From NCBI GenBank assembly GCA_051294905.1, contig CM119380.1, positions 20,646,001 to 20,710,000 of the forward strand: DNA of 64,000 nt. Direction: 5' to 3'. Positions 1 to 64,000 of this stretch are shown one piece after another. Each line of letters opens with the position of its first letter. The first letter of the stretch is position 1. The translations under genes and the position numbers were made by a program. The notes beneath the pieces were generated by a model. It made no database searches. It worked only from the letters and a program-made list of their open reading frames with translations, and was not told where the DNA came from. This DNA comes from Botryllus schlosseri. Lineage: Eukaryota.

Positions 1-2
1 AG

Positions 3-92
3 GTCGCTCGTAAGTGACATTGCAGAATCGACTCCCCGCATCGAAAAGACGTGCAACGATGTAGATCAGTTTCTGGATGCTACTAACGACAG
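3..92 (+). CDS. MACF1: Spectraplakin rod exon (5' boundary uncertain at window edge)
   Basis: SLVSDIAESTPRIEKTCNDVDQFLDATND; donor AG|GTAAGG, phase 2. Confidence 0.75.
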
Positions 93-677
93 GTAAGGAG
101 CGTGGAGCACTGGTGTTGGGGGGACTTATCCTTTGAAAAGTAGTAGCGAAAACTTGTGCCATGCGTCTCCATGACAATGAAGTAATATAGGCGCATACGT
201 ATTGAGACTAAATATATCAATCAGCATAGATTCAAGTCATATATAAAGCAGGCATGTCAAACATATGGCCCGGATCAGTATTGACTATGTGCAAACCACA
301 AGTCGCTACCGAATGTCTATCTAAGCTCTAAATGAAAATACACCAAATCCCTAATATTTCATGACTCTGTATAGAGCAGCAATTGATACAGATGCTCCCA
401 TGCTAATTACTAACAGGTCAGCGATAATCTTACCTCTTCAATGCAATCATCATTAATGGCAAGCTTTTCATGTCACACCAGCACTGGGATTTCCAAAATC
501 ATAACGAGACTCATAAAGGAGAAATATGCTATGACGTGCAATGATAATGCAAGATTGGGGGAAAATGTGGAATAGTCTGTGCTCACAAATTGAATAATCT
601 GGTTTCACATTAAGAGACATCGTATATAGTTGATATTCGAAAGAGCCTATATTTTTCATTTCTATGCATAAGAGCTT

Positions 678-781
678 CTTGGAGGTACAGAACTTCAATA
701 TACAATTAAATAGTATATTCATATTGAAATGAACCCGAATATTTTCGGCTGACACTCGTCAGGGGTAATCGTCAGCAACTA
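678..781. repeat. Interspersed palindromic family B (CTTGGAGGTACAGAACTTCAATATACAATTGAATAGTATATTC...); other copies at about 14440-14610, 26012-26150, 30935-31036, 39947-40010, 43121-43221, 58327-58485 and 63670-63719
   Basis: Near-identical 50-110 bp arms in both orientations; 14440-14610 and 26012-26150 are self-complementary. Confidence 0.85.
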
Positions 782-2242
782 GTAGAGAATTGGAAAGAAC
801 ATTGTATATCAACAATCTATGCATAAAGAGACGTACAATGATATATATCAACTGTTTCGTTACAATTGAAGATTTTTGGAATCATTGCGACACAAAATCA
901 AAGTTCGCTACATGGTATTCGTCATAAGCATCATCTTTTCTGTAAAAAGTGATGTGATGTTATTACACGGATACCATACTTGCCCTATAATGGGAAAAAC
1001 TACTGTATTGGACTGAGAGACACTTTGGAGTTCAGAACCTCATAATAAATTCATGTTTATTCCCAAAGCTTTTCGACTGACATTCATCAGGGGATACCGT
1101 CAGCAATAATGCGACTGACAAATGAGCAATTTTGGGCGGATAATATTTTACAAAAATGTTAGGATTTTGAAAACTGGGGTTCCGGGTCACTAATCCCTCA
1201 AGATACACCACTATAAAACCACACAAAACCCAACTACGTAACGGAGACCTATACTACGGGTGTTGTGATGCGAAATTGCATGTATAACATATGTAACACA
1301 TTTGACCAGCATGATTAGGGACTCAGCCTTTGGGTTACTAAAACACCTAAGAATAGGGAGAACCTGGCGAACAATCATTCAGGAATCGAAATTTATATTT
1401 CTCGATATCAGAACTAGTGTTGGGAATGAGTCACTACCTTTGGGTCACCTTGGGGTAACTCGAATCGAGTCATGATTCAAGTCTATGCATTCGTGTGATG
1501 CATGAAGTACGGATCGTGTAGCTATTTTCCGAAGTCAAGTTACGAATATAAGGTAACTATGCATTTAGAAGGGCACTGTATCACTCACACGTGTGTTACA
1601 GCTAAATAAGACACAGGTAGTGTTAGTGTACTGCCTCAGCTCATACTTATCAGACAAAATAGAGGATAGAATTACTAAATCACAGAAATGGCAATGATGC
1701 AATACGAAACCCATCTGCACCTCCATAATATACAATTCAAGCCTGCACCAAATGTTAGAAAGTAATATAAACTAAAACTGCTGTATGTCTTAAAGTGTAA
1801 GCTATATCTGTTCGATTTAAATCATACAAACTTTTCGTTAAGGTGAGCGGTCTATAGAACAGAAACACGTTGCTACATATTATAGAAAATAGTTTGATTA
1901 CTACTAGGAAGACAAAAGCTGTATGGTTTGTGATCAATTGATTTGTGACTTAGCAATGGAGGCCCAGGAAAACCACTCTGGGCAATCGTTGAATGACTAA
2001 TTGCTCTCACAGGAGACATATCGCTGCGTAAACAGTACGGCTATCAAGTCGACACCGATTACATGATGACTTGAAATTGACTCGAAAATTTTGCTTTGAA
2101 TGATGTATCAATTCTTCAAGTCAAATCATAGAAAAAAGTTCACTCGAGACGTCTCAACACTGATCAGAACTCCGATAACCCTGCTCACTGGGCATATTGG
2201 ATATTGAATATAGGTGCTATTATGGGGTATATTATTGCATAG

Positions 2243-2378
2243 ACTCGATCCCAAAAAATCTCAAGTCTTGGGAGATCAATCGAACGCAGTGAATGAGAAA
2301 TGTCAAAAAGTAGCTGAAGACGCAGCTAAAAAGCTGCAAGATTTGGAGGAGGCATTGGCAAGAGCAAAGCAGAATAAG
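2243..2378 (+). CDS. MACF1: Spectraplakin rod exon
   Basis: TAG|A CTC; LDPKKSQVLGDQ...LEEALARAKQNK; donor GTATGA; phase 2 to 0. Confidence 0.85.
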
Positions 2379-3077
2379 GTATGATTCTCGATAATATAAG
2401 GTTGATCCTCACTGTGACTGCATGTCGCACAGCACTTTCTGATAGCGGTGTCTAACTCTTAAGTAATTAACAGCAATGCTGTACCATATAAAGTTCTTTC
2501 TGCGATTTTTGATGTCCAACAAAATTGTAATGTATCAAGTCACTATATGCTGTACTCTACTGCCCACATATATATAGGAATGCAACCAAATGTGGGTGGA
2601 ATCACCCCGTCAAGTTTTTTTACCTCGCACACCGCAAGCTAATAGCATCTTACGCTATAAAAGTGCATGGTTTTGTGTGCTGGAATTTGATTCAATGCGT
2701 TTGTGTTACGGGAAACAAGGAATGCTTCTTTTCAAGGCTTTGCAAATATTTTATGATTTTTAATAATAAAAAATACCTGTGTGTGTATGCTCTGAATTAT
2801 TACAATATGTACCGGCACCTCAGGAGTTCAATATTGCATGGTATGCACCTTTGCAGTAGTTTGATATTTTGGAGTTGCTCAGAATGCATCTGACACACAA
2901 AAACCTTACCCACCTGTGAAATGCTCTTCCGCAAAGAATGACAGAGTCTGCCTATGAAGCGTACCCCCACTTCTTCGATAGCATGGACTGCAAGGATATG
3001 GAATATTTGCACAAAAAATATGTTGGCTGAAATTTTCAACTACTCTCCGCCATCTATCTTGCTACCTCTTCCCACAG

Positions 3078-5498
3078 TATATCTTCACGTATGATTTCGG
3101 TGGTTGTGATCAAGAGACGATGCCGACGATACCTTTCTCCTACAACGCTATTCCTTGTAAAATCTCAATGGACTTGGAACTCGACTTGCTGTTTAGTAAA
3201 GAGAGCACGATTTATCCAAGACGTAATGTGATGATATCGCATTGCTCCCTATGGGATACGTGCACATTCTTGAAGAAGACATCATCCACGCTTCGAACTA
3301 ATGAAACACAGCCTCTTGTTTATTGTGAGGCACGAAGCAGCTCTGCTGTGAGTCACCATCATACTCTCTCTACAGTTGCAAAAGGTGTAGATATTACATG
3401 TACGCCGTTGTGTGGTGTGGCAACTGAGTATCTTCAATCAATTCGTAGGAGCAAAGGAACAGAAGATTCAGAGTCTTGTCCTAGTACTTATACAAGTCCT
3501 GCGTTAGACAAAGTGATATCTTTTTGCTACATTGCGTGTGTTCGACCAGCTATTGACTGTATAAATAACTGTCCTTCTACGATGGGAGGTTGCTGCTGTG
3601 GGCTTCGGAAATCCAACGATGGCGCTCAGGATACATCGGAGATATTGTACTTCCCCTCGGACTACCATCGCTTTGTGCGGCATTCCGTTCCCGCGACAGA
3701 TGAATTAGTTCGGAAAAGGCGCAATGACTGTCATACAGCCCGCAGTGAGAGTTACATAGGACACGAATCAAAGCTACAACAACAGGGATGCTTGACAATG
3801 CCAAAAGATTTTTGCGTACTTCAGAAAAGTGCAGAAGATTCGAATGTTCCATCCACAAGAGATGACGGCTCACACCGATGTATAGTGAATGCGGATGATA
3901 CGATTAAGGAGGCTCCATGTCCCGTTACTTCTAGAAGCAGAAGTATAGAACCGCTTATTGTAGAAGAACAGTTTGGTGAATCATATTATCTATGGCTCGG
4001 CGTTCAGCATGAAGTAGCAGAGGATTGCGTTTCCCAAGATAAAGTACAACCTACCTCGCCTGTCAAACTATCCAATCAAGAAAACTTTTTCCTTTGTAAA
4101 GATCTTACTGATCCACGATGCTCTGTAGAATCAAATATTGCTTCCTGTACAAAAAATCTCGAAGTCACCAATTCTGAAGTGTTTATATCGCAGTTTAGAA
4201 ATACTGGAGATATTAAAGCAGAAATGAGTCGCACCTCTTCACTGCCAAATGAAGATACTGCCATTGATTTTGAAAAAGGGACATTCCATGATGATCACAG
4301 CAATGTTCTCATACGCGACACCCCTTTGGTAACATGTATCACTTCTGTATCGCATCCCACTTTAAAGAAACGTTACCTAGTGACTGAAGCATGGAAAAAA
4401 GGTTTGCTTGATTATGAAACGGCGGTGATACTATTGGAAGGCCAAATCCAAGCTGGTGGTATTGTGTCTATAGGGCCGTCTATTGTCGAAAAAGCACCCT
4501 GCCTTCATTTAGTCTCTGTGGTGGAAGCAAAACGTAAAAGCTTGATCGATACGAAGATGTATGATAGACTGAAACTCTTCGAGGACTCTGTAAAATGTGT
4601 TATTGCCGCTTCCCTGGAAGGTACTAGTAAATATAATTCGAAATCGAAGACTCAAATGCGGATGGTGCAACTACAATCTAATTTAGGAGGTATTATGGAC
4701 TTTACAAAGCTGGAACTTGTGACCTTGTCTGCCGGCGTTGAAAAGGGTTTGATCAGCGATGACATTGCTGTTGATTCTTTCAATAGACAAATTGTCAGTG
4801 GTGGTATCGTAAGCAGACTACCATTAAGTAGGCTACCTTTATCCGAAGCGGTGAATTCCTGTTTGATATCTCAGGAACATGCTGAAACTATGAAGCCTGT
4901 CGAGTTGCTATATCAAGGCATCGTCGACCCAATTTCTGAAGAAGGCACCACCTACGCAATGTGCGTTCGCAAAGGGTTGGTAACCAGAGAGGCGGTGGTT
5001 GATTTTCTATTTAAACAAGCCTTGCAACATGGAGGCTGGATCAGGAATTGCTTCACAAATGAGTGGCTGCCGATCTCTCGCGCAATGCATGAAGGAATGA
5101 TCGACATCAGCATGTGGACCGCTGTGGAACAAGCGTTATCGCAAAATAAGCAAGAAGCATCGTTGATCCATCCGTTTTGGTTGAGGCCAGTGTCATATTT
5201 TGACTTTCTGAAATCAGCAAATACAGAAGATGGGGACTTATCACGGTGCAAAGTAATCAGCGCTTGCGATATGTTCGATGGGATGTACGATTCTAGAAAT
5301 CAAGAAAGGATCTCCATTTTTGAAGCATTGAGAAGGGATATGACCGATCAACTCACAGCCAAACGCCTATTAAAGGCACAGTTAGACAGTGGAGGGTTGG
5401 TAGATATTGAAAACAAAGAAAGAATCCCGGTCAGTACAGCTTTAACCAGACAAGTTATCGATTTTCCGATGGCGATTTCTCTTGTGCAACAAGGCAAG
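3078..5498 (+). CDS. MACF1: Giant exon (807 codons): disordered Ser/Cys-rich segment followed by plectin (plakin) repeats
   Basis: Pyrimidine tract plus CAG acceptor at 3077, phase 0; open frame to donor AAG|GTAAGT. Plectin-repeat signatures include AWKKGLLDYETAVILLEGQIQAGGIV and LLKAQLDSGGLVDIENKERIPVSTALTRQVID. The ORF track starts at ATG 3120. Confidence 0.85.
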
Positions 5499-5746
5499 GT
5501 AAGTTATCTCGCATTTTTTAGGAGGTGAGTCTACTTTATGCATTAGTAAACACTAAACACTAATCTCTTGCTGTAGGCAACTGTTGCTGGTAATTTACAC
5601 TAAACTGAACACGTGCAGGTTTAGATTTCCTATACTTCCATGCATGTATCTTTTCGCAATTCGTGCACGTTACGATCGCTTTATATTCTACATTTATTTC
5701 CGAGTAAATATTTTCGGATCATGCAAACAATATGTATTAACACCAG

Positions 5747-5881
5747 GTTGAGCCATCAAATCTGGTGGACACAGATGCTTATGATGAGGTCAATGAACAG
5801 TCTCTTGAAGACTTAGTGGAAACCGACATGGTACATCCGACTGACATGCTGGAACTACTGCAAGCAGATGGCTACTTCAAG
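5747..5881 (+). CDS. MACF1: Plectin-repeat cassette exon
   Basis: CAG|VEPSNLVDT...LLQADGYFK|GTAATC, phase 0-0. Confidence 0.8.
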
Positions 5882-5940
5882 GTAATCGAAACCAAGTGTT
5901 ACTTTGATTCAGATATTCAAAATCACTTTTTTCATTTTAG

Positions 5941-6107
5941 GGAATCCTTGATGTGAAGACAGGCAAAAATATTGATATAGCAACTGCTGCTAATCGCGGT
6001 CTTATTTCAAAAACCGCTGTGCTGCAAGTTCTGGGTACTGACGATCAAATCAAGGGAATATTGGATATATCGACTGGTGACACCATGTCTGTCGGTGTTG
6101 CTACAAG
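5941..6107 (+). CDS. MACF1: Plectin-repeat cassette exon
   Basis: GILDVKTGKNIDIATAANRGLIS; phase 0-2. Confidence 0.85.
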
Positions 6108-6227
6108 GTACGCTAAATAATCCTTGTTATTATTTAAAATTGCTACTAACATTTTGCGAAAAAACGGTGACATTTGCTTTGAAAGCATTGACCTTTGGCG
6201 CTTGTCAGCTCTAACCATCTTTAACAG

Positions 6228-6472
6228 ACATGGTATTATTGATCGCAAAACTGGGATGCGCATTTTGGAAAGGCAAGTGGCGAGCGGTGGTCTCTTGAGA
6301 CCACCTACATTCTCGCATAGCGAACCGGATGATGTAGTCGAAGAAAAGTTGAGAATTTTAGACGCAGTGAAGATGGGCATTGTCGACCCTGTGTTGGGAA
6401 GGAAATTGTTAAGAACTGAGAAGGCGCGAGGATTCACTTTGATTGAAGACGATTGGTCCGATCAACTTTTAG
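6228..6472 (+). CDS. MACF1: Plectin-repeat cassette exon
   Basis: HGIIDRKTGMRILERQVASGGLL...AVKMGIVD; phase 2-1. Confidence 0.85.
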
Positions 6473-6526
6473 GTGAGGATTGCAGTCGATCATTTTGACC
6501 GTGTGAGATATTGAATTCCTCTTTAG

Positions 6527-6624
6527 CCGAATTGGATGAAAATGATATGGATGAAGTGAATTTAAAAGAAGTAATCAAGGATCAGCTATGTGCCCTGGGC
6601 GGTGTACTCGATCCAAGAACAAAG
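6527..6624 (+). CDS. MACF1: Plectin-repeat cassette exon
   Basis: ELDENDMDEV...QLCALGGVLDPRTK; phase 1-0. Confidence 0.8.
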
Positions 6625-7319
6625 GTTCGTAACACTTTAGTTTTTAGCCATGCTCATTATGTCCTGTAAAATGTATTGTCGTTCTATAGTACAGTGGTTC
6701 TTGACTATATCCCTTGTTGCTTTGAAATCACCAACTAGCTCATATTCCTATTTTCGAATGACTGGAAGATATGACACCCTTGTGTATAGTAAGGAGATAA
6801 TTATTTATATTTAAACAAAATCCAAGTTAAAAATGACATCAAAAAGCAACCTGCCGAATATTTCTCGAACGCCGCAATACTTAGTCCTAACATGAGCGAA
6901 ATAATTGGACACTAATCCAAAGCGTAACGAAGAATGTATTCAATAGGTTATTGTATTGTAATTGTATTGGGCACAATGACAATGTGGTAAATATCTAGGA
7001 AAGTCGCAACTTACTTTATACCCTATCTGATGATCCAGTCTGCCGCCCACCAAAAATATGGCTAGCCAAGGACCATAGATTAGTCACGAAACAAAAAACT
7101 ATCACATTACACGATGGAAACCTACTATAGTATAGAATACTGGCGCCCAATATTAACAATGAACATGTAAATGTAAAATATGTAAATTTTAACATGATTT
7201 TCACACAAAACAGAAAGATTATAATGATTAGTTACTACAAATATCACTGTGATTTCTGCTTTATAGGCCGGATGTGTGTCTTCAGCAGGTCCCTGAGACT
7301 CGCTTTACAAACCCCTGGA

Positions 7320-7853
7320 CTGGGTTGTTATTACTCGAGTCGCGATTTTTCGGTGACTCGGCCTGTCACTATACTCGAGTCAATTTTTTTGTTGGCTTGA
7401 CTAGTACTCGAGTCATTGTGCATGACTCAAACCAAGTTATATCGCTCCAGACTAGGACAGCCAAGACAGACATTTCATTGTAACTTCGAAGATTCGTTAA
7501 GTCACCACATTTTTGGTATTTCGTCTATCAGTCCGGATACTTGAAAAATATGGCCAGAAACTGTTAAGACTTAGGAAAATTTCTATATTATGAATGCGAG
7601 CCATTCTATATCCTTCGAGCAGAGTTGAAGAAAGGGGTTTGAACAGGATTGAACTGAAAACTGAACAGTGAGCATATTGACTTGGACTCGGACTTGTGTC
7701 AAACACTAATACTCGGACTCGACCCTCAACTAATTTACTTGGACTCGGACTTGACTCGGTGGTGAATTGAAAGTGACTCGACTTGACTCGATTCAAAACT
7801 GTAAAAGTGAGATTGACTCGTGACACGGAACCTTGTACTCGGTTACAACCCAG
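7320..7853. mobile_element. hAT-type MITE family A (GACTCG/CGAGTC-rich), copy 1
   Basis: TIR CTGGGTTGT...ACAACCCAG; aligns by eye with 8527-9094 and, inverted, with 28276-28731. Confidence 0.75.
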
Positions 7854-7928
7854 CCACCGGGGTTCGTGTGAACCTCGGTTAATAACCACCGATTTAGCAT
7901 TTTGCAATGACGCATCTCGTTCTTGCAG

Positions 7929-8265
7929 GAAATCTTGCCGTTGCATGTCGCCGTGTCCCGTGGCTTGCTGACGGAGCAGTTGTCCGCCGAGTTGATGCAA
8001 AACCAATCTCCAATCGCAAGAGCATTCGCTTCAGAACAATACGCCAATCCGAAATTTCGATCCAGCCTGGATTCGATCACCGAAGCAGAGGAATTGGTTT
8101 CCTCCTCTTCTAGCGACTCTGAAGAACCCGTGAAAGTTTTCGATACAATTATGGCTCGTAACAGAGCTTGGCAAAGGCACGAGTCGAGAAAATGTCGCTT
8201 TAGACACCGGCAAATGTCTACCATTTACGAAGAAGATGAAGAAGTCGCTATCGAGCCAACATCCG
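7929..8265 (+). CDS. MACF1: Plectin-repeat cassette exon with disordered linker
   Basis: EILPLHVAVSRGLLT...MSTIYEEDEEVAIEPTS; phase 0-1. Confidence 0.8.
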
Positions 8266-8526
8266 GTAATTTGAGTAGACTTAGTGGTAGCATTGGGCAC
8301 TATCGAGTACCGGAATATTCTAGCATCACAAATCATTAAGCCATAATATGACAAATGACTTGTGAAGTTCAATTATGCATATTTTATTCAGACACAAGGA
8401 AAAATGCCAATTACATAACATCTAGAATACCAGAAAATTGAATTTGAAATACTTTTCGAACATATTTATTCCATGGCGTTTTGCGACAATGCGGTGAGTT
8501 GATCTCAGTTATCACTAACTATTTAT

Positions 8527-9094
8527 CAGGTTTGTAATGATCGACTTATGATTTCACTCGAGTCACGATTTTTTGGTGACTCGACTTGACTCGAGTCATT
8601 TTTTGAAATGAGTAAAATGACTCGACTCGACCCAAGTCAATTTTGAATTGTACTCGAGTCATTGCGCATGACTAGAACCAAGTCATTTGACTTGAAACTA
8701 GGACGGCCAAGACAGACATTTCATTGTAACTTCGAAGAATGGTTAAGTCCCATCATTATTAATATTTCGTCTATTGGTCTTGGTACTTGGAAAATAGAGT
8801 CGAAAACTGATAGCACTGAGGATAATTACGATATTATGACTGTGAGTCATTCGATATCACTCAAGCTGAGTTGAGAAAGTGGGTTGAACCGGATTGAACT
8901 CAAAACTGAACAGTGAACACAATCAGTTGGACTCGAGTCACAACACTATGCATCGGACTCGACCCTTTACTCACTGACTTGGACTCGGACTTGACTCGGT
9001 GGTGAATTGAGAATGACCCGACTTGACTCGAGTCAAAACTATGTAAACGAGATTGACTTGTGACTCGCAACCTTGTTACTTGATTACAACCCTG
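8527..9094. mobile_element. hAT-type MITE family A, copy 2
   Basis: TIR CAGGTTTGTAAT...ATTACAACCCTG; 8-bp TSD CTATTTAT/CTGTTTAT (7 of 8). Confidence 0.85.
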
Positions 9095-9388
9095 CTGTTT
9101 ATCACGTAGTACCTTTATACATCATGTTCTGAATGCCGTGATACGATCAATCCAGTTTTCAAGGCTTCTATGGTGGAAAAGAAGTATCCAAACTATGAGC
9201 CTCGTTGATAATAAAGCGCTTGGGGATAGGGGCATAAAATTGTCTTCATAAAATATCGCTATAAATTTTCAGTCAACTACACGTAGATATATCCACTATC
9301 GGAAATATCTTCACTGTTCAGTTGAAGCCACTTCTTTGCGGCTTACTTGTAAATCATCGCAGCGCATGTTGAGCAAAGTTGTTTTCAG

Positions 9389-9533
9389 GGCGAAAAATGA
9401 CCTTGGGCGCTCTCAGTCGAAAATCCGCGATCGATGTACATACCGGGTCTCGCGTGTTGGAAGGTTTAAATCCGTCTGGTCAAATCACAATCCATCATGC
9501 TCATGACGACACAACTTCTGCGTCAGAAGAAAG
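9389..9533 (+). CDS. MACF1: Plectin-repeat cassette exon
   Basis: RKMTLGALSRKSAIDVHTGSRVLEG; phase 1-2. Confidence 0.72.
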
Positions 9534-9601
9534 GTAGATTCACTTTTGCCTCAACACAGTCTACACTGATCCTAACATAGTTCTACTTTACGTCGCTATA
9601 G

Positions 9602-9800
9602 GCAGAGCAAAATGCACATCATCGAAGCATTTAATCGAGGACTGCTGAATGAGACGGTTGCGTTTCGTCTGCTGGAAGCGCATTTGGCTCAAGGCGGCAT
9701 TCCCGATCTTGAGAGTTACGAACGACTTACTCCAGAGCAAGCGTTGCAGCGTGGGTACATCACTGAGGACATGGCAGAGAAGCTGATCGTTGCTCTTAAA
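9602..9800 (+). CDS. MACF1: Plectin-repeat cassette exon
   Basis: MHIIEAFNRGLLNETVAFRLLEAHLAQGGIPDLESYERLTPEQALQRGYIT; phase 2-0. Confidence 0.88.
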
Positions 9801-9857
9801 GTATGTTATTTTCTTATCGCTAATCCCGTACACAGTCTTATTTACTGTGTTTGACAG

Positions 9858-9986
9858 AATTTGTTGAAGGAACAGGCGCAAATGTATTTGTTTCGTATCA
9901 AGGAGTATGTGACATGGTGCACTTCGATGATGTCAGATATAAGCGAGTGTGATCTCATGGACCGCGTTGAAAGGAAAAACGCTCTG
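9858..9986 (+). CDS. MACF1: Cassette exon, spectrin-like helix A
   Basis: NLLKEQAQMYLFRIKEYVTWCTSM...RKNAL; phase 0-0. Confidence 0.75.
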
Positions 9987-10651
9987 GTATAATTCATTCG
10001 TTGGTTAATTTTTGTGTGATAGTTGTATTTCTATGTACAGCTCATTTGAGTGACAAATAATTCTAGTTCGGGTAGGTTAAATTCGTTTTAGTGACAATGC
10101 CGGTAATAGACGTATAATAGACTGATAGTTCAAGTTCATGTGGGGTAAAATTCATTTGAGTGTGCCAATGATGGTGCTCCTGGTGACAAAAATTCAAGTT
10201 CAGATATGGTCAAATTCATGAAGTGATAGTCCTGAGTATTCAATTGTGTAACGTGAAAAATCACTATTCTTTACCTTCATTCATTAAAGAACTTCCTTTA
10301 ATTGTGTTACTCAAATAATCACAAATCTATCACTGAGATGATTTGTCACTCTATTGAATAAAATAACACGTTTACATGTCCTAGTCAGAGAATTATATCT
10401 TTGTCGCTCAGTTGCTGCATCCAACCCAAATATGTATAGCGCATAGGCGTAGCCAGAAAGAAATGCTTGACACAATGTAACATTACCAATCTATTGTGAG
10501 TCGTTGATATCGTATCACAATGTTTTGGGTTGAAGGGTCGTGGGGGGGGTAATCATTTATTTATTCCAGTGGTTCTGTCAAATGCTCATGTGTGCATGTA
10601 AAACCGTCACGACTCTGATGATGCTTTTAATACTGGCCCTGTGGATATATA

Positions 10652-10696
10652 GCTGTATCAGCTGTATCAGCAGTATCTGCTGTATCAGCTGTATCA
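10652..10696. repeat. Tandem 9-mer GCTGTATCA, 5 copies
   Basis: Direct reading; one variant unit GCAGTATCT. Confidence 0.85.
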
Positions 10697-10818
10697 CCCT
10701 GTAGAAATCGTGCGTTCATGGCTGTATCTACTCCATGCCGGTACTAGAGGACTTGACTCTGCTCGCCAATCCAATATAAGCACACTCTTTGATGCTCAAC
10801 GTCTTTCTCGTACTCTAG

Positions 10819-11085
10819 GAATCACTATACGAAAACGCCGCACCTGAATTAAATGCCATCGGCGATTGCTTGGACGAACTCGATTTATTCCTGGACCGCG
10901 AGCGCTGCCGACTAGATGCGTTCAGGATCAATGAACTGATCGTGCTGTCTAGCGACCTGCGGGACCGTGTCCACGAAATCGAAAGAGCCCTGTCAACGGA
11001 TCACCAAGTCGTGATAACCACCCGAAAATCCATGATGGCCGGTGCCGGTCCACTGTCGGAGACATCGACGGAATCGTCTGACGGA
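10819..11085 (+). CDS. MACF1: Last cassette exon, degenerate spectrin repeat (3' boundary uncertain)
   Basis: TAG|ESLYENAAPELNAIGDCLDELDLFLDRERCRLD; weak donor GGA|GTAAAA; the ORF otherwise runs to a stop at 11217. Confidence 0.65.
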
Positions 11086-11800
11086 GTAAAATGTTTGAAA
11101 CACGCATGGGCTTCGTACTGCGTCGTTGACCGATGGACACGAACTGCACGGAATCCGCCTAATACTTTTCCATTTACTGTCGGTTGTTTGCAGCACCGTT
11201 ACCTTTGTGCGATTTAGATTAGGCACAATGCTTGTATTTTCAATTTACAACCACTTTACCGTGTCTTGCGAATATGTGTGCGATATCTAACTCACTTCGT
11301 TTGCTTATAAGCGCGGTTGCCATCAGCACGGGTAAAACTCTGAGGATAGGCAAACACTTTTGAGTGACTTAACTGCCAGAATTTGTACCCTGTTACACAT
11401 TTGAGAAAATGATATCAAAAAAGGTCATCACTATTGCCCAGTGCTAACCATGGCCTCATTACAATCTTGTCTAGTAGAAGCCTTCATTCGTATCATCTGT
11501 ATAACTATTATGACCTGTGTTCTGCTTTGAAGCTGAGGTCATAAGACTGAATCTTCTGAATAAAGATAATGTAGTTCTAAATCAGGACGAATGTTATTAG
11601 TAAGGATGGTATGGCAACCCTGCTTATAAGTGATAAAGTTACGTAGAGCCTCGGCATGAAGCATTCCTTTGTGGTTAGAATGTAAACGTTTTCAAACAGC
11701 ATGCTTGCACACGCCATGCCCGTTTATTTTCTTCTATTTTGCACCCACATCTCTGCCCAAATGTTATTCCTTGATGTTCACATTTTTGTTAACCGCTCAG

Positions 11801-11977
11801 TTTGCACTCGACGAGGGCCTTGCCAGTAATCTGGCTCGGTTGGAGGATTTGGATAAGGAAGCCGACGCGGTCGGAGATAAGTTGAGAGACATGTCCGAAG
11901 AGGTTGTTGACAGCAGAGTGGAGTCTCCGGAAGAAACAGACCTTGAACAACTGCAAAAGCAACTTGAAGAAATCATG
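11801..11977 (+). CDS. MACF1: Spectraplakin rod exon
   Basis: FALDEGLASNLARLEDL...QLEEIM|GTAAGA; phase 0-0. Confidence 0.85.
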
Positions 11978-12699
11978 GTAAGATCTCTTCACAGTTGGAA
12001 AATGTCGATGTTCTATGCATTCATATGTATGCGGAGGTGAGATGGTCAAATTAGTCAGCATTGGTGCTGGGCTAGAGAAATATGCAACACCGTAAATTTC
12101 TACTCGATTTCTAGTACCGTATAACTAGAGATTTTCAAGACATTTCAAAACTACTTGAATGAGAAGTAGAAAACGGTCTAAAAAGTAGATAAGTAAGCAG
12201 TTCCGAAATATATAAAATGTTCGCGGGTCTTAATTTTAGCGGTTAATCGGAGGCCTCTACTTTTGAAAATGCAAGATGCGTATTCACGACTAATGAAAAA
12301 TGGCTATTGACACTGTAAAGGATGCAATTTTTGGAAATAAATCCGACTACTGTGATACAGGGACTATTTCCCCAATTTTTACATGACAATTTCACTCGTA
12401 ATGGTGATACAAACATACCCACTGCTACTTTCTGGTTTACAAAATAAAAAATTTATAGAAGTATTTGACCCTAAAATTTGTGATGCAGAAGGGGGAGTAG
12501 ACCAAGACGTAACCACTTCAATAAGTAGTGCAATTAGGTAGAATTACTTGAGTACTCCAAAAAAGTAGTAGTACTTCATTACTGACCACTTCTGTTACAC
12601 ATCGTAGCTGTTTTGATACTGTCGATAGCTAAGTCAAGGCGGAAAGGTCTTATGCACATTATAATATTTATATTGACCAAAGTGAACATTTCTCTACAG

Positions 12700-12933
12700 G
12701 CTATCCAGGCCGGTGTTGCGTTCAAAAACCCAGAAGTTCAGGAGGCAACGACAGAAGCCGACGCCTTCGTTGATGAAAATGGCGACCGCCTGCAGCCCGA
12801 CTTGGCGGAAGAACTCAAACACGCCTCTTCCAGTTTGGGTCGCAAATGGGAGATCATGCAGGAGGCGGCGGAAGCCAAAATGACTCAACTGCAGGAGCAG
12901 CTGAGGTCGGCGCAAGACGTCGGACAGAGAAAG
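12700..12933 (+). CDS. MACF1: Spectraplakin rod exon
   Basis: AIQAGVAFKNPEVQ...SLGRKWEIMQ; phase 0-0. Confidence 0.88.
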
Positions 12934-13844
12934 GTAAAGTGCTGCAGAGGTCTCGAAATTATCAGTCATCGCCTGTGTTATGAAGTCCAGACCTAAAATC
13001 GGTGGTATAATAGAATGAATTTGTAACTGTTTACATTTTTTTGGTGTAATTAGAGTTTTTAAATTACCAAGGTAAAGTATATGACTCTCAAAAACAACGA
13101 GGAAGATTGAATATTTAGTGAACCATGAATTAACACTTTATCAATGAATAATATTTGTCGGAATGTCCGAAATCTACAAGGATGTTCTTACTGGATGGCT
13201 AGGTACTGAGAATATAATGTTTGTTATCTTTAGACTGCAGACTTGTACTGTGACGAACTGGTTATTGAGCAAAAATGTCGTAAATGATATGGTTTAATAA
13301 AATCAAATAATTTTACGTCAGGCGGGTAGCACACTGTGCGATTAATCTTTAGTTACTTGGCCAGTAACTGTATCTGCATTGCTCGTCGGTTGTCAGGATC
13401 TTAATTCCTAATCACTGAAGCAGCTAGAAATGGTCAGTAACGAAGCAGATCTAGGCTCCATAGTAGGCTACTCAAGTTTTGCCTACCCGCACTAACTTAC
13501 TAGAAAGGTATTAGACTACTCTCTTTTCACTATGCCGATTTTGCAAAGGAGAAATTAGGTCTGCATCGCCTTTGTGAAAGAAATTGTTGTCAGAACCGTG
13601 TGAAACTGCCTCTATGTCACGGTGACTACATGTTCAGAGATTGTACCTTTTTGTAGTTTCAATAACCATCTTGCTAATCCTACTTCTACTTGATTAGCAC
13701 TGCTGTTTCCTTCGGCCACCCCTGAAAGCATCTCGAATCTATCCAGAGATTGCTCCATTCTCCCTGGCCAGGATGGGTATAGGATATACATAACAATCAA
13801 TGTCTGGATCTTCACATCTTTATAACAAACACTTGTTGTTCCAG

Positions 13845-13991
13845 GCTGCTGCCGCCAAGGCCTTGGCCGGTTGGGAGCCTGCTCTCGACGAGGTACGTGA
13901 GTGGGCGGCGGATAGCGATCGCAAATTGATGGAACAAAGACCTTTAGCACTGGATGAAGACGAAATCGCCGCTCAGCAAGACACAGCGATG
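13845..13991 (+). CDS. MACF1: Spectraplakin rod exon
   Basis: AAAAKALAGWEPALDEVREWAADSDRKL; phase 0-0. Confidence 0.87.
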
Positions 13992-14060
13992 GTATGGCGA
14001 TTCGTAGCTACTAGGCAAATTGAGTATTCCGTAACGTGTATTACGTATTTCCACCTGTAG

Positions 14061-14294
14061 GACCATCGGGACTCTATCACGTCGCCGCAACACCGCATCG
14101 AAGATATTCTGAGACGGTACGAGGCCTTCTTGAATTCTCCCGACGTTCCGCTTGTGCTCGACGACGACAGCCTGCGAAACAGGAAAGAAGAGGCGAAGTC
14201 TCTAGACGGGGAAAGACAGCGATTGGTTGACACTGCTGATCGGAGATGGAAAAGTATTTGCCACGCGAAAGACGAACACGGCCAGTTCGTTCAG
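14061..14294 (+). CDS. MACF1: Spectraplakin rod exon
   Basis: DHRDSITSPQHRIEDIL...RRWKSICHAKDEHGQFVQ; phase 0-0. Confidence 0.85.
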
Positions 14295-15304
14295 GTAGAC
14301 ACCTAGCTATATTATAATATAATATTTTTATACATAGTATGAAATTCAGTATATTGTTTTCGTTTGCCGACGGCCCGCTCGCTTGTTACAAATGCCCTAA
14401 ATTTGAGATCGTAAAAAATATGATTTTGAAAAGCATATACATATTGAAATGAGCCCGAATATGTCCGTCTGACAATCGTCTGGGGTAATCGTCAGCAGCT
14501 ATGAGTTGCTGACGATTATCATCCCTGACGAGTGTCCGCCGGTCTTTTTGGGGTTCATTCCACTACGAATATACTTTTCTAATCGTCCATTGAAGTTCTG
14601 TACCTCCAAGAAGCTTTTCCTATATCATTTTAAACCAGCACCGATGATAACTTAGTGCTCGGAAGCGACCTGGTGTCAATTGGGGAGGGACGGGTATCAC
14701 GATTATATCGCTTCCGATTCGCTGCTAAAAGTATGCGAACCCTCGAGCCAATCTACTTTTCAAAACTGCTTACTTTTCGGGCCTTTCATTTTCCACTTTC
14801 AATTGAAGTAGTTTTGACAGTTCTTGGATTTTGCCACTTGTAGTTGACTAGGAACGCCGATTACTTTAACCCTTCAGGATGCATGCAGTGTTTGCCGTGG
14901 CATCTTCCATCGCTAGGACTTGGACAAATAGATCATTCTAATCACACTAATTAGAACAAAATGCCGCTAATCTAATTTTATTCTAATTTGTGAAATGTTT
15001 CCGTGCTCTTATTCTAATCAAATTTCCTGATGGGAACGTAATTCAATTTCGCAGTTTTGGGGAATTTCGGAAAAAACTGAAAGAAACTGTCCCAATTATC
15101 CAACTCTGCCCATGCCGGACGTTGAACATTCTGAAATACTACCCTGTTATCTGTTAGCTGTCAGCACGTGGGCGCGGTGTTGTTCGAAACCGATGCGACA
15201 CGCATATGTTGTTTATTTACCTAACTATTGACCGATGCTGTACTTGAGAAGGAAGATCGACAAACACTCATCTCTGCAATCTCGCAACGACTTTTCGATT
15301 TCAG

Positions 15305-15499
15305 AGTTTGAATCCGTTTCGCGACTGGCTGGAAGGCGCCACGGAAAGTATCGCGCCCGGCAAGACTCTGCCTGCCGAAATAGCGGCCTTGCAGGACCTG
15401 CAAAAGGACACCGCCGCTTTACAGAGCGAAATCGCGTCGCGCAAGGCTGACCTGAGATACTTGGGCATGACTTCCAAACGATTCACCGATGCTGCAAAG
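15305..15499 (+). CDS. MACF1: Spectraplakin rod exon
   Basis: SLNPFRDWLEG...KADLRYLGMTSKRFTDAAK; phase 0-0. Confidence 0.9.
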
Positions 15500-15569
15500 G
15501 TACCTGTTGGTTATTTATATTGTATGTTATTGACTTGATTCAATACTGTGACAATTTCAACGCACGCAG

Positions 15570-15686
15570 ACTTACAACGGCAGCCTATCGGGTGACGGTC
15601 AACGGCCTGAATCGGACCCTACCGAAGATGCGGTGGTGGCAGTGATGAAAGACACGGAATCTAATTATAATGACGTCACTGAGAAG
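15570..15686 (+). CDS. MACF1: Spectraplakin rod exon
   Basis: TYNGSLSGDG...ESNYNDVTEK; phase 0-0. Confidence 0.82.
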
Positions 15687-15703
15687 GTTCGTGTTTTGAA
15701 TTG

Positions 15704-15900
15704 TAGCGGTGGTCAGTAACGAAGTACTTGAAATTTCTCGAAATACTCAAGTAGGCTTTAAGTAGTTGTACAACTTCCTCAAGGGTTTATGATTGTAAAC
15801 TGACGGTACCTATACTTATAATTAACGATTTTCGGTTATTTAAGCAAAAGTACGCCTGCAATACTTACTTTTTCACTTACTAAGAAATAGCTGCTTTTAC
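15704..15900. repeat. Interspersed family C (end CAGAGGTGGTCAGTAACGAAGTA; TACTCAAGTA/TACTT-rich); other pieces at about 12500-12593, 13428-13530, 17807-17915, 28140-28937, 38505-38600, 39794-39900, 50712-50950 and 59255-59500
   Basis: Recurrent terminal motif and its reverse complement TACTTTGACCACC(T/C)CT; boundaries approximate. Confidence 0.65.
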
Positions 15901-16870
15901 TTGTATATGTTTAAACAATACCGGATCCGACTGCCGCGGATAAGTCCTAGTATGCCCCGAAATCGCGCGGATTCTGTCTCAGATACAACTATTAAATCAT
16001 CTTTGCGTGAGGCATAGTTGGTTTACAATATATCCGTCTACCATCTATTTCGCATTTGACTTGCCGCTTACATTTGTGCGATACTGTCGGTTACAACGAG
16101 TGCGACTCCGCAGAGTGTAGCGTCGCGTGGGTAGAAATAATCTACTATTCAACTGTGATTTTCTGTTAATGGCGCTGCGGGCCAGTCGAGGATCTAAACA
16201 ACGTAGGTGTGCGAATATTGGCTCTTCATGCGGTTTCGCACGCTGCGCAGAGTCGCCGACGGAGTATCCACAATGCCTTTAGCACAATGTCAACACGGGA
16301 CACGTGATTTCGCGCTCCGAGATATTTCCCGTCATTTCATACAGGCTTGATATATTGCTGGTGTCGTACCCGTGACTAGAGGAAGAATTCAATTATACAT
16401 TCCGACTGCGTAATCACGGCCCTATCGTCGCGTGTATTGTAAACTTTATTGACTCTAGATCTCAACCGCTGGTCCTTGTAGACTTTTCCAACCCGCCAAA
16501 TGTACCACTGCCGTCGGACACTTGTCCATTATTTACAATTGATTTCGAAATATGGAACGTATTTATCTGCATCTAGTCGTAATGTAGAGTTCGTGGTATA
16601 CTTCGGGCTTAGCGTACGTCACAGTACAGCAAGTGTTGTGCCAAACTATTTAAGAGATTGGGAGATCCTACTTGGTCGTTTCGGTATCCTACTATCGGTT
16701 CATTACGTGACATAGTGTTTAGTGTATCGCATTGTACATTGTGCGGGTAAAAATAATAAAAACGCCGAATATACCTACTATTAAGGAGCCTAATATGTGT
16801 TTATGACGAGCTAAATGTAAAAGTTAAGATAACTTTTTAAAGAAAATTCAGTCGATTTTGAGAGTATAAC

Positions 16871-17049
16871 CATAGTGTCCTGCAATGGTGCGGACACAAG
16901 CAAATCGCACGGCTCACTGCGATTGATTTACGTCACGCTCTCCATTTGGCTAAAGGCAATTTTGACAGTAATTTTTGAAAAGTGTAACGTAAATCAAACG
17001 CATTCAGGCGTTAGATTTGCTTGTGTCCACACCATTGTAGGACACTATG
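16871..17049. mobile_element. Internally deleted copy of the CATAGTGTCC foldback family
   Basis: Same termini; 7-bp TSD GTATAAC/GTATAAT; inserted into an older repeat also seen near 35100-35400. Confidence 0.8.
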
Positions 17050-20000
17050 GTATAATCTAGCGACATTTGCCCGTATAATAGAGATAAGCAAACAGCAAAG
17101 TTGCAGTTCTTTCCAAAGAAGCCGAACAATCAAAAGCTAGCCAGTGATTTTCACCAGGACTTCGTCGTGAAGAAACTTCAATAAAACCACGTATAGCATC
17201 AATAACATCAAAAAGATAGCAGCAAATCTCTCATTAAACCGAAGTTTTCCCAATCTTCTTTTATGTTGCACACGCCGTAATTACATTTTGGGTTGATTAT
17301 GCCTTTTGAAGGTTCGCCGGCCCGCAAAATTCGTTTTGTAATAATACTGGTACACAAACTGAAAAGGTTGATAGCAACTGCTCTGAATTCCGAAGAATGT
17401 AACGGCTGCGAGCAATAGGCGGCGCATTGTACGTTGTGTGGCGTCGCAACCCGCCGTTTTCAGCCGGTTATTAATGCGAGCGGTCAGGTATAACATCTCT
17501 GACTTCCGATTCGCACCTGAAATCTGTGCGGCTATTCGTATAATATTGTGTCGGATAACGCCGTGTCTGCATCGCATTGGGGAGATTATAGTAATACGTA
17601 GTACTCGAGCTTCTGCTCAAAGTGTCGGATTTCCGATACGGTTTGCCATCGCAAGATTGCTGGATCCTGACGTCACGGGGATTTTGATAAAGCCCGGGTA
17701 TCTGATTAGGAGTGTGGTGAAGTTGGATGGTGGCTATTGAAAAATTATCAAGCAAGCCCTTGTATGAATGATGCGCTTTTGATGCCATTGGTTTACTCAA
17801 CAGTTTTCAGTGGTTGTAACTTTTGACAAACGCGACTATACTACTTGTACATTGTACAATATACGGGAGTAGAACTCAACTAGTAGAACCAACGCTGGCT
17901 ACTTTGACCACCTCTGAGGATTAGTGCGTAACCTGTATGGTCAAGGGGTATCGCCTTCCCACCGTTAAAATGATTCGTGTTCACTTGAATACCACCAGCC
18001 GTCACAGTGTCAGATCAGCTTTTAGAAACGCGCCGTAAACAAGCTTTCGATGCATATTCGTGTCAATATTCGTCTCCGTGCGCGCGGCGTCTTTTATCCA
18101 GCCGCACACATGCATGCTATTCCATCTCATTGTCAGCGTTGGCACTGTTATCTCGAACATCTTCTCCGCGGTTCGGGGTCGGCGCCGTTAGACTGAGATC
18201 GCAATGCTGCGCGCTTTTCTTCTGATATTGACCCTTTTTCGCGGGTCAGCGCGCGGGCATAAACAGAAAGGCTAAACCCGCAAAACGACTTTGCTTTTAC
18301 GGCCTGTGTTAATGCACATGCGAATCCACCGCAGACTGGTTGCTTTCATAGCATCGTGTGTGCGGTTATTGTGCGAATAATTCTCAATCTTATTTAACAA
18401 ACCCGTTCCCCGATTGTTGGGTGTTGAAATGTAGCCATTGTGACATTGCTTCGTGCTTATAGCGATAATTATCGTTCTCTTCTGATATTATCGTGCACAA
18501 ACTAGGAAGTATTTTAAATACGAAATATGGGCGCGGCTTGAAATATAAGGAGGTGTTGCGCGAACGGCTTGCTTTAGTTATTACGTGACTGATCGTGAAG
18601 TAGTCGTGTCGTTTTGGTGCGTTTTGGCAACTCCAGTTGTTGTTATATGGCTGAGGCGGTCCTTGGATATATGAGAATATTGAACATGCGACGCAATAGC
18701 GTCCGACACTTGATTATAGGGTTAAAGTTCGTGGTTGGGCCAGGTTCTGGTTAGGGTATGTTTTTAAGTTATAATGGCGCATGCTCAAAGGTCGGTCAGA
18801 CGACTGATAGACTCTTCTGTATAATTGGAGTTCAAGATAGTATTTGCTTGTTCATTGCCTGCTATATCCACCTACAATCATTATCGTTATTTGACACATG
18901 AAAATACATAAGACTTTGTGGCTTCCGTTACATTGCCAGGCTATCAGAAGTCTGTGTCCGGGGTAAGCGGGGTGCGCCACAGATACACTGCGACGTGAAA
19001 AACTGGTGTTGTGTGACGTCACAACATCGAAAATTCTATGTCTGAATAGGACAATGAAGGACGCCTATACCGCTTGCTATTCGTCAAACCATGAAGGGGA
19101 TTAAACATCGGGCGTTTCACCATCAGAGCTGCACAACTAGTATATTCTCAGCTTTTTTCCAAATTGATTACAAGTAAAATTATAGCTACATAGTTTTTTT
19201 CCAAATTAGTTGAGATTTAGAATTACTAAATTCGCGACAACTTGGAAATTAAATCAAGTTCAGTTCCTCTCAAATCAGGGTTCACTCTGATGAAGCAAAA
19301 ATACTGGCAAATAACTGTACAGCAAGCTTGGCTTGTTTCGCACCATTCAGTACTCCATTTTGAGGAAAACCAAAAATTCGATTGAAATTGGAGCAAAGAA
19401 ACATTTCAAAAATTACATTAGTATTATAATCAGAGCAGAGAAATATTTCACAAATGAAATTAGACTACGGGCATATCGTATTGTAATTAGACAGCTAGCG
19501 TTATCTGGTTAGCCAAGTCTGTTCACCACCCCTATTCGGGTCCATTACGCTCAAGTCTGGTTGCGTGCGCGATTTGTTGCAACGTTAACACCGACCGTGT
19601 GTTCAATTAGTCATCGCTGTCCGACGTTGAGCAGGAAACTTCGAATTCGATATCTTGCACGTGATTGCACGCATGCTAATTAATCCTAATCCCTAGTTTA
19701 GTCGGGACTATCGATATTAAGCGTGAGATAACCTTACTTCTTATCTTATTGCAATCGGACACCCCGACTCATCGATAATAATCCTGTTATGTGAAACCGA
19801 TGCTCTGGAATTTTCCCCAACTTGGGTAGGCGTATTCTCGCGACGCATGCCCTAACTAAAACATTGTTTATACAATACCCGTTTGAGTTTGAGCAGATAT
19901 GAAACGATGAATAGATCGAATTATTTTATAAACAATCGTTCCGCCGCTTCTTTGTTACATCCCCCTCTGCGTATTATTGTCTGCGCAGTTATACTGCGTG

Positions 20001-23000
20001 CGGCACCGGCAGAGAGTTTGAAATTGGACATAATGTATCGAGTGGAGTGTCCAACTGTGTAACTGTAAGCGTGGGTGATGTTGTGTTCAAGGTACAGCGA
20101 ACTCTATTAACCTTACGACCTTTCCTGCCTGCTATTGAGCTATTCGTATTACGCGCGGTGAACTTAAGATGTTCCTATGTTGAGTTATAAAAATTCAGAA
20201 GCGCAGTTAATTGACAATAGTGCGTTATTCGCGTGAATACTTCCAGTTCTTTGGAGCATTATTTTTAGCCTTCATTGCTTTGCTGAAATCCAGAAATGAG
20301 TAGTACCTCATCATTCGTTAATATCAGTTTGTTAGCTTCGGGATTTTGCGATAGTGACGCCAGTCAGCTATAGTTTCAAGTCCGGTACGATTGTAATGTG
20401 TTCGTATTTACGAGAACACCACACACGCAAATCGTCTATCGACTCAATCATGTAACTAATAGTTACTAATTATAGAAACTTGGATTACCACATACAGCGC
20501 TTCGAGCAGTAGCACACAAATGGTCGTGAATTAATGATCATTTACCATGGAATACAGACGTACATTCGTATAAGAACAGTTGCTTGTGTATTTTTCATTA
20601 CTTATCAATGAGGGTAATGAAAGAGTGAGTACAAAAAAAAATCGCATTTAACATCGCGGGTTGGATAGCGCGTTACCGGTTGATATAATAGCTTTGCAGT
20701 ATTATCACCTTAAAGTTAATATCCCGTCACGTTGGCGGCTTAAATAAATACTATTCACGTGCTGCGACGCAGGCTTATCGTGGGAAGCAGGCGAAAAAGG
20801 TTGATGTGTCCGTGAAGCATAATTCTCTTCACTGGGTATGAGAACTGTTTGCCGGAATTCGCTGCGCGGCTCCTGCGCTTTAGCCGCGGTTTCTTGTGCA
20901 TGGCCCATAATCGATTTGAAGTGATAAGGTGTTTTAGCTGCGAATTGTAACCGGCAGGTGGCATTGACGGAGGTGTTGATGAGCTGCTGATGATATATAT
21001 GCGTTAATTGTATAACATGCGCAATGTATACCGTGTACATATGCACACAGTGTAACTTCGTGGTATAGTGAAGACGAGCGCAGGTTTTCTTCAGCATGTA
21101 TGAGATGTATTGTTAATATCCGCGAGATATTAATTTTGTCTGGTGAAGTATGCATTATCATTTCAGTATAGCAATTTAGTTCATTTTGACGTGAGAGTGA
21201 AGTGTATCATTCTTGGGTATTATTGGATTAGTCTCGCTTAGTTTGAGTACTGATCCACTGGTTGTCATAAAATTTTGTGTGTGTCGGACATTGCATAACT
21301 GTAGAGATTGAGGCCAGGTTCTACAAATCGATTTAAGTAATTGAATGGCAGATGTCTTGATTTTAAATTGATAATAGTCACCCTATGTTAGGTCCGAAGA
21401 GAGTGCGGAGTTCTGCCAACTGTGTCAATACCAATACGTAATCTTCGCGTTACAACACTCTCTGCGAACAAGACATCTCCCACTTTATCCGCGTCGCAGA
21501 TTGTTTCGATTTTGACATATGAATATCTCGGATGGGAAGGTCTTGAACTATAAAGGCAGTAGCTCAGATAGGGCCTAATCGCATATTGCCAGTATGTGAG
21601 AGTTGTGGGTCACTTAACAACTTAACGGAACAGTAATTATGTATCATCCGTGTAGCTTATTTTGCGATGGCACTGCTACAGATTCATAAGGTATAGCTTT
21701 AGCTAAAGAAAATCGGGGTATGTAATTTTCGAGAAACTATGACATCATAGTATCTTATCCGAATTAGGATGAATTCATATTGATGCGTATCCCCTACCCT
21801 GAATAACACACGTGCTGACGTGCATCAACCCCATACTCTGACAATGTCGATAGTGTCCCACATTCACTTTTTAGCGATCGTGTCCTGGATTTATTCACGG
21901 ATGCACTTGCTTCTGTTTTACGAGTGTTTAATTCATGCGGGTGGAATAAAATGATTCAATTTTCTATTTTCCTCCGAAAAAATTGGGAATTTGTGATTTT
22001 TAAGTGTACTAACTTTGAAAATATGTCGGTCAACGCGAAATTTTCTTCGATTTTGCAAGACTTGAGCACGCGCCGTTTTTTGTCACATTTTAGTTTCGCG
22101 ATATTAGTCTTTTTGAATCAGTTCATCGATTGAGATGTAGCAGATATATCTCGTTGGTTTAGATTGCTCTCCGTATCCATAGTTACGAGTATCATGCATG
22201 ATCGCGCACCAAGCGTGCTCGGGTGTCGTTAATCTCCTCGTCGAATTGTAAATGCACATTGCACAATCGTATAAGGAGCCAACGCCATGATAGCGGCCTA
22301 TTTACGATCGCAATCGAACTGTAAACATAGCAGGCGGTTTTTCATGTCCACATCTGATCATAATATGGAGATTTGACTTTTTTGTATACTGCGATTCGTT
22401 ACTCGCTTAATCGATTGTAATTGTTTCGGCGTCGCTACTTTTATAGCCTAATTGTTTAATTATATTTGAAATGGTTGTAATATCGCTACTGTATTTGTAT
22501 AACGCATAGTCACCATTCCCAACTCCGATAAATGACCCGGCTCCATATAAAAGTTCTTGATAATTCGAACCTTGTAACGTTACCGCCCGTATCATATTTC
22601 GTCGTTAGACGTTCATTGTTCATTGCCGCATGGACTCGACTTTCAAATATTTTGTGTCCTCGAGAGGTGAAGGCGTTGTACGATTTCGCTTGTACCTCAT
22701 GAAGTAAATACCGCATGTCACGACTGTGAAATCATGCGAAAAAATAGACGCGCGTCCGTCCACGTCTATCGGTATATTTCAATTTTTGTATCGCGAAGAA
22801 AAACTATCAAATTTTGCCAAAAGCAATGTCACGATAATGAATTGTTAACATCGGTAAATATGATGACACTGTAAAAAAAAACGAACCCCTCGTCAGCTGT
22901 TCGTTTGTCTCTATGATTGATGGCCGCGCAATTTGCGGTACGAATGTCTTTTGAAGATTGTTGTGACCAGCAACTGTCAAATTGGAGTCGATTGGATGCG

Positions 23001-24262
23001 CTTGCAAACCTGTAAAAACCAGACCGACGGGCTCTGATAATAATTTGCTGTTGCATTGCCGCGTATCGATAATTTTGCCTGACGACCTTGTTTCGGTACC
23101 CCGTAACATTCCGATGGTATCGTTGCAATACTGGTTTATGAAGTATCAATCGCTCCAGTGAAGATGTGATTGTGGGCATGAAGTGTGCGGGAAATATTGC
23201 TTGTCAGCACGCACCGCAGTCAAGTGCATGTAGTGATGATGTCAAAGTGTTAACTGCAGCGAAGTGATGTACGAGGCTTAGCAGTGCTGAGTGATATATA
23301 CCAAAGGTGCCGCTTCATACTATTTTATGCTATGTTGTGGTACTGCATTATATTAAAGTATGACAGGGATGTGCATAATTTCGTGTAGAAAAGTTTACTC
23401 GAAGAAGGCAACAAATAGTGCGCGACATGTTTTTCAACGGTCCTTTGAGATATCAGCAATTGAGCAATGAGCATGCGACATTTCAGCATTTGGGTCGACG
23501 TTAGTGCTCGGTCAGTGTTAGGGCGGTGGTTCTGAGCGAAGACCTATATCACATTACCAATCTAATCCTTTACTGTAGAATACGCATTGAAATGTATATT
23601 AAAGTTCTGTGCCCCAAAATGTATCTTCAAATACCGGCACATAAAATGTGCATTTCAACACAGAACAAGAGTAAAACTATCGAAACATGATTCTGACCTA
23701 AAACAAAAAGAACATAATGTGACTCCTTCCGTATAAGACAAGTAGTATGTTTTGACCACTAGACCATCGTACTAGGGTTAGGGTATGCGTTAATTTTGGG
23801 GTTGTAAAGTCTAGTGTGCCGATTTCACCTGTCGATTTTCATTGCGTCGCAATGTCGCATGCTCAGATGCCGGGCAACCAGTACCAATCCCCCAATATTT
23901 CCAGTATAGCATTAGTCAGTCTTCTGTTTGGGCGACACAACGCAGTTTCCGAACCACTGGAAACTGTTGCTCGACATTTGAGCATGATACGCTGTTTTAT
24001 TTCATGGACAGAAAACTGTTTACTGCTGCTGTTTACTGCCGTCTTGACAATGTATCATTACATTATCGGGAAAGACCTAGAAATTAATCCGCCTGCGTGA
24101 CCATTCTAAACAGTTCATTTCCACCGCCGTAACATCCGTATCGAATACATTCAGCGCGATTACCGTAGCGTTATACACGATAAGCGTCCGCAATCATACC
24201 TACTCTGACATGCCCTAGTTGAACCGTCGCAAGCGTTTCGAGGGCAAAAGCGCGCGGTAAAC

Positions 24263-25054
24263 ATGGGAAACTCGTGCTGCAGTTGCCGCAAGGCCACCGA
24301 CGTGATAGGCGATGACATTCTCGAAGAGCGGCCGCACAAAGAAAAGAGAAAAATCCGGAAGAGAAAACGGAAATACAAACCCGCCGAGACTTCCGGTCCG
24401 GGCAAAGCGCTGTTACGTAACAACGGCAACGGCCAGTCACCGGTTGTATTAGAAGAGAAAGCCGAGAACTGTTCTGGCCAACCTTCCAAAAGAAGCTCGG
24501 ACGGGTCATTCGATAACGCGGTGTTTGTCCCGGATAAGTCCCTCGTTGATAACGTCATGAAATCCACTCCCGTGACTTCATCAACCGTAAATAAAGCCGA
24601 AAACGGGAAAACCATGACTCTGGGCAGTTACATGGAAGTTAGCGACATGGGGACTCAGTTATCGCCTGAGGCCGGTTGCTACGCGACGCAGGAACCGGAG
24701 GGAACCGGTTTTGCGAGTACTCCGGCTGACGCGGAGTATCCGTTCGCGCACAAACCCGGAGTTAAACCCGAAAAATCAGGCGGTAAATTGAGAAATAGCC
24801 ACTGTGATAACACTGTGAATTCGTACCCCTTCCTCGTAAACTCTTCAAGAGATATACTGGCGGAGCGCGCTATGTCTAAGAAGCTGCGCGCCGCCGTTAA
24901 CATGAAGTTTGTGACCCGCGGCCTGCGCGTGCCGGTTTATTACGTAATTGATGACGTCGTAGACGGCGACGATGACTCAAATTCGAAGAAGACCATGACT
25001 TTGCCGCGCGAGGACGAAGAAGACGAGGGTATCGACGCTACTGGGTTTAGCGAA
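24263..25054 (+). CDS. MACF1: Alternative first coding exon (264 aa) with N-terminal MGNSCCSC acylation motif and polybasic stretch
   Basis: AAACATGG start context; in-frame TGA at 24206 upstream; donor GAA|GTAAGG phase 0 matches acceptor 25550. Confidence 0.8.
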
Positions 25055-25549
25055 GTAAGGCAGCGGAATAATGCCTTTATGCTGGGCCCGAAATGCATAC
25101 TTTTTTACTTGGGAATCGCGACTTTTATACTTGGTCTACGACAGTCATTCGTTAGGCATTAGACAAATCATAATAATCGTGATCGCATTAAGCGGTTCTA
25201 TATTTTATACGCTCAACACACACACGATATACGATGCGATACAATTAGCAGCGACCGCACGTAATACCGGAAATCAAATTCTCTGTAAATGCAGGGACTA
25301 TTTTGTCCTTGGGACGTAATAATGTCGAAAACAACCAACGATATTCGAGTACCAACCACTTCGACCTCATCTTGCGTGCGAGTTGGCGTTCTCGCGATAA
25401 TCTTTACGAAACCTGATTCTTACATATGTCTGTGAGAAAGTTAGCGACATCTCTTCCTTACGTTACGTTATTTGTACCGTTGTGGACAGCATATTCCAAC
25501 GGGCCACTGTAAAACTCGCGCCTCGCTCTGCAATGTGGATTTATTTCAG

Positions 25550-25705
25550 GCTCGCGAGAAGGAACACCTGTTGGCCGAGGTGCTGCGGAAACGCGCCACT
25601 TTTGAGGCCTCCAAGCCGAACGTGTACCCGTGGTTGGACCGCGCCGAGGAAACTCTGCGGGCCATCGAGCAGAGACCGTTGCCGGTGGAGCCTAACGCTT
25701 TGCAG
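25550..25705 (+). CDS. MACF1: Spectraplakin rod exon
   Basis: AREKEHLLAEVL...VYPWLDRAEETL; phase 0-0. Confidence 0.88.
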
Positions 25706-26546
25706 GTGAGCCGTGAAAGCCGGGGCGGTGAATTTTAACGTAATATAGGGCGTTAACACCTAGCTAAACAGGGATATGTAGAACTAGTTCTAGATGTCAT
25801 TTCTGGCTTGCGTATACGCCGTTACTGTTATGATAGGGAATCGGTGTCGAGAAGACTCGCGTAAGATGTATGAATTGTCGCGATGTTAATCACCGCGTAT
25901 TCCAACTGCAATATAGTGCTTATTCTTTCCTTACTACTATGCACTCCGTCATCCACATAATTATATATCCTTGTAGCTACTTATGCGAGTGTACATAGCT
26001 TCTATATACTATACAATTGAATCATATATTCATATTGTAATAAGCCCGAGTACTTTCGGCTAACACTGGCCAGGAGTAGGCTAATTGTCAGCAACCTCTG
26101 ACGAGTGTCAGCCAAAACATTCGGGTTTATTTCACTATGAATATACTATTCAATTATATTATATTCATCCTGGTACTTTAAAATTTTCTCCAGCCCTCGT
26201 GTACAACGAGCAATAGTGAGGGATAGTATACTATTGTTATAAACGGCGGTCGATAAGTTGCTGTACTACTACGCTCTTTCATTGTTATTATTGATGGTGA
26301 TCAACGTGCTCGTTCTCTTGATTGGTTTTCCGCTGGCGAAGATTGATTGAATTGGCGGGAGCGTGTTGTGTAATTTTGTCAAATCAAATAGCGATATCTT
26401 TTTCCAGTCAATTGAATAGCAATCGGGACCGCATTGCAGTGTGTAATCTATCGTTGAGACTTGTAAGAATCAATGCCACGCTTGAAATCTTCTGGCAAAC
26501 AAACCCCGCTTGACTAGTACAAAACTACTCGTACGTATTCTATAAG

Positions 26547-27140
26547 CATAGTGTCCTATATGGTGTCGACACAAGCAAATCTCACGCCTCAGTGAAATTG
26601 TATCACGTCACAATTTTCATTTGGCTACAGGCAATTTGACGGTCATTTTTGACCGGCTTGCCGAGCATTAAATTTGGTGATACGGGTATCAATCGAAAGC
26701 TGTCTCTTCACTGATTACGAAAATATAAATTTTATTCCGCTCGTGGCCCTGGAACCCCCACAATCAGCCTCGAATTTTTCATTGTTATGGAGATTGGCAT
26801 TGATACGCAACAATGCTGTCTGGTGAAACGAGAGAGTTAATCTCACGTTACTCTCTCGTTTCGCCAGACAGCATTGTTGCGTATCAATGCCAATCTCCAT
26901 AACGATGAAAAATTCGAGGCCGATTGTGGGGGTTCCAGGGCCACGAGCGGAATAAAATTTATATTTTCGTAATCAGTGCAGAGTCAGCTTTCGATTGATA
27001 CTCGCTTCACCAAATTTAATGCTCGGCAAGCCGGTCAAAAATGACCGTCAAATTGCCTGTAGCCAAATGGAAATTGTGACGTGATACAATTTCACTGAGG
27101 CGTGAGATTTGCTTGTGTCGACACCATATAGGACACTATG
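26547..27140. mobile_element. 594-bp foldback (near-perfect palindrome), P-superfamily/Galileo-like non-autonomous element
   Basis: Arms of about 294 bp with roughly 9 mismatches by eye; termini CATAGTGTCC...GGACACTATG; perfect 7-bp TSD CTATAAG. Confidence 0.85.
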
Positions 27141-27232
27141 CTATAAGTATAAGCGGCAGCGCGTTGTTATTATGACACCATAGCTGATGTATGACGTCAC
27201 AAGCTGTCGCTCACGCGTCTTACCTTTCTCAG

Positions 27233-27383
27233 GTGCAATCGCGAGAAGTGGAGAATCTCCTTCGTGACGTGGACGGCCACGCTCCAGCCGTTGAGGCGCT
27301 TGAAGATGCTGCGCGCGAAATGGTAGCGCTACCGTCGGAGGCTGTTGATAAGGCTGAGAAGAAAAGCATCTCCGAGCTATCAG
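27233..27383 (+). CDS. MACF1: Spectraplakin rod exon
   Basis: VQSREVENLLRDVDGHAPAVEAL; phase 0-1. Confidence 0.87.
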
Positions 27384-27844
27384 GTATAAAGCTTGTAGCT
27401 TGTGGCTTTTTCTCTACCGAATATGTGGCAATGCGATTTTCTTCATCTAAGCCAGTGGTTTGTAACTCATGGTGTAATTTTATCAAGGTCAACCTGTTTA
27501 TCGTCCTAAAAGCAACGAAGTAAATCCACTTTTCTAGAGTACTCATGGAGTTATATCTACTTATAATACTTACTCGATAGTTGGGAGTTTTGTTTGCATA
27601 CTATCTGGAAGAAACTAAAGATAAAAAGACTCTTGACTTGGCATTCTTGGCTCCCAAATCGCGCAAGGGGCGAACTCGGCCACTTTGAGAACCACAGATT
27701 AACACTTAACTTGGTCGGTTGGTATTCACTTGTTTCGATCTGCCTCTTCAAAGTGAAAATATTTATACCACTACCAATGTGTGTCTGATCACTAATAATA
27801 TCTGATAATATCACTATATCACTCCTGATTTATATCATTTCCAG

Positions 27845-28056
27845 AATCCACCCGCGAGAGACACGACAAACTGCGTCACGGCGCTGCTAAGAAAGTGACT
27901 GAGCTATCTTCCGCGCTATCGCAGTCCCAGGGTGTCTCCGAACGGCTAGAGTCACTCCTACACTGGCTGGCAGACTGGGAACGGAAGCTGGACCACAACA
28001 GGGCCGAAACGGTCGCGCAGGAAGGAAAAGTCGCTGCCAAGCTGACTGAGGCTAAG
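27845..28056 (+). CDS. MACF1: Spectraplakin rod exon
   Basis: ALSQSQGVSERLESLLHWL; phase 1-0. Confidence 0.88.
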
Positions 28057-28275
28057 GTAAATTTTAGTAATTTGCATATACGCGAATCTATGGTATGGTC
28101 ACAACAATGATGTTGAAGTGGAACTAACACAGCGAAAATTCAGTATTGGTTCAAGTAGAAATAGCGATTACCGAGGCTGGTCGAGGCTACCCCAAGTAGA
28201 AGTAGCGTTGGAAATCTAAAGATAGCTGGTGATGATGGGTACTATTGTTCGACGTTTACTCAGGGTACTTCAAAG

Positions 28276-28731
28276 CAGGGTTGTATCGAAATCACAAGTC
28301 AATCTCACTTTTATAGTTATGACTCGAGTCAAGTCTAGTCGTTTTAATTCACCACCGAGTCAAGTCCGAGTCATAATATTATGACTCGAGTCAGAGTCCA
28401 AGTCACTGTGTTGACTTTTCAGTTTCGAGTTGAATTCTTGTTACAGCCATTTTCTTACAACTCTGCTTGGGGATATCGAATGCTTCGCATTCATAATATA
28501 CTAACTTTCATCCCTTTTAAGTTTCAGGTCGCATTTTCAAGTAGCAGTACTAATAGACGAAATACCAATAATGTGGTAACTTTACTGTTCATTGAAATTA
28601 CAATGAAATGGCGGTCTTGGCCGACCGAGTCTCGCGTCATAGGACTTAGTCCGAGTCATGCGCAGTGACTCGAGTACAAGTCGAGTCACTTTCTGTATTT
28701 AGAGATAATGACTCGAGTCATTACTACCCTG
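28276..28731. mobile_element. hAT-type MITE family A, copy 3 (inverted), inserted in a family C element
   Basis: TIR CAGGG...CCCTG; TSD CTTCAAAG/CTTCGGAG (6 of 8). Confidence 0.8.
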
Positions 28732-28825
28732 CTTCGGAGCAAGGCACTTTTCAGAGTACCGAGTACTCAATTACGTTTTGCTTACTAACACTCCTTCCTC
28801 AGGTGATTGCTAATTTACACTACTA

Positions 28826-28865
28826 TTTATACTTATACTTATAGTTATACTTATACTTATACTTA
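28826..28865. repeat. (TATACT)n microsatellite
   Basis: Direct reading. Confidence 0.8.
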
Positions 28866-29211
28866 CGTTCGAATACTTAGAATTCGCTACTCCTACTTCT
28901 TCTTGAGAATAAACAATGGCTACTTTGACCACCCCTACTCACGAGCCACTCATTCTCAAATACGGCAATAATTACTATTGGCTTAGAACCACGATCCCAT
29001 TCGCCTTCAAACCCTCTGACTCAAAAATTGACTATGATATTAATAACTAATATTATTTCATTATAATTATAGTAATATGTGAAGTTGATCTGTAAAGATG
29101 TACGTCTATTTTTCGGAGTGCTCCAGTAGGATTTGCCTACTTACAAATACTTCGATACTTGAGAATCCTTGGCTTTTCAGAAGTCTTTAATCTCACTCTG
29201 TATACGTGCAG

Positions 29212-29538
29212 CAAATTAAAGACGCAGTAGCTGCCCGGGCTTCCGACGTAGACGAAGTGAAATCGGCGTGCTCCGCCATCTTGGGCGGCGGCGACAGTCA
29301 AACCACCGACTCTCTGCACAAGAGGCTGTCTAAGATGAGCGAGCAGTTCGGTCAGCTCGAGCACGCGGCCAAAGAAAGAAACATCGACTTGGAGGATATG
29401 AACGGGAATTTGGGCGAGTTCGAGCGCGAATGCAAGAGATTGTCGGACTGGATCGAAGACACTTTTGAGACGGTCGGAGATGATGACGTTTCCAAAGTGC
29501 CGGAAAGCGAGATTCCTGTCTTAGAGAAGAAAATCGAG
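29212..29538 (+). CDS. MACF1: Spectraplakin rod exon
   Basis: QIKDAVAARASDV...KRLSDWIEDT; phase 0-0. Confidence 0.88.
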
Positions 29539-30623
29539 GTAATACTTGTTTCGAAAATGGAAATTATCGACAGCAATGTCCAAACGAGAATTGGAACTTC
29601 TGTAGATTTACTTTTGTTGACATGTTTACCTTGACTATAACAGTGGTTCTCGCCCTTAATGGCATGAAGACCCGTAAATTTCAAAACAGATTTTATGTAC
29701 CGGTGAACCTTCACAAATCAAAATTAGACCAAATCTAACTGAATTCTACTGAATGAAAGTAACGAATTCCTTTTATCAAGTCTGCCTGGCTTTCACGCAT
29801 TATTGTTCTGAAACAAGTTCTAATACTTTTAAACAGATTGGTGCCACAGTTCCTGCATTTTGAGGTATCTTAAGTCCAAACTAGACAGTGAACTTTATAT
29901 TACGACAGGGTGCGGAAAACTATATTTAAAATTTCTAAATCAATTAAAAAGTTTGTGTTTAATTTCGCTAATCAATAGACAAGTGTCCAACTTTATGCAG
30001 TTTACAGTTGAGATATATAGCTTACTATATCATAATACAATACACAGTGACCACAAATCACATGTGACCAGTCACAGAAAAGTCGAATTAATTGTGGTAG
30101 TATTTTTGACAGACATTTTTTATAAGTGCAGCAGCATATGATCGCACTTGATCAAATCATCTTCATTTTGTCATCCTTCTCGAAACGACACTGTTTGCTT
30201 TTATTCTAGAAATGTAACCGTCTTTGTAGTACTTGTTGTCATACAGAACACAGACAAAGATCACAAGGAATATATATCTATTGACTGACGATTTTAGGGG
30301 ATTGGTTACCATCTGTCAATAATACGAAGTGACAAAAAGTAATTTTTACACCGGGTCCTCTAACGAATGAATAGTTTGATTAAATTTGCCTAGGAAAGTT
30401 TCTAGGTCGATGACTATTATTCTCTGATACTAACATTGACTGTGATATCGTAGCTGCTCGCTGACATCGAAAATTTTCTCTCTTGAAACTATTGACGTTG
30501 TCACCACTCTCATATACTACGATTTTAATTTTACAAATCCCTACCTGATTTATTTAGCACTGAGCATTGAGCAAACACACAGCCCCTATCGAGCACTTTT
30601 TAATTGCTTCGATCCCAATTTAG

Positions 30624-30790
30624 GACATTCGGAGAGAGATTGAGCTCAAGAGGCCAGAAGTAGCAGGCACTGTGCAGGCGGGAGAGAAAATTATCGGCGA
30701 TTGCCGATTCTCGGACACGGAGCCAGCTCGCGAAACGTTGAACCAACTCGCTAACGCGTGGGAAGATCTTTTAGAAGTTGCATCGGAAAT
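30624..30790 (+). CDS. MACF1: Spectraplakin rod exon
   Basis: DIRREIELKRPEVAGTVQAGEK...LANAWEDL; phase 0-2. Confidence 0.87.
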
Positions 30791-31178
30791 GTAAGATTTT
30801 TGCGCTATTCCAAGTTTATTTCTAGTCGAGCAGTTTCGTTAGACGTAACTTTGCTCTGTGTTATAATACAGAATAACTTTTTCGACTCCATAATCAGTCT
30901 TTAAAACAGACAGACATATGTTTCTTGGAAGCTTCTTGGAGGTACAGAACTTCAATATACAATTGAATAGTATATTCACATTGGAATGAACCCGAACATT
31001 TTCGGCTAACACTCGCCAGGGGTTGTCGTCCAGCAACTTTAGTGATACTGTTGACAGTCATCACGCGTTATATTTTCTCAGACTTGAATTTTGTAATTTA
31101 CTATGGATATGCATGATTGACAAATAAAAGGTTCTCTCTCTAATCACTCTCTCGTGACACTGTAATTTACTTGTTCAG

Positions 31179-31335
31179 GGAGAGCGAGCTAGCGTCTAGG
31201 AAAGAACAAATGAATTCGCTTGAGAGCTCGATGTCCGACTTTACTTCGTGGATGAAATCCGTCGATGATGCTGTTGGTGACATGAAAGACTCCATCGTTA
31301 TAGAAACACTGGAGAAACAAATCGCACAGACCCAG
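31179..31335 (+). CDS. MACF1: Spectraplakin rod exon
   Basis: ESELASRKEQM...FTSWMKSV; phase 2-0. Confidence 0.87.
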
Positions 31336-31841
31336 GTAAGGCCATGCCGAGTTTACCTGGTCAAACATCGTACCCCTGGGCTGGATCCACTCATGTTAAG
31401 GCGTATAAGCAATGTTAACAGTTTGGGGTAGCGTTTGCCATTATTTTACTTATCAATACTGCCCAGCATTAGAGAGTTTGGATCCAGCCCTAGAACCCAA
31501 CTCATTTGACTAGCCTGCTTTTAGTCGTTCTGTACACTCTGCATTTCAAACTTCAACTGTATTAGTGCCCGGTGCAAAATAGATGGTATATGTTGCTTTC
31601 GACAAGGAAACCACCTAGCTAGGGCCTGGTACATAAGTTATACTTCAATGCTCTGTTAAGTCAGCTACATCGTGGGTGCATTTTTGCTATACCTACTGAC
31701 AGGTGTGAATTTGCTAGTTTTGACAATATTGATGGCTTAATTATGGGTAGGAACTGGGAACTATTCTTTGGTAAGATCGAGATGAACATTCTGTCTTTAC
31801 AATTTCCTATTGCTCATTATGTGACCTTGTATAATGTTCAG

Positions 31842-31968
31842 GAATATTTGGATGCGTGGGACGAAAAGTCAAAGGAACTCGACACTATTTTTGATCTCTC
31901 GACTTTTGATTCAAAATCTACCAAATCTCCTTCGAGACGTAGACTTAGAACTCACAGGAGAAAGAAAG
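31842..31968 (+). CDS. MACF1: Rod exon ending in basic insert
   Basis: EYLDAWDEKSKEL...SPSRRRLRTHRRKK; phase 0-1. Confidence 0.8.
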
Positions 31969-32797
31969 GTAATGCCACGCAATCGATATTTTTGTCTGCC
32001 AGGGTATGCTGTTACATCTGGTTTGGTTCCTCACTGTTGCTGACGTTGTGTGGGATGTATTGCTGTATGAATTGTACAAGTCATACGGTACATGCATGCA
32101 ACTTGCTATCCATTACGTTATGCTTGCTTTGAAGAACCATAAATATACCTCATTGTAGTGACACCAAATTTTTGAAATTCAAGTGTATTCCATTGCAAAG
32201 ATTTTTTGATAATTCTAATTCTGTTATCTGGTCAAGTGACGGCTCTCAAATCAAACAGCAAAATCTGATTTGTTTGTTCCAACAATAGAAAACGCGGATA
32301 CGAGTCAATTTTTTTATGGTTACATATTAGAAATGTTTTATAGTAGCAGCACGTACTTGGTCGATAGACTTTTGAAAAATCATCAGGTAACTGTCTATGA
32401 ACATGTCATTCCTACTATGCTGCCAAAGATTGACTCTATGACTACTTAGTGAAACTGGTTTTGACAAGCAAGCAGCCTAATACATTGGTACAAGAGCATT
32501 GTTACTTTGTTGTTAAAATCACGTGAATGCATTTTGATGCCATGGGGCTGTGAGACTTGTCGCCTATTACTAACACGATTCGATGTACAAAATCTCCTGG
32601 TGTTTATCACATACGCGAAATTTTCATATTCATCTAACCGCATTGGTGAGTCACGCATGAATGAATGGTCATTGATTGCAGACATTGTTTCTCGCAACCT
32701 AATTGTGTATCAATTATGTTGGTGCGTTATCACACCCCATGTCTGATCTCTCTTATCAATGATTTATTTTCTTTCCACGCATTATCTCTGGATGCAG

Positions 32798-32833
32798 GCA
32801 TGCGTAAGAGCAGAGCAAGAGTTGGTTTGAAAG
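32798..32833 (+). CDS. MACF1: Candidate 36-nt microexon (GMRKSRARVGLK)
   Basis: Pyrimidine tract plus CAG acceptor, donor AAG|GTATTT, symmetric phase 1-1, no stop. Confidence 0.55.
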
Positions 32834-33210
32834 GTATTTTCTTTTGCTTTTATGTACGAGGCCGGCATGCGCGCTTATTTTGTGATTTTTACCGTGTTTG
32901 CGGTGTTAGGATTTAATATTACGGTGTTAACTGAATGATATAAATCTACTATAACTTCATTAGATTTTGCTAGTTAAATGGAGTCTGTTTCGTTTTGAAT
33001 AATTTATTTACTTAATTCTTATGTCTCTAGTTGAAGATAGTAGCTTATAATTCACATATGAATCATTGAATACACTATAAAAGTTGGTGTATGTGTTTAT
33101 TCTGAATTATTGAAAGTGTAATTACTTTTCCTAAGATATTTTCATGTCTGAAACACCATGTTACCAATTTGTCAACTGATCTAATTTTTCTCTCTGTCGA
33201 CTGCTTACAG

Positions 33211-33249
33211 AAAGTGTTTCAAATGAATCAACGTCACCCAAAAGTAAAG
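33211..33249 (+). CDS. MACF1: Candidate 39-nt microexon (ESVSNESTSPKSK)
   Basis: Strong tract TTTTTCTCTCTGTCGACTGCTTACAG, donor AAG|GTATTT, phase 1-1. Confidence 0.62.
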
Positions 33250-33310
33250 GTATTTTGAATTGTGCTCTTATGTAGGCTACTTCGTATTCCAACTATGCAA
33301 TCTCCTTCAG

Positions 33311-33432
33311 ACACTGTGGAATCTCAACTGGAGGATGTTAGCACGCTGTTTGAGGATCTCTCCGATAAAATTGCGGACAAGCAATCGAATTTGATGGAGA
33401 TTAAGGAAAATCGGGAAAATTTTGACAGAAAT
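33311..33432 (+). CDS. MACF1: Spectraplakin rod exon
   Basis: TVESQLEDVSTLFEDLSDKI; phase 1-0. Confidence 0.82.
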
Positions 33433-33640
33433 GTGAGATAATAAATATTGAAGTAATGATAATTTTAAATGGCTGGTTTTAGTTCTAATAAGTGTATTCC
33501 TACTAGGCTACAATGGATGTTGTGCTGTAAGTAATACTATTTTAGCTTCAGATCGCGACTGTTACATCTATTCCAAATATTGCCACGAATTTTCATGTTT
33601 TTTCTATACTATCCATTGCTGAAATTTGGTTTGTGTTCAG

Positions 33641-33763
33641 GCCAAAGCACTGGAAGATATACTCGATGACGCGGAGAAGCAAAAAGATCAGTGGAAAACT
33701 GATCTGAGCCCTGCCGAATTAGCAGACGTTAAAGAAATCAAGAACAAAATCGCCGCACACAAG
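33641..33763 (+). CDS. MACF1: Spectraplakin rod exon
   Basis: AKALEDILDDAEKQ...KIAAHK; phase 0-0. Confidence 0.82.
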
Positions 33764-34313
33764 GTAGCCTGCATTGAAATAGTAATGTAAACTTTCTATA
33801 GTTATATTGCACTGCTTTTTGACCTATACTTATTGTCGCGACCCAATTTCCTATTTCAAAATGTTCCCCGAGTCACAGGCACATTTGCGAATCCTTTCTT
33901 ACTAATCAGCTTCCCAGAAAGGATCCACACCTTCTCAACCATTTGGTTGAAAACCACTGTACTAATGTCTTTGAAATGAGCTGCTTTTTTTTGAAGCGCA
34001 ATTCAACAGCAGTCATAAAAATGACCAAACCATATGTTCCGTGTGTGCATCGAGTGTTCGTAAAATCAGGTTAAAATCACGTACTTTGATCGAACTGGTC
34101 TAAGACAGATTCCATGACAGACCTAGGATACAGACAGTATACAAATCATAATGCTGGGATAAAAACAGCTATCGTATTTTATAGACCTGTGCTCAGAATA
34201 CCTGCGTATGAGACCAGTTCATACACAAAATAAACTGGAGGCTTATTTTTTTCTGTTGAATTTATGATTAAAGTAGTGTTGAAGATTTGCATGACAACAT
34301 TTGCCATTTGCAG

Positions 34314-34443
34314 GTTTGGAGAGAGAACCTTCTGTCGCATACGAACGAACTTAAATCGACGGGCAACCTTTCGAATCAGCTCTGCGAGCCAAAGCCTCAC
34401 GCCGAGGGTGTCCCGGAAGTTCAAGCACAAAAAGAAAATATCG
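34314..34443 (+). CDS. MACF1: Spectraplakin rod exon
   Basis: VWRENLLSHTNELKSTG; phase 0-1. Confidence 0.83.
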
Positions 34444-34504
34444 GTATGATGTGTTTTCGCATGAAAAAAGTTCCAGTATACTGACAGTGACACCTATCTT
34501 TCAG

Positions 34505-34704
34505 AGGAAAGGTGGAAAGGTCTTCTTTCTGCTTCCAACGATTATGTTTCTGAATTGGAGAGCGATGTCGGTGCTCTGGGAGACTTCAACAGTCGCGCGT
34601 CGCAATTGAAAGAATGGTTGGACGACAAGAAAAACATGCTTGATATGCTGGGCGCACTGGTCTGCGACAGGACCGTGTTGGCTACGCAAGCTCAACAAGT
34701 CGAG
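34505..34704 (+). CDS. MACF1: Spectraplakin rod exon
   Basis: ERWKGLL...LKEWLDDKKNMLDMLGALVCDRTVLATQAQQVE; phase 1-0. Confidence 0.88.
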
Positions 34705-35548
34705 GTATTGATCAATATTCCCTGGTAACGAACATGATCGGGGCAGTCTTCAATGGTAGTACTTAAGACCATGTGATGTATCTTTTAGTCCCCACACTGT
34801 ATCAAGTGGTCCTGTGGTTCTCAACCGTAGACCATACAGGTCTGTGTCAACTTTCCTACCGGCCCGTCAATTACATTACAATACTGCAGTTTTATTGCAA
34901 AATGCACAAAGTTCGGCGCGTGTCCATTATAGAGAAAGGAAACATCAAATTTGAAATTGATTTAGAAATTTGGAACTCGATTTTTTGTATCGTGGGCTAA
35001 AGTTCAAGGATGCGTAGGTGACGATGCTGCAAGTATTCTACCATACTGTTTATAATTAGCCAAATACTCATTTAATCCCTGTTATATTTGAAAGACTAGA
35101 GACTTTTTGAATAAAATTCGTTAAATTTAGCGACATTTAGCAGTATAATAGAGGCCAGCAAACAGCAAAGTCACATTCCCTTCAAAAGAAACCCTACAGT
35201 CAACATCAAATCGGTGGGTTGTAACAGGACTCCGCGTTGCAGAAATTCAATAGAACCCTGTATAACACATGTAGTATCCTAATTCTCTTTAAATTGACGA
35301 TTACAATATTTGCTTTTTGTCATAATACAATTTTGGGTTGATTTTGATTTCGGAAGGTGCGCATGTCCGCAAAATTTTTGTTGAATTTGTCGCCAAGCTA
35401 AAAACGCTGAGAACCACTCGTCTAATCCTTAGCAGGTATTGATTTCAGACATGTTTGCAGTTTCCAACACATAAATCGCGCCGTGAATTATGAGCGGTTC
35501 ATGGTTTTTCTTGTTGATGGCGGTAGCACACATCTATCACCTTTTCAG

Positions 35549-35729
35549 CATTTGAATAACGACGTGGACTCCAAGCAACCTCAGATTGAGGATCTAGCCG
35601 CGGTGTCGAAGGGTTTGCCTAATGCCGAGGAGGCCAAGCAAGACGTGTCTGCGATCGAACAAAGCTGGAAAGACCTGAAAGACGACCTTGCCAAACGAAT
35701 GGATGCCATTGAGAAGCTGTTAGATTCGG
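35549..35729 (+). CDS. MACF1: Spectraplakin rod exon
   Basis: HLNNDVDSKQPQIEDL...IEQSWKDL; phase 0-1. Confidence 0.86.
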
Positions 35730-35903
35730 GTTAGATTAGTTGAACCTTTGATCAAGTCTTGCACATCCAGCATTGTCTCAAAATGATTTGGGTGTAGCGC
35801 TAAAATCCACGCATTTTCCAAGTGTCATTATATCACAATCTTCTGGTGCTTTTGAACCAATGAAAATATCCATAAATGAATGAATGTCTGTGTTGTCTTC
35901 CAG

Positions 35904-36058
35904 TAAACCGTCTCGACGCCTTGGTGAAAGAAGTTTGCGATTGGTCCAATCAAACTACAGCAGACGTAGATGAGCGCACTCCAAGACTCGAGTCTTGCAT
36001 CGATAAATTAGCGGAAGAAGCATCTTACGTCAAAGATATCAGCGACGATCAAGTGAAG
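35904..36058 (+). CDS. MACF1: Spectraplakin rod exon
   Basis: NRLDALVKEVCDWSNQ; phase 1-0. Confidence 0.82.
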
Positions 36059-36120
36059 GTATGAAAATGATACGATAGTGAAATACGGATACAAGGTTAT
36101 TTTGAGTTGTTTTACTGCAG

Positions 36121-36262
36121 TCTAACGAAGAGAAGGTGGAATTATGCAAGCAGTGTGTTAAAGAGATGCTGGATGTAGCCACGGATGATTCGTCGGAAAA
36201 AATGGCAATGTCCAAATTACAACTAGCGGAAGATCATTTGCAAGCTGCCACAGATAAGCTAG
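36121..36262 (+). CDS. MACF1: Spectraplakin rod exon
   Basis: SNEEKVELCKQCVKEML; phase 0-1. Confidence 0.8.
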
Positions 36263-36682
36263 GTATGCTATGGTATTGTAGCGTGTACGCTACTTCTGTA
36301 TTCCTCAAGATATACCTCTGTGGTATGTTTGAGTCACAGTAACATATCTATCTACAATACACTAGCTATTTATACTGTTATCAGCAGTTTGTCAGCATTA
36401 TCTGGGACGTTTCATGCTTTGCAAACCTGTGTTTAGGTTGCCATTTGCACACGATGTAAAAATGTCCATGTGGCAGATTTCTGATGTTGATGGTTTTCCA
36501 TATTTCATTTGAGTATGTCTGCCCACATATCTCAGTAAGGCTTCAGTACTGTTGGACAAATTTATCGTTCACTGCTGACCGAAAATACTGTAAAGCTGTC
36601 TTTCCAGAACTGTTGGACTGAAAGTGCTAGTTTTATTATAAATGAATAAAAATGGAATGTTTTATGGAAATCATGGTATGTA

Positions 36683-37960
36683 CCCGTAATTTTCCATGTA
36701 TAATAGGCTTACCATATTTTGGAAATCTAAAAAGAGGACACTTTTTCAGAAATTTGCAACTTGCAAAACCGGAGTAGAATTCTCAAAAACCGGTGAATTT
36801 TTCCCACTTTGCAATCGGTTGACTAAAAAAAATAAAAAGGTCATCTTTTCCACTCAGAGCTCAAAATACCGTTTTTCTCTCCACATTGCCAGGTGGATGA
36901 CTAAAAAAAAAGGTCATCTTTTCGCTCAGAGCTAAAATCAACGTTTTTCACTCCGAAATACCCGCCGGAGCATCACTTCTGTGCTAATTTGCGACATATC
37001 ACTCGCAATTTGCTCTAAATCTGACCTAAATTTTCAAAAAAGAGGACAAAATCTCAAAAAAGAGGACAAAAGGGCGTCCTCCGAGGACACTTTCAAACAA
37101 GTCAAAAAAGAGGACAAATCCTCTTAAAAGAGGACGTATGGTAAGCCTAATGTATAATGCGCAAAATTTTACCGATTTTTTGCCTTAAAATAGGGGATGC
37201 GTATTATACATAGGTACAGCAAGCCTTGAAAAAAATCTCCCTCGATCAAAAACTTGAAATCACACCTTTCTTCATGTTTGTTTCCAATCGCGCATCACCT
37301 CTAGCCATCGTGCCCGTAATTCGTATTGTAGAGTATAACGCGCTGCCAATTAACTAAAAACATGTTGCCAATTAACGAAAGTCGTCTGCACAGCACGCGA
37401 TCTCTTGCTGAGTTAGTTTGCCGTTTGTACGCGAGCGAAATTAGGTCGCTGATTGCTACAAGCGTGCGCGGCAATCCTTGCTAATTCATCGCATCAACGA
37501 CAGGCCTTGACACTCGCATACACAAGAGGCCATGTGCGCATTGCGCAAGATATAATCGCTTGCGTTATCAGCCGCATCTCCAACAGGACTGGTGCGCCCG
37601 ATATAACCGTTGGCCTGAGCAATCGCATCTGTAATTGTAATAGGCTCGTGCGCAAGATGTCGTATGTCGCTAGCCTGAACTATCGCGTCGCCGACCTCGC
37701 AGGCTTTGGCGACTATCTAGTATCTACTCTCGTTTAGAGACAATGCCGTTAATTGCATAAAGATTAACGATGGTTATGTCATGATTGTTTGACAGTGACA
37801 TCGCAAAACAGAACGACATCGTTTACAAAAACACAGCTATTCATGTACTGCGAATGCAGGGTGCGTACTATACATGGGTACAGGCTTTTTCCCAGAATTT
37901 GCACGCTATTTTAAGGGTGCGTATTATACATGGGGGCGCACTATATTCGGAAAATTACGG
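36683..37960. mobile_element. Tc2/pogo-like non-autonomous element (host of the 36704 MITE)
   Basis: Ends CCGTAATTTTCC...GGAAAATTACGG flanked by TA; internal repeated GGTGCGTATTATACATG motifs. Confidence 0.7.
36704..37149. mobile_element. Young hAT-type MITE
   Basis: Perfect 13-bp TIR TAGGCTTACCATA; perfect 8-bp TSD ATGTATAA; subterminal AAAAGAGGACA repeats. Confidence 0.92.
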
Positions 37961-38136
37961 TATTTTCAAAAAAATCGCCACTCTATAGAATTCGTAATTC
38001 AAATATGTGTCAAATATCGAGAAAATTTGGCAGTATCAACAATTATGATATCGCTAGGGCTATAAGAAGGCTTTTCGCCGTTACTAGAATTCATGTTGAC
38101 CTTGATATTTAAAAGTTATTCTGTTCGATTTTGCAG

Positions 38137-38454
38137 CTTGCTACAAAGAGAACATAGAGGAAGCGAAAGAGAAGAGTGAAAAACTCACAAAAGAGACGGA
38201 ATCGTTATCAAAATGGATCAGCGACGCGTTTGATAAAATCAAGGATTGCGAACCGGTGGTCGCCGAAGACAGTTTGTTAGAGAAACAGAAGACATTGAGG
38301 TCACTGCAACAGGAGGCGGAAGACAAAAAAGAAAACGAATTGAAGGACATAAACGATTGCGCGGATCGGTTGGCGGTTCTTTGCATGGCTGACGCGGCTG
38401 CGACTGATATGAAGAAGTCCAAAATCAATACAGATATGGAGAAATTGATGGAAG
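38137..38454 (+). CDS. MACF1: Spectraplakin rod exon
   Basis: CYKENIEEAK...SLSKWISDAFDKI; phase 1-1. Confidence 0.86.
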
Positions 38455-38655
38455 GTAATACGGTCTCTGTCACCGCGAAAATGCTGTGCAAATATACATA
38501 GATGGCCGGTAACGAAGTACGTCTGCTTTTTCAGAGTAGTTAAGTAGCAATTACCTACTTACGCTGCTTTGCCCATAGTAATATTTTTATTTTGGTTCCG
38601 ACTTAGCAAACTGCGCGTTAGTCGATAGATTTGAAACAGGACCATTCTTTTGCAG

Positions 38656-38825
38656 CCTTGTTGAAATTGGATCAGGATATCGTCGATTTACTCCAGCGAC
38701 TGCACGAGTTTGAAAATCTAGCTGCGGAGCTCGAAAACAAGATTGGCGAAGGAGAGGAGCAGTTGAAATCGCACAAAATCATACCTCGCGAGGCGCGCAC
38801 TGAACGTCATGTGGAGGCGTTGAAG
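38656..38825 (+). CDS. MACF1: Spectraplakin rod exon
   Basis: LLKLDQDIVDLLQRLHEFE; phase 1-0. Confidence 0.84.
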
Positions 38826-39476
38826 GTAACCGTTACCCGAGATACGCATCACAGAGTGTTTGTGTTAGAGCTTTTGCCTATCTATTTCTGAAGGTTCGTG
38901 GACATATGAGCACGCAACAAAATAGCATGCGACATTCGAATATGTGGTTTTAAGTTAAAGTTACGATTGGGATAGGATTAGAATTAGGGTTCAGTTCGGC
39001 TTGAATTTTGTATTTGGGGTAGGGTAAGGGTTATTTTAGGGGTTCGGGTTAGTTTGGGGGTTATAAAATTACATGCTCAAGTGTCTCATGCTCAACTTTC
39101 GTTTTTAATTGTGTGACATATATTGGGCAACTGTTTTTGAGGTACGTAATTGAATTTTTGATCCCGTCTTGAAAAATCCTTGATTAGGAATAGGCTCGAA
39201 TCGAAGTTGGGTTTGAGATTGAGCTGAATATTTTTGAATATTATTATTATTCAAATTTAGGATGGATAAATAACGAGTCATGGCATAATTGAAACCACCT
39301 GTCAAACACCGATCACAATCGTTGTCTTATCCTTTTGATAAATTCGAGGCCAATCACTAATGTGTCCGGTGATGACTAGGATTTTGACACCTCTTATATA
39401 CAGTGTAACGTCTATGCCTCCGTCGGCCAATATTTTCCTTTTCATAGTTTGATATCCCACACATCCGTATGTTTAG

Positions 39477-39692
39477 ATTTTACAAGGAGAATTGGCGCCT
39501 TTGGCAACTCAAGTGGTTTACTTGGATGATTTTGCCGGCGACCTCGTCAAATCATCATCTGTCGATGAAGGCTGCGACCGATTGAAGGATATTGCAGACG
39601 GCGTGGGCGAGCGTTTCCGTGCTTTAAAACAAGCTTTAGATGCGGAATGCGGAAAGCTTGCGGACACTGTGCAACAAACCGAGGAGCTGCAG
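39477..39692 (+). CDS. MACF1: Spectraplakin rod exon
   Basis: ILQGELAPLATQV...VQQTEELQ; phase 0-0. Confidence 0.85.
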
Positions 39693-40218
39693 GTAGGGAA
39701 ATATCGATTTGCGATGTTCTCTATGTATGTTGCGAATTGTGATTTGTTTTACTGATTTCGTGCGCTCGTTATTTAACCAAGTTTTACCAACGGCAGAGGT
39801 GGTCAATGTATACTAATTGTACTATTTTGAAATACTTGAGTAGGTTCCTCCACTTGCAAAACGTACTCATGTGGGTTTGCTTTAGACTAGTTACACTTTT
39901 AATAGTTTTTTAGGCAAAACTGCTTATTATTTACAGTTGAAAAATATATTCATATTGAAATAACCCCAAATATTTCCGACTGACTCTTGTCAGGTGTAAT
40001 CGTCAGGAACATGTAAAATCATAATAAGAATTCCATGAAATAAGCATCACAGTAACTGCTGAATATATGTTTCGGAGATTATACCTATTTTTTGCAACAT
40101 TTGTGGTTTTGCGTTGCTAAGATGCATCTTGCAATTTTGAAAGTAGCAACTTATTCTGGTAATTTGATGGATATTTTTATGCTTTTAAAGTAACTAACAT
40201 TCTGCGTGCCTTTTCCAG

Positions 40219-40659
40219 GACAAAGCCCGCGATTTGATGGCGAGGTTAAACGATTTGGAAGAAGAATGTGAGAACTGCGAACCAATCACAAGAGAAGATG
40301 ATTCGCTCCAAACCCAACTAGACGAAGTCGAAAAACTGCGAGAGAAAAGCCTAAAAATCCACGACGACGTCGCAAAAACCCAGTCCGACTACAAAGTCAT
40401 GGTGGCCAACGGCGACGTAATGGACGATTATCAGCTTCAAAAAGACATTGATGCCATGGTTAAAAAAGACCAACGGCTACACAATCGTATCGTCGGCAGG
40501 GCCGAGGAAATCGGCAGGATAAAGGATCAAGTGCAAGCGTTCGAGGCAAAGATAACTGACGCTCTTGCGAGGATTCAAGGAGTTAGTGAAGCAGAAGAAC
40601 GTCTTGGTGATGTGCCAGCGACTGTGGCTGATATTGTGCGGCAGCAAAAAGAATTCGAG
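40219..40659 (+). CDS. MACF1: Spectraplakin rod exon
   Basis: DKARDLMARLNDL...IVRQQKEFE; phase 0-0. Confidence 0.88.
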
Positions 40660-40965
40660 GTAAAGCTTGTTGAGATGCCGCCGAGTTTGAATAGTTTTCG
40701 AATTAACATGATTTAAATGTTTTGGGCAGAGGTTTTTGACTGGTTACCTTAACAGTCTGAGTTTTTAAGGCAAACCTGGACCTATTTGTGAAAAAATTTA
40801 CGGCATTAGTTCTGAATACTTTGACCACATATACTTTTAACTGACGTAAATTGAGATAAAACTTTCTTTCTTGAATTTTGTAATATTCTTATGCTCTTAC
40901 GTTGTTCTTATGCTGAAGGTCCTGGTTATTTGAGTGTAGTCCATTCATTTTGTTTTATTGTCCAG

Positions 40966-41127
40966 ATGCTGCGACAGAGATACTTTGAGCCTCTACAGTC
41001 GGCCGGGCAGAAGCTCCACTACAACGGGCACGCGCTAGTGCTGAGTGCTGCGCCGACCGTCAAGACGAGTCACATCATCGACGCGTTGGACGATTTGGAC
41101 GAAGTCTGGAACGAATTAGCAGCCAAC
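40966..41127 (+). CDS. MACF1: Spectraplakin rod exon
   Basis: MLRQRYFEPLQ...LDEVWNELAAN; phase 0-0. Confidence 0.88.
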
Positions 41128-41531
41128 GTAATCATTCAACTATTCCTCGTAGCCAGCGATGACCAGATTTTGGATTCACATTTTAAAAAAATCCATAACT
41201 TATTTGGTGTCATGTCTAAATCGAAGTTCTTATCCTGTAATGCATGAAGTTTGTTCAAAACTGATGTGGAAATCGTAAATCATTAGAGAGAAGATCGATC
41301 TTTATATGATTAAATGCCAAGTCCAAATCTAGAATTCAAGTCCAATTCAGATGATTGGCTGAAGTTTGTCCAGAACACGCTGGAAAATTGAAATTCCAGT
41401 AAAAATATTTCATGTCCAATTCAAATTCAAAATTTTCGTAAATTCATATCAAATCTCACCGAAATCATCAAATCCATGCCCATCTCTGCGCAAATAGCAT
41501 GATATAGTGCTAATCCGGCATTGCGTTTTAG

Positions 41532-41869
41532 ATGAAAACTCGCTCTTTGGACCTGCAACGCGCGCTGTTAAGCTGCGGCAGATTCCAAGACGTGCTCTCG
41601 TCGCTTACCTCGTGGTTAAACGACGCCGAGCAGCTGGCGGCCAGCCAAAAAAGCCCGAGCTGGGAGTACAAGGTACTGCTGGCGCAGATGGAGGAGCAGA
41701 AAGTATTGCACAAGATGGTGGACAGTCACCGGGAGGCGGTTTCGTCTTTCTTACGAGACGGCGCGCAGATTTCCGCCGACGCAGCTCCCGGCAGTATAGA
41801 GAGTATTGCGAAGCAAATTTCCGAGTTTAAAGACCGGTGGGAGGCGCTCTGTGCGAAAGTTAAATCGAG
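41532..41869 (+). CDS. MACF1: Spectraplakin rod exon
   Basis: ALLSCGRFQDVLSSLTSWLNDAEQLAASQKSPSWEYKVLLAQMEEQK; phase 0-2. Confidence 0.93.
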
Positions 41870-42586
41870 GTACGTTTGAATTTTTGGCTTCTTACACAGA
41901 TGCGGTTACACTAATCAACTTGCTGCTTGAATAGAAGTAACGTAAGTAACGGAAATTTCTACTCGACTAGTAGAGATTTAAAAGACAAGTCAAAACTGCT
42001 TCAAGTGGAAGTTGGAAATGAAAGATATAAATAGTAATTTTATAACTATATTTAATATTGGAACGCATGTGTTTAGCGCTTAATAAGAAAGAGCTGCTTT
42101 CAAAATTGCAAGATCTGTCGTTGCCACAAACGAAAAATTAACAATGAATTTACAAATAACTGTAATCTTCGTTGAAGTATTCAGTTACCATGCTACAATG
42201 TCTACTTCACGCTGTTTACATGAAAACTTCGCTCCTGAAAGTAATACAAACTTGTCCCAAAAATACTTTCCAAGTTCTAAGAACAAAAAGTAAGCAGTCT
42301 TGCCTTAAAGAAACGGAAAAAGTAGCCGAAAACCGAACTATGCTCCGAAAAGGTACTAGTACGTCGTTGGGTACTAGCACTGATGGAATTCACTTCTTAT
42401 CGTAAAAATATATTGTTTGTTACTGAATACAAAGTAGGCTTGTTTTGCGCCTTGTATCATCGAGAGAATCTAGCTCGATTCGCCAATCAAAATTGTAAGC
42501 AGACAAGGCACCTCTACTCATTATTGTAAGGCTTTCGATCAGTATGCACTGTGCATTTCAATGATTTATCGTCTTCCGTACAACAG

Positions 42587-42746
42587 AGAGAATCAGCTAA
42601 AATCAATGATCGGCGATGCTAAACGATTCCACGAGCTCTCGGAAGACTTCTCAAACTGGCTGGACGAAACGGAAAGATCACCCATCAATCACGAAGTAAT
42701 CGGAACGCAAGTCGACCAGATTCAAGAGCAACTGGCAGAGTTACAG
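42587..42746 (+). CDS. MACF1: Spectraplakin rod exon
   Basis: AKRFHELSEDFSNWLDETE...IGTQVDQIQEQL; phase 2-0. Confidence 0.9.
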
Positions 42747-42832
42747 GTACACAAAACATATGGTGGTGCGCATCTTCGGGTGTCATCTGTCTTGATGCAT
42801 GGGGGCTGTCCCGATCGCTTGCATGTCGTATC

Positions 42833-43293
42833 TAGGGCTGGGCAAAATCGTGTACCGGAGTGAGTCTATTAAGAGTCGGATACCAGGCTTCGAGAATTCA
42901 ATGATCACTCATTGTAACATCATAAAAGTATAGGCGATATGTCAAGTTCAAATATGTACCTTTTACGCGGCCACAAAGAAACTAATACTTGGTATCCACA
43001 ATGCTAAAGATAATTTGTTAGTTCTTCGACCATAGCTAATTTATTGCACCCTGTAACAACGCTGTGTTCGCAGTGGAAAATGGCGCATAATTTTAGTACA
43101 AATAAAAATTTGAACAGCTTCTTGGAGGTACAGAACTTCAATATACAACTGAATAGTATATTCATATTGAAATGAACCCGAATATTTTCGGCTGACACTC
43201 GTCAAGGGTAATTGTCAGCAACTAGCAGAGAATTCAAATAAAAATAAAAATAAAAATTGTCTTTCGCGACTCGAATCATTGTGCCCAGCCCTA
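42833..43293. mobile_element. hAT-type MITE carrying a family B insertion
   Basis: TIR TAGGGCTGGGCA...TGCCCAGCCCTA; TSD GTCGTATC/TTCGTATG (6 of 8). Confidence 0.78.
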
Positions 43294-43333
43294 TTCGTAT
43301 GTTCATCTCTTGCGTTGTTCTGTGCACGTCCAG

Positions 43334-43669
43334 AAATTGTTGGATGATATCAAGAAACGTAAAAAACACCTGGACGACATTACCGGCACCCCGTTAGTGG
43401 GGAAGACGAGCGAATGCTCTCCGGAGCTACTGCAAGGCTTGCGGACTAAAATCGACGGGCTGGAGGCTAGATACAACGCGTTGCAGCAGAGGGTGCAAGG
43501 AAGAACGGCGATCTTGAGAGAGAATTTGCACCTTTGCCGGCTTTTTAACGAAGATCACTTGAGATTATTCGGGTTTTTGTCGGAAGCCGAATTGAGAATG
43601 CAGGACGGCCAGTCTGCTTTGACCGACGCTAGGCCGCCGCCTGTTGCGGAAGTGTATTCTGACGTCAAG
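43334..43669 (+). CDS. MACF1: Spectraplakin rod exon
   Basis: KIDGLEARYNAL...RLFNEDHLRLFGFLSEAE; phase 0-0. Confidence 0.9.
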
Positions 43670-43848
43670 GTTTGTAATATCATACTCACCCTACTTTTTC
43701 TGTTTCTTATTGCAAACGCAACATCTTGAAGATTTTGTTTGGCATATTATGTTTATAGCATCGGTGTGGTGTTGTTGGCATGACTGCATGGACCTTGCGC
43801 TGGTCATTAATGTGGCAGATTATGTAACAGTCGAACGTCTGTTTGTAG

Positions 43849-43950
43849 GGAATACACGATCAGATTGTTGCCAAGAAACCTAACGTTGATTCTGCTATAA
43901 CCGAAGGGAAGAAACTTATGATGAAATGCTCGGGGGAGGATACGATACAG
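43849..43950 (+). CDS. MACF1: Spectraplakin rod exon
   Basis: GIHDQIVAKKPNVDSAITEGKKLMMKCSGEDTIQ; phase 0-0. Confidence 0.88.
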
Positions 43951-44182
43951 GTATGTCTGCCGTGATGGATAGAAAATATTTCTAAGTAGTATCCTGAAGA
44001 CCTTCATTATCAGTGTCTAAAGTGGTCAGCATTGCTGCTTATGTAGAAGTAGAAAGAACACCGTAAATTTCTACTTCAAACTCCAAAAATGTGGTAGTAT
44101 TTTGTTACTGAACACCTCCGATCATCGTTATGTGAAATACTTCTGAATCTTCAGCATTTTTGTCCATTTTCACCTATACCAG

Positions 44183-44431
44183 GTCCAAGACAAGCTGGAC
44201 AGTATCCGCACCAAGTACGCAGAACTGCAGACGAAGTCAGCCGAGAAGGTACAGTCGTTGGAGAAGTGTCTGGCGACATCAAAGGAAATGGACAAGGCCC
44301 ATACGGGTCTTGCGGAATGGCTCAGCGTATATGAGGCTGCTTTGAAAGAACTCGGTCTCGATGTTAACCAGCGTGCACCGAAAAATTCAATGTCGGGAGA
44401 CGATATGAAGAAACTGGACGAATTGGTTCAG
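44183..44431 (+). CDS. MACF1: Spectraplakin rod exon
   Basis: VQDKLDSIRTKYAEL...GLAEWL; phase 0-0. Confidence 0.9.
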
Positions 44432-45099
44432 GTACACATTAAAGTGTTGGTAAAGTGGATCTATTGAGTAGGTGTATAATGTATACCAATGGATACTATT
44501 TTCATATGCGCAGTGTTAACTGCCACCTTTTACACCATCCTCAGTCCTCAATTATTTCACATAACTACAGGTCCGAGTATAGGAGTGCGACCACCGTGAA
44601 CATTTAACGGCAACTGTTGATATTTTAAATCAAGTCACTCCAGTTCTAGCGATTCCTTTCCGGATAGTCGATTTATAGCTTTTTGTGCATTCATCAAACT
44701 CATATATCGTAAGTAACACCGTATCAGAAGATTATTGTGTAGCGGAATTCTGAAAATTTCAGTGAACAATATATATGTCACTGGCTCCTACTTTTATTAG
44801 TATCCTATACAACTATTTCGCAGTTGGAACTTGGAAGTTTCTATTTAAATCACTCATTCATAATGATAAATACCAAACACATGCCAGAAGTGTGGGTGCC
44901 ATGGCGACCTTTGTTCTACTCTGTTCTACCCTTGATAGTGCCGTGATGTATTTATACACAGAAATAATGTATCTCAATGTTCTGTAATTGTGCGCGTAAT
45001 TGCCATCATGATGTCATAGATATTCCCAATGACGACGATATCTTCATCACATTGTCACAAGGTCTTGGCTCGTTTTGTAATGTGTTTCCACCACTTCAG

Positions 45100-45300
45100 A
45101 CAATCAAACCAGACGAGTACGAACCCAGCGTCAAAACGGTCAAAAAATGCACAAAGGAGCTGTCACGATATGCGTCTCGCTGGGGAGAAGAACCGCTACA
45201 ATCTGTTGCCGCCGATGACGAAGCCAGATTCAACGCACTGAAGGACGCCCTGGGCCGATACCAGGCGTCCAAGAAACAGGCTGAAGAAAAGCTGGCGGCA
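45100..45300 (+). CDS. MACF1: Spectraplakin rod exon
   Basis: TIKPDEYEP...SRWGEEPLQSVAADDEARF...EKLAA; phase 0-0. Confidence 0.82.
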
Positions 45301-46318
45301 GTATGTTCCGTTTTGTTACCATTGGTGATTTTGCTGGTGTTAGTCTTACGACTTGATTTGCTCAAGAAAGGCTCCTTTGTCACCTAGCCAGTTGTTAGGC
45401 GCGGGTGAAGGGAAATATGTGGTTGCGTGGATACAGGTTGTGAACTTGGACAGGCAGTGAGAATATAGATTTTGAGAAATTCAGTGTTGGCTTGGTCTGG
45501 GAGAGGGTAGGTTGTGGCAGTCAAGTAACGGGAGCCGTGGAGAATATACATTATTAAGCAGCCAGGCATTTGTATTATCTGGAAAATAGGTTGAAAATAA
45601 CTCATGGTGTTTAACTTGAAGATTCTCCTGCATTTTGAACAGGGTTGTAAGGTCTTGTTAGAATTGGAGCATTGTTTACTTCGTAAACAGTATTTAATAA
45701 TTGCTTTTATAATCCTATAGTTCCGCTGTTAAGACTTTTCAAATCATGTGAAAAGTAGGTTCTATGTCAACAAACAATACGTTCAAATTGCCAAATTTAT
45801 TCCTCATGGACCCTTTTCGTCTGAGTCTCATCAGCGATCGGTTGTCACTCAATGTGGCTAGCCAAATTTGAAATATAGAACGAAGGTTCTCGTTAAGTCG
45901 TACTTCGAATTTGGTTAATCTCATGTACTAACGTTCGCTCCTGATGATGGTGCTTTGAGTGGAATAAATTTGGCAATATGAACTTATTGTTAGTTGCGAT
46001 GTTGAGGTATCGTACTTCGAGAAGCCTCTTTTTTTGTTTGACACTTGCGTCTTACCTTGCCTGGATAGCATGGCAGCGAACCTTAGTCACACGCTTCGCA
46101 TGAAACCATTAGAAAATGCGTGTCGGAATTCCCGTTGAACACTGCATAATCAATCTCCAAAAGTTCCTTAGTTCAAATTTTGGATCTGGCAACTAGGATT
46201 ACTGTATCAGTTCTCCATTCAAAGCAATGAACCTGGTTTTCACGTCGGCGATGTCGTAAGTAGTTGATTACCCGATATTGATCTACTGGTTTCAGACTTA
46301 GCCTAGCAGTAGTTCGCC

Positions 46319-46684
46319 ATGTTTTCTTACAATAAAAAAGTGCGATTGAAACCGTACGAAGTCCTGCCGCTGTCTGATTTCCACGTTGACCCCGACGCTC
46401 CCCCGCTGCGCATGCGCGCGCGCCCCGGGAAGATGTTTGCCTCGCACAGCAGGGCCGATCTAGCGCACGATTTCAACTCGCGCAACGAAATGGTGGCGCC
46501 CATGAACTTGCGAAGGCCCAAATCCGCGATGGAACTTTCCGACGCGAGCGCGCGAGATTTCGAGTCACGTGACTTCCGTTACGTCGCCGACGGCGTGCAC
46601 GACGAAATCGCGGAGAGCTCGAAAGAGCTGATCGAGTGCTTGCCGAAAATGACGGCTGTCAAGCCAGAGAAAAAGGAAGAGAGC
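46319..46684 (+). CDS. Nested cassette exon 1 (initiating; MFSYNKKVRL...)
   Basis: GCCATG start; in-frame TAG at 46310; upstream acceptor TTTCAG at 46295; donor AGC|GTGAGT phase 0. Confidence 0.75.
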
Positions 46685-47373
46685 GTGAGTATCTATCAAT
46701 CGGCCCTGTTCGGTTCGCAGTAGCTACGTAGATGGTACGAGAATGCGCCGGATATTACCGTGGTTTCTAATTTCTGCCTCTCTCAATATCTAATATTTTG
46801 TGTGCTTACGGAAACTAGACAATTCACAGTGTCTCGAATATTCGTTTTTTATCAATTCCTGATTGCAGAATAGTGATTTCGATATAGCATTTCAAGGTGG
46901 TATCTATACCGATGTTAACAATTTCCCCGGCTTTATTCGCATCAACTCATGATTCTAAATTCTCTCTCCAATTCTCTCTACAAGCGATATTATCTTAAAC
47001 TAGAGTTGGTCTGTAACTCAATTAGGTTAGGCTTACCTACTCGCGCTACCTGCGCAATTAGTTATAATTTTAGACTACACCTACTTCTATACATTTTAGT
47101 TTGCGGTTTTTTAGGCAAACCTAGGACTACTTTCATTGAAATCGATGATTTTACTTCACCAATAATTAGTTGCGTTACGTTATAACAGAGTACAATTGAG
47201 GAATAACAATTTAGCTACCTCTGTCAATAACGGTGTATTGTAATTGCGGTACTGGTAGTGTCTGTCAAGCATATCGGCCCATATGTTACGCTCGAAACGA
47301 CAATGTAACGGAATTTCGATTTTCTCTTTACAAAATGCTGTGATTATCACCGACTACATTTCCACATCTTCAG

Positions 47374-47465
47374 AAAGATTCGTTACCTTTGGACACACCG
47401 GCAACCGCTACGCGCGATTGCATGATGGTATATCCACAAAACACGGTGCCGATGGCTAAATACAG
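47374..47465 (+). CDS. Nested cassette exon 2
   Basis: CTTCAG|KDSLPLDTP...MAKY; phase 0-2. Confidence 0.62.
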
Positions 47466-47532
47466 GTGTGTATCCACACCGCGTACTACCAGTAAAGGTG
47501 TAAATCACACGCTAATCATGGGTCCTTCGCAG

Positions 47533-47719
47533 AAGGAAAATATCCGGCGAGTTACCGGATAGTGACGATGATGAAGCTCCTATGACCGATGCACAAAGGT
47601 GGAGCAAAGAGAAAACGCTTGAGTCCGAGTATAATCCTGGAAAAAACTCTCGCCGGAAGCGAAAACCGAGTCTATGGGCGGATCCGGATCCGGATGGAAA
47701 AAAGGCTTATGACCTTAAC
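47533..47719 (+). CDS. Nested cassette exon 3
   Basis: RKISGELPDSDDDE...KKAYDLN; phase 2-0, after a 67-nt intron. Confidence 0.65.
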
Positions 47720-47778
47720 GTATGGTGTTATGGTATTATTAATAAAGTTGAATATTACTAATAGCAATTTGCTATCAG

Positions 47779-47941
47779 GATCAAATACAAAAGCCTACTT
47801 ACATGGGTGAAGAGAGTATGGATGGCGAGACTATATCCACCCTGATCAATAAAGGATCTCGCCGAAAATCGTTCGCTGCCATAGGCACCATGGTGGCGAA
47901 ACTGAAAAAACGCAGGCAATCGGCCGGATATGACGAAAAAG
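47779..47941 (+). CDS. Nested cassette exon 4
   Basis: DQIQKPTYMG...RRQSAGYDEK; donor G|GTAAGA; phase 0-1. Confidence 0.7.
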
Positions 47942-48197
47942 GTAAGACTTGTCCGCAGAGGTAGACCAAGTAATCGTCGTTGGTGGTGAGGGAGAAGTAA
48001 CGACCTAGCGAATTTCCAAATAAGTGTTCTAGGCCTAGTTTTGGCTAAAATCATAGTCACTTAGTAAGTAGTGTAATTAGTCAATACATACTTGAGTGCA
48101 CCGAAAAAATATAGGTACTTCGTTCCTGACCGGTGATCACCTTTGCTCGTCCGTCCATTCAAAAAGCTTTTACATATACTGACATTATTCTTTTCAG

Positions 48198-50056
48198 ATG
48201 CCGACGAAATTTCAATTGTCGAACCCAAGAAACCCACAGTCGTGAAATTCAACATTCCGGACGACGAGGGTGGCAAGGCTTCCTCTGTATCTAACGAACA
48301 CACTCCCACCGAGGACTTGAGCAAAGTCGATTTGACTATGCCCCCTGCGCAATTCATGGACACCAGCACGATGATATCTTACAGCGAAACGCTGGTGCAT
48401 AGAATCGTTAACGACCGCAGAACCCCGGAAAACGTACTCAGTTTTCCCGCGCCGGCTCCGGTTATCACCCCGGCTCCGGTTTTCTCGCTATCCGCCATCC
48501 CAGAACACGACCGCGCCGAGACGGTCACTCCAAAAAACGCGAACGCACCGGTTTTTATCCGCCCGCCGGAGTCTCCGTTTGATAAATCCGATGACGCCAT
48601 CAGCGATGACGATTTATCCAGCGGGCGCCGCTCGCGGCGTCATAAGCGCCAGCGCAGTCGTGGTTACAGCCGAAATTACGGCAGCACGGCTGAGTTGAAT
48701 GACCCTGAATCCGAGAGAGAACGGCGCAAGCGACGCGAAGCGAAGCGTCTACACAGCGCGAAACGCGAAAGCGAGCGAGCGCGCGTGCAAAAGAGAAAAA
48801 GTTCGCGCAAGTCTCGCCGGCGCGGTAGCGATGTGAGAGAGAAAGTACGCCTTGACCGTCTAGATCGCGCTAAATCAGAGCGCAGAGATAGCAGCGAATC
48901 AACGGAGGAAGAGTCCTTTTTTAAATTTGCCTCCTTTCTAAAAGGCGGCGACGCCAAGTCTTCAGGCTTGAGCAAATCTGAGTCGTTCGCTATAGAGAAC
49001 ATAGCCCGCAAACTTATCAATCTCGTACAACAGAACGGCGATGCTAACGCGGAAGTCGGCACCGATTCGGATGTAGCCTTAATAGGGAAAGATACGGCTA
49101 CTCCAGTGCCACATCAAGCACAGTCCAATTACAATACAAACATGATCGATAATGTAGATTCAACGCCGCTGATTCAAAACACAGTACAGTCAGACGCTCA
49201 GTCTGTGAGCACCAACTCGAATTGGCAACAAAATCAGAATTTTAACACGCCTAGCCGGCAACCGTCTATAACAGCCAACCCCGCGTGTCCTACAACTTCT
49301 CTCGTCACCGTAGTAAAACCGGACGACCTCCTGTCCGTCGCTGATATTTTCGAACCGAGAGACGGCGCCACACTCAAAACGGTCGTCCGCTTGCCGACCC
49401 TGCAACCGCGGGAAGGCGAAAACGAGGCCGCGCTACGCAGTAGGGTTGAAGATTTTCTAAACGGAAAAACGGAAGAGGGCGACTCGCATTTTCAGCAGGT
49501 ACCCGGCAGACGTTGGGTCGCGGAGTGGGCCAGGCGTGAGGAAGTGATAGGCAAGGCTGCCGAACGCGCTGAAAGCAAAAAAATCAAACGCAAACGTAGT
49601 TCTATCACGCGAAAACGCAGTATAAAGCGCAGCCCTTCAACCAACAGCATCGGCACCTTTTTCAGTAAGCTGTTCGGTAAATTACGCATTGATGAAGATA
49701 CCTCGGAACACAAAAACACGGAAGTCGTGGCCTGTGTTTACGCTGTCAATGAGAACGACATCACGCGACGTAATGACGTCACAATACCCGCTAGCACACA
49801 ACCAGTAGTAACCCCGGCGGCAGATACATCGACGTATGTAAACGCGCGTGGCAACGCTAGCACACAGCAGCCTATGTTGAATCGCTCTGTTTCTAAAGTC
49901 ACGTTTTTGGATGAGATAGCCCGCAGTAAAGATTCCGGGGTGTTATCTGACATGGGGCTTGAATCTGTGGATGAATACGGGCGGAGTCAAATCAAGTCCG
50001 GTGGCCCTACGCGACCTTGGGCGGCCGGAACTGGGCAGAGACACGGTATACGTTAA
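48198..50056 (+). CDS. Nested cassette exon 5 (terminal; disordered, Arg/Lys/Ser-rich)
   Basis: TTTTCAG|AT phase 1; 619 open codons to TAA; AATAAA at 50159-50164. Confidence 0.78.
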
Positions 50057-50158
50057 ACAGTGAATTCCGTCGTTAATTAGTTCAATATGTACAATACATT
50101 ATACAGCTCTCTCTTTATTTTCAAATACATTGATATTTCGAATGTGTGTGTTTATCTT

Positions 50159-50164
50159 AATAAA
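50159..50164 (+). terminator. Polyadenylation signal AATAAA of the nested cassette
   Basis: Canonical hexamer about 100 nt after the TAA, in an AT-rich UTR-like stretch. Confidence 0.5.
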
Positions 50165-50368
50165 TATATGAACCGATTTCAAGGCATTAGGGCTGTTTTT
50201 GTCGCGAACTGATATCTAGCCATTTAACAGGCACTGGCATCGCTATGGTAGCGGATATATTTAGAGCAATTTAGTTTCGGGGACAAGGTCGAACTGTTGT
50301 AAATGGGCAGGGCTATTGTCCAGCTCTACACACGTTTGGATTTTGAGATTTTTATTTGTTATTCACAG

Positions 50369-50491
50369 TTCATGGAGCACGCGGACGCGTGTATGGCGGG
50401 ACTGAATGACATTTCGTCACGCTTGGACGACCTTCGCAATATGACGTCACTTGACCCGGAATACTTGAAATCCGCGACCGGGGATCACAAG
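50369..50491 (+). CDS. MACF1: Spectraplakin rod exon
   Basis: FMEHADACMAGLNDISSRL; phase 0-0. Confidence 0.85.
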
Positions 50492-50548
50492 GTACCGTTT
50501 CAGAATTGGATCATACGCGGGTTCTTTGTTACATTTTGAATTTCGCAG

Positions 50549-50656
50549 AAAATCGTGGACCGCATCGCCTCCGAACGCAATCGCGCGCATAGTATCAATG
50601 ATGAAGGCGATTCTCTGGCCCCGCTTTGTGATGATGATGACAAAACCAAAATCGAG
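50549..50656 (+). CDS. MACF1: Spectraplakin rod exon
   Basis: KIVDRIASERNRAHSINDEG; phase 0-0. Confidence 0.84.
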
Positions 50657-50967
50657 GTATGTGATGCTACATACCTAACGTATTTTCGCTACGTTACCTC
50701 TGCGTCGTATCCAGAGGTAGTCAGTAACGAAGTACTTCTACGTTTGGAGTACGCAAATAGGTTGTGCATGTTCATAATTTCACTGCTTACTCGAGGGATA
50801 ATTATTTTTGAGTACTTCTATTTCACTTTTCACTGTTTTTAAGCAAGAATTCGATCTGTAATACTTATTTTTTACTTACTTGCAAATCTCGACTTGGACT
50901 CGTACTGGAGTGGAAACTTACGGAGTTACTTTTGCTCCTACTTGACTAACAAAGATTACTGCTTCAG

Positions 50968-51180
50968 AACCTGCTCGAGTCCATCGAAAACAAGCTGGCA
51001 GACGTGGAGCAACAATACAAAAACTCCCAACTGGACCGGACCCTACCCGCGGCGACCGCATACGTGGAGACCAAGGACGAATTGGAGCCCTGGCTGGCTA
51101 CAACCAAAGTCGCCGTGGAATCGTTCAAACCGCCCGCCATACTGGGAGAGGAGTTGAAATCGCAGCAAGACGAGGCGAAG
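50968..51180 (+). CDS. MACF1: Spectraplakin rod exon
   Basis: YVETKDELEPWLATTK...ELKSQQDEAK; phase 0-0. Confidence 0.9.
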
Positions 51181-51744
51181 GTGATTCTGATTTTGAAAGT
51201 GAATTTATCCCCCTTTGTATCACAATAATGACGTGTCTTCTTACGTATAGAGTCTGTTTCCGACCGATGTTTTCGCGTGCGAGGTAAATATGTCGGTGAA
51301 TGGGCAGTTACGGGTTATTAAGAGATATTGGTGCATATGTTTCAAATGTGACATTTTGAAACAGACTCCTGTAGCGAATAGTTGGGTCGGAAAAACGTTT
51401 TCGTTTTAACTTGGGTGACTGGTTGCGGGCTCCTTTTCAGATTATTTCCATCATTCTACACAGTAATGATGAACTAATCACTGCAGCAGATTTTCTATAC
51501 TAACTGAACTTGAAATGAAATGATTCTAGTTATAATTATGTATCATCAATTTCGACAATTGCGATTATGGTAAAGGTGCGATTAGTGGCATGCACGCGGT
51601 GGCTTATTGCGCAATTTCCATTATCGTATAGTAGGCTTGTCAGGATTCTAAATACGGGAAATCGACCTGCTGGAAAATTACCATACATGTGGAAACACGA
51701 TTTATTCCAATGAACTTCATTCATTCTCTGCTTTGGTGTTTCAG

Positions 51745-51826
51745 GCACTGAAGGAAGACATATCCGACCGCAGGCCGTACGTGGACAAGTTGAACAAGAC
51801 AGGAGCTCAACTATCGCAGCTTCTTG
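51745..51826 (+). CDS. MACF1: Spectraplakin rod exon
   Basis: ALKEDISDRRPYVDKLNKTGAQL; phase 0-1. Confidence 0.9.
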
Positions 51827-51935
51827 GTAAATAGTCTCTACTGATCCAATTTTTCTCTCCTCTAGAGAGCACCTCAGTCGGGATAGCATACATGATTTAC
51901 GGTGATCGAACTTTGTCTTATCTTATCCGCTGCAG

Positions 51936-52069
51936 TTGCTGACAACCCGGACCTGGCCGCTGAGGTTGTAAAGTCGACTGATGACGTCAACAAAGAGTAC
52001 GCTAGTCTCAGAGAAGCCGTACGCAGCCGTTCGGCCGAATTGGATAACGCCCTTGGAGAATCTAGCCAG
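51936..52069 (+). CDS. MACF1: Spectraplakin rod exon
   Basis: YASLREAVRSRSAELDNALGESSQ; phase 1-0. Confidence 0.9.
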
Positions 52070-52188
52070 GTTCGACAAGTCTCCATAGGCGTAGTTTATA
52101 CAATAATTAATTGACGTCGCTGGAACGAATGACGGCACAATCCCAGAGCCTAAAGGCGCGTATAGCTAAAAGTCGTGGTATCTTTTAG

Positions 52189-52308
52189 TTCTTCGAGCGG
52201 CTCAAATCTCTCATGGACCAGCTGAGTAACATACGGGCCGCCATTACTTCGTATCCTCCCGTGGTGATCGAGGCCGACAAAGTCAAAGAGCGCATCGAGA
52301 AAGTGAAG
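52189..52308 (+). CDS. MACF1: Spectraplakin rod exon
   Basis: FFERLKSLMDQL...PPVVIEADKVKERI; phase 0-0. Confidence 0.88.
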
Positions 52309-52369
52309 GTAACCGTGTCTTTTGCCTAATGTTTGTGGCGAAAAGACTTGAATATAACTTTGCGTTCAG

Positions 52370-52478
52370 TTGCACGAGGTTGAAATGGCCAAACTTTTGC
52401 CGACCTACAACAGCGTGAAAAACCAAGGGCAGAAACTGACGGAGCGTAGAGCGGGCGCCGGTGACCAGCACGCCAAAT
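52370..52478 (+). CDS. MACF1: Spectraplakin rod exon
   Basis: EMAKLLPTYNSVKNQGQKL; donor T|GTCAGT; phase 0-1. Confidence 0.8.
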
Positions 52479-52803
52479 GTCAGTGTACAATGGACTCTAT
52501 GTACTTTTCCCTCTATATGCTAATTAGCGCCATCCCTACTGTGCTCAACTACGTATTCTAGGGTTTCAAGTCACGCATTAGACTCGCAACTACCTGCACA
52601 GTTCACGTCATAAACGAGGTTTCATAAAAATCATTGATATGAATTACGATATTATGCTATAGTGAAAATAATTGTCAGCACTTGACATAAGATTGTAAGG
52701 TGACTTTCCTCACTGTGCTGGACTGGACCACTGCCCACATTCATATACTAACCCAGACATTGGTAAATTTACGATTATTTCTAAGAGTGTACTCGCATTC
52801 CAG

Positions 52804-53033
52804 TGGTGGAAGACAAACTCGACAAGCTGTTCGCGGCCTGGCAAGAGCTCGGTGACATGATGGCGAGCCTCCTGAAAGCGCTGCTAGACTTGCTGGCCGG
52901 CTGCCGCCAATTATGGACCGGCGCCGACACGCTGCAGTCACTCCTCAAAGAGCACAACGCACAGATCTCGCAAAAGGTTGGAGAGCCTTGCGCGGAATTG
53001 GTGGCGATCAAGGAACAAATGGAGGTGTTGGAG
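52804..53033 (+). CDS. MACF1: Spectraplakin rod exon
   Basis: VEDKLDKLFAAWQEL; phase 1-0. Confidence 0.88.
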
Positions 53034-53184
53034 GTAATGGGACATCTAGTCTGTAAGCCAGGGGCATCGGTTCGCGTAATTGTCTTGGTGTCGTTTGGAG
53101 CCGTTTCAATTACGTAATCGATCTCGAGGCCAAGTGGGCGATCTCCAATTTATGCTTACGCCGTATGCCTGTCTTTTTACGCAG

Positions 53185-53328
53185 ACGCTGTGTGAAGAGA
53201 TGTCGTCTTTGGATAAAGATTTGGGTGCGATAGGGGTAGAAGCGGGTGAGCTTTGCTCGCGCGAAGGTACCCCCAGACAGCCCGGCGACTCGCCGGAATC
53301 GATGGAGGTGAAGAAAGTCATGGACGAG
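53185..53328 (+). CDS. MACF1: Spectraplakin rod exon
   Basis: TLCEEMSSLDKDL...EVKKVMDE; phase 0-0. Confidence 0.87.
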
Positions 53329-54172
53329 GTGCGTTGTAGAAAAGCAATCAATATCGATCACTATAAGATGTTATTTGACTGCGATGATGATTTGTTTGTA
53401 AAGTTATACATTCGGCGTCGTTGCGATAATAACCAACCAATTGGGGTGATAAACATGCTTAATACGTGAGCGTGATAACGTAAACGCAGTTTAATTATTT
53501 ACGATTTTAAAAGCAAGTGTCTCCTATTTCCTAACACGCTATGTAAGTAATGTTCTCTCGTGTTATATATAACTTTTACGTCATAAGTATCTTCCCCCAT
53601 TCAATCTGCGCCATTGGAATTTATTCCTGCTTGTGATCGATTCAAATCCGATTCGAACCATGGCCTGTTTGATTCGTACCAGCTCTTTCGAATCAAATAT
53701 CGACGGGATAAGCGGAAAAGAACGAAGATTTTCATCGAAATACCACTAATACTAATAATAAATTATTAGATGGTCGACTCGTATTGGCTGTGATTCGAAA
53801 TTACCCGAATATTCGAAATCCCGCAGAATTCCGATGAAATACTGCTTATAATAAGATAAATTAATGAATGACCGATTCGCATCGACTTGGATTCGAAATT
53901 GCCCGAATATTCGTACTGTGTAATGGGCTGGAATTCACGAAACATATTATTGAAATAGTACTTTTAATAATACTAAATGCCCGATTCTCATTGACTGTGT
54001 TTCTGAATTGCACGAATATTTGAAATATCGAATTGGCGTGAATTAACACAAAATACTGCTACAAATAATACATAAATAAATGCATTGACTGTGATGCGAA
54101 ATCACCAGTTGTTGTTCCGGATTCATCCCACAACCGTGTGCGCCAATCTCAACCCGCATCTCATTCGTTCAG

Positions 54173-54376
54173 CTGCACGCGACCTGGAACTCGCTCCAAG
54201 GAAACGTGAGCAAGACAAAGTCCAAGCTAGACGAAGCCATGGCAGAAGCCGTCGAATTCCAAGACGCGGTCCAGCGCATGCTAGACCTGGTCGGCGAGGA
54301 AATCGAAAACGTAGACAAAATGGCGCCGGTTGCCGCGGAATTGGCCTCGGTAAAGGCGCAAGTCGAAGAACTGAAG
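54173..54376 (+). CDS. MACF1: Spectraplakin rod exon
   Basis: LHATWNSL...KLDEAMAEAVEFQDAVQRML; phase 0-0. Confidence 0.92.
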
Positions 54377-54441
54377 GTAAGTTACTCCTTTGGTCGCCGA
54401 TGTCGCGGGATTTAGCGCGGATTGTCGCTTTTCGCGTGCAG

Positions 54442-54615
54442 GACTTCCGCGCGCACACCCACGCGCATCAGATCGAGCTGGAGCGGCTTTGCAATCGCGG
54501 CGAGCTGATGGCTTCGCGAGCTAAGGGAGATGCGGAGAAATGCGCGCTGAAAGCTTCCGTGGCGGAGATGCGCGACTCTTGGCAGGCGCTGGATGATAAG
54601 ATTCTGGCGCGGCAG
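54442..54615 (+). CDS. MACF1: Spectraplakin rod exon
   Basis: HQIELERLCNRGELM...WQALDDKILARQ; phase 0-0. Confidence 0.92.
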
Positions 54616-55068
54616 GTACGTGGGCGCTTGACAGATGTACACAAGTATACTGTACAGTGTACAGTTTACACATCGTACATAGGGCTGTTCAAAGAAACGT
54701 TTTTTTGCAATTGGCTCAGTTCCAACTAGTAGAAGTGGTTGGAAAACCTAATCGAAATTTCGGCAATTAAGTGGAATAATAGTCTTTACGGTCTTTACAT
54801 CTCTTCGTCACGATCAGACATCATGTTGTAGGCTGTTCACGGGTTTTGTCTTAAGAAGGGTATGTGATAGAGTTTTGCTAATGACAAAAATATGACGCTG
54901 ATTAGCTGGATATTAGTAAACTTTCTCGAAGAAGCGTCAATAAAACGTTGGTGATATTGTCGAATATCGCCAAGTGTTTGTAGCATCTTTTTTCATTTCG
55001 AATTTGTCGCTAGCATGCACGCCCCCCCCCCCCCCCCCAATACATTGTAACGCGCGGCTATATTCCAG

Positions 55069-55227
55069 CACGAATTGGAAGAGGCTATGCTCACGTTGGG
55101 TCAGTTGCATCACGCGATCAGCGAGTTGGAGGGATGGCTGGAAACGACCGACCGCGAATTGGACTCGCTGGCGCCGCCTCCTATCGACAACCCGAGACAA
55201 CTCGAGATCGAACTCGCCAAACACAAG
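55069..55227 (+). CDS. MACF1: Spectraplakin rod exon
   Basis: HELEEAMLTLGQLHHAISELEGWL...LEIELAKHK; phase 0-0. Confidence 0.93.
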
Positions 55228-55421
55228 GTAGGTCGTCGCAGACGCGTTCGGTTGTGGCGATTGTTTGGCGGTGGGCGGGAAATTTGCAACTATCACATTC
55301 GTTGATTTCTATCGAAAAGTAGCATGACGGGATAACGTAATAACATCGTAATTTCAAATATAGGTCATGATAGCTAGCACATTGGTTGATTTCTTGTGCT
55401 ACGCCGCAATTTCGATTGCAG

Positions 55422-55763
55422 ATCATGTGGAATGATATATCCGCTCACAAAGTCACCCTGGACGCGATTACCTCCGCCGCCCTGGAGATCAGCTCATCCA
55501 CCACGGACGACCCCGCCAGTCCCACCAAAACGAACGGGGTGGACGCGAAAGTGTCCGGTCTGGTCGGACAGTGGGAGGAGGTGAACGCCAAGGCTCAGGC
55601 ACGCCAGTGGGAGCTGGAGGAAGCCTTGGAGAGGGCCCAGGACAGGCAGAAAGAATTGGATCTGCTGTCAAGGTGGTTGCAGGATAAGGATTATGAGTTG
55701 GCACAGAGCGTGCCGTACGGGGGACTCCCAGAGACTGCTTTGGAGCAGCTCAACGCACATAAC
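55422..55763 (+). CDS. MACF1: Spectraplakin rod exon
   Basis: NDISAHKVTLD...GGLPETALEQLNAHN; phase 0-0. Confidence 0.93.
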
Positions 55764-56275
55764 GTAAGTGTTATTTCAAGTTGAGTTAGTGTATGGCTAA
55801 TCAGGGATTGGTGACACTTTCGGGTTGCTTTCGTAACCGCTACTTCATAGTATGGTTACGAACTCGCTACAGCTCTTGGGTGTCATGAGTTAAGTGCTAA
55901 CCAACTGTAAAATTTGAGTGTCGAAATTTCAAAAAAGGTCATTGCAAACAATATATAACATGTGACAGCGGACATAAAATACTCGAATGATAGGTTTGCG
56001 CAATAATATAGGACTGTTGCCCGAACGTGACTTCTATGTGAAGGAATTATAGAACTGCGTAATACTGTGAATATACGGTTTTTACGCATTTTTGAGACAC
56101 GTACACTGGAATACGAATATTTAAATCGACGCGAATCCGCAGCCGTGGATTATTCAATTTATAATCACATACGCGAAGCTCCTTCTCCGATTCGATCGAC
56201 TTGTTAGCACTCCTGTCATGATTGCAACTGAACTTTAATGGGTGTCGACATGCGAACAATTGAAATTTTACGCAG

Positions 56276-56398
56276 GATCTCATGGCCGAACTTGCGAAGA
56301 GAAAGGCGCTCTCCGACAAGTTGGAATCGTCCGACTCCGCGGCCGTAGCCCTAAAAGACAAATTGCTGGCGCTGGAAAAGAAAATGGAACAGAGAAAA
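56276..56398 (+). CDS. MACF1: Spectraplakin rod exon
   Basis: DLMAELAKRK...KKMEQRK; phase 0-0. Confidence 0.85.
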
Positions 56399-56463
56399 GT
56401 AATGTGACACCTCACTTGTTAACAGAACACGGTTCTACCAAGTTTGGGCTGTTTTGGTCGCAG

Positions 56464-56619
56464 GACAAGCTGGAGGAAGTGCTGGAGCAAGCGCAGAAGT
56501 TCCACGACGACCTGCAGGCGTTCATGCAGTGGCTCGCCGATTCCGAGAAGGCTTTGGACTCCCAGCCACCTCCCAGCATTGTGATGGAGACTTTGGATAA
56601 GCAAATGGAAAAACAAAAG
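56464..56619 (+). CDS. MACF1: Spectraplakin rod exon
   Basis: DKLEEVLEQAQKFHDDLQAFMQWLADSEKAL; phase 0-0. Confidence 0.93.
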
Positions 56620-57292
56620 GTTCTCATAGGAAAATAAATAATGGCACTATCGCAAATACATGCAAAATTTAATCAGTTTCTGCGACACGGGCTATTTCCC
56701 GCTGTTCTTAGGACGATTTCATACGTTAAACTCTCGTCGAAAGGGTGTGTATCAGCACCCGTGTACCACCCCTGTTATGCGGGTGTAAATATACACCCCG
56801 ATGATACACGAATCCAGGACCTACCTCAGAATTACACCACGGTATAAATCAAACACAACATTTTAATCCACATAATGCTTGTACGTATGGAATTAGGATT
56901 CATGACCGCGATGTAATTCTGAGTTAGGGTATGTTTTCCTGTAGCACCTTTGGGTGTGAATGCACACCCTTGTCGATGAGAGTGTGCTTCCATTTGTTAT
57001 TGAGTAGAAATTTTCAGCATTACTTCGACTTGAGTATTATTTAGCGATAAATTTGACCACTGACTGCCTCTGTATGTATGCTGGACTCTAAAACGCCGAT
57101 ATTGTAGTGTCCGGTACTGTAGAGCTGGCCAGCAAACCATTTTTTTTCGTGGGTGTATGCCCTCGTTGCCTTGCTATTTCTCGATATTCGGAATGTGTCA
57201 TATTGACACCGAATAATACAAATTATCGGTGTTTCGCTATTACATTTATTCCTTATTCTCTATGACTAAGTAATCATCGAAATTTCGTCAAG

Positions 57293-57426
57293 GCTATGGA
57301 AACGGACGTACGACAGCATAGAGACGTGTTGCTGGATCTGGACAAGGCCGGCAATCATTTGAAATACTTCTCGCAAAAGCAAGACGGAATACTGATAAAG
57401 AACTTGCTTCTGTCGGTGCACGCGAG
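57293..57426 (+). CDS. MACF1: Spectraplakin rod exon
   Basis: AAG acceptor; HRDVLLDLDKAGNHLKYFSQKQDGILIKNLLLSV; phase 0-2. Confidence 0.9.
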
Positions 57427-57492
57427 GTAGGCGTTTGAAAAAGGGAAGCTCGGCGTTGATTTTTGTGCATTTCCGTGTGCGATCACTTTCAG

Positions 57493-57565
57493 GTGGGATA
57501 AGATCACGTCGCGCGTGTCGGAAAGATCGTTCTTGCTGAACGACTTCCACAAGAAAGCAAGCCAA
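57493..57565 (+). CDS. MACF1: Spectraplakin rod exon
   Basis: WDKITSRVSERSFLLNDFHKKASQ; phase 2-0. Confidence 0.9.
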
Positions 57566-58046
57566 GTAAGTGCGGCATTATTGCATGTCGGTATTCGCAC
57601 TAACCAACGCGCCTAACTCAATCAGCCTCTGTTACTTGATGACACACCATGAATTGACATTCGACGGTTCTCCTGTTGCATTTCAGGAAAACCAGTATAT
57701 TCAAATTTAAATTTCAGCATTTCGCTCTAATTCGTCTAATCAGACATTATCTAGTTGTCTAAATATGTCTCACAGTTGCCAATTGGTAGTGTGTTAGAAT
57801 GTAATATAATATACAGGCTACGGGCATAACATAAGATATTCGATACAGGCGAGTTATGTATTTGCGACACGCTTCGCCGCTCTCTCGCTTTTAGTATGCG
57901 CGGTCGCTCTGCTGGCAAAGCCATTGTTGTCACTCTTGAGCCGGCGCATTCTCTTCTATTCTCCCGCTCTCACGCGCAACAACCGTGAAGGTACCAATTA
58001 AAGACACCACCCTTTAAATTCGAATTTACGCGAAGGTCGCGTAGTC

Positions 58047-58119
58047 GCCCCGGTGGCCTAATGGATAAGGCATTGGCCTCCTAAGCCAAGGATTGTGGGT
58101 TCGAGTCCCATCCGGGGTG
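58047..58119 (+). tRNA. tRNA-Arg-CCT: tRNA-Arg (anticodon CCT), intronic, no intron of its own
   Basis: 73-nt cloverleaf: acceptor GCCCCGG/CCGGGGT, D arm GCCT-AATGGATA-AGGC, anticodon stem TTGGC/GCCAA with loop CTCCTAA, T loop TTCGAGT; TTTT about 8 nt downstream. Confidence 0.95.
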
Positions 58120-58166
58120 AGTCCGTATTTTGCTTTGAATTGATTGCTATTTTCATATCGCCACAG

Positions 58167-58286
58167 TTCTACGAATCATGGGATAAACTCACGGATTGGA
58201 TTAATTCCGCCGACGCAAGCTTAGACAGAAGCCAACCGCCTACTGGTGATCCCGACAAAATCAAGATACTGCTTGCCGATCACAAG
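58167..58286 (+). CDS. MACF1: Spectraplakin rod exon
   Basis: FYESWDKLTDWI...DPDKIKILLADHK; phase 0-0. Confidence 0.93.
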
Positions 58287-58569
58287 GTATAGTTTTCTCT
58301 TGAATCGTGCAAATTGGGAATTGTATAAAGCCGAATATTTTCGGATAACGCTCGTCAGTGTAATCGTCAGCAACTAGTACATAATTAAAAAGAACATTGT
58401 GTATCAATAATCGTATCCCCAAATATGAATATTTCAATAAACGAATATAGTATTCAATTGTGTACTGAAGTTCTGTAACTCCAACAGTGTATTTATGTAC
58501 GTTGAGCAATATGATATTGTAGCCTACATCGAATCCAACTTTTCGCTAGTAACGCGACTTTATGCTAAG

Positions 58570-58739
58570 GAATTTCAACTCGCCGTCGCTTCCAAGCGGC
58601 CTGTTTACGACGCTACAACAAGAAGCGGCAAGGCGCTACGAGATAAGGGACACACCTACGCCGATAAAAGCCACGTAGATGACAAACTACGACGATTGAA
58701 GGAGAATTGGGACGCCCTGTGCAGAAACGCATCAGAAAG
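58570..58739 (+). CDS. MACF1: Spectraplakin rod exon
   Basis: EFQLAVASKRPVYDATTRSGKALRDK; phase 0-2. Confidence 0.93.
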
Positions 58740-58803
58740 GTAATGCACGTTTTTGTCTTCAATCGGCAGCAGTTTTGCAATGTTTTGCGCGACTCTACTT
58801 CAG

Positions 58804-58963
58804 GGAAAACCGCTTGGAAGAAGCGCTTATGGTGTCCGGCAGGCTGATTGACGCGATCGAATCTCTGTTCGATTGGCTGTATAAGGTTGAACCGCTGGTA
58901 GCCGGAGACAGCCCGGTCCACGGCGACGTACACACAGTCGCAAATTTGACGGATCAACACAAC
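58804..58963 (+). CDS. MACF1: Spectraplakin rod exon
   Basis: LEEALMVSG...DWLYKVEPLVAGDSPVHGD; phase 2-0. Confidence 0.94.
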
Positions 58964-59630
58964 GTGAGTGTATAAGGTTTGCCGACTATTGAAACGCTAT
59001 GGGTACACAATCTTTCGTGAAATAGGGTCAAGTTGACTGAAAGAGTGACGAATTACTATTAATATCCAAATATTCGTACATATGTAGAAAAATGACTACT
59101 AACGATTGAATTACGCCTACAATAAGCTACCGGGAAAAGTTCGCGGGCATCTGGGAGAGTTTTATCTCTGCATAGGTCGGTTAAGCTACCGCATCCCGTG
59201 GCCGTGGCCGTGAATGAACTCAGAGAGACACCAACTGTAATTTTTCTGAATAATCTAAAACACGGTCGCCTACCTTCCCGAAAGCATTTACCACTAGAGG
59301 TGGGCAAAGGTCAAATTAGTCACCGCAATTACTCAAGTAGAATCGGAGTTCGCAAATTTCAACTCGAGTGCAAGTAAAAATTCGATTTTTAAAGGATTCT
59401 AGGCCTAGTTTTACCTGAAAACAACTCGAAAACTTTCAAGGGTCTAAAATCATAACCACTCGAGTATATGCTGAAATCTGCTGAAAACGAGCTCTCACCG
59501 CAATAGTTACACGAAACTGACAGTCCGTAACAGCTTAAAAATGGGCCGAAGTTCCGACATTCGGCACCCAACTGCGATTTTCATTCGTCGACGTTGATCA
59601 CGATGCCATAATCCCGCTATGATGTCACAG

Positions 59631-59741
59631 GCGTTGCTGAATGATATCGACGCGCGGGAAGCCGTCGTGCAGTCGCTGCGCAAGTCGGCCGGGGAAATGT
59701 CGGAAGACGCCGACTCTTCGTGGGTCAAGGCTCAAATGCAG
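59631..59741 (+). CDS. MACF1: Spectraplakin rod exon
   Basis: VQSLRKSAGEMSEDADSSWVKAQMQ; phase 0-0. Confidence 0.92.
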
Positions 59742-60034
59742 GTGCGTGGAAAATATAGCTCCCGAGTAGGGCACAATGATTCGAGACAAGGAAAGTCAGA
59801 TAAGATTGTGGAGTATGGATGACGTGAAAATTTTGAATCTGTACACTTTTTATGCGACTACAAAGAAAACAATGCGGGTTCTACAGTGCGTTAAAGCTAA
59901 TTTGGTGTCTTTCCGACCATAACTCTTTGAAGAGACGTGCTCTAATCATCGTGCCCAGGCCTACTCGTTAATTATTTAATTGTGCGATTTTGATAAATGC
60001 CGCTTGATGTGTAAACTCCGTTTCGCGTTTTCAG

Positions 60035-60220
60035 GAACTTGACATGAGATGGGACGCGCTTTGTAAGTTCGCCAAAGTGAAGGAGGCTAGGCTTGGTTCG
60101 GCCAAGGCTCAGGCGGAAGAATTCCAAGTGTCGGCGCGCGACATCCTAGATTGGCTCACCAACGCCGAGACCAGCCTGAGGCTGAATCAGCAGCTACCCG
60201 ACGACGAATTTCAGTTACAG
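60035..60220 (+). CDS. MACF1: Spectraplakin rod exon
   Basis: ELDMRWDALCK...LDWLTNAETSLR...LPDD; phase 0-0. Confidence 0.93.
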
Positions 60221-60384
60221 GTAAAATATGCGTGCTGCCTTTTCCCGGATCTAAATTACCATGAAATATAGATCGGATGTTGCGAAGTTATAAGCCGCAA
60301 AAGTCTGTTTGACTACAGTTGTACTAGTTCTTCGTCGACACTTTCAATTTCATCTAAAATTCTAAACAAACGCTATCTTGACAG

Positions 60385-60549
60385 GAACTGAAGGCAGCTA
60401 ATCTCGAATTCGAAGCCGAATCGCGGAAAAAGAAGGTCGAACTCGAACGCTCTCTCGCGCTGGGCCACGCTATTTTGAACCAGGCCCATCCGGACGCGAT
60501 CACGCCACTGAAGCATTGGCTCACCGTACTACAATCGAGATGGGACGAG
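60385..60549 (+). CDS. MACF1: Spectraplakin rod exon
   Basis: LGHAILNQAHPDAITPLKHWLTVLQSRWDE; phase 0-0. Confidence 0.93.
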
Positions 60550-60630
60550 GTACAGCGTCTTTGTGATAAGATACTGATAATAATAATAACTGATAATAAA
60601 TACAAAATTCTGTGATCCACTGTGACGTAG

Positions 60631-60800
60631 GTCGTGACGTGGGCACAGCAGCACGGCGACCGTGTCGATGAGTCCATCAGGGAGAAGGAAGAGAGAGATG
60701 CTCTGTTTAATGAGCTGATGAATTGGCTAAAAAACGCGGAGAGCACGCTCGACATCAACAACGACCAACCCATGCCGAAAGCCGTGGATGACATTGAAAA
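60631..60800 (+). CDS. MACF1: Spectraplakin rod exon
   Basis: VVTWAQQH...ELMNWLKNAESTL; donor AA|GTCAGT; phase 0-2. Confidence 0.9.
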
Positions 60801-60998
60801 GTCAGTACGCAATTCCGTGCTTCCAAATCTATTTGTTCTTTTACGGTAGTTTTCGGGACATATAATAACAATATATATGGAGCTTCGTTTATAGCAATAT
60901 GCCATACTTAGACTAGACCAAATTCCATAATGTCGCGTGACAACTGTATCTGCGATACGCAACGAAAGGAATACGATGTTAATACCAGCAATTCTGAT

Positions 60999-63329
60999 CA
61001 GACATGGGGTGATTACTTCATGAATGTAATCGATTGCGATTACGATTACTTCTGAATGACGCGATTACGATTACGATTACAGCAAAATCAGGGAGTAGTC
61101 GATTGCGATTACGATTACATTGGAAAAGTAATCACGATTACTCACGATTACATTTATTTTGTATCTTAGTAGTTATATCGGAAGACAATATGTGGATTGC
61201 GCTGAAAAGGCCTAATGAGATAACAAACTTCCTTTAAAAAAAGATGCGTCATTGGCTTGTTACGTCATGGTGTACTGATTGCCCATTTTTATAGAGGTCG
61301 ATTTATCGCACCCAACGATTTGCATTCTTGCCAGGTCCATAACCGCCGGCCCCCAAATTTCCCAACAGGGTAGGGAGGGAGATCGAAGGGGACTCAAAAG
61401 TATTTCGTGAACCAACGTAAATTATACAGTCTTTCGAGACATTTAAATAACTTGAAAATTCTCTCTGGATAGCTTGATTTTGAAAAGCATACGTCTCCCC
61501 TTAAAAAAGTCATACATAATTTATACTAGGGTTGTATTTAAAACAAATAATTGTTTAAAACACTTTGTTTAAAACATGTTTTAAACGGTGTTTTAAAAAC
61601 AAAGGCTTAAAAAAACTAAATAGGGTTTTTAAAGTTATTACATTATGCCATAATTGTGTAAACACTTTCCAAAAAACATTTTGTATGAGCCTACGGACAA
61701 TTACCACCCGATTTGGCCGACGTACATCGATATGGGATGGTTGGAACCCTCAAAATAGTCTGTTCAACAGTTATAGTCCAGATATTTCGTCATATGAGCT
61801 ATATTTACCCTATATTTTCAATTGTCAATATCAATCCCCTAGGACGTCACAATTTTATATTCGTGACGTCGTGGTTAAAAAAAACATTTTTAAACAAGGG
61901 CCTTGTTTTAAACATGTCTGTTTTAAATTGATTTTTGTTTTAAATGCAACCCTAATTTATAGTAATAGGCATTTAGGTGCCAGTCAATACCGTGCCACGA
62001 CACACCAAAAGATATACGCAGTTTCGACCCACATGCGACTTCACGAAGTGTGCTACTAAAGAAAGACCTTGGTCGAAACTTAGGGTATGTGTCCATTGTC
62101 AATAGCCACGCTGGGTGGACGTGACTAATAGTACGGTCCTTCCAATCTAATCTCATAATGCAAATGCCCCCCGGGAACCCACGGGGTTTTAAAGACGTGA
62201 CAATTTGTGTGTGCGTATCACCAAACTTCTTGCGCCACTTTAATATCCTTTGATTATATAACAGACCAGAGGTCACGAATTAACAACATAAATTAAAGTA
62301 ATTATAACAAGATATCGGACGTTATAATTATGAATTACGTGCTCCCAGCTCTACAGGTAAATCTGGCCATCGGGGCTGAGAGAGGATTAAAAATTAATAT
62401 TAATATAATGCAATAATTATTAATATTGACGAAATTCAGTCTTCAACTTGAAAATACCACCCTATGGGGCCAAAGACCAAAGTTTGGAATCTGGAACGAA
62501 TTGCTGATTAGGTCGCACGTTTCAAGTAGAGTCAAATGAGAATAAGATGCCGCCGGGACCCGATTAAGCGAACATAAAATTATGCCTTCAACTTCATACA
62601 GATAATGTACTGCAAGCTGCCGTTACGGGAAACGGCAAAGACGGCTCGGTTATGATATATATCATTAGCTGTTGATTTTCACTGCTTCCTTGCGGAAACC
62701 GTAATGTTTTATTTGGCGAGTACAAAATTGCAAATCTTTGTCCGGTGTACGTACGTAGTGCATAGGCCTACTGCTCGCCAAGAAGCAACGGTCAAACTGC
62801 GTTTAACTAAGCAATAAACATAGCCAAACATCAATACATAAGTTACTATTTTGAACTAGGCAGAGTGGAAATTAATTATCCTGCTGCGAGGGAGTGGCGT
62901 GTGGAACGTGTTGATAACCTGATATACAGCACGGCGGGTGTTCTTACAATCACACTAATGTAGGCTACGTACATCGGATATCTATTTACTGTGGATACTT
63001 ACGCAATGACGAGCAAAGCTAATATGCTACTTCTGACGTAACAATGAGCAATAGCATTTGGAAATCAAACGTGTGTGCTATCGCGAACCTGGTATAATAT
63101 CTCTTGGTATGTTCACGAATGTTCAGTTATGTCATCGTCCTTGTAAAAATAAAAAAAAGTAATCGTTCTTTCACTGAAATCGATTAGATATGCCAATTAG
63201 TCGATTACGATTACGATTACGATTACTTTGGAATTTTTTCGAATGTAATCGATTGCGATTACGATTACTTGAAAATGCTGTAATCGTCGTAATCGATTAC
63301 GATTACTAATCGCGATTACCCCATGTCTG
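60999..63329. mobile_element. 2.33-kb non-autonomous hAT-type element with subterminal (GATTAC)n arrays
   Basis: TIR CAGACATGGGGT...ACCCCATGTCTG; perfect 8-bp TSD ATTCTGAT; GATTAC arrays at about 61030-61160 and 63200-63315; no transposase ORF. Confidence 0.92.
61527..61954. mobile_element. hAT-type MITE nested inside the 60999 element
   Basis: TIR TAGGGTTG(T/C)ATTTAAAACA; TSD ATTTATAC/ATTTATAG (7 of 8); TTTAAAAC subterminal repeats. Confidence 0.85.
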
Positions 63330-63778
63330 ATTCTGATTATCATATAGTATCCGTGAATATATTCTCAAGGCGGTAGTATCGTAGTATAATGTGACGCGTC
63401 ACTTGTCATTAAAACTTTTTGGGGTTAATAGATCAGAAAAGGGCATCGGTTCGCTGGCGCAGCTGTGGCGTTTCTACGCAATCAATTTGGAAACACATGA
63501 GTTAATCTTACCTCTAAGTCCATTGAATGGGATCCATCTTTGTTGAACCATCGCAAGATCTTATTTAAACACGGATAATAGATAATTTGGGGATGCTCTA
63601 TTCTGTTCGAATCGAAAGGGAGCGTGAATTTTCGGACCGTCTGCGTTTCGGATTTGTACATCCCTTCATTTCAATACGAATATACTATTCAATTGTATAT
63701 TGAAGTTCTGTACCTCCAATAACCTCTTCCAACTCTGAGTAAACAAACAGACGTATAAAGGTTGTGTGTTATTCGCAG

Positions 63779-63906
63779 GCTGATCACGGAGCACCAAACA
63801 TTCCAAGACGACATGCTGCAACACCAACCCAACTACGAGAAGTTATCGAAAACGGTCCGGCGTAAACCTCAAAGGGCGGACGCTATGAAGAAACGAAAAA
63901 GCGGAG
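63779..63906 (+). CDS. MACF1: Spectraplakin rod exon (last repeats before EF hands)
   Basis: LITEHQTFQDDMLQHQPNYEKLSKTVRRK; phase 2-1. Confidence 0.9.
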
Positions 63907-63966
63907 GTAATCGCTCAGCGGTTGGTTATTCTTTTATCAAAGTACTAACTATATGTGCTTTGACAG

Positions 63967-64000
63967 ATCTCTTACAAGAGGAAGACACGCCGGGATCGCA
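63967..64000 (+). CDS. MACF1: Spectraplakin exon, truncated by window end
   Basis: GACAG|AT CTC TTA CAA..., phase 1, after a 60-nt intron. Confidence 0.65.
   Translation, partial: MSYKRKTRRDR

Follow-up and report, generated by a model that had tools for sequence, protein, structure and literature searches.

A sea-squirt spectraplakin gene probably makes membrane-anchored isoforms without the usual actin-binding head from a pair of internal start exons that other tunicates share

The N-termini of spectraplakins are known to vary between isoforms. In BPAG1a3, an alternative first exon gives a conserved N-terminal myristoylation motif together with potential palmitoylation sites (PMC3352950; bioRxiv 10.1101/122010). 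MACF1-4 starts with the plectin repeats and has no actin-binding domain (ABD), and MACF1c is also ABD-less (PMC4914211). In the Shot D-type isoforms the plakin domain is probably absent too (PMC4914211; 10.1101/122010). Alternative 3' branches have been described for vab-10 and dystonin (PMC3352950).

The locus reported here carries two N-terminal coding exons, head 1 and head 2, that can be compared with these systems. Both are likened by motif and architecture to isoform 3 of dystonin/BPAG1a3 (and MACF1a3), which also uses an alternative first exon of a spectraplakin gene. However, the vertebrate head stands ahead of the CH2 half of the actin-binding domain, and the plakin domain is retained, whereas the heads of the sea squirt would precede the plakin-repeat region or the rod directly. 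The predicted head 1 product shares its architecture with MACF1-4, for which, in contrast to head 1, no acylation motif is reported in the papers cited here. MACF1c and the Shot D-type isoforms have no lipid-anchor motif, unlike heads 1 and 2, and the predicted head 2 product would differ from them further in lacking the first rod exons (10819-15686).

The host gene and its internal start modules

The window, i.e., the whole analysed stretch of 64,000 nucleotides of Botryllus schlosseri, covers the middle part of a + strand spectraplakin gene, in which plakin-repeat exons are followed by a spectrin-repeat rod. Plakin (plectin) repeats were recognized in 3078-5525 (Pfam PF00681, E=1.9e-24), and orthologues also carry PF00681. 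Downstream on the same strand, exon 29191-29631 matches Pfam Spectrin above the cut-off (E=7e-7) and 56239-56634 gives a weaker match, and rod exons are joined by splicing in RNA run X4. The window ends within the rod; the CH actin-binding and plakin domains would lie upstream of it and the EF-hands/GAR microtubule-binding C-terminus lies beyond. The host exons considered are:

2214-2378, + strand, start approximate: upstream constitutive exon with an open frame; donor AAG/gtatga at 2378, phase 0
5748-9974, + strand, approximate span: several further plakin-repeat-region exons, from tblastn of relatives' ORFs
10819-11085, + strand: exon that the RNA of a relative joins immediately to the plakin-repeat exons (match to contig L005), without a Pfam call of its own; phase 0/0
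15570-15686, + strand: rod exon, canonical partner of exon 25550 (RNA run X4); phase 0/0
25550-25705, + strand: rod exon, presumed acceptor for head 2, in a spliced X4 contig; phase 0/0
27233-27383, + strand: rod exon with a GT..AG joint in an X4 contig, depth 135
27845-28056, + strand: rod exon with a GT..AG joint in an X4 contig
45100-45300, + strand: rod exon preceding the cassette intron, from sequence; phase 0/0
50369-50491, + strand: rod exon following the cassette intron, from sequence; phase 0/0

The exons at 25550, 27233 and 27845 are spliced together in a single X4 contig. Donor 2378 could be joined in phase 0 to any of the acceptors 3078, 10819 and 11801. Since phase 0 is the rule in this gene, as in the five phase 0/0 exons above, phase compatibility is weak evidence by itself.

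A preliminary description had placed at least three internal start modules in this gene, with ATGs at 3582, 24263 and 46319. All three ATGs and the sequence features named for them are present, including the upstream acceptors (3077/3078, 24154/24155 and 46295/46296), and every phase-0 assignment is correct, though it follows the rule of the locus. Two of the modules do open with Met-Gly and a Cys cluster, reading MGGCCCGLRK at 3582 and MGNSCCSCRK at 24263. Across all six frames of the window, exactly two places have MG with at least three Cys among the six residues that come after it, both on the gene strand, with 0.075 per window expected in block-shuffled sequence. These two openings are not chance, and they are conserved as N-termini in other tunicates.

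Met-Gly, a Cys cluster and basic residues together form the signature of N-myristoylation and S-palmitoylation with an electrostatic patch. The NMT pattern of the PROSITE PS00008 type (Gly2, small uncharged residue 3, small residue 6) fits eight of the nine N-termini available, six for head 1 and three for head 2; the exception is the head 2 orthologue P0002, with Arg at position 6, where NMT prefers a small residue. In each of the nine, residues 3-9 include 2-4 Cys and residues 7-16 include 2-6 K/R, with C4, C5, C6 and K10 invariant in head 1 and C5 and C8 in head 2. Both heads share Met-Gly, nearby Cys and basic residues with the MGC/MGN type of dual-acylated N-terminus (Src-family SH4 domains, herpesvirus UL11, AP1AR/gadkin), a resemblance at the level of the motif and not of homology. 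Comparison of both heads by a protein language model gave look-alikes that include Cyclin-Y, UL11 and AP1AR clusters, with scores of only 0.57-0.75, which serve as a lead only; of these, UL11 and AP1AR are acylated.

The unit at 46319 and the 5' ends of the head transcripts

The third module was not borne out as a head. It has no acyl motif, is only phase-compatible, and looks like a complete gene that ends in a stop and a poly(A) signal of its own:

46296-50165, + strand: nested five-exon unit, exons 46319-46684, 47374-47465, 47533-47719, 47779-47941 and 48198-50056

Rebuilding this cassette (46319-50056) gave an uninterrupted ORF of 888 aa with GT-AG at all four introns. The ATG at 46319 follows acceptor 46295/46296 and has an in-frame stop two codons upstream, the first exon ends at donor 46684, and the unit closes with a stop at 50054 and AATAAA at 50160. 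Its Ser/Arg/Lys/Asp/Glu-rich composition suggests a disordered protein, and searches gave no Pfam match, no homologue and no look-alike in the protein atlas. The cassette is transcribed, and its sequence occurs in RNA runs; those of study P3 contain 0.21-0.34 of its words versus 0.27 for DNA run X7. With its own start behind a stop, its own introns, its own stop and its poly(A) signal, it has the features of a nested gene and is most simply read as an independent same-strand gene within a rod intron. KIAA0754, a same-strand ORF within human MACF1 that is co-mentioned with MACF1 in papers, is a candidate parallel; the cassette itself has no detectable homologue.

The cassette could instead belong to the spectraplakin itself, as a third head (46684 to 50369), as an alternative 3' end (45300 to 47374, in frame, with a separate poly(A) signal behind the stop at 50054), or as both. 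Both joins are phase-0 compatible, the cassette is transcribed and lies on the strand of its host, and the branches of vab-10 and dystonin cited above offer a precedent. Such membership is nevertheless unlikely: the unit is self-contained from start to AATAAA, joining 45300 to its first acceptor at 46296 leads to a stop after one codon, and phase 0 is in any case the usual phase here.

As for the 5' ends of the two heads, the orphan acceptor that shortly precedes each ATG most probably serves a spliced leader or marks the end of a short leader, and the transcripts would then start from intronic promoters. It has to be weighed whether the heads might need no internal promoters at all, a long primary transcript being alternatively trans-spliced, with a spliced leader added at about 3550 or 24155, where the orphan acceptors lie. 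A pyrimidine-rich AG does lie 5-110 nt upstream of every head ATG in every species examined, but chance alone should supply an AG within 40 nt, and a cis donor further upstream would normally outcompete trans-splicing. Neither 5' ends nor spliced-leader reads were seen in the RNA reads aligned to 23001-29000, and this route to the heads is regarded as decidedly improbable.

Two start exons conserved in other tunicates

Head 1 lies downstream of the strong acceptor 3077/3078, in the open frame 2982-5525, whose C-terminal half holds the plectin repeats identified by Pfam:

3078-3581, + strand: open, unconserved stretch from acceptor 3077/3078 to the ATG, before which the frame is open for 200 codons
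3582-5498, + strand: head 1 coding exon, with MGGCCCGLRK, EILYF, RRSSLEP..LGES..LWLG and then plectin repeats; donor 5498, phase 0

Five orthologous ORFs (P0003-P0007) all have MG[GAN]CCC, K/R and EILYF, and two of them begin exactly at the head 1 Met. Across six species M1, G2, C4, C5, C6, K10 and E20-F24 (EILYF) are invariant. Downstream of the Met, the window matches the loci of four relatives with E values of 1e-6 to 1e-25. Upstream of it, where L006 and L007 are just as open, blastp found no similarity between their proteins and that of the window (E>0.9), and the DNA similarity with L006 begins only 7 nt before the ATG. An in-frame stop precedes the Met by 2 codons in L004 and by 21 codons in L005. 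The latter is a spliced RNA contig from a relative, and its first in-frame ATG is that of the head 1 MG. Its single continuous ORF matches window positions 5798-5887, 5935-6624, 7926-8324, 9385-9528 and 9612-9974, and its residues 507-580 match 10819-11040, so that the contig links the head 1 exon via plakin-repeat exons to the exon at 10819; this linkage comes from the relative's RNA only, with one intron retained. A protein begun at ATG 3582 would pass without a break into the plakin-repeat region and from there to the rod.

The open codons upstream of the head 1 Met, 200, 247 and 376 in the window, L006 and L007, are too many for chance, and in these three the Met should therefore also be internal to a longer isoform. 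The 200 unconserved codons of the window suggest dual use of the exon, which here probably doubles as an internal exon through acceptor 3078; the stretch 3078-3581 would be a 5' leader or, in transcripts with the exon in an internal place, a linker that evolves fast. A stricter version holds that there is no start at all, MGGCCC being an internal Cys cluster (e.g., a palmitoylation or metal site) of a long isoform with plakin domain, plakin repeats and rod, and Met-Gly being incidental. The long open stretches and the strength of acceptor 3078, which is phase-compatible with donor 2378, would fit. This version is very unlikely, given that Met-Gly is invariant in all six species, that protein and DNA similarity set in at the ATG, and that L004 and L005 have the upstream stops and, in L005, the first in-frame ATG noted above.

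Head 2 sits in the 9.9-kb intron 15687-25549 and is a real exon:

24155-24262, + strand: head 2 5' leader after orphan acceptor cattcag/CG; in-frame stop at 24206
24263-25054, + strand: head 2 coding exon, 264 aa, with MGNSCCSCRK, a polybasic run and conserved islands; donor GFSE/gtaagg, phase 0

Only two matches were found among 1.84 billion cluster representatives, ORFs P0001 and P0002, which open with MGNAC..C and a polybasic run; for the two heads, neither database search gave an annotated public protein carrying either of them. In the window and two other tunicate samples, M1, G2, N3, C5 and C8 are invariant and three islands (Y(L/M)EVSDMGTQ, KFVT(K/R)G..PVY and EDEGI.A..F) are conserved; the variable, gap-rich alignment suggests that the protein segment may be mostly disordered. 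In-frame stops precede the Met by 18, 1 and 8 codons in the window, L001 and L003. The GTAAG donor falls at the same codon in all three, and the ORF tails past it are unrelated. In L001, orthologues of rod exons 25550, 27233 and 27845 come next after the head 2 exon, the first of them at a distance of 645 bp. Head 2 most likely splices from 25054 to 25550.

RNA run X4 covers head 2 in the shape of an exon, with contigs at 24172-24495, 24554-24854 and 24825-24955. Cover extends over 24172-24955 and on into the 25001-25200 bin at a depth of 3-19; the rod has a depth of 135, and head 2 stands at 3-14% of rod depth. Cover is zero in the flanking intron bins, with none in 23201-24171 or 25201-25400. 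The canonical 15686 to 25550 junction is carried by X4, where 255 loose letters before 25548 match 15663-15684. The 25054 to 25550 joint is absent among the 15 X4 joints listed, with 36 further joints in 23001-29000 not listed. About 36 raw RNA reads of X14 fall on roughly 24150-24310. Raw runs X14 and X16 have no reads on the rod at all and are hence uninformative at the 95% likeness cut-off; this cut-off, combined with a strain divergence of about 3-5%, is a plausible reason. The head 2 product would be a minor isoform that has neither the actin-binding, plakin and plakin-repeat regions nor the beginning of the rod.

The thought that head 2 is instead a small gene of its own with a single exon (299 aa here), or else an intronic exon that yields no product and is not spliced to the rod at all, draws on the X4 joints listed, on an ORF that runs 35 codons beyond the donor to a stop at 25160, and on the database entries P0001 and P0002 being called as stand-alone ORFs, but it has little chance of being right, because conservation ends exactly at the donor in three species with read-through tails of 2, 7 and 35 residues, X4 cover stops before 25201-25400, the place about 500-650 bp before the same rod exon is conserved, and both junction phases are 0 in two species.

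Reading of the locus

The preliminary description held that lipid-anchor heads are set at differing depths of the rod in place of the actin-binding/plakin head. This stands in so far as two heads are conserved, have in-frame stops upstream in several species and show similarity from the Met onward, which, together with the MG being the first in-frame ATG in the relative's RNA contig, speaks for a Gly at the N-terminus; it is qualified for head 1 of the window, which has its 200 open codons upstream and may also serve as an internal exon.

The gene thus probably makes membrane-anchored versions without the usual actin-binding head. As a whole, the locus is best explained, with moderate confidence, by two internal alternative first coding exons with acyl-type openings, head 1 leading into the plakin repeats and head 2 into the rod, and by the cassette as a nested gene. 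Lipidation, membrane targeting, tethers of graded length and reach to the microtubule-binding end are what we infer from these sequences. A broader proposal is tentative and stands on the doubtful side: that one tunicate spectraplakin gene holds a conserved set of dual-acylation heads, one before the plakin repeats, one within the rod and perhaps another ahead of the window, each giving a giant ABD-less tether that is lipid-anchored to a membrane at one end and extends to the microtubule-binding end at the other, and with 5' ends perhaps made by alternative spliced-leader trans-splicing at the orphan acceptors and not by dedicated promoters. As alternative first coding exons inside a spectraplakin gene, heads 1 and 2 would extend the known N-terminal isoform diversity of the spectraplakins.

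Head 1 and the plakin-repeat exons

The plus strand of the window carries a large multi-exon gene. Plectin repeats are present in the open frame 2982-5525 (Pfam PF00681, E=1.9e-24), and spectrin repeats (PF00435) pass the cut-off on 29191-29631 and match more weakly on 56239-56634. A contig from the RNA run X4 joins 25550-25705, 27233-27383 and 27845-28056 via GT..AG introns, and a second X4 contig leads into exon 25550 out of one that ends at 15686. The window thus covers the plakin repeats and rod of a spectraplakin, whose actin-binding and plakin domains, like its EF-hand and GAR end, fall beyond it. A tRNA-Arg (CCT) gene is located in a rod intron on the plus strand, at 58046-58120.

The preliminary description had proposed at least three internal initiation modules in this gene. 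Its coordinates were all correct when the sequence was read again, and the two openings in which MG is followed by a Cys cluster are distinctive: the pattern of MG and then at least three Cys within six residues occurs in the six frames at 3582 and 24263 only, both on the gene strand, and shuffled sequence yields 0.075 matches per window. These two heads proved to be conserved across tunicates; the third module, a five-exon cassette, is most simply a nested gene.

Features discussed as alternative starts
3582, plus strand: ATG of head 1 (MGGCCCGLRK), in the plectin-repeat frame
24263-25054, plus strand: exon of head 2 (MGNSCCSCRK)
46319-50056, plus strand: five-exon cassette in the rod intron between 45100-45300 and 50369-50491

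A search with the plectin-repeat half of the head-1 exon recovered five orthologous ORFs, 47-60% identical, in five Logan samples. All five carry MG[GAN]CCC and K/R, followed by (A/T)(P/S)EILYF and RRSSLEP..LG.....WLG, and M1, G2, C4, C5, C6, K10, E20, I21, L22, Y23 and F24 are invariant in six species. Conservation is confined to one side of the methionine. Two of the relatives' ORFs (P0004 and P0007) start exactly there, and a stop lies two codons upstream of it in contig L004 and 21 codons upstream in L005. No protein similarity between species was found 5' of it (blastp E>0.9), whereas the 200 residues that follow match four relatives' loci at E 1e-6 to 1e-25. DNA similarity between the window and contig L006 begins 7 nt 5' of the ATG.

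Contig L005 (SRR3402057) reads like spliced RNA. After its MG exon and one retained intron comes a single 598-codon ORF, which matches, in order, 5798-5887, 5935-6624, 7926-8324, 9385-9528, 9612-9974 and 10819-11040 of the window. In the window, as in the genomic contigs L004 and L007, these blocks lie on separate exons. L005 has no in-frame ATG before the MG codon; the upstream 'M' of the ORF caller is a TTG. Therefore, in at least one relative, a transcript that is non-coding 5' of the MG codon runs through the plakin-repeat exons to the match of 10819-11040, an exon in which no Pfam match was found.

In the window and in the contigs L006 and L007 the frame 5' of the head-1 methionine is open for 200, 247 and 376 codons, respectively, lengths far beyond chance.

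Open stretches 5' of head 1 in relatives
L006:4134-4877: 247 codons, no conservation between species
L007:4405-5535: 376 codons, no conservation between species

Such open but unconserved stretches suggest a linker selected just to stay translatable. A strong phase-0 acceptor is present at 3078 in the window. In these three loci the head-1 exon probably has two uses, as a start and, following a fast-evolving linker, as an internal exon; the internal use resembles MACF1b.

Head 2 and the rod exons

For head 2 (24155-25054), profile-free HMMER found only two relatives among 1.84 billion cluster representatives, P0001 (SRR10746997 and SRR10746996) and P0002 (SRR25569774), both of them stand-alone ORF calls on Logan contigs. 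A homologue search within a length window returned P0001 only, with no protein of Botryllus schlosseri and no support derived from annotation or cDNA. Both relatives start with MGNAC..C and then a lysine/arginine run, and M1, G2, N3, C5 and C8 are invariant among them and the window, which also share the islands Y(L/M)EVSDMGTQ, KFVT(K/R)G..PVY and EDEGI.A..F. The exon has the same limits in the three species: the ATG is preceded by an in-frame stop at a distance of 18, 1 or 8 codons, and similarity is lost at a GTAAG donor placed at the identical codon, with unrelated read-through tails beyond it. In contig L001, 645 bp after the head-2 exon, comes an exon orthologous to rod exon 25550 (61% identity, phase-0 acceptor), and then orthologues of 27233 and 27845.

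X4 contigs cover 24172-24495, 24554-24854 and 24825-24955, and cover continues into the 25001-25200 bin. Their depth is 3-19, versus 135 for the rod, with no or almost no cover in the flanking bins 23201-24171 and 25201-25400. Head 2 is thus a discrete exon of minor expression, as opposed to intron background. The joint 25054->25550 is not among the 15 joints listed, a further 36 being unlisted; the donor and position of the exon, both conserved, and the lack of intron cover nevertheless lead us to infer it. In two further RNA runs, X14 and X16, raw reads placed at 95% likeness gave no reads on rod exons and partial matches at about 24150-24310 and on repeats; roughly 36 X14 reads lie on the former interval. 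A lower likeness threshold is appropriate for such placement because divergence of the X4 contigs from the window reaches 5.6%.

X14 depth drops from 23 to 3 at position 24301, where a GTGATA (24301-24302, phase 0) directly follows codon 13 (MGNSCCSCRKATD, then gtgata). An alternative donor at this site, giving a mini-head, fits the X14 cover, yet it is not conserved in L001 and is unsupported. About 1 kb 5' of head 2, within the 9.9-kb intron that holds both, a 603-nt X4 contig (depth 6.3) lies on 22581-23184 and overlaps the minus-strand ORFs 22829-23179 (116 aa, no Pfam match) and 22807-23109. This block may represent an antisense gene or a leader exon; no convincing donor was found for its use in front of head 2, and such a use would conflict with the minus-strand overlap. 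In the upstream half of the window, CpG o/e peaks in 22000-23000, at 1.8. CpG-island profiling was rejected as a finder of intronic promoters, its peaks being uninformative in a window that is undepleted at any point (o/e 1.16 overall at 42% G+C). The same lack of depletion argues against heavy germline gene-body methylation of the spectraplakin gene.

An inverted repeat at 26536-27151, in an intron between rod exons, has 302-nt arms that are 96% complementary and spaced by 12 nt; its summed contig depth in the DNA run X7 reaches about 480,000, and it has reads in the RNA runs too. Because of this enormous depth, it is a very high-copy foldback or MITE-like element. Further high-copy repeats at 28200-28800 and 23400-23800 show summed DNA contig depths of thousands to hundreds of thousands and many rearranged joints.

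The intronic cassette

The cassette (46296-50165) could be rebuilt as described, with an unbroken frame of 888 aa and GT-AG at its four introns.

Cassette exons, plus strand
46319-46684: first exon, ATG with a stop two codons 5'
47374-47465: second exon
47533-47719: third exon
47779-47941: fourth exon
48198-50056: fifth exon, stop at 50054, AATAAA at 50160

It is thus self-contained, from start codon to its own stop and poly(A) signal. The product is rich in Ser, Arg, Lys, Asp and Glu, a composition that suggests a disordered protein. It has no Pfam match and no look-alike in the protein atlas, where searches with the cassette and both heads scored 0.57-0.83, below a meaningful level. For the 637-aa cassette exon a homologue search gave nothing significant; low-complexity proteins saturated its 8000 word candidates, and absence is unproven. 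The cassette is transcribed, since the RNA runs of study P3, which includes X4, contain as many of its sampled words (0.21-0.34) as the DNA run X7 (0.27).

These features agree best with a nested same-strand gene, the simplest reading and one with a modest balance of probability in its favour. Alternatively, the cassette could serve the spectraplakin as a tail (45300->47374) or as a head (46684->50369). Both joins would keep the frame, and nothing beyond phase speaks for them; splicing of 45300 to the first cassette acceptor leads to a stop after one codon. The phase-0 compatibility put forward for the modules is true but carries little weight, since most exons at this locus are 0/0 (10819-11085, 15570-15686, 25550-25705, 45100-45300, 50369-50491) and compatibility is the default; it was dropped as evidence for module joins.

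Possible lipid-anchored spectraplakins in tunicates

A conserved myristoylation motif is known in BPAG1a3 (PMC3352950), and potential myristoylation or palmitoylation sites have been noted in dystonin lead sequences (bioRxiv 10.1101/122010). MACF1-4 starts with plectin repeats in place of the actin-binding domain, which MACF1c also lacks (PMC4914211). Four promoters are known for Shot, whose D-type isoforms are without the actin-binding domain and probably without the plakin domain (10.1101/122010). The acyl motif, the plectin-repeat-first start and the loss of the actin-binding domain are therefore each known separately. What is new is their combination and placement, with one putative acyl head directly on plakin repeats and a second directly on the rod. 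The heads are conserved in three to six tunicate samples, and homology searches returned no annotated public protein with either of them.

A PROSITE-type N-myristoyltransferase pattern fits eight of nine N-termini, and all nine contain 2-4 Cys in residues 3-9 and 2-6 adjoining basic residues. Openings of this dual-acylated type give stable membrane attachment, which may by analogy apply to heads 1 and 2. The head-1 product would then be a lipid-anchored spectraplakin with plectin repeats first, and the head-2 product a lipid-anchored rod without everything encoded 5' of 25550. The transcripts might arise from intronic promoters, or by trans-splicing at acceptors 5-110 nt 5' of each ATG. No copy of a Ciona-type spliced-leader pattern was found in the window, as expected for a leader added in trans.

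Spectraplakins are usually viewed as linkers of actin to microtubules, with N-terminal variants modulating the actin-binding head. A lipid-anchor opening shared by several tunicates would depart from this view: membrane-to-cytoskeleton tethering without the actin-binding and plakin domains would be a function under selection in this gene family, at least within the vertebrates' sister group. The heads offer short testable elements, N-termini of 13-40 residues with G2A and Cys-to-Ser mutants, in an animal for which embryo electroporation is routine. One review already mentions a conserved additional exon as a possible alternative start (bioRxiv 10.1101/122010), and vertebrate MACF1 and DST deserve re-examination for internal starts missing from their annotation.

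What the first reader, a model, noticed from the sequence alone, without database searches (positions are those of the whole stretch)
24155..25054. Intronic first exon MGNSCCSC + polybasic stretch splicing straight into the spectrin rod
Seen: strong start context AAACATGG, in-frame TGA at 24206, 264 codons, donor GAA|GTAAGG phase 0 matching acceptor 25550. N-terminus MGNSCCSCRK followed by HKEKRKIRKRKRKYK. The predicted product has a dually acylated head, about 45 downstream rod exons and, presumably, the EF/GAR microtubule-binding tail, but no CH, plakin or plectin domains.
Basis: partly seen in the sequence, partly recalled or inferred. Interest (0 to 1): 0.8.

Follow-up and report, generated by a model that had tools for sequence, protein, structure and literature searches.

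The report
Lipid-anchor-type alternative first exon, spectraplakin rod
A 264-codon open reading frame inside a 9.9-kb intron of a sea-squirt spectraplakin (MACF1/dystonin-type) gene is a real coding exon, kept in the same place in two other species. It most likely starts a shorter protein whose membrane-anchor-type head is joined directly to the spectrin rod, but no RNA data could be reached to show the splice.

Summary
The sequence facts hold. The start ATG is at 24263, with an in-frame TGA at 24206. The exon has 264 codons. Its donor, GAA|GTAAGG, follows 25054, and the phase-0 acceptor is at 25550. The product begins MGNSCCSCRK, with a polybasic stretch at residues 25-39. Only the stated start coordinate (24155) is loose.

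The exon lies at the 3' end of the intron 15687-25549 of a plus-strand spectraplakin gene. Plectin repeats lie upstream and spectrin-rod exons lie on both sides.

Only two relatives exist among 1.84 billion representative proteins. Both come from genomic contigs of other species. Both start MGNAC..C followed by a polybasic run, have an in-frame stop just upstream of the ATG, and end at a GTAAG donor at the same aligned codon. One contig carries the orthologous rod exon 645 bp downstream, followed by four more collinear rod exons. Conservation starts at the ATG and stops at the donor; the flanks are unalignable.

The head is predicted to be disordered and carries four conserved motif islands.

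Still inferred: the splice itself, an internal transcription start, acylation, and the EF-hand/GAR tail, which lies outside the window.

A myristoylation-type head is already known for dystonin-a3, and isoforms lacking the actin-binding domain are known for Shot. This is therefore a new variant of a known kind. The scan has separately noted two further acylation-type starts in the same gene.

The parts
15305..15499 (+). Constitutive rod exon, phase 0/0, upstream of the host intron
   Evidence: Acceptor tttcag|AGT and donor AAG|GTACCT read. Pfam Spectrin E = 5.7e-4 on this fragment.
15570..15686 (+). Last constitutive rod exon before the host intron. Its phase-0 donor (GAGAAG|GTTCGT) is the inferred normal partner of acceptor 25550.
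   Evidence: Joined to 25550, it reads ...YNDVTEK|AREKEHLL... without a stop.
15687..25549 (+). Host intron of 9.9 kb. No other coding-like plus-strand segment lies between 15.7 and 24.2 kb.
   Evidence: Codon-usage scan. L001 likewise has no recognisable rod exon in the 5.7 kb upstream of its copy.
24206..24208 (+). In-frame TGA 19 codons upstream of the ATG
24263..25054 (+). Alternative first coding exon, 264 codons
   Evidence: Homologs P0001 and P0002. pN/pS is 0.33-0.54 with synonymous sites saturated.
24263..24286 (+). MGNSCCSC head. Gly2, Asn3, Cys5 and Cys8 are invariant in three species. It is a myristoylation/palmitoylation-type motif.
   Evidence: Alignments. The PROSITE-type pattern was checked by eye.
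24335..24379 (+). Polybasic stretch HKEKRKIRKRKRKYK (residues 25-39), present in all three species
24497..24535 (+). Conserved island SDGSFxNxVFxxD (residues 79-91)
   Evidence: Invariant columns
24629..24691 (+). Conserved island Y-x-EVSDMGTQ...YATQ (residues 123-143)
24902..24943 (+). Conserved island MKFVT[KR]G[LM][KR][VI]PVY (residues 214-227)
25019..25048 (+). Conserved acidic island EDEGIxAxxF (residues 253-262), ending two codons before the donor
25055..25060 (+). Splice donor GTAAGG. It is the only GTRAG in the whole ORF. GTAAG sits at the same aligned position in L001 and L003.
25055..25549 (+). Inferred 495-nt intron with no AATAAA or ATTAAA and no conservation with L001's 645-nt intron
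25550..25705 (+). Rod exon, phase 0/0, that would receive the alternative first exon. It is 61% identical to L001 7554-7715.
27233..27383 (+). Next rod exon
27845..28056 (+). Next rod exon
29212..29538 (+). Next rod exon, with a Pfam Spectrin match (E = 2.5e-6)

Best explanation
24263-25054 is a conserved alternative first coding exon of an ascidian spectraplakin gene.

A transcript that starts inside the 9.9-kb intron 15687-25549 is translated from ATG 24263. It is spliced from the GTAAGG donor after 25054 to the phase-0 acceptor at 25550. The transcript could come from an internal promoter, possibly with spliced-leader trans-splicing, which ascidians use.

The product has a 264-residue disordered head in place of the CH, plakin-domain, plectin-repeat and first rod exons. 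The head is followed by the remaining spectrin rod.

The head starts with Gly2, a substrate-type site for N-myristoyltransferase. It has invariant Cys5 and Cys8, candidate S-palmitoylation sites, and a polybasic run 20 residues further on. The likely mechanism is therefore two- or three-signal anchoring to the inner face of a membrane, most likely the plasma membrane, as in Src-family SH4 heads and as proposed for dystonin-a3.

If the transcript runs to the usual 3' end, the isoform would tether the microtubule-binding tail to membrane without any actin-binding domain.

Shown: the ORF, its conservation, the conserved start, donor and position, and phase compatibility. Inferred: transcription, the splice, acylation, the membrane target and the C-terminal tail.
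For: - **ORF and splice signals.** They are as described.
- **Host gene.** Plectin repeats lie at 3120-5528 (Pfam E = 1.4e-24). Spectrin fragments lie on both sides of the intron.
- **Homologs.** Only two exist in 1.84 billion representatives. Both are MGNAC..C plus polybasic at the N-terminus.
- **Start.** In-frame stops lie 2 codons (L001 and L002, the same species) and 9 codons (L003) upstream of their ATGs. All have A at -3 and G at +4.
- **Donor.** The donors are GAC|GTAAGC and GAT|GTAAGA at the same aligned codon as the window's GAA|GTAAGG. The ORFs then stop after 2, 8 and 35 unconserved codons.
- **Position.** L001 has the orthologous rod exon 645 bp downstream behind a pyrimidine-rich acceptor, and then four more collinear rod exons.
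- **Selection.** pN/pS is 0.33-0.54 while synonymous sites are saturated.
- **Flanks.** No upstream or intron conservation was found. The plus frame scores higher than the antisense frames in tblastx.
- **Unique donor.** The proposed donor is the only GTRAG in the ORF, and the short intron has no poly(A) hexamer in either species.
- **Open reading.** Exon 1 spliced to the next four exons gives 546 codons without a stop.
- **Disorder.** AF2 gives mean pLDDT 44 and no secondary structure, consistent with a disordered head carrying short motifs.
- **Precedent.** Dystonin-a3 has a putative myristoylation domain and a plasma-membrane location (PMC3279385, PMC3308695, PMC3352950).
Against: - **No RNA evidence.** The exact ORF is not on record. 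No transcript-derived protein of 145-745 aa containing the exon was found. A search anchored on the receiving rod exon found nothing.
- **No promoter signal.** No conserved core-promoter motif was found, and there is no distinctive CpG signal.
- **Imperfect motif in one species.** The L003 head (MGNACRC) has Arg where the PROSITE-type myristoylation pattern wants a small residue. The polybasic run would also fit a nuclear localisation signal.
- **Few species.** Only three are available, so the conservation statistics rest on few independent lineages.
- **Unknown 3' end.** The 3' end of such a transcript is unknown. A non-rod cassette at 46.3-50.1 kb could end it early.
Confidence: 0.62

Rival explanations
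1. A separate, nested single-exon gene. The ORF would be translated to its own stop, giving a small acylated disordered protein of 299 aa in this genome. It would merely sit in the spectraplakin intron on the same strand.
For: The only database proteins for it, P0001 and P0002, are unspliced ORF calls, and no spliced product was found. The conserved protein ends in an acidic motif that could serve as a C-terminus.
Against: Those calls are mechanical ORFs on genomic contigs. The sequence after the conserved boundary is unconserved, and the stop lies 35, 2 and 8 codons away. The boundary itself is GTAAG in all three, including the free third position of the would-be Val codon. No AATAAA or ATTAAA precedes the rod exon in either species with that interval. 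The position 0.5-0.65 kb upstream of the same phase-compatible rod exon is conserved.
Confidence: 0.13
2. A real alternative first exon spliced to the rod, but the head is not a lipid anchor. The polybasic run would act as a nuclear localisation signal or a nucleic-acid or microtubule-binding patch, and the Cys residues would serve another role.
For: KRKIRKRKRKYK fits a classical nuclear localisation signal by inspection. The L003 head fails the PROSITE-type myristoylation pattern at position 6. No acylation predictor or assay was available.
Against: M1, G2, N3, C5 and C8 are invariant across species saturated at synonymous sites. This is the pattern expected for a co-translational Gly2 modification plus nearby palmitoylation. 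Two of the three heads fit the pattern. A second start in the same gene has a similar head, MGGCCCGLRKSND.
Confidence: 0.15
3. A chance ORF, a transposon remnant or a 'poison' cassette exon, with no protein product of its own.
For: No Pfam family matches it and the predicted structure is disordered.
Against: The ORF is kept open for 264-418 codons in three lineages, with conserved motif islands and unalignable flanks. Only two relatives exist in 1.84 billion proteins, which is unlike a transposon. In L001 the in-frame stop is 2 codons before the ATG with no AG between them, so it cannot be entered in frame from upstream.
Confidence: 0.03

Closest known systems
Dystonin/BPAG1 isoform 3 (dystonin-a3/b3), mouse and human
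   Same: It is a spectraplakin isoform defined by an alternative first exon. The unique N-terminus carries a putative myristoylation motif said to anchor it to the plasma membrane (PMC3279385, PMC3308695, PMC3352950).
   Different: The vertebrate head precedes a CH2 domain, the plakin domain and the full rod. Here the head would join the rod downstream of the plectin-repeat exons, so there is no actin-binding or plakin module at all. Sequence homology between the two heads was not tested, because no reference sequence was available through the tools.
Drosophila Shot D-type isoforms, and the human KIAA0754/MACF1 entry
   Same: They are N-terminally truncated spectraplakins made from internal start sites. 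Shot D-type lacks both CH domains and probably the plakin domain (10.1101/122010). UniProt O94854 (KIAA0754) shares a MACF1 rod peptide (PMC13167194). From memory, it is listed as MACF1 isoforms that start at an internal exon.
   Different: No acylation-type head is described for them in the texts read. The start sites are at other positions in the gene. No homology to this exon was detected in any search.
Dual-acylation SH4-type heads (Src-family kinases, G-alpha subunits) and myristoyl-plus-polybasic switches (Src, MARCKS)
   Same: Met-Gly start, Cys within the first eight residues, and a basic cluster nearby. This comparison rests on general knowledge, not on a tool result.
   Different: This is a motif class, not a homologous family. 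Here the basic cluster is 20 residues away from the Cys pair, and the head is 264 residues of disordered sequence with four further conserved islands of unknown partner.
Internal-promoter isoforms of dystrophin (Dp260, Dp140, Dp116, Dp71)
   Same: It is a giant gene of the spectrin superfamily in which unique first exons inside introns splice into rod exons, giving products that lack the actin-binding head. This comparison rests on general knowledge.
   Different: It is a different gene family, and those unique heads are a few residues long and not lipidated.

Membership tests
Alternative first coding exon of a spectraplakin gene | Lies within a spectraplakin gene on the coding strand | tested here: met
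   Plectin repeats are upstream. Spectrin fragments and collinear rod exons lie on both sides, all on the plus strand.
Alternative first coding exon of a spectraplakin gene | Opens with a start codon that cannot be entered in frame from upstream | tested here: met
   In-frame stops lie 19 codons (window), 2 codons (L001) and 9 codons (L003) upstream of a conserved Met-Gly-Asn.
Alternative first coding exon of a spectraplakin gene | Donor site phase-compatible with the next constitutive exon, and conserved | tested here: met
   Phase 0 to phase 0. GTAAG sits at the same aligned codon in three species. The spliced product is open for 546 codons.
Alternative first coding exon of a spectraplakin gene | Transcribed and spliced as predicted | not testable with these tools
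   No transcript-derived sequence could be retrieved.
N-myristoylated, S-palmitoylated (SH4-type) N-termini | Gly at position 2 and a sequence fitting G-{EDRKHPFYW}-x(2)-[STAGCN]-{P} | tested here: inconclusive
   Gly2 is invariant. The window head (GNSCCS) and the L001 head (GNACSN) fit. The L003 head (GNACRC) has Arg at the fifth position. The pattern was recalled from PROSITE PS00008 and applied by eye.
N-myristoylated, S-palmitoylated (SH4-type) N-termini | Cys close to the myristoylated Gly | tested here: met
   Cys5 and Cys8 are invariant in three species.
N-myristoylated, S-palmitoylated (SH4-type) N-termini | Lipid actually attached; membrane localisation dependent on Gly2 and Cys | not testable with these tools
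   This needs metabolic labelling and mutants.
Full spectraplakin tail (EF-hand, GAR, C-tail) | EF-hand and GAS2-related domains at the 3' end of the same transcript | not tested
   Rod-like exons continue to at least 60.8 kb. The 3' end of the gene lies outside the window.
Ortholog of the vertebrate dystonin isoform-3 first exon | Sequence similarity of the heads and the same position relative to the CH2 exon | tested here: not met
   The position differs: this exon is downstream of the plectin-repeat exons rather than upstream of CH2. No vertebrate protein appeared among the hits. A direct alignment was not possible.

The most novel reading that the evidence does not exclude
The ascidian spectraplakin gene carries a set of internal first exons, each opening with a Met-Gly/Cys-cluster/basic head. 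They are this one, MGGCCCGLRKSND at 3582, and a Cys-run head noted upstream of the window. One giant gene would then produce a graded series of membrane-anchored products:
- plectin-repeat plus rod;
- rod only;
- perhaps an epiplakin-like form.

The rod-only form would be an actin-independent tether between membrane and microtubules. It would be a candidate for cortical microtubule capture in ascidian eggs and embryos.
Probability: 0.2. Interest if true: 0.65.

Novelty: new variant of a known kind. Interest (0 to 1): 0.45.

Why it matters
Spectraplakins are usually seen as actin-microtubule cross-linkers whose diversity comes from different N-termini. A conserved isoform that swaps the whole actin-binding, plakin and plectin front end for a lipid-anchor-type head would link membrane and microtubules directly. 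It would show that the myristoylated-head idea, known from dystonin-a3, has been used at a second, much more distal entry point of the gene.

It also gives a compact testable object. It is a 264-residue disordered head with four invariant short motifs whose partners are unknown.

The exon has been found only in three related species so far. This limits its general reach.

Tried and rejected
- **Transcript evidence, by three routes; all came up empty.** These were an exact look-up of the 299-aa ORF, homolog searches with the exon and with a three-species profile covering candidates of 145-745 aa, and a search anchored on the stop-free stretch around the receiving rod exon. Longer transcript-derived proteins cannot be excluded. 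The length filter hides them, and the representative library collapses isoforms.
- **Promoter.** No TATA, initiator or acceptor-like motif is shared upstream of the three ATGs. No upstream or intron blocks are conserved. CpG observed/expected is high over the whole 14-26 kb stretch, so it is uninformative.
- **Pfam.** No family matches the exon.
- **ESM Atlas.** All hits score under 0.9. They include other N-terminally acylated proteins (herpesvirus UL11, AP1AR) at 0.59-0.68, too weak to use.
- **AF2.** The model is disordered, so no fold search was run.
- **Paralogy with the 637-aa ORF at 48143-50056.** None was found.
- **Identity of the two source runs.** It could not be established.
- **Read-through tail.** Its hydrophobic stretch (CILFYLGIATFILGL) looks like a tail anchor but is absent from both other species, so it was rejected as chance.

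Full report
**Observation.**
- The start is ATG at 24263, in the context AAACATGG.
- An in-frame TGA lies at 24206.
- 264 codons run to GAA|GTAAGG after 25054.
- The ORF continues to its own stop at 25160-25162 if not spliced.
- The acceptor ttatttcag|GCT starts an exon at 25550 in phase 0.
- The product begins MGNSCCSCRK and has HKEKRKIRKRKRKYK at residues 25-39.

The given start coordinate, 24155, is simply upstream sequence. Only three ORFs of this length or more exist in the six frames of the window, all on the plus strand.

**Setting.** Earlier notes of this scan describe the genome as a sea squirt related to Styela. I did not verify this independently.

The plus strand carries a spectraplakin gene:
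- An 802-codon ORF at 3120-5528 has plectin repeats (Pfam E = 1.4e-24).
- Rod-type exons follow at 10.8-15.7 kb and from 25.5 kb to at least 60.8 kb.
- The two exons before the gap are 15305-15499 and 15570-15686, both phase 0/0.
- Joined to 25550 they read ...YNDVTEK|AREKEHLLAEVL... without a stop.

The host intron is therefore 15687-25549, and the ORF sits at its 3' end, 495 nt from the acceptor. No other coding-like segment lies in that intron, and the ORF has the best codon-usage score in the 8.3-25.6 kb interval.

**Relatives.** An exhaustive HMMER scan of 1.84 billion representative proteins found two hits: P0001 (376 aa, E = 3e-23) and P0002 (426 aa, E = 1e-6). Two word-indexed searches, one with a three-species profile, added nothing.

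Both hits are ORF calls on genomic Logan contigs. P0001 lies on L001 (9.8 kb) and L002, which are the same species in two runs. P0002 lies on L003 (2.3 kb).

- **N-termini.** The proteins begin MGNACSNCSK and MGNACRCCSRK. Each is followed by an acidic patch and a run of 12-14 Lys/Arg.
- **Invariant columns.** They include M1, G2, N3, C5 and C8, plus four islands: SDGSFxNxVF, YxEVSDMGTQ...YATQ, KFVTxGxxxPVY and EDEGIxAxxF.
- **Linkers.** The linkers between the islands differ in length. The exon is 264, 374 and 418 codons in the three species.

**Start.** In-frame stops lie 19, 2 and 9 codons upstream of the ATG in the window, L001 and L003. In L001 there is no AG between the stop and the ATG. 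All three have A at -3 and G at +4. This is a first coding exon, not a cassette.

**End.** At the same aligned codon boundary, two residues after the last invariant Phe, all three sequences read GTAAG:
- window: GAA|GTAAGG
- L001: GAC|GTAAGC
- L003: GAT|GTAAGA

After that the frames stop at +35, +2 and +8 codons with no similarity.

It is the only GTRAG in the window's whole ORF. In L001 a pyrimidine-rich acceptor 645 nt downstream opens AHERECLLADVLRKR.... This is 61% identical to the window's exon 25550-25705, and four further rod exons follow in the same order. Neither short intron holds AATAAA or ATTAAA.

**Selection.** Synonymous sites between the three copies are saturated (pS 0.79-0.95). 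Non-synonymous differences are 0.31-0.49, giving pN/pS of 0.33-0.54.

The 1.5 kb upstream and the intron share nothing beyond chance 9-12-mers. Conservation thus begins at the ATG and ends at the donor. Plus-frame tblastx scores exceed the antisense ones.

**Product.** Exon 1 joined to the next four exons gives 546 codons without a stop. The head has no Pfam family. With the three-sequence alignment, AF2 predicts no secondary structure and a mean pLDDT of 44, so it looks like a disordered region with short conserved motifs.

By position, the product lacks the plectin-repeat exons, everything 5' of them, and about seven rod exons at 10.8-15.7 kb.

**Mechanism proposed.**
1. After Met removal, Gly2 is a substrate-type site for N-myristoyltransferase. 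The window and L001 heads fit the PROSITE-type pattern; the L003 head has Arg at the fifth position.
2. The invariant Cys5 and Cys8 are then in reach of membrane palmitoyltransferases.
3. The basic run adds electrostatic binding to acidic lipids.

This is the logic of SH4-type heads, stated here from general knowledge. It is also what is proposed for dystonin-a3, whose unique N-terminus has a putative myristoylation domain aiding plasma-membrane anchoring (PMC3279385, PMC3308695, PMC3352950).

If the transcript keeps the usual 3' end, the result is a membrane-to-microtubule tether without an actin-binding domain. None of these steps was or could be tested here.

**What is missing.**
- No transcript could be reached.
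- No promoter signal is conserved.
- The EF-hand/GAR exons are outside the window.
- I could not tell whether an automatic annotation of this or a sister genome already lists such an isoform. The searches cannot see giant proteins by one exon.

**Comparison with the known.** Spectraplakins are known for multiple promoters and N-termini. Shot D-type isoforms lack both CH domains and probably the plakin domain (10.1101/122010).

The human KIAA0754 entry shares MACF1 rod peptides (PMC13167194). This fits my recollection that it denotes MACF1 isoforms starting at an internal exon.

The kind of thing is therefore known. New here are the entry point, distal to the plectin repeats, and its combination with an acylation-type head.

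**Same gene, other heads.** The ATG at 3582, inside the plectin-repeat ORF, opens MGGCCCGLRKSND. It aligns 7/13 with MGNSCCSCRKATD (E = 0.053 for the single comparison). The scan also noted a Cys-run head upstream of the window. I did not test the conservation of either.

**Verdict.** This is a real, conserved alternative first coding exon. Its splice into the rod is well supported by comparative anatomy but not by RNA. The lipid anchor is plausible but untested. It is a new variant of a known kind, of moderate interest.

Noticed in passing
window 3582-3620 (+), inside ORF 3120-5528: A second Met-Gly/Cys-cluster start, MGGCCCGLRKSND, lies just upstream of the plectin repeats. It aligns 7/13 with the head studied here. 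A TATAAATA lies at 3560-3567, only 15 nt before the ATG, which is too close for a standard TATA-to-start distance. The ORF upstream of it (3120-3581) does not look coding.
   Followed up: partly
window 25055-25162 (+): The read-through tail of the ORF has a hydrophobic stretch, CILFYLGIATFILGL, that resembles a tail anchor. It is absent from both other species, so it is probably chance.
   Followed up: yes
window 46319-50056 (+): Long, non-spectrin, low-complexity coding-like ORFs (134 aa and 637 aa, with no Pfam family) sit among the rod exons on the same strand. They could be alternative exons or an alternative end for transcripts starting at 24263.
   Followed up: no
window 29212-29538 versus L001 8582-9010: One 327-nt rod exon in the window corresponds to two exons in L001, so an intron was gained or lost between the species.
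   Followed up: no
window 24210-24218 (+): A minimal upstream ORF (ATG CCC TAG) lies 53 nt before the main ATG. It would be in the 5' leader if transcription starts further upstream.
   Followed up: no

Follow-up and report, generated by a model that had tools for sequence, protein, structure and literature searches.

The 64,000-nt window of Botryllus schlosseri DNA analyzed here (contig CM119380.1) very probably contains a stand-alone five-exon protein-coding gene that lies entirely within a single phase-0 intron of a spectraplakin gene and shares its (+) strand. The host intron (45301-50368, 5068 nt) falls in the part of the gene encoding the spectrin-repeat rod, and comparison with the corresponding loci of two other species shows that the nested gene is an old, conserved occupant of this intron.

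The exons of the nested gene (46319-46684, 47374-47465, 47533-47719, 47779-47941 and 48198-50056) amount to 2667 nt and were translated into 888 codons followed by a single terminal stop (TAA, 50054-50056). All intron borders are GT..AG with pyrimidine-rich acceptors, and GC content is 0.47-0.57 in the exons versus 0.25-0.49 in the introns. The ATG at 46319 is preceded by a G at -3 and, 9 nt upstream, by an in-frame TAG, and the 3' UTR (50057 to approximately 50185) holds the sole AATAAA found between the stop codon and the next host exon (50159-50164, 103 nt past the stop). Exon 5 is a 618-codon open exon that accounts for 70% of the protein. An earlier note, made by reading the letters of the window, had proposed this five-exon, 888-aa frame with its own ATG and AATAAA, placed in sense within a spectraplakin rod intron, and each of these elements was recovered, the poly(A) signal as a sequence feature and the nesting through an RNA junction (45300>50369) that spans the whole unit. 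Its phase arithmetic was also correct: the host intron between 45300 and 50369 is in phase 0 and nested exons 1 and 3 both finish in phase 0. A profile of CpG observed/expected ratios, computed to look for an internal promoter, was uniformly high (1.16 over the whole window) and uninformative.

A phmmer search with exon 5 against 1.84 billion representative sequences yielded three relatives at E<=0.001, all from invertebrates. The best match (P0001, E=3e-50) was the "uncharacterized protein" of Styela clava LOC120333739, which two RefSeq releases treat as a gene of its own (XP_077965717.1, 1030 aa, and XP_039257024.1, 886 aa). The 1030-aa model aligns with the window protein end to end from a shared Met, with 39.6% identity over 856 columns. 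Both genes have five exons with 4 of 4 intron positions in common, and they share the N-terminal Met motif, the conserved blocks, the strand and the host intron; the Styela protein differs in being longer, through insertions in disordered parts, and in retaining the basic Arg/Ser block in composition only. As it is itself uncharacterised, it gives the family a name but no explanation. Homologues were also found in two other diverged sources, so that the designation "orphan" used in the earlier note has to be dropped: there is a full-length orthologue in the tunicate Styela clava and there are relatives in two more species, and they share the five-exon organisation and the host intron. Word-indexed protein searches using exon 5 or a four-sequence alignment as queries gave no match and were uninformative, as they also missed the known Styela protein, the list of 8000 candidates having been filled up with low-complexity words.

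The nested frame is under purifying selection as a protein. Among 33 variants in exon 5, 18 were synonymous and 15 non-synonymous, for an expected synonymous fraction of 0.235 (p=1.1e-4), and 20 of the 33 fell at codon position 3; the other two frames gave synonymous counts of 7/33 and 6/33. The 618-codon open exon, this significant synonymous excess and the orthologues elsewhere place the nested unit far beyond chance and bear out its description as a genuine protein-coding unit.

Conservation extends to the smaller exons. Exon 1 (aa 1-122), whose ATG is conserved, aligns from residue 1 to Styela (P0004) and to positions 1350-1667 of a locus from a third species (L003), with an N-terminal motif M-[FL]-SYNKKV[RK]LKP and a second conserved block EIAESS.ELIE.LP.M.AVK. 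Exon 2 (aa 123-153, ending in phase 2) contains the conserved stretch DSPAT..DC..V.PQNTVPM[AS]KYR, is 69% identical to positions 10475-10552 of the Styela locus (L002), and has a donor that splits the same Arg codon in the window and in Styela (AATACAG/GT). Exon 3 (aa 153-215) retains RKI...PDSD...TDAQ.W.K and RRK.SLWA.PD. Exon 4 (aa 216-270) retains I.KPTY together with a basic site, RRKS[FL]A.IG..V.KL.KR, and the intron positions on both of its sides match those of the Styela gene. Exon 5 (aa 270-888 and the stop) is documented by homology, variants, RNA and its single-copy status.

The host intron is orthologous as well. The rod exon upstream of it (45095-45300, ending in phase 0) shares 71% identity with Styela L002 9087-9287 and 65% with L003 353-556, each immediately preceding the orthologous nested gene at its locus. 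The rod exon downstream (50369-50491, starting in phase 0), with the motif F[MY]EH...TSL.P[ED][YH][LI]K, is orthologous to L002 14331-14453 and L003 6616-6738. The phase of the host intron is 0 at all three loci, and the Styela nested gene sits inside a + strand gene that overruns the locus and has an 8160-aa product. The strand and the orthologous host intron are the same in three deeply diverged species. A protein search with the plakin-repeat exon of the host gave only Logan proteins, with identities of 49-62%.

To assess expression, we used sequencing runs of which X1, X2, X4 and X6 are transcriptome-sized and come from two studies, the run type of X1-X9 being a guess by index; X1 and X10 are RNA, since both carry spliced host contigs. 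The dominant RNA form is the host skip 45300>50369, found in contigs with depths of 110 and 55, for depths of 4-15 on the nested exons. In X1, contigs over the nested gene were restricted to exons 1 and 5, the contig on exon 1 spanning 46324-46581 and beginning at about 46317-46324. Sequence words of the nested gene fell in exon 5 (essentially all of them in X2, X4 and X6, and about 84% in X1). One junction of the nested gene itself, 47719>47779, was present in an X10 contig that starts at 47183 and shows no splicing up to the end of intron 2. The same run has a depth of 6-10 over host-intron sequence, with exon and intron alike at 6-20, and part of its signal is thus host pre-mRNA. The three remaining junctions (46684>47374, 47465>47533 and 47941>48198) are supported by homology rather than by reads. 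Raw-read runs, of which 6-13% was read, gave about 3 reads on the nested gene; those of X18 fell on exon 5 and the 3' UTR (depth of 0.93 in the bin 50038-50231), and in this bin the mate orientation was that of the host junction reads. Neither the start of transcription nor the polyadenylated end of the nested gene was marked by any read. Coverage of the small exons is thin, and rare chimeras would escape notice.

These data bear on a second use of the same exons, in which they would serve mainly as alternative exons of the spectraplakin, with the stand-alone protein being secondary. Alternative starts and ends are known to be numerous at spectraplakin loci. Splicing of 45300 to 47374 (a "tail" route) would end the rod early and replace the EF-hand/GAR microtubule-binding end with a disordered basic C-terminus, and splicing of 46684 or 47719 to 50369 (a "head" route) would make the nested exons the start of a short rod-plus-tail isoform. 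The phases permit both routes, and the phase-0 host intron and the phase-0 end of nested exon 1 are also found in Styela; however, orthologous introns keep their phases anyway, and since the orthologues have the same phases, the match is a matter of inheritance. The X10 contig starting at 47183 represents RNA lacking the join between exons 1 and 2, but no head or tail junction was present in the four RNA runs (in which exons 2-4 are almost without coverage), where the host skip 45300>50369 was plainly visible and was the sole junction observed that touches a host exon. In addition, conservation begins exactly at the Met of exon 1, just downstream of the in-frame stop, which argues for a start of its own, and the Styela orthologue is annotated as a gene in its own right. 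We thus consider it quite unlikely that the nested exons act mainly as parts of the spectraplakin, and the view of this locus as a modular head/tail cassette is to be corrected, there being no evidence for it so far.

It is less probable still that the unit is an expressed but functionless intronic ORF whose RNA signal is host pre-mRNA only. The even depth of X10 over exon and intron would fit such an ORF, but the signal in X1, X2, X4 and X6 comes almost exclusively from exon sequence, and 40% protein identity across species together with the synonymous excess requires translation and selection. A decaying or domesticated transposon or retro-copy ORF kept open by chance, for which one could cite the intronic site, the low-complexity composition, the lack of a Pfam domain and a MITE-like element nearby (45768-45996), is already effectively refuted by a single copy in a 495-Mb genome, the absence of flanking terminal or direct repeats, the lack of Pfam matches to transposase, reverse transcriptase or integrase domains in the window protein and its three relatives, four introns placed as in Styela, the synonymous excess in exon 5 and a sequence unlike the host and everything else in the window, so that the recognisable transposon fragment against which the earlier note had weighed its own proposal was not found. 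The comparison with the rest of the window, which also addressed an origin of the nested protein from host exons, gave no similarity.

The stand-alone gene would work as follows. Its transcription probably starts at a promoter of its own in the host intron, just upstream of 46319, and the transcript would be spliced four times and terminate with the AATAAA at 50159, some 205 nt short of the next host acceptor. Host polymerases would read through the entire nested unit, which the host spliceosome would remove as part of the 5068-nt intron.

The encoded protein is basic (pI 9.2), of roughly 99 kDa and predicted to be mostly disordered. The earlier note had pointed to a long Arg/Lys/Ser block and to the lack of a recognisable domain, and we agree on both counts. 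The basic segment (48620-48889, aa 411-500) comprises 37 K+R, 14 D+E and 13 S in 90 aa and is predicted to form a long helix (exon-5 residues 169-203) followed by disorder; its composition is kept in Styela and L003 and its sequence is not, and the non-synonymous variants of exon 5 cluster in it. Pfam profiles gave no match on any piece of the nested protein or of its three relatives, and neither a PDB profile search nor a feature-based search of the ESM Atlas matched the nested protein.

Exon 5 also encodes a conserved C-terminal module (49370-49759, aa 661-790), which has 28 invariant columns across four species, is 37-48% identical among orthologues, and has no second copy in the genome. 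A structure model based on four sequences predicts a small alpha/beta arrangement (strand-helix-helix-hairpin ... strand-helix), with a pLDDT of 82-93 in the core and below 50 in a disordered polybasic Ser/Thr loop, KIKRKRSSITRKRSIKRS, that interrupts the module and is followed by a short amphipathic, Phe-rich segment, IGTFFSKLFGKL. Fold searches with the module (Foldseek against PDB, AFDB clusters and Swiss-Prot, a wide VIA-align search, and the Atlas) returned nothing above background, the best values being a VIA Z of 4.8, Foldseek E>0.03 and TM<0.45. The top fold matches were SEA-domain-like sandwiches, which were not assigned given a Z of only 4.5-4.8; Tctex/Tda2, longin and DENN folds gave an rmsd above 15 A or a TM below 0.35. 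Downstream of the module, the motif S[KR]DSG...S.DE (49925-49975), which reads DSGVLS in the window, is kept in Styela (SKDSGMYDGPSSDSLDE) and in a further relative (P0003, SRDSGLPEDPNSSDSLDE). The nested gene defines a protein family without a Pfam entry or a recognisable fold, and the compact conserved module and short motifs of this unnamed family offer concrete handles for experimenters.

Our best guess at its function, drawn from composition and motifs and offered with considerable doubt, is a phosphorylation-switched adaptor. The basic segments could dock onto an acidic surface (membrane phosphoinositides, nucleic acid or the tails of microtubules) and be released from it upon phosphorylation of basophilic-kinase sites of the RRxS type, and the conserved C-terminal DSG motif may control protein turnover. 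MARCKS-type effector domains are polybasic, Ser-rich, Phe-bearing segments whose binding to membranes or calmodulin is switched by phosphorylation. Like these, the loop KIKRKRSSITRKRSIKRS...IGTFFSKLFGKL has a basic cluster, Ser sites for basophilic kinases and aromatic residues; unlike them, it lies within a predicted folded module, and no sequence homology was detected (no Pfam hit). The likeness is compositional only and can be taken as a lead.

Same-strand nested genes have to coexist with host splicing and polyadenylation. In the cholinergic gene locus, the intronless VAChT gene lies in sense within the first ChAT intron, has upstream exons or promoters in common with ChAT, and acts in the same pathway. 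The window gene resembles it in being a sense gene in a host intron with an arrangement kept across very distant animals, and differs from it in having four introns and no exon seen to be common with the host. Most host/nested pairs are young in evolutionary terms: in a survey of mammals, only 16-21% of nested genes had an orthologue in the other species (PMC11694760). Here, a multi-exon sense-nested gene has been kept in one particular intron of a giant cytoskeletal gene even though the proteins of the lineages are now only about 40% identical. The locus thus lends itself as a natural test between nesting that is simply trapped and nesting that serves regulation.

We also consider, as an unlikely extension, that the locus is an ancient and functionally coupled host/nested pair, in which case human KIAA0754 would be the much-diverged occupant of the corresponding intron of MACF1. 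Host and nested gene would then have been kept together at least since the window and Styela lineages split, and the nested promoter, splice sites and poly(A) site would tune the end of the host transcript or the splicing of its rod, for example by producing rod-truncated spectraplakins without the microtubule-binding end. Alternatively, under such coupling, the nested basic protein would work with the host at the cytoskeleton. KIAA0754, which we take to be on the same strand as MACF1 and of low complexity, is likewise a long ORF, located where a vertebrate spectraplakin gene encodes its rod, and differs from the window gene in having one exon instead of five. No vertebrate relative of exon 5 appeared at E<=0.001 in the phmmer search of 1.84 billion representatives, a negative that bears on KIAA0754 only indirectly. 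No paper that we found mentions "nested gene" and "spectraplakin" together, and the literature naming both KIAA0754 and MACF1 consists of association studies without structural information. One report annotates the single-exon KIAA0754 (NM_015038) within MACF1, downstream of exon 52 (p.Asn3144), and attributes one variant to both genes (PMC4450850, Table 2).

The five exons proposed in the earlier note (46319-46684, 47374-47465, 47533-47719, 47779-47941 and 48198-50056, + strand) were confirmed, their spliced sum of 2667 nt corresponding to 888 codons and one terminal stop (50054-50056). All introns are of the GT..AG type with pyrimidine-rich acceptors, and GC content is 0.47-0.57 in the exons vs 0.25-0.49 in the introns. 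The unit also has the start codon and poly(A) signal claimed for it: the ATG at 46319 carries a G at -3 and is preceded nine bases upstream by an in-frame TAG, and a single AATAAA (50159-50164) lies between the stop and the next host exon (50369). The host was identified as a spectraplakin from an 802-codon exon with plectin repeats (3120-5528) and from the spectrin repeats encoded by the exons around the nested gene. Since RNA contigs and reads splice 45300 directly to 50369, the nested unit lies wholly within one 5068-nt phase-0 rod intron.

No piece of the nested protein matched Pfam, and in a word-indexed protein search low-complexity words swamped the results. We then searched the exon-5 protein exhaustively against 1.84 billion cluster representatives with phmmer, yielding three matches: P0001 (886 aa, E=3e-50), annotated in Styela clava as “uncharacterized protein LOC120333739”, P0002 (590 aa, E=8e-20) and P0003 (365 aa, E=3e-14). 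The contig bearing P0003 starts with a Nextera-type adaptor remnant (positions 1-40, translating as GDVYKRQ) and the reading frame is already open where it begins, so that P0003 is the C-terminal part of a longer member of the family and not a 365-aa protein. The newer RefSeq model of the Styela gene (XP_077965717.1, 1030 aa) could be aligned with the window protein from residue 1 (MFSYNKKVRLKPYE vs MMLSYNKKVRLKPFE) through the C-terminal SKDSG...S.DE, with 39.6% identity over 856 columns. When mapped to its own genome, it has five exons, and its four introns interrupt the coding sequence at the same positions as in the window model; the AKYR Arg codon is split by a donor that reads AATACAG|GT in both species, and the older model (XP_039257024.1), which begins MPQNTVPMAKYRKKI, spans the predicted exon 2/3 junction (PQNTVPMAKYR|RKI). 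Because these positions coincide, the three nested junctions absent from reads are supported by homology. The unit, previously taken for an orphan, is thus a real gene with an end-to-end Styela orthologue and two further relatives.

We then compared the genomic surroundings. In the chromosome record of Styela clava, a gene on the same strand surrounds the orthologue (10001-13430 of a 23-kb locus), and the product of this surrounding gene (8160 aa) extends past both ends of the locus. The open frames around the orthologue correspond to the rod exons of the window in the same order. Window exon 45095-45300 shares 71% identity with the exon directly upstream of the orthologue (9087-9287), and window exon 50369-50491 matches the one directly downstream (14331-14453); in both species the host intron is in phase 0. 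The same order recurs on an unspliced 7.8-kb contig of another organism, namely a host exon, the five nested exons and two host exons. The four available sequences of a conserved C-terminal module (~aa 655-800) are about equidistant (37-48% identity), which indicates deeply separated lineages. Host and nested gene have been kept together across a divergence leaving the nested protein ~40% identical. The Styela host EF-hand exon (DKDGFIDYYEFVAAL) was found at 22985-23254 of the same locus, about 9.5 kb past the nested gene, which puts the nest in the distal rod and fairly close to the microtubule-binding end.

The frame also carries a signature of selection. Exon 5 showed 33 listed differences between RNA contigs of run X10 and the window, 20 of them at third codon positions and 18 synonymous (23.5% expected; binomial p=1.1e-4), vs only 7 and 6 synonymous in the other two frames. 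Eleven consecutive differences (48391-48553) are all silent, and amino-acid replacements are concentrated in the Arg/Ser-rich block.

Runs X1 and X10 were taken as RNA because both hold spliced host contigs. Nested-gene contigs of X1 cover only exon 1 (46324-46581) and exon 5 (pieces within 48552-49597) at a depth of 4-9 (host: 55), with none on introns except for two dispersed repeats. In a second index query (exon 5 and UTR), essentially all words of the 3869-nt stretch that were present in a run fell in exon 5 for the transcriptome-sized runs X2 (0.15x399 for the whole stretch, about equal to 0.29x204 for exon 5), X4 and X6, and ~84% for X1, these four runs coming from two studies. X10 covers intron sequence too (depth 6-10), which looks like pre-mRNA; junction 47719>47779 was found there on a contig that retains unspliced sequence from 47183 to the end of intron 2 and hence represents an incompletely processed molecule. 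Retention of intron 2 (67 nt), as in this contig (47183-47719), leaves the frame open across the intron, after which a frameshift leads to a stop at 47560-47562. Stranded raw reads of X18 (6% of the run read) include ~3 on exon 5 and the 3' UTR, with the mate orientation of its two host-junction reads. No read in these runs defined a 5' or 3' end of the nested transcript.

We consider it very probable that the nested gene is an independent transcription unit with its own splicing and end, excised wholesale by the host, promoter and poly(A)-site use being presumed. A promoter within the host intron would drive transcription, the four nested introns would be spliced out, and the transcript would terminate at the poly(A) signal of the nested gene, which precedes the host acceptor by ~205 nt. 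The earlier note also allowed for chimeras using the nested exons as a new head (46684 or 47719 to 50369) or tail (45300 to 47374) of the spectraplakin. Its phase arithmetic is correct and the phases are identical in Styela, but orthologous introns retain phase anyway, conservation begins at the exon-1 Met, and of the junctions observed, just the host skip 45300>50369 involves a host exon; no chimeric junction was seen at a coverage too thin for rare ones. We regard such chimeras as improbable as a major product. A mobile element, including the transposon fragment considered earlier, was rejected, as exon-5 DNA and module protein are each single copy in the 495-Mb assembly, the unit lacks flanking direct or inverted repeats (the sole inverted repeat in the intron being a MITE-like element, 45768-45996) and the protein has no similarity to the rest of the window.

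The nested protein (888 aa, ~99 kDa, pI 9.2, GRAVY -0.91) consists for three quarters of disorder-promoting residues and lacks a hydrophobic segment of sufficient length to cross a membrane. In an AlphaFold model built on a four-sequence alignment, 442 of the 618 residues encoded by exon 5 have pLDDT <50; the basic block and the conserved amphipathic stretches FFKFASFL and IARKLINLV are predicted to contain helices, and there is one confident core (exon-5 residues 391-450 and 505-525, pLDDT 69-93). Modelled alone (aa 655-800; mean pLDDT 65.8, pTM 0.52), the module is predicted to form a strand, two helices, a beta hairpin, a short helix, a ~45-residue disordered loop, a long beta element and a helix. 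The loop comprises KIKRKRSSITRKRSIKRS, then IGTFFSKLFGKL, and its basic residues, serines and aromatic spacing are kept in all four species. Structural searches of the module (PDB, AFDB, Swiss-Prot models, ESM Atlas and all-against-representatives alignment) returned background matches only (best: VIA Z 4.8, Foldseek E=0.04, TM 0.44), and a sequence-profile search found no solved relative. Conserved motifs include RRKS[FL]A.IG (aa 243), MDT..MIS[YF]SE.LV, PVFIRPPES.F.K.DD and a C-terminal DSG motif (DSGVLS in the window). From motif grammar, the only role we propose for the protein, with low confidence, is that of a phosphorylation-switched basic adaptor.

Sense-nested genes are already known, e.g. 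VAChT in ChAT and human KIAA0754 in MACF1. KIAA0754 is annotated within MACF1 as an ORF of one exon that follows MACF1 exon 52 (PMC4450850). The phmmer search of the 1.84 billion representatives found no vertebrate relative of the exon-5 protein by sequence. The Styela gene was already in RefSeq as an uncharacterised protein; as far as our literature search found, what is new is the recognition of a protein family with a conserved module and the conservation of its place in one particular rod intron of the spectraplakin across very distant species.

Other features were recorded in the window. The 229-bp MITE-like element, between host exon 45095-45300 and the nested gene, has terminal inverted repeats of 36 nt that are 92% complementary and separated by 157 nt. 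RNA reads and contigs of all four runs accumulate on it with unrelated sequence on either side, which identifies it as a dispersed repeat whose transcripts come from elsewhere. At 48019-48051 (~33 nt, nested intron 4), reads or contigs of X18, X10 and X1 run on into unrelated sequence on both sides, which marks this segment as a further dispersed repeat or as a shared motif. The host strand also has an open frame of 299 codons (24263-25162), without a Pfam match, which begins with MGNSCCSCRK (N-myristoylation/palmitoylation-type) followed by a polybasic stretch. In nested exon 1, ~90 nt downstream of the ATG, the palindrome GCGCATGCGCGCGC (46408-46421, encoding LRMRAR) is similar to promoter elements of the NRF1 type, and may belong to an internal promoter or just reflect the Arg codons. 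Finally, translation could conceivably also start in exon 2, giving a shorter isoform, since the Met pair at aa 139-140 is the counterpart of the older Styela model start (MPQNTVPMAKYR).
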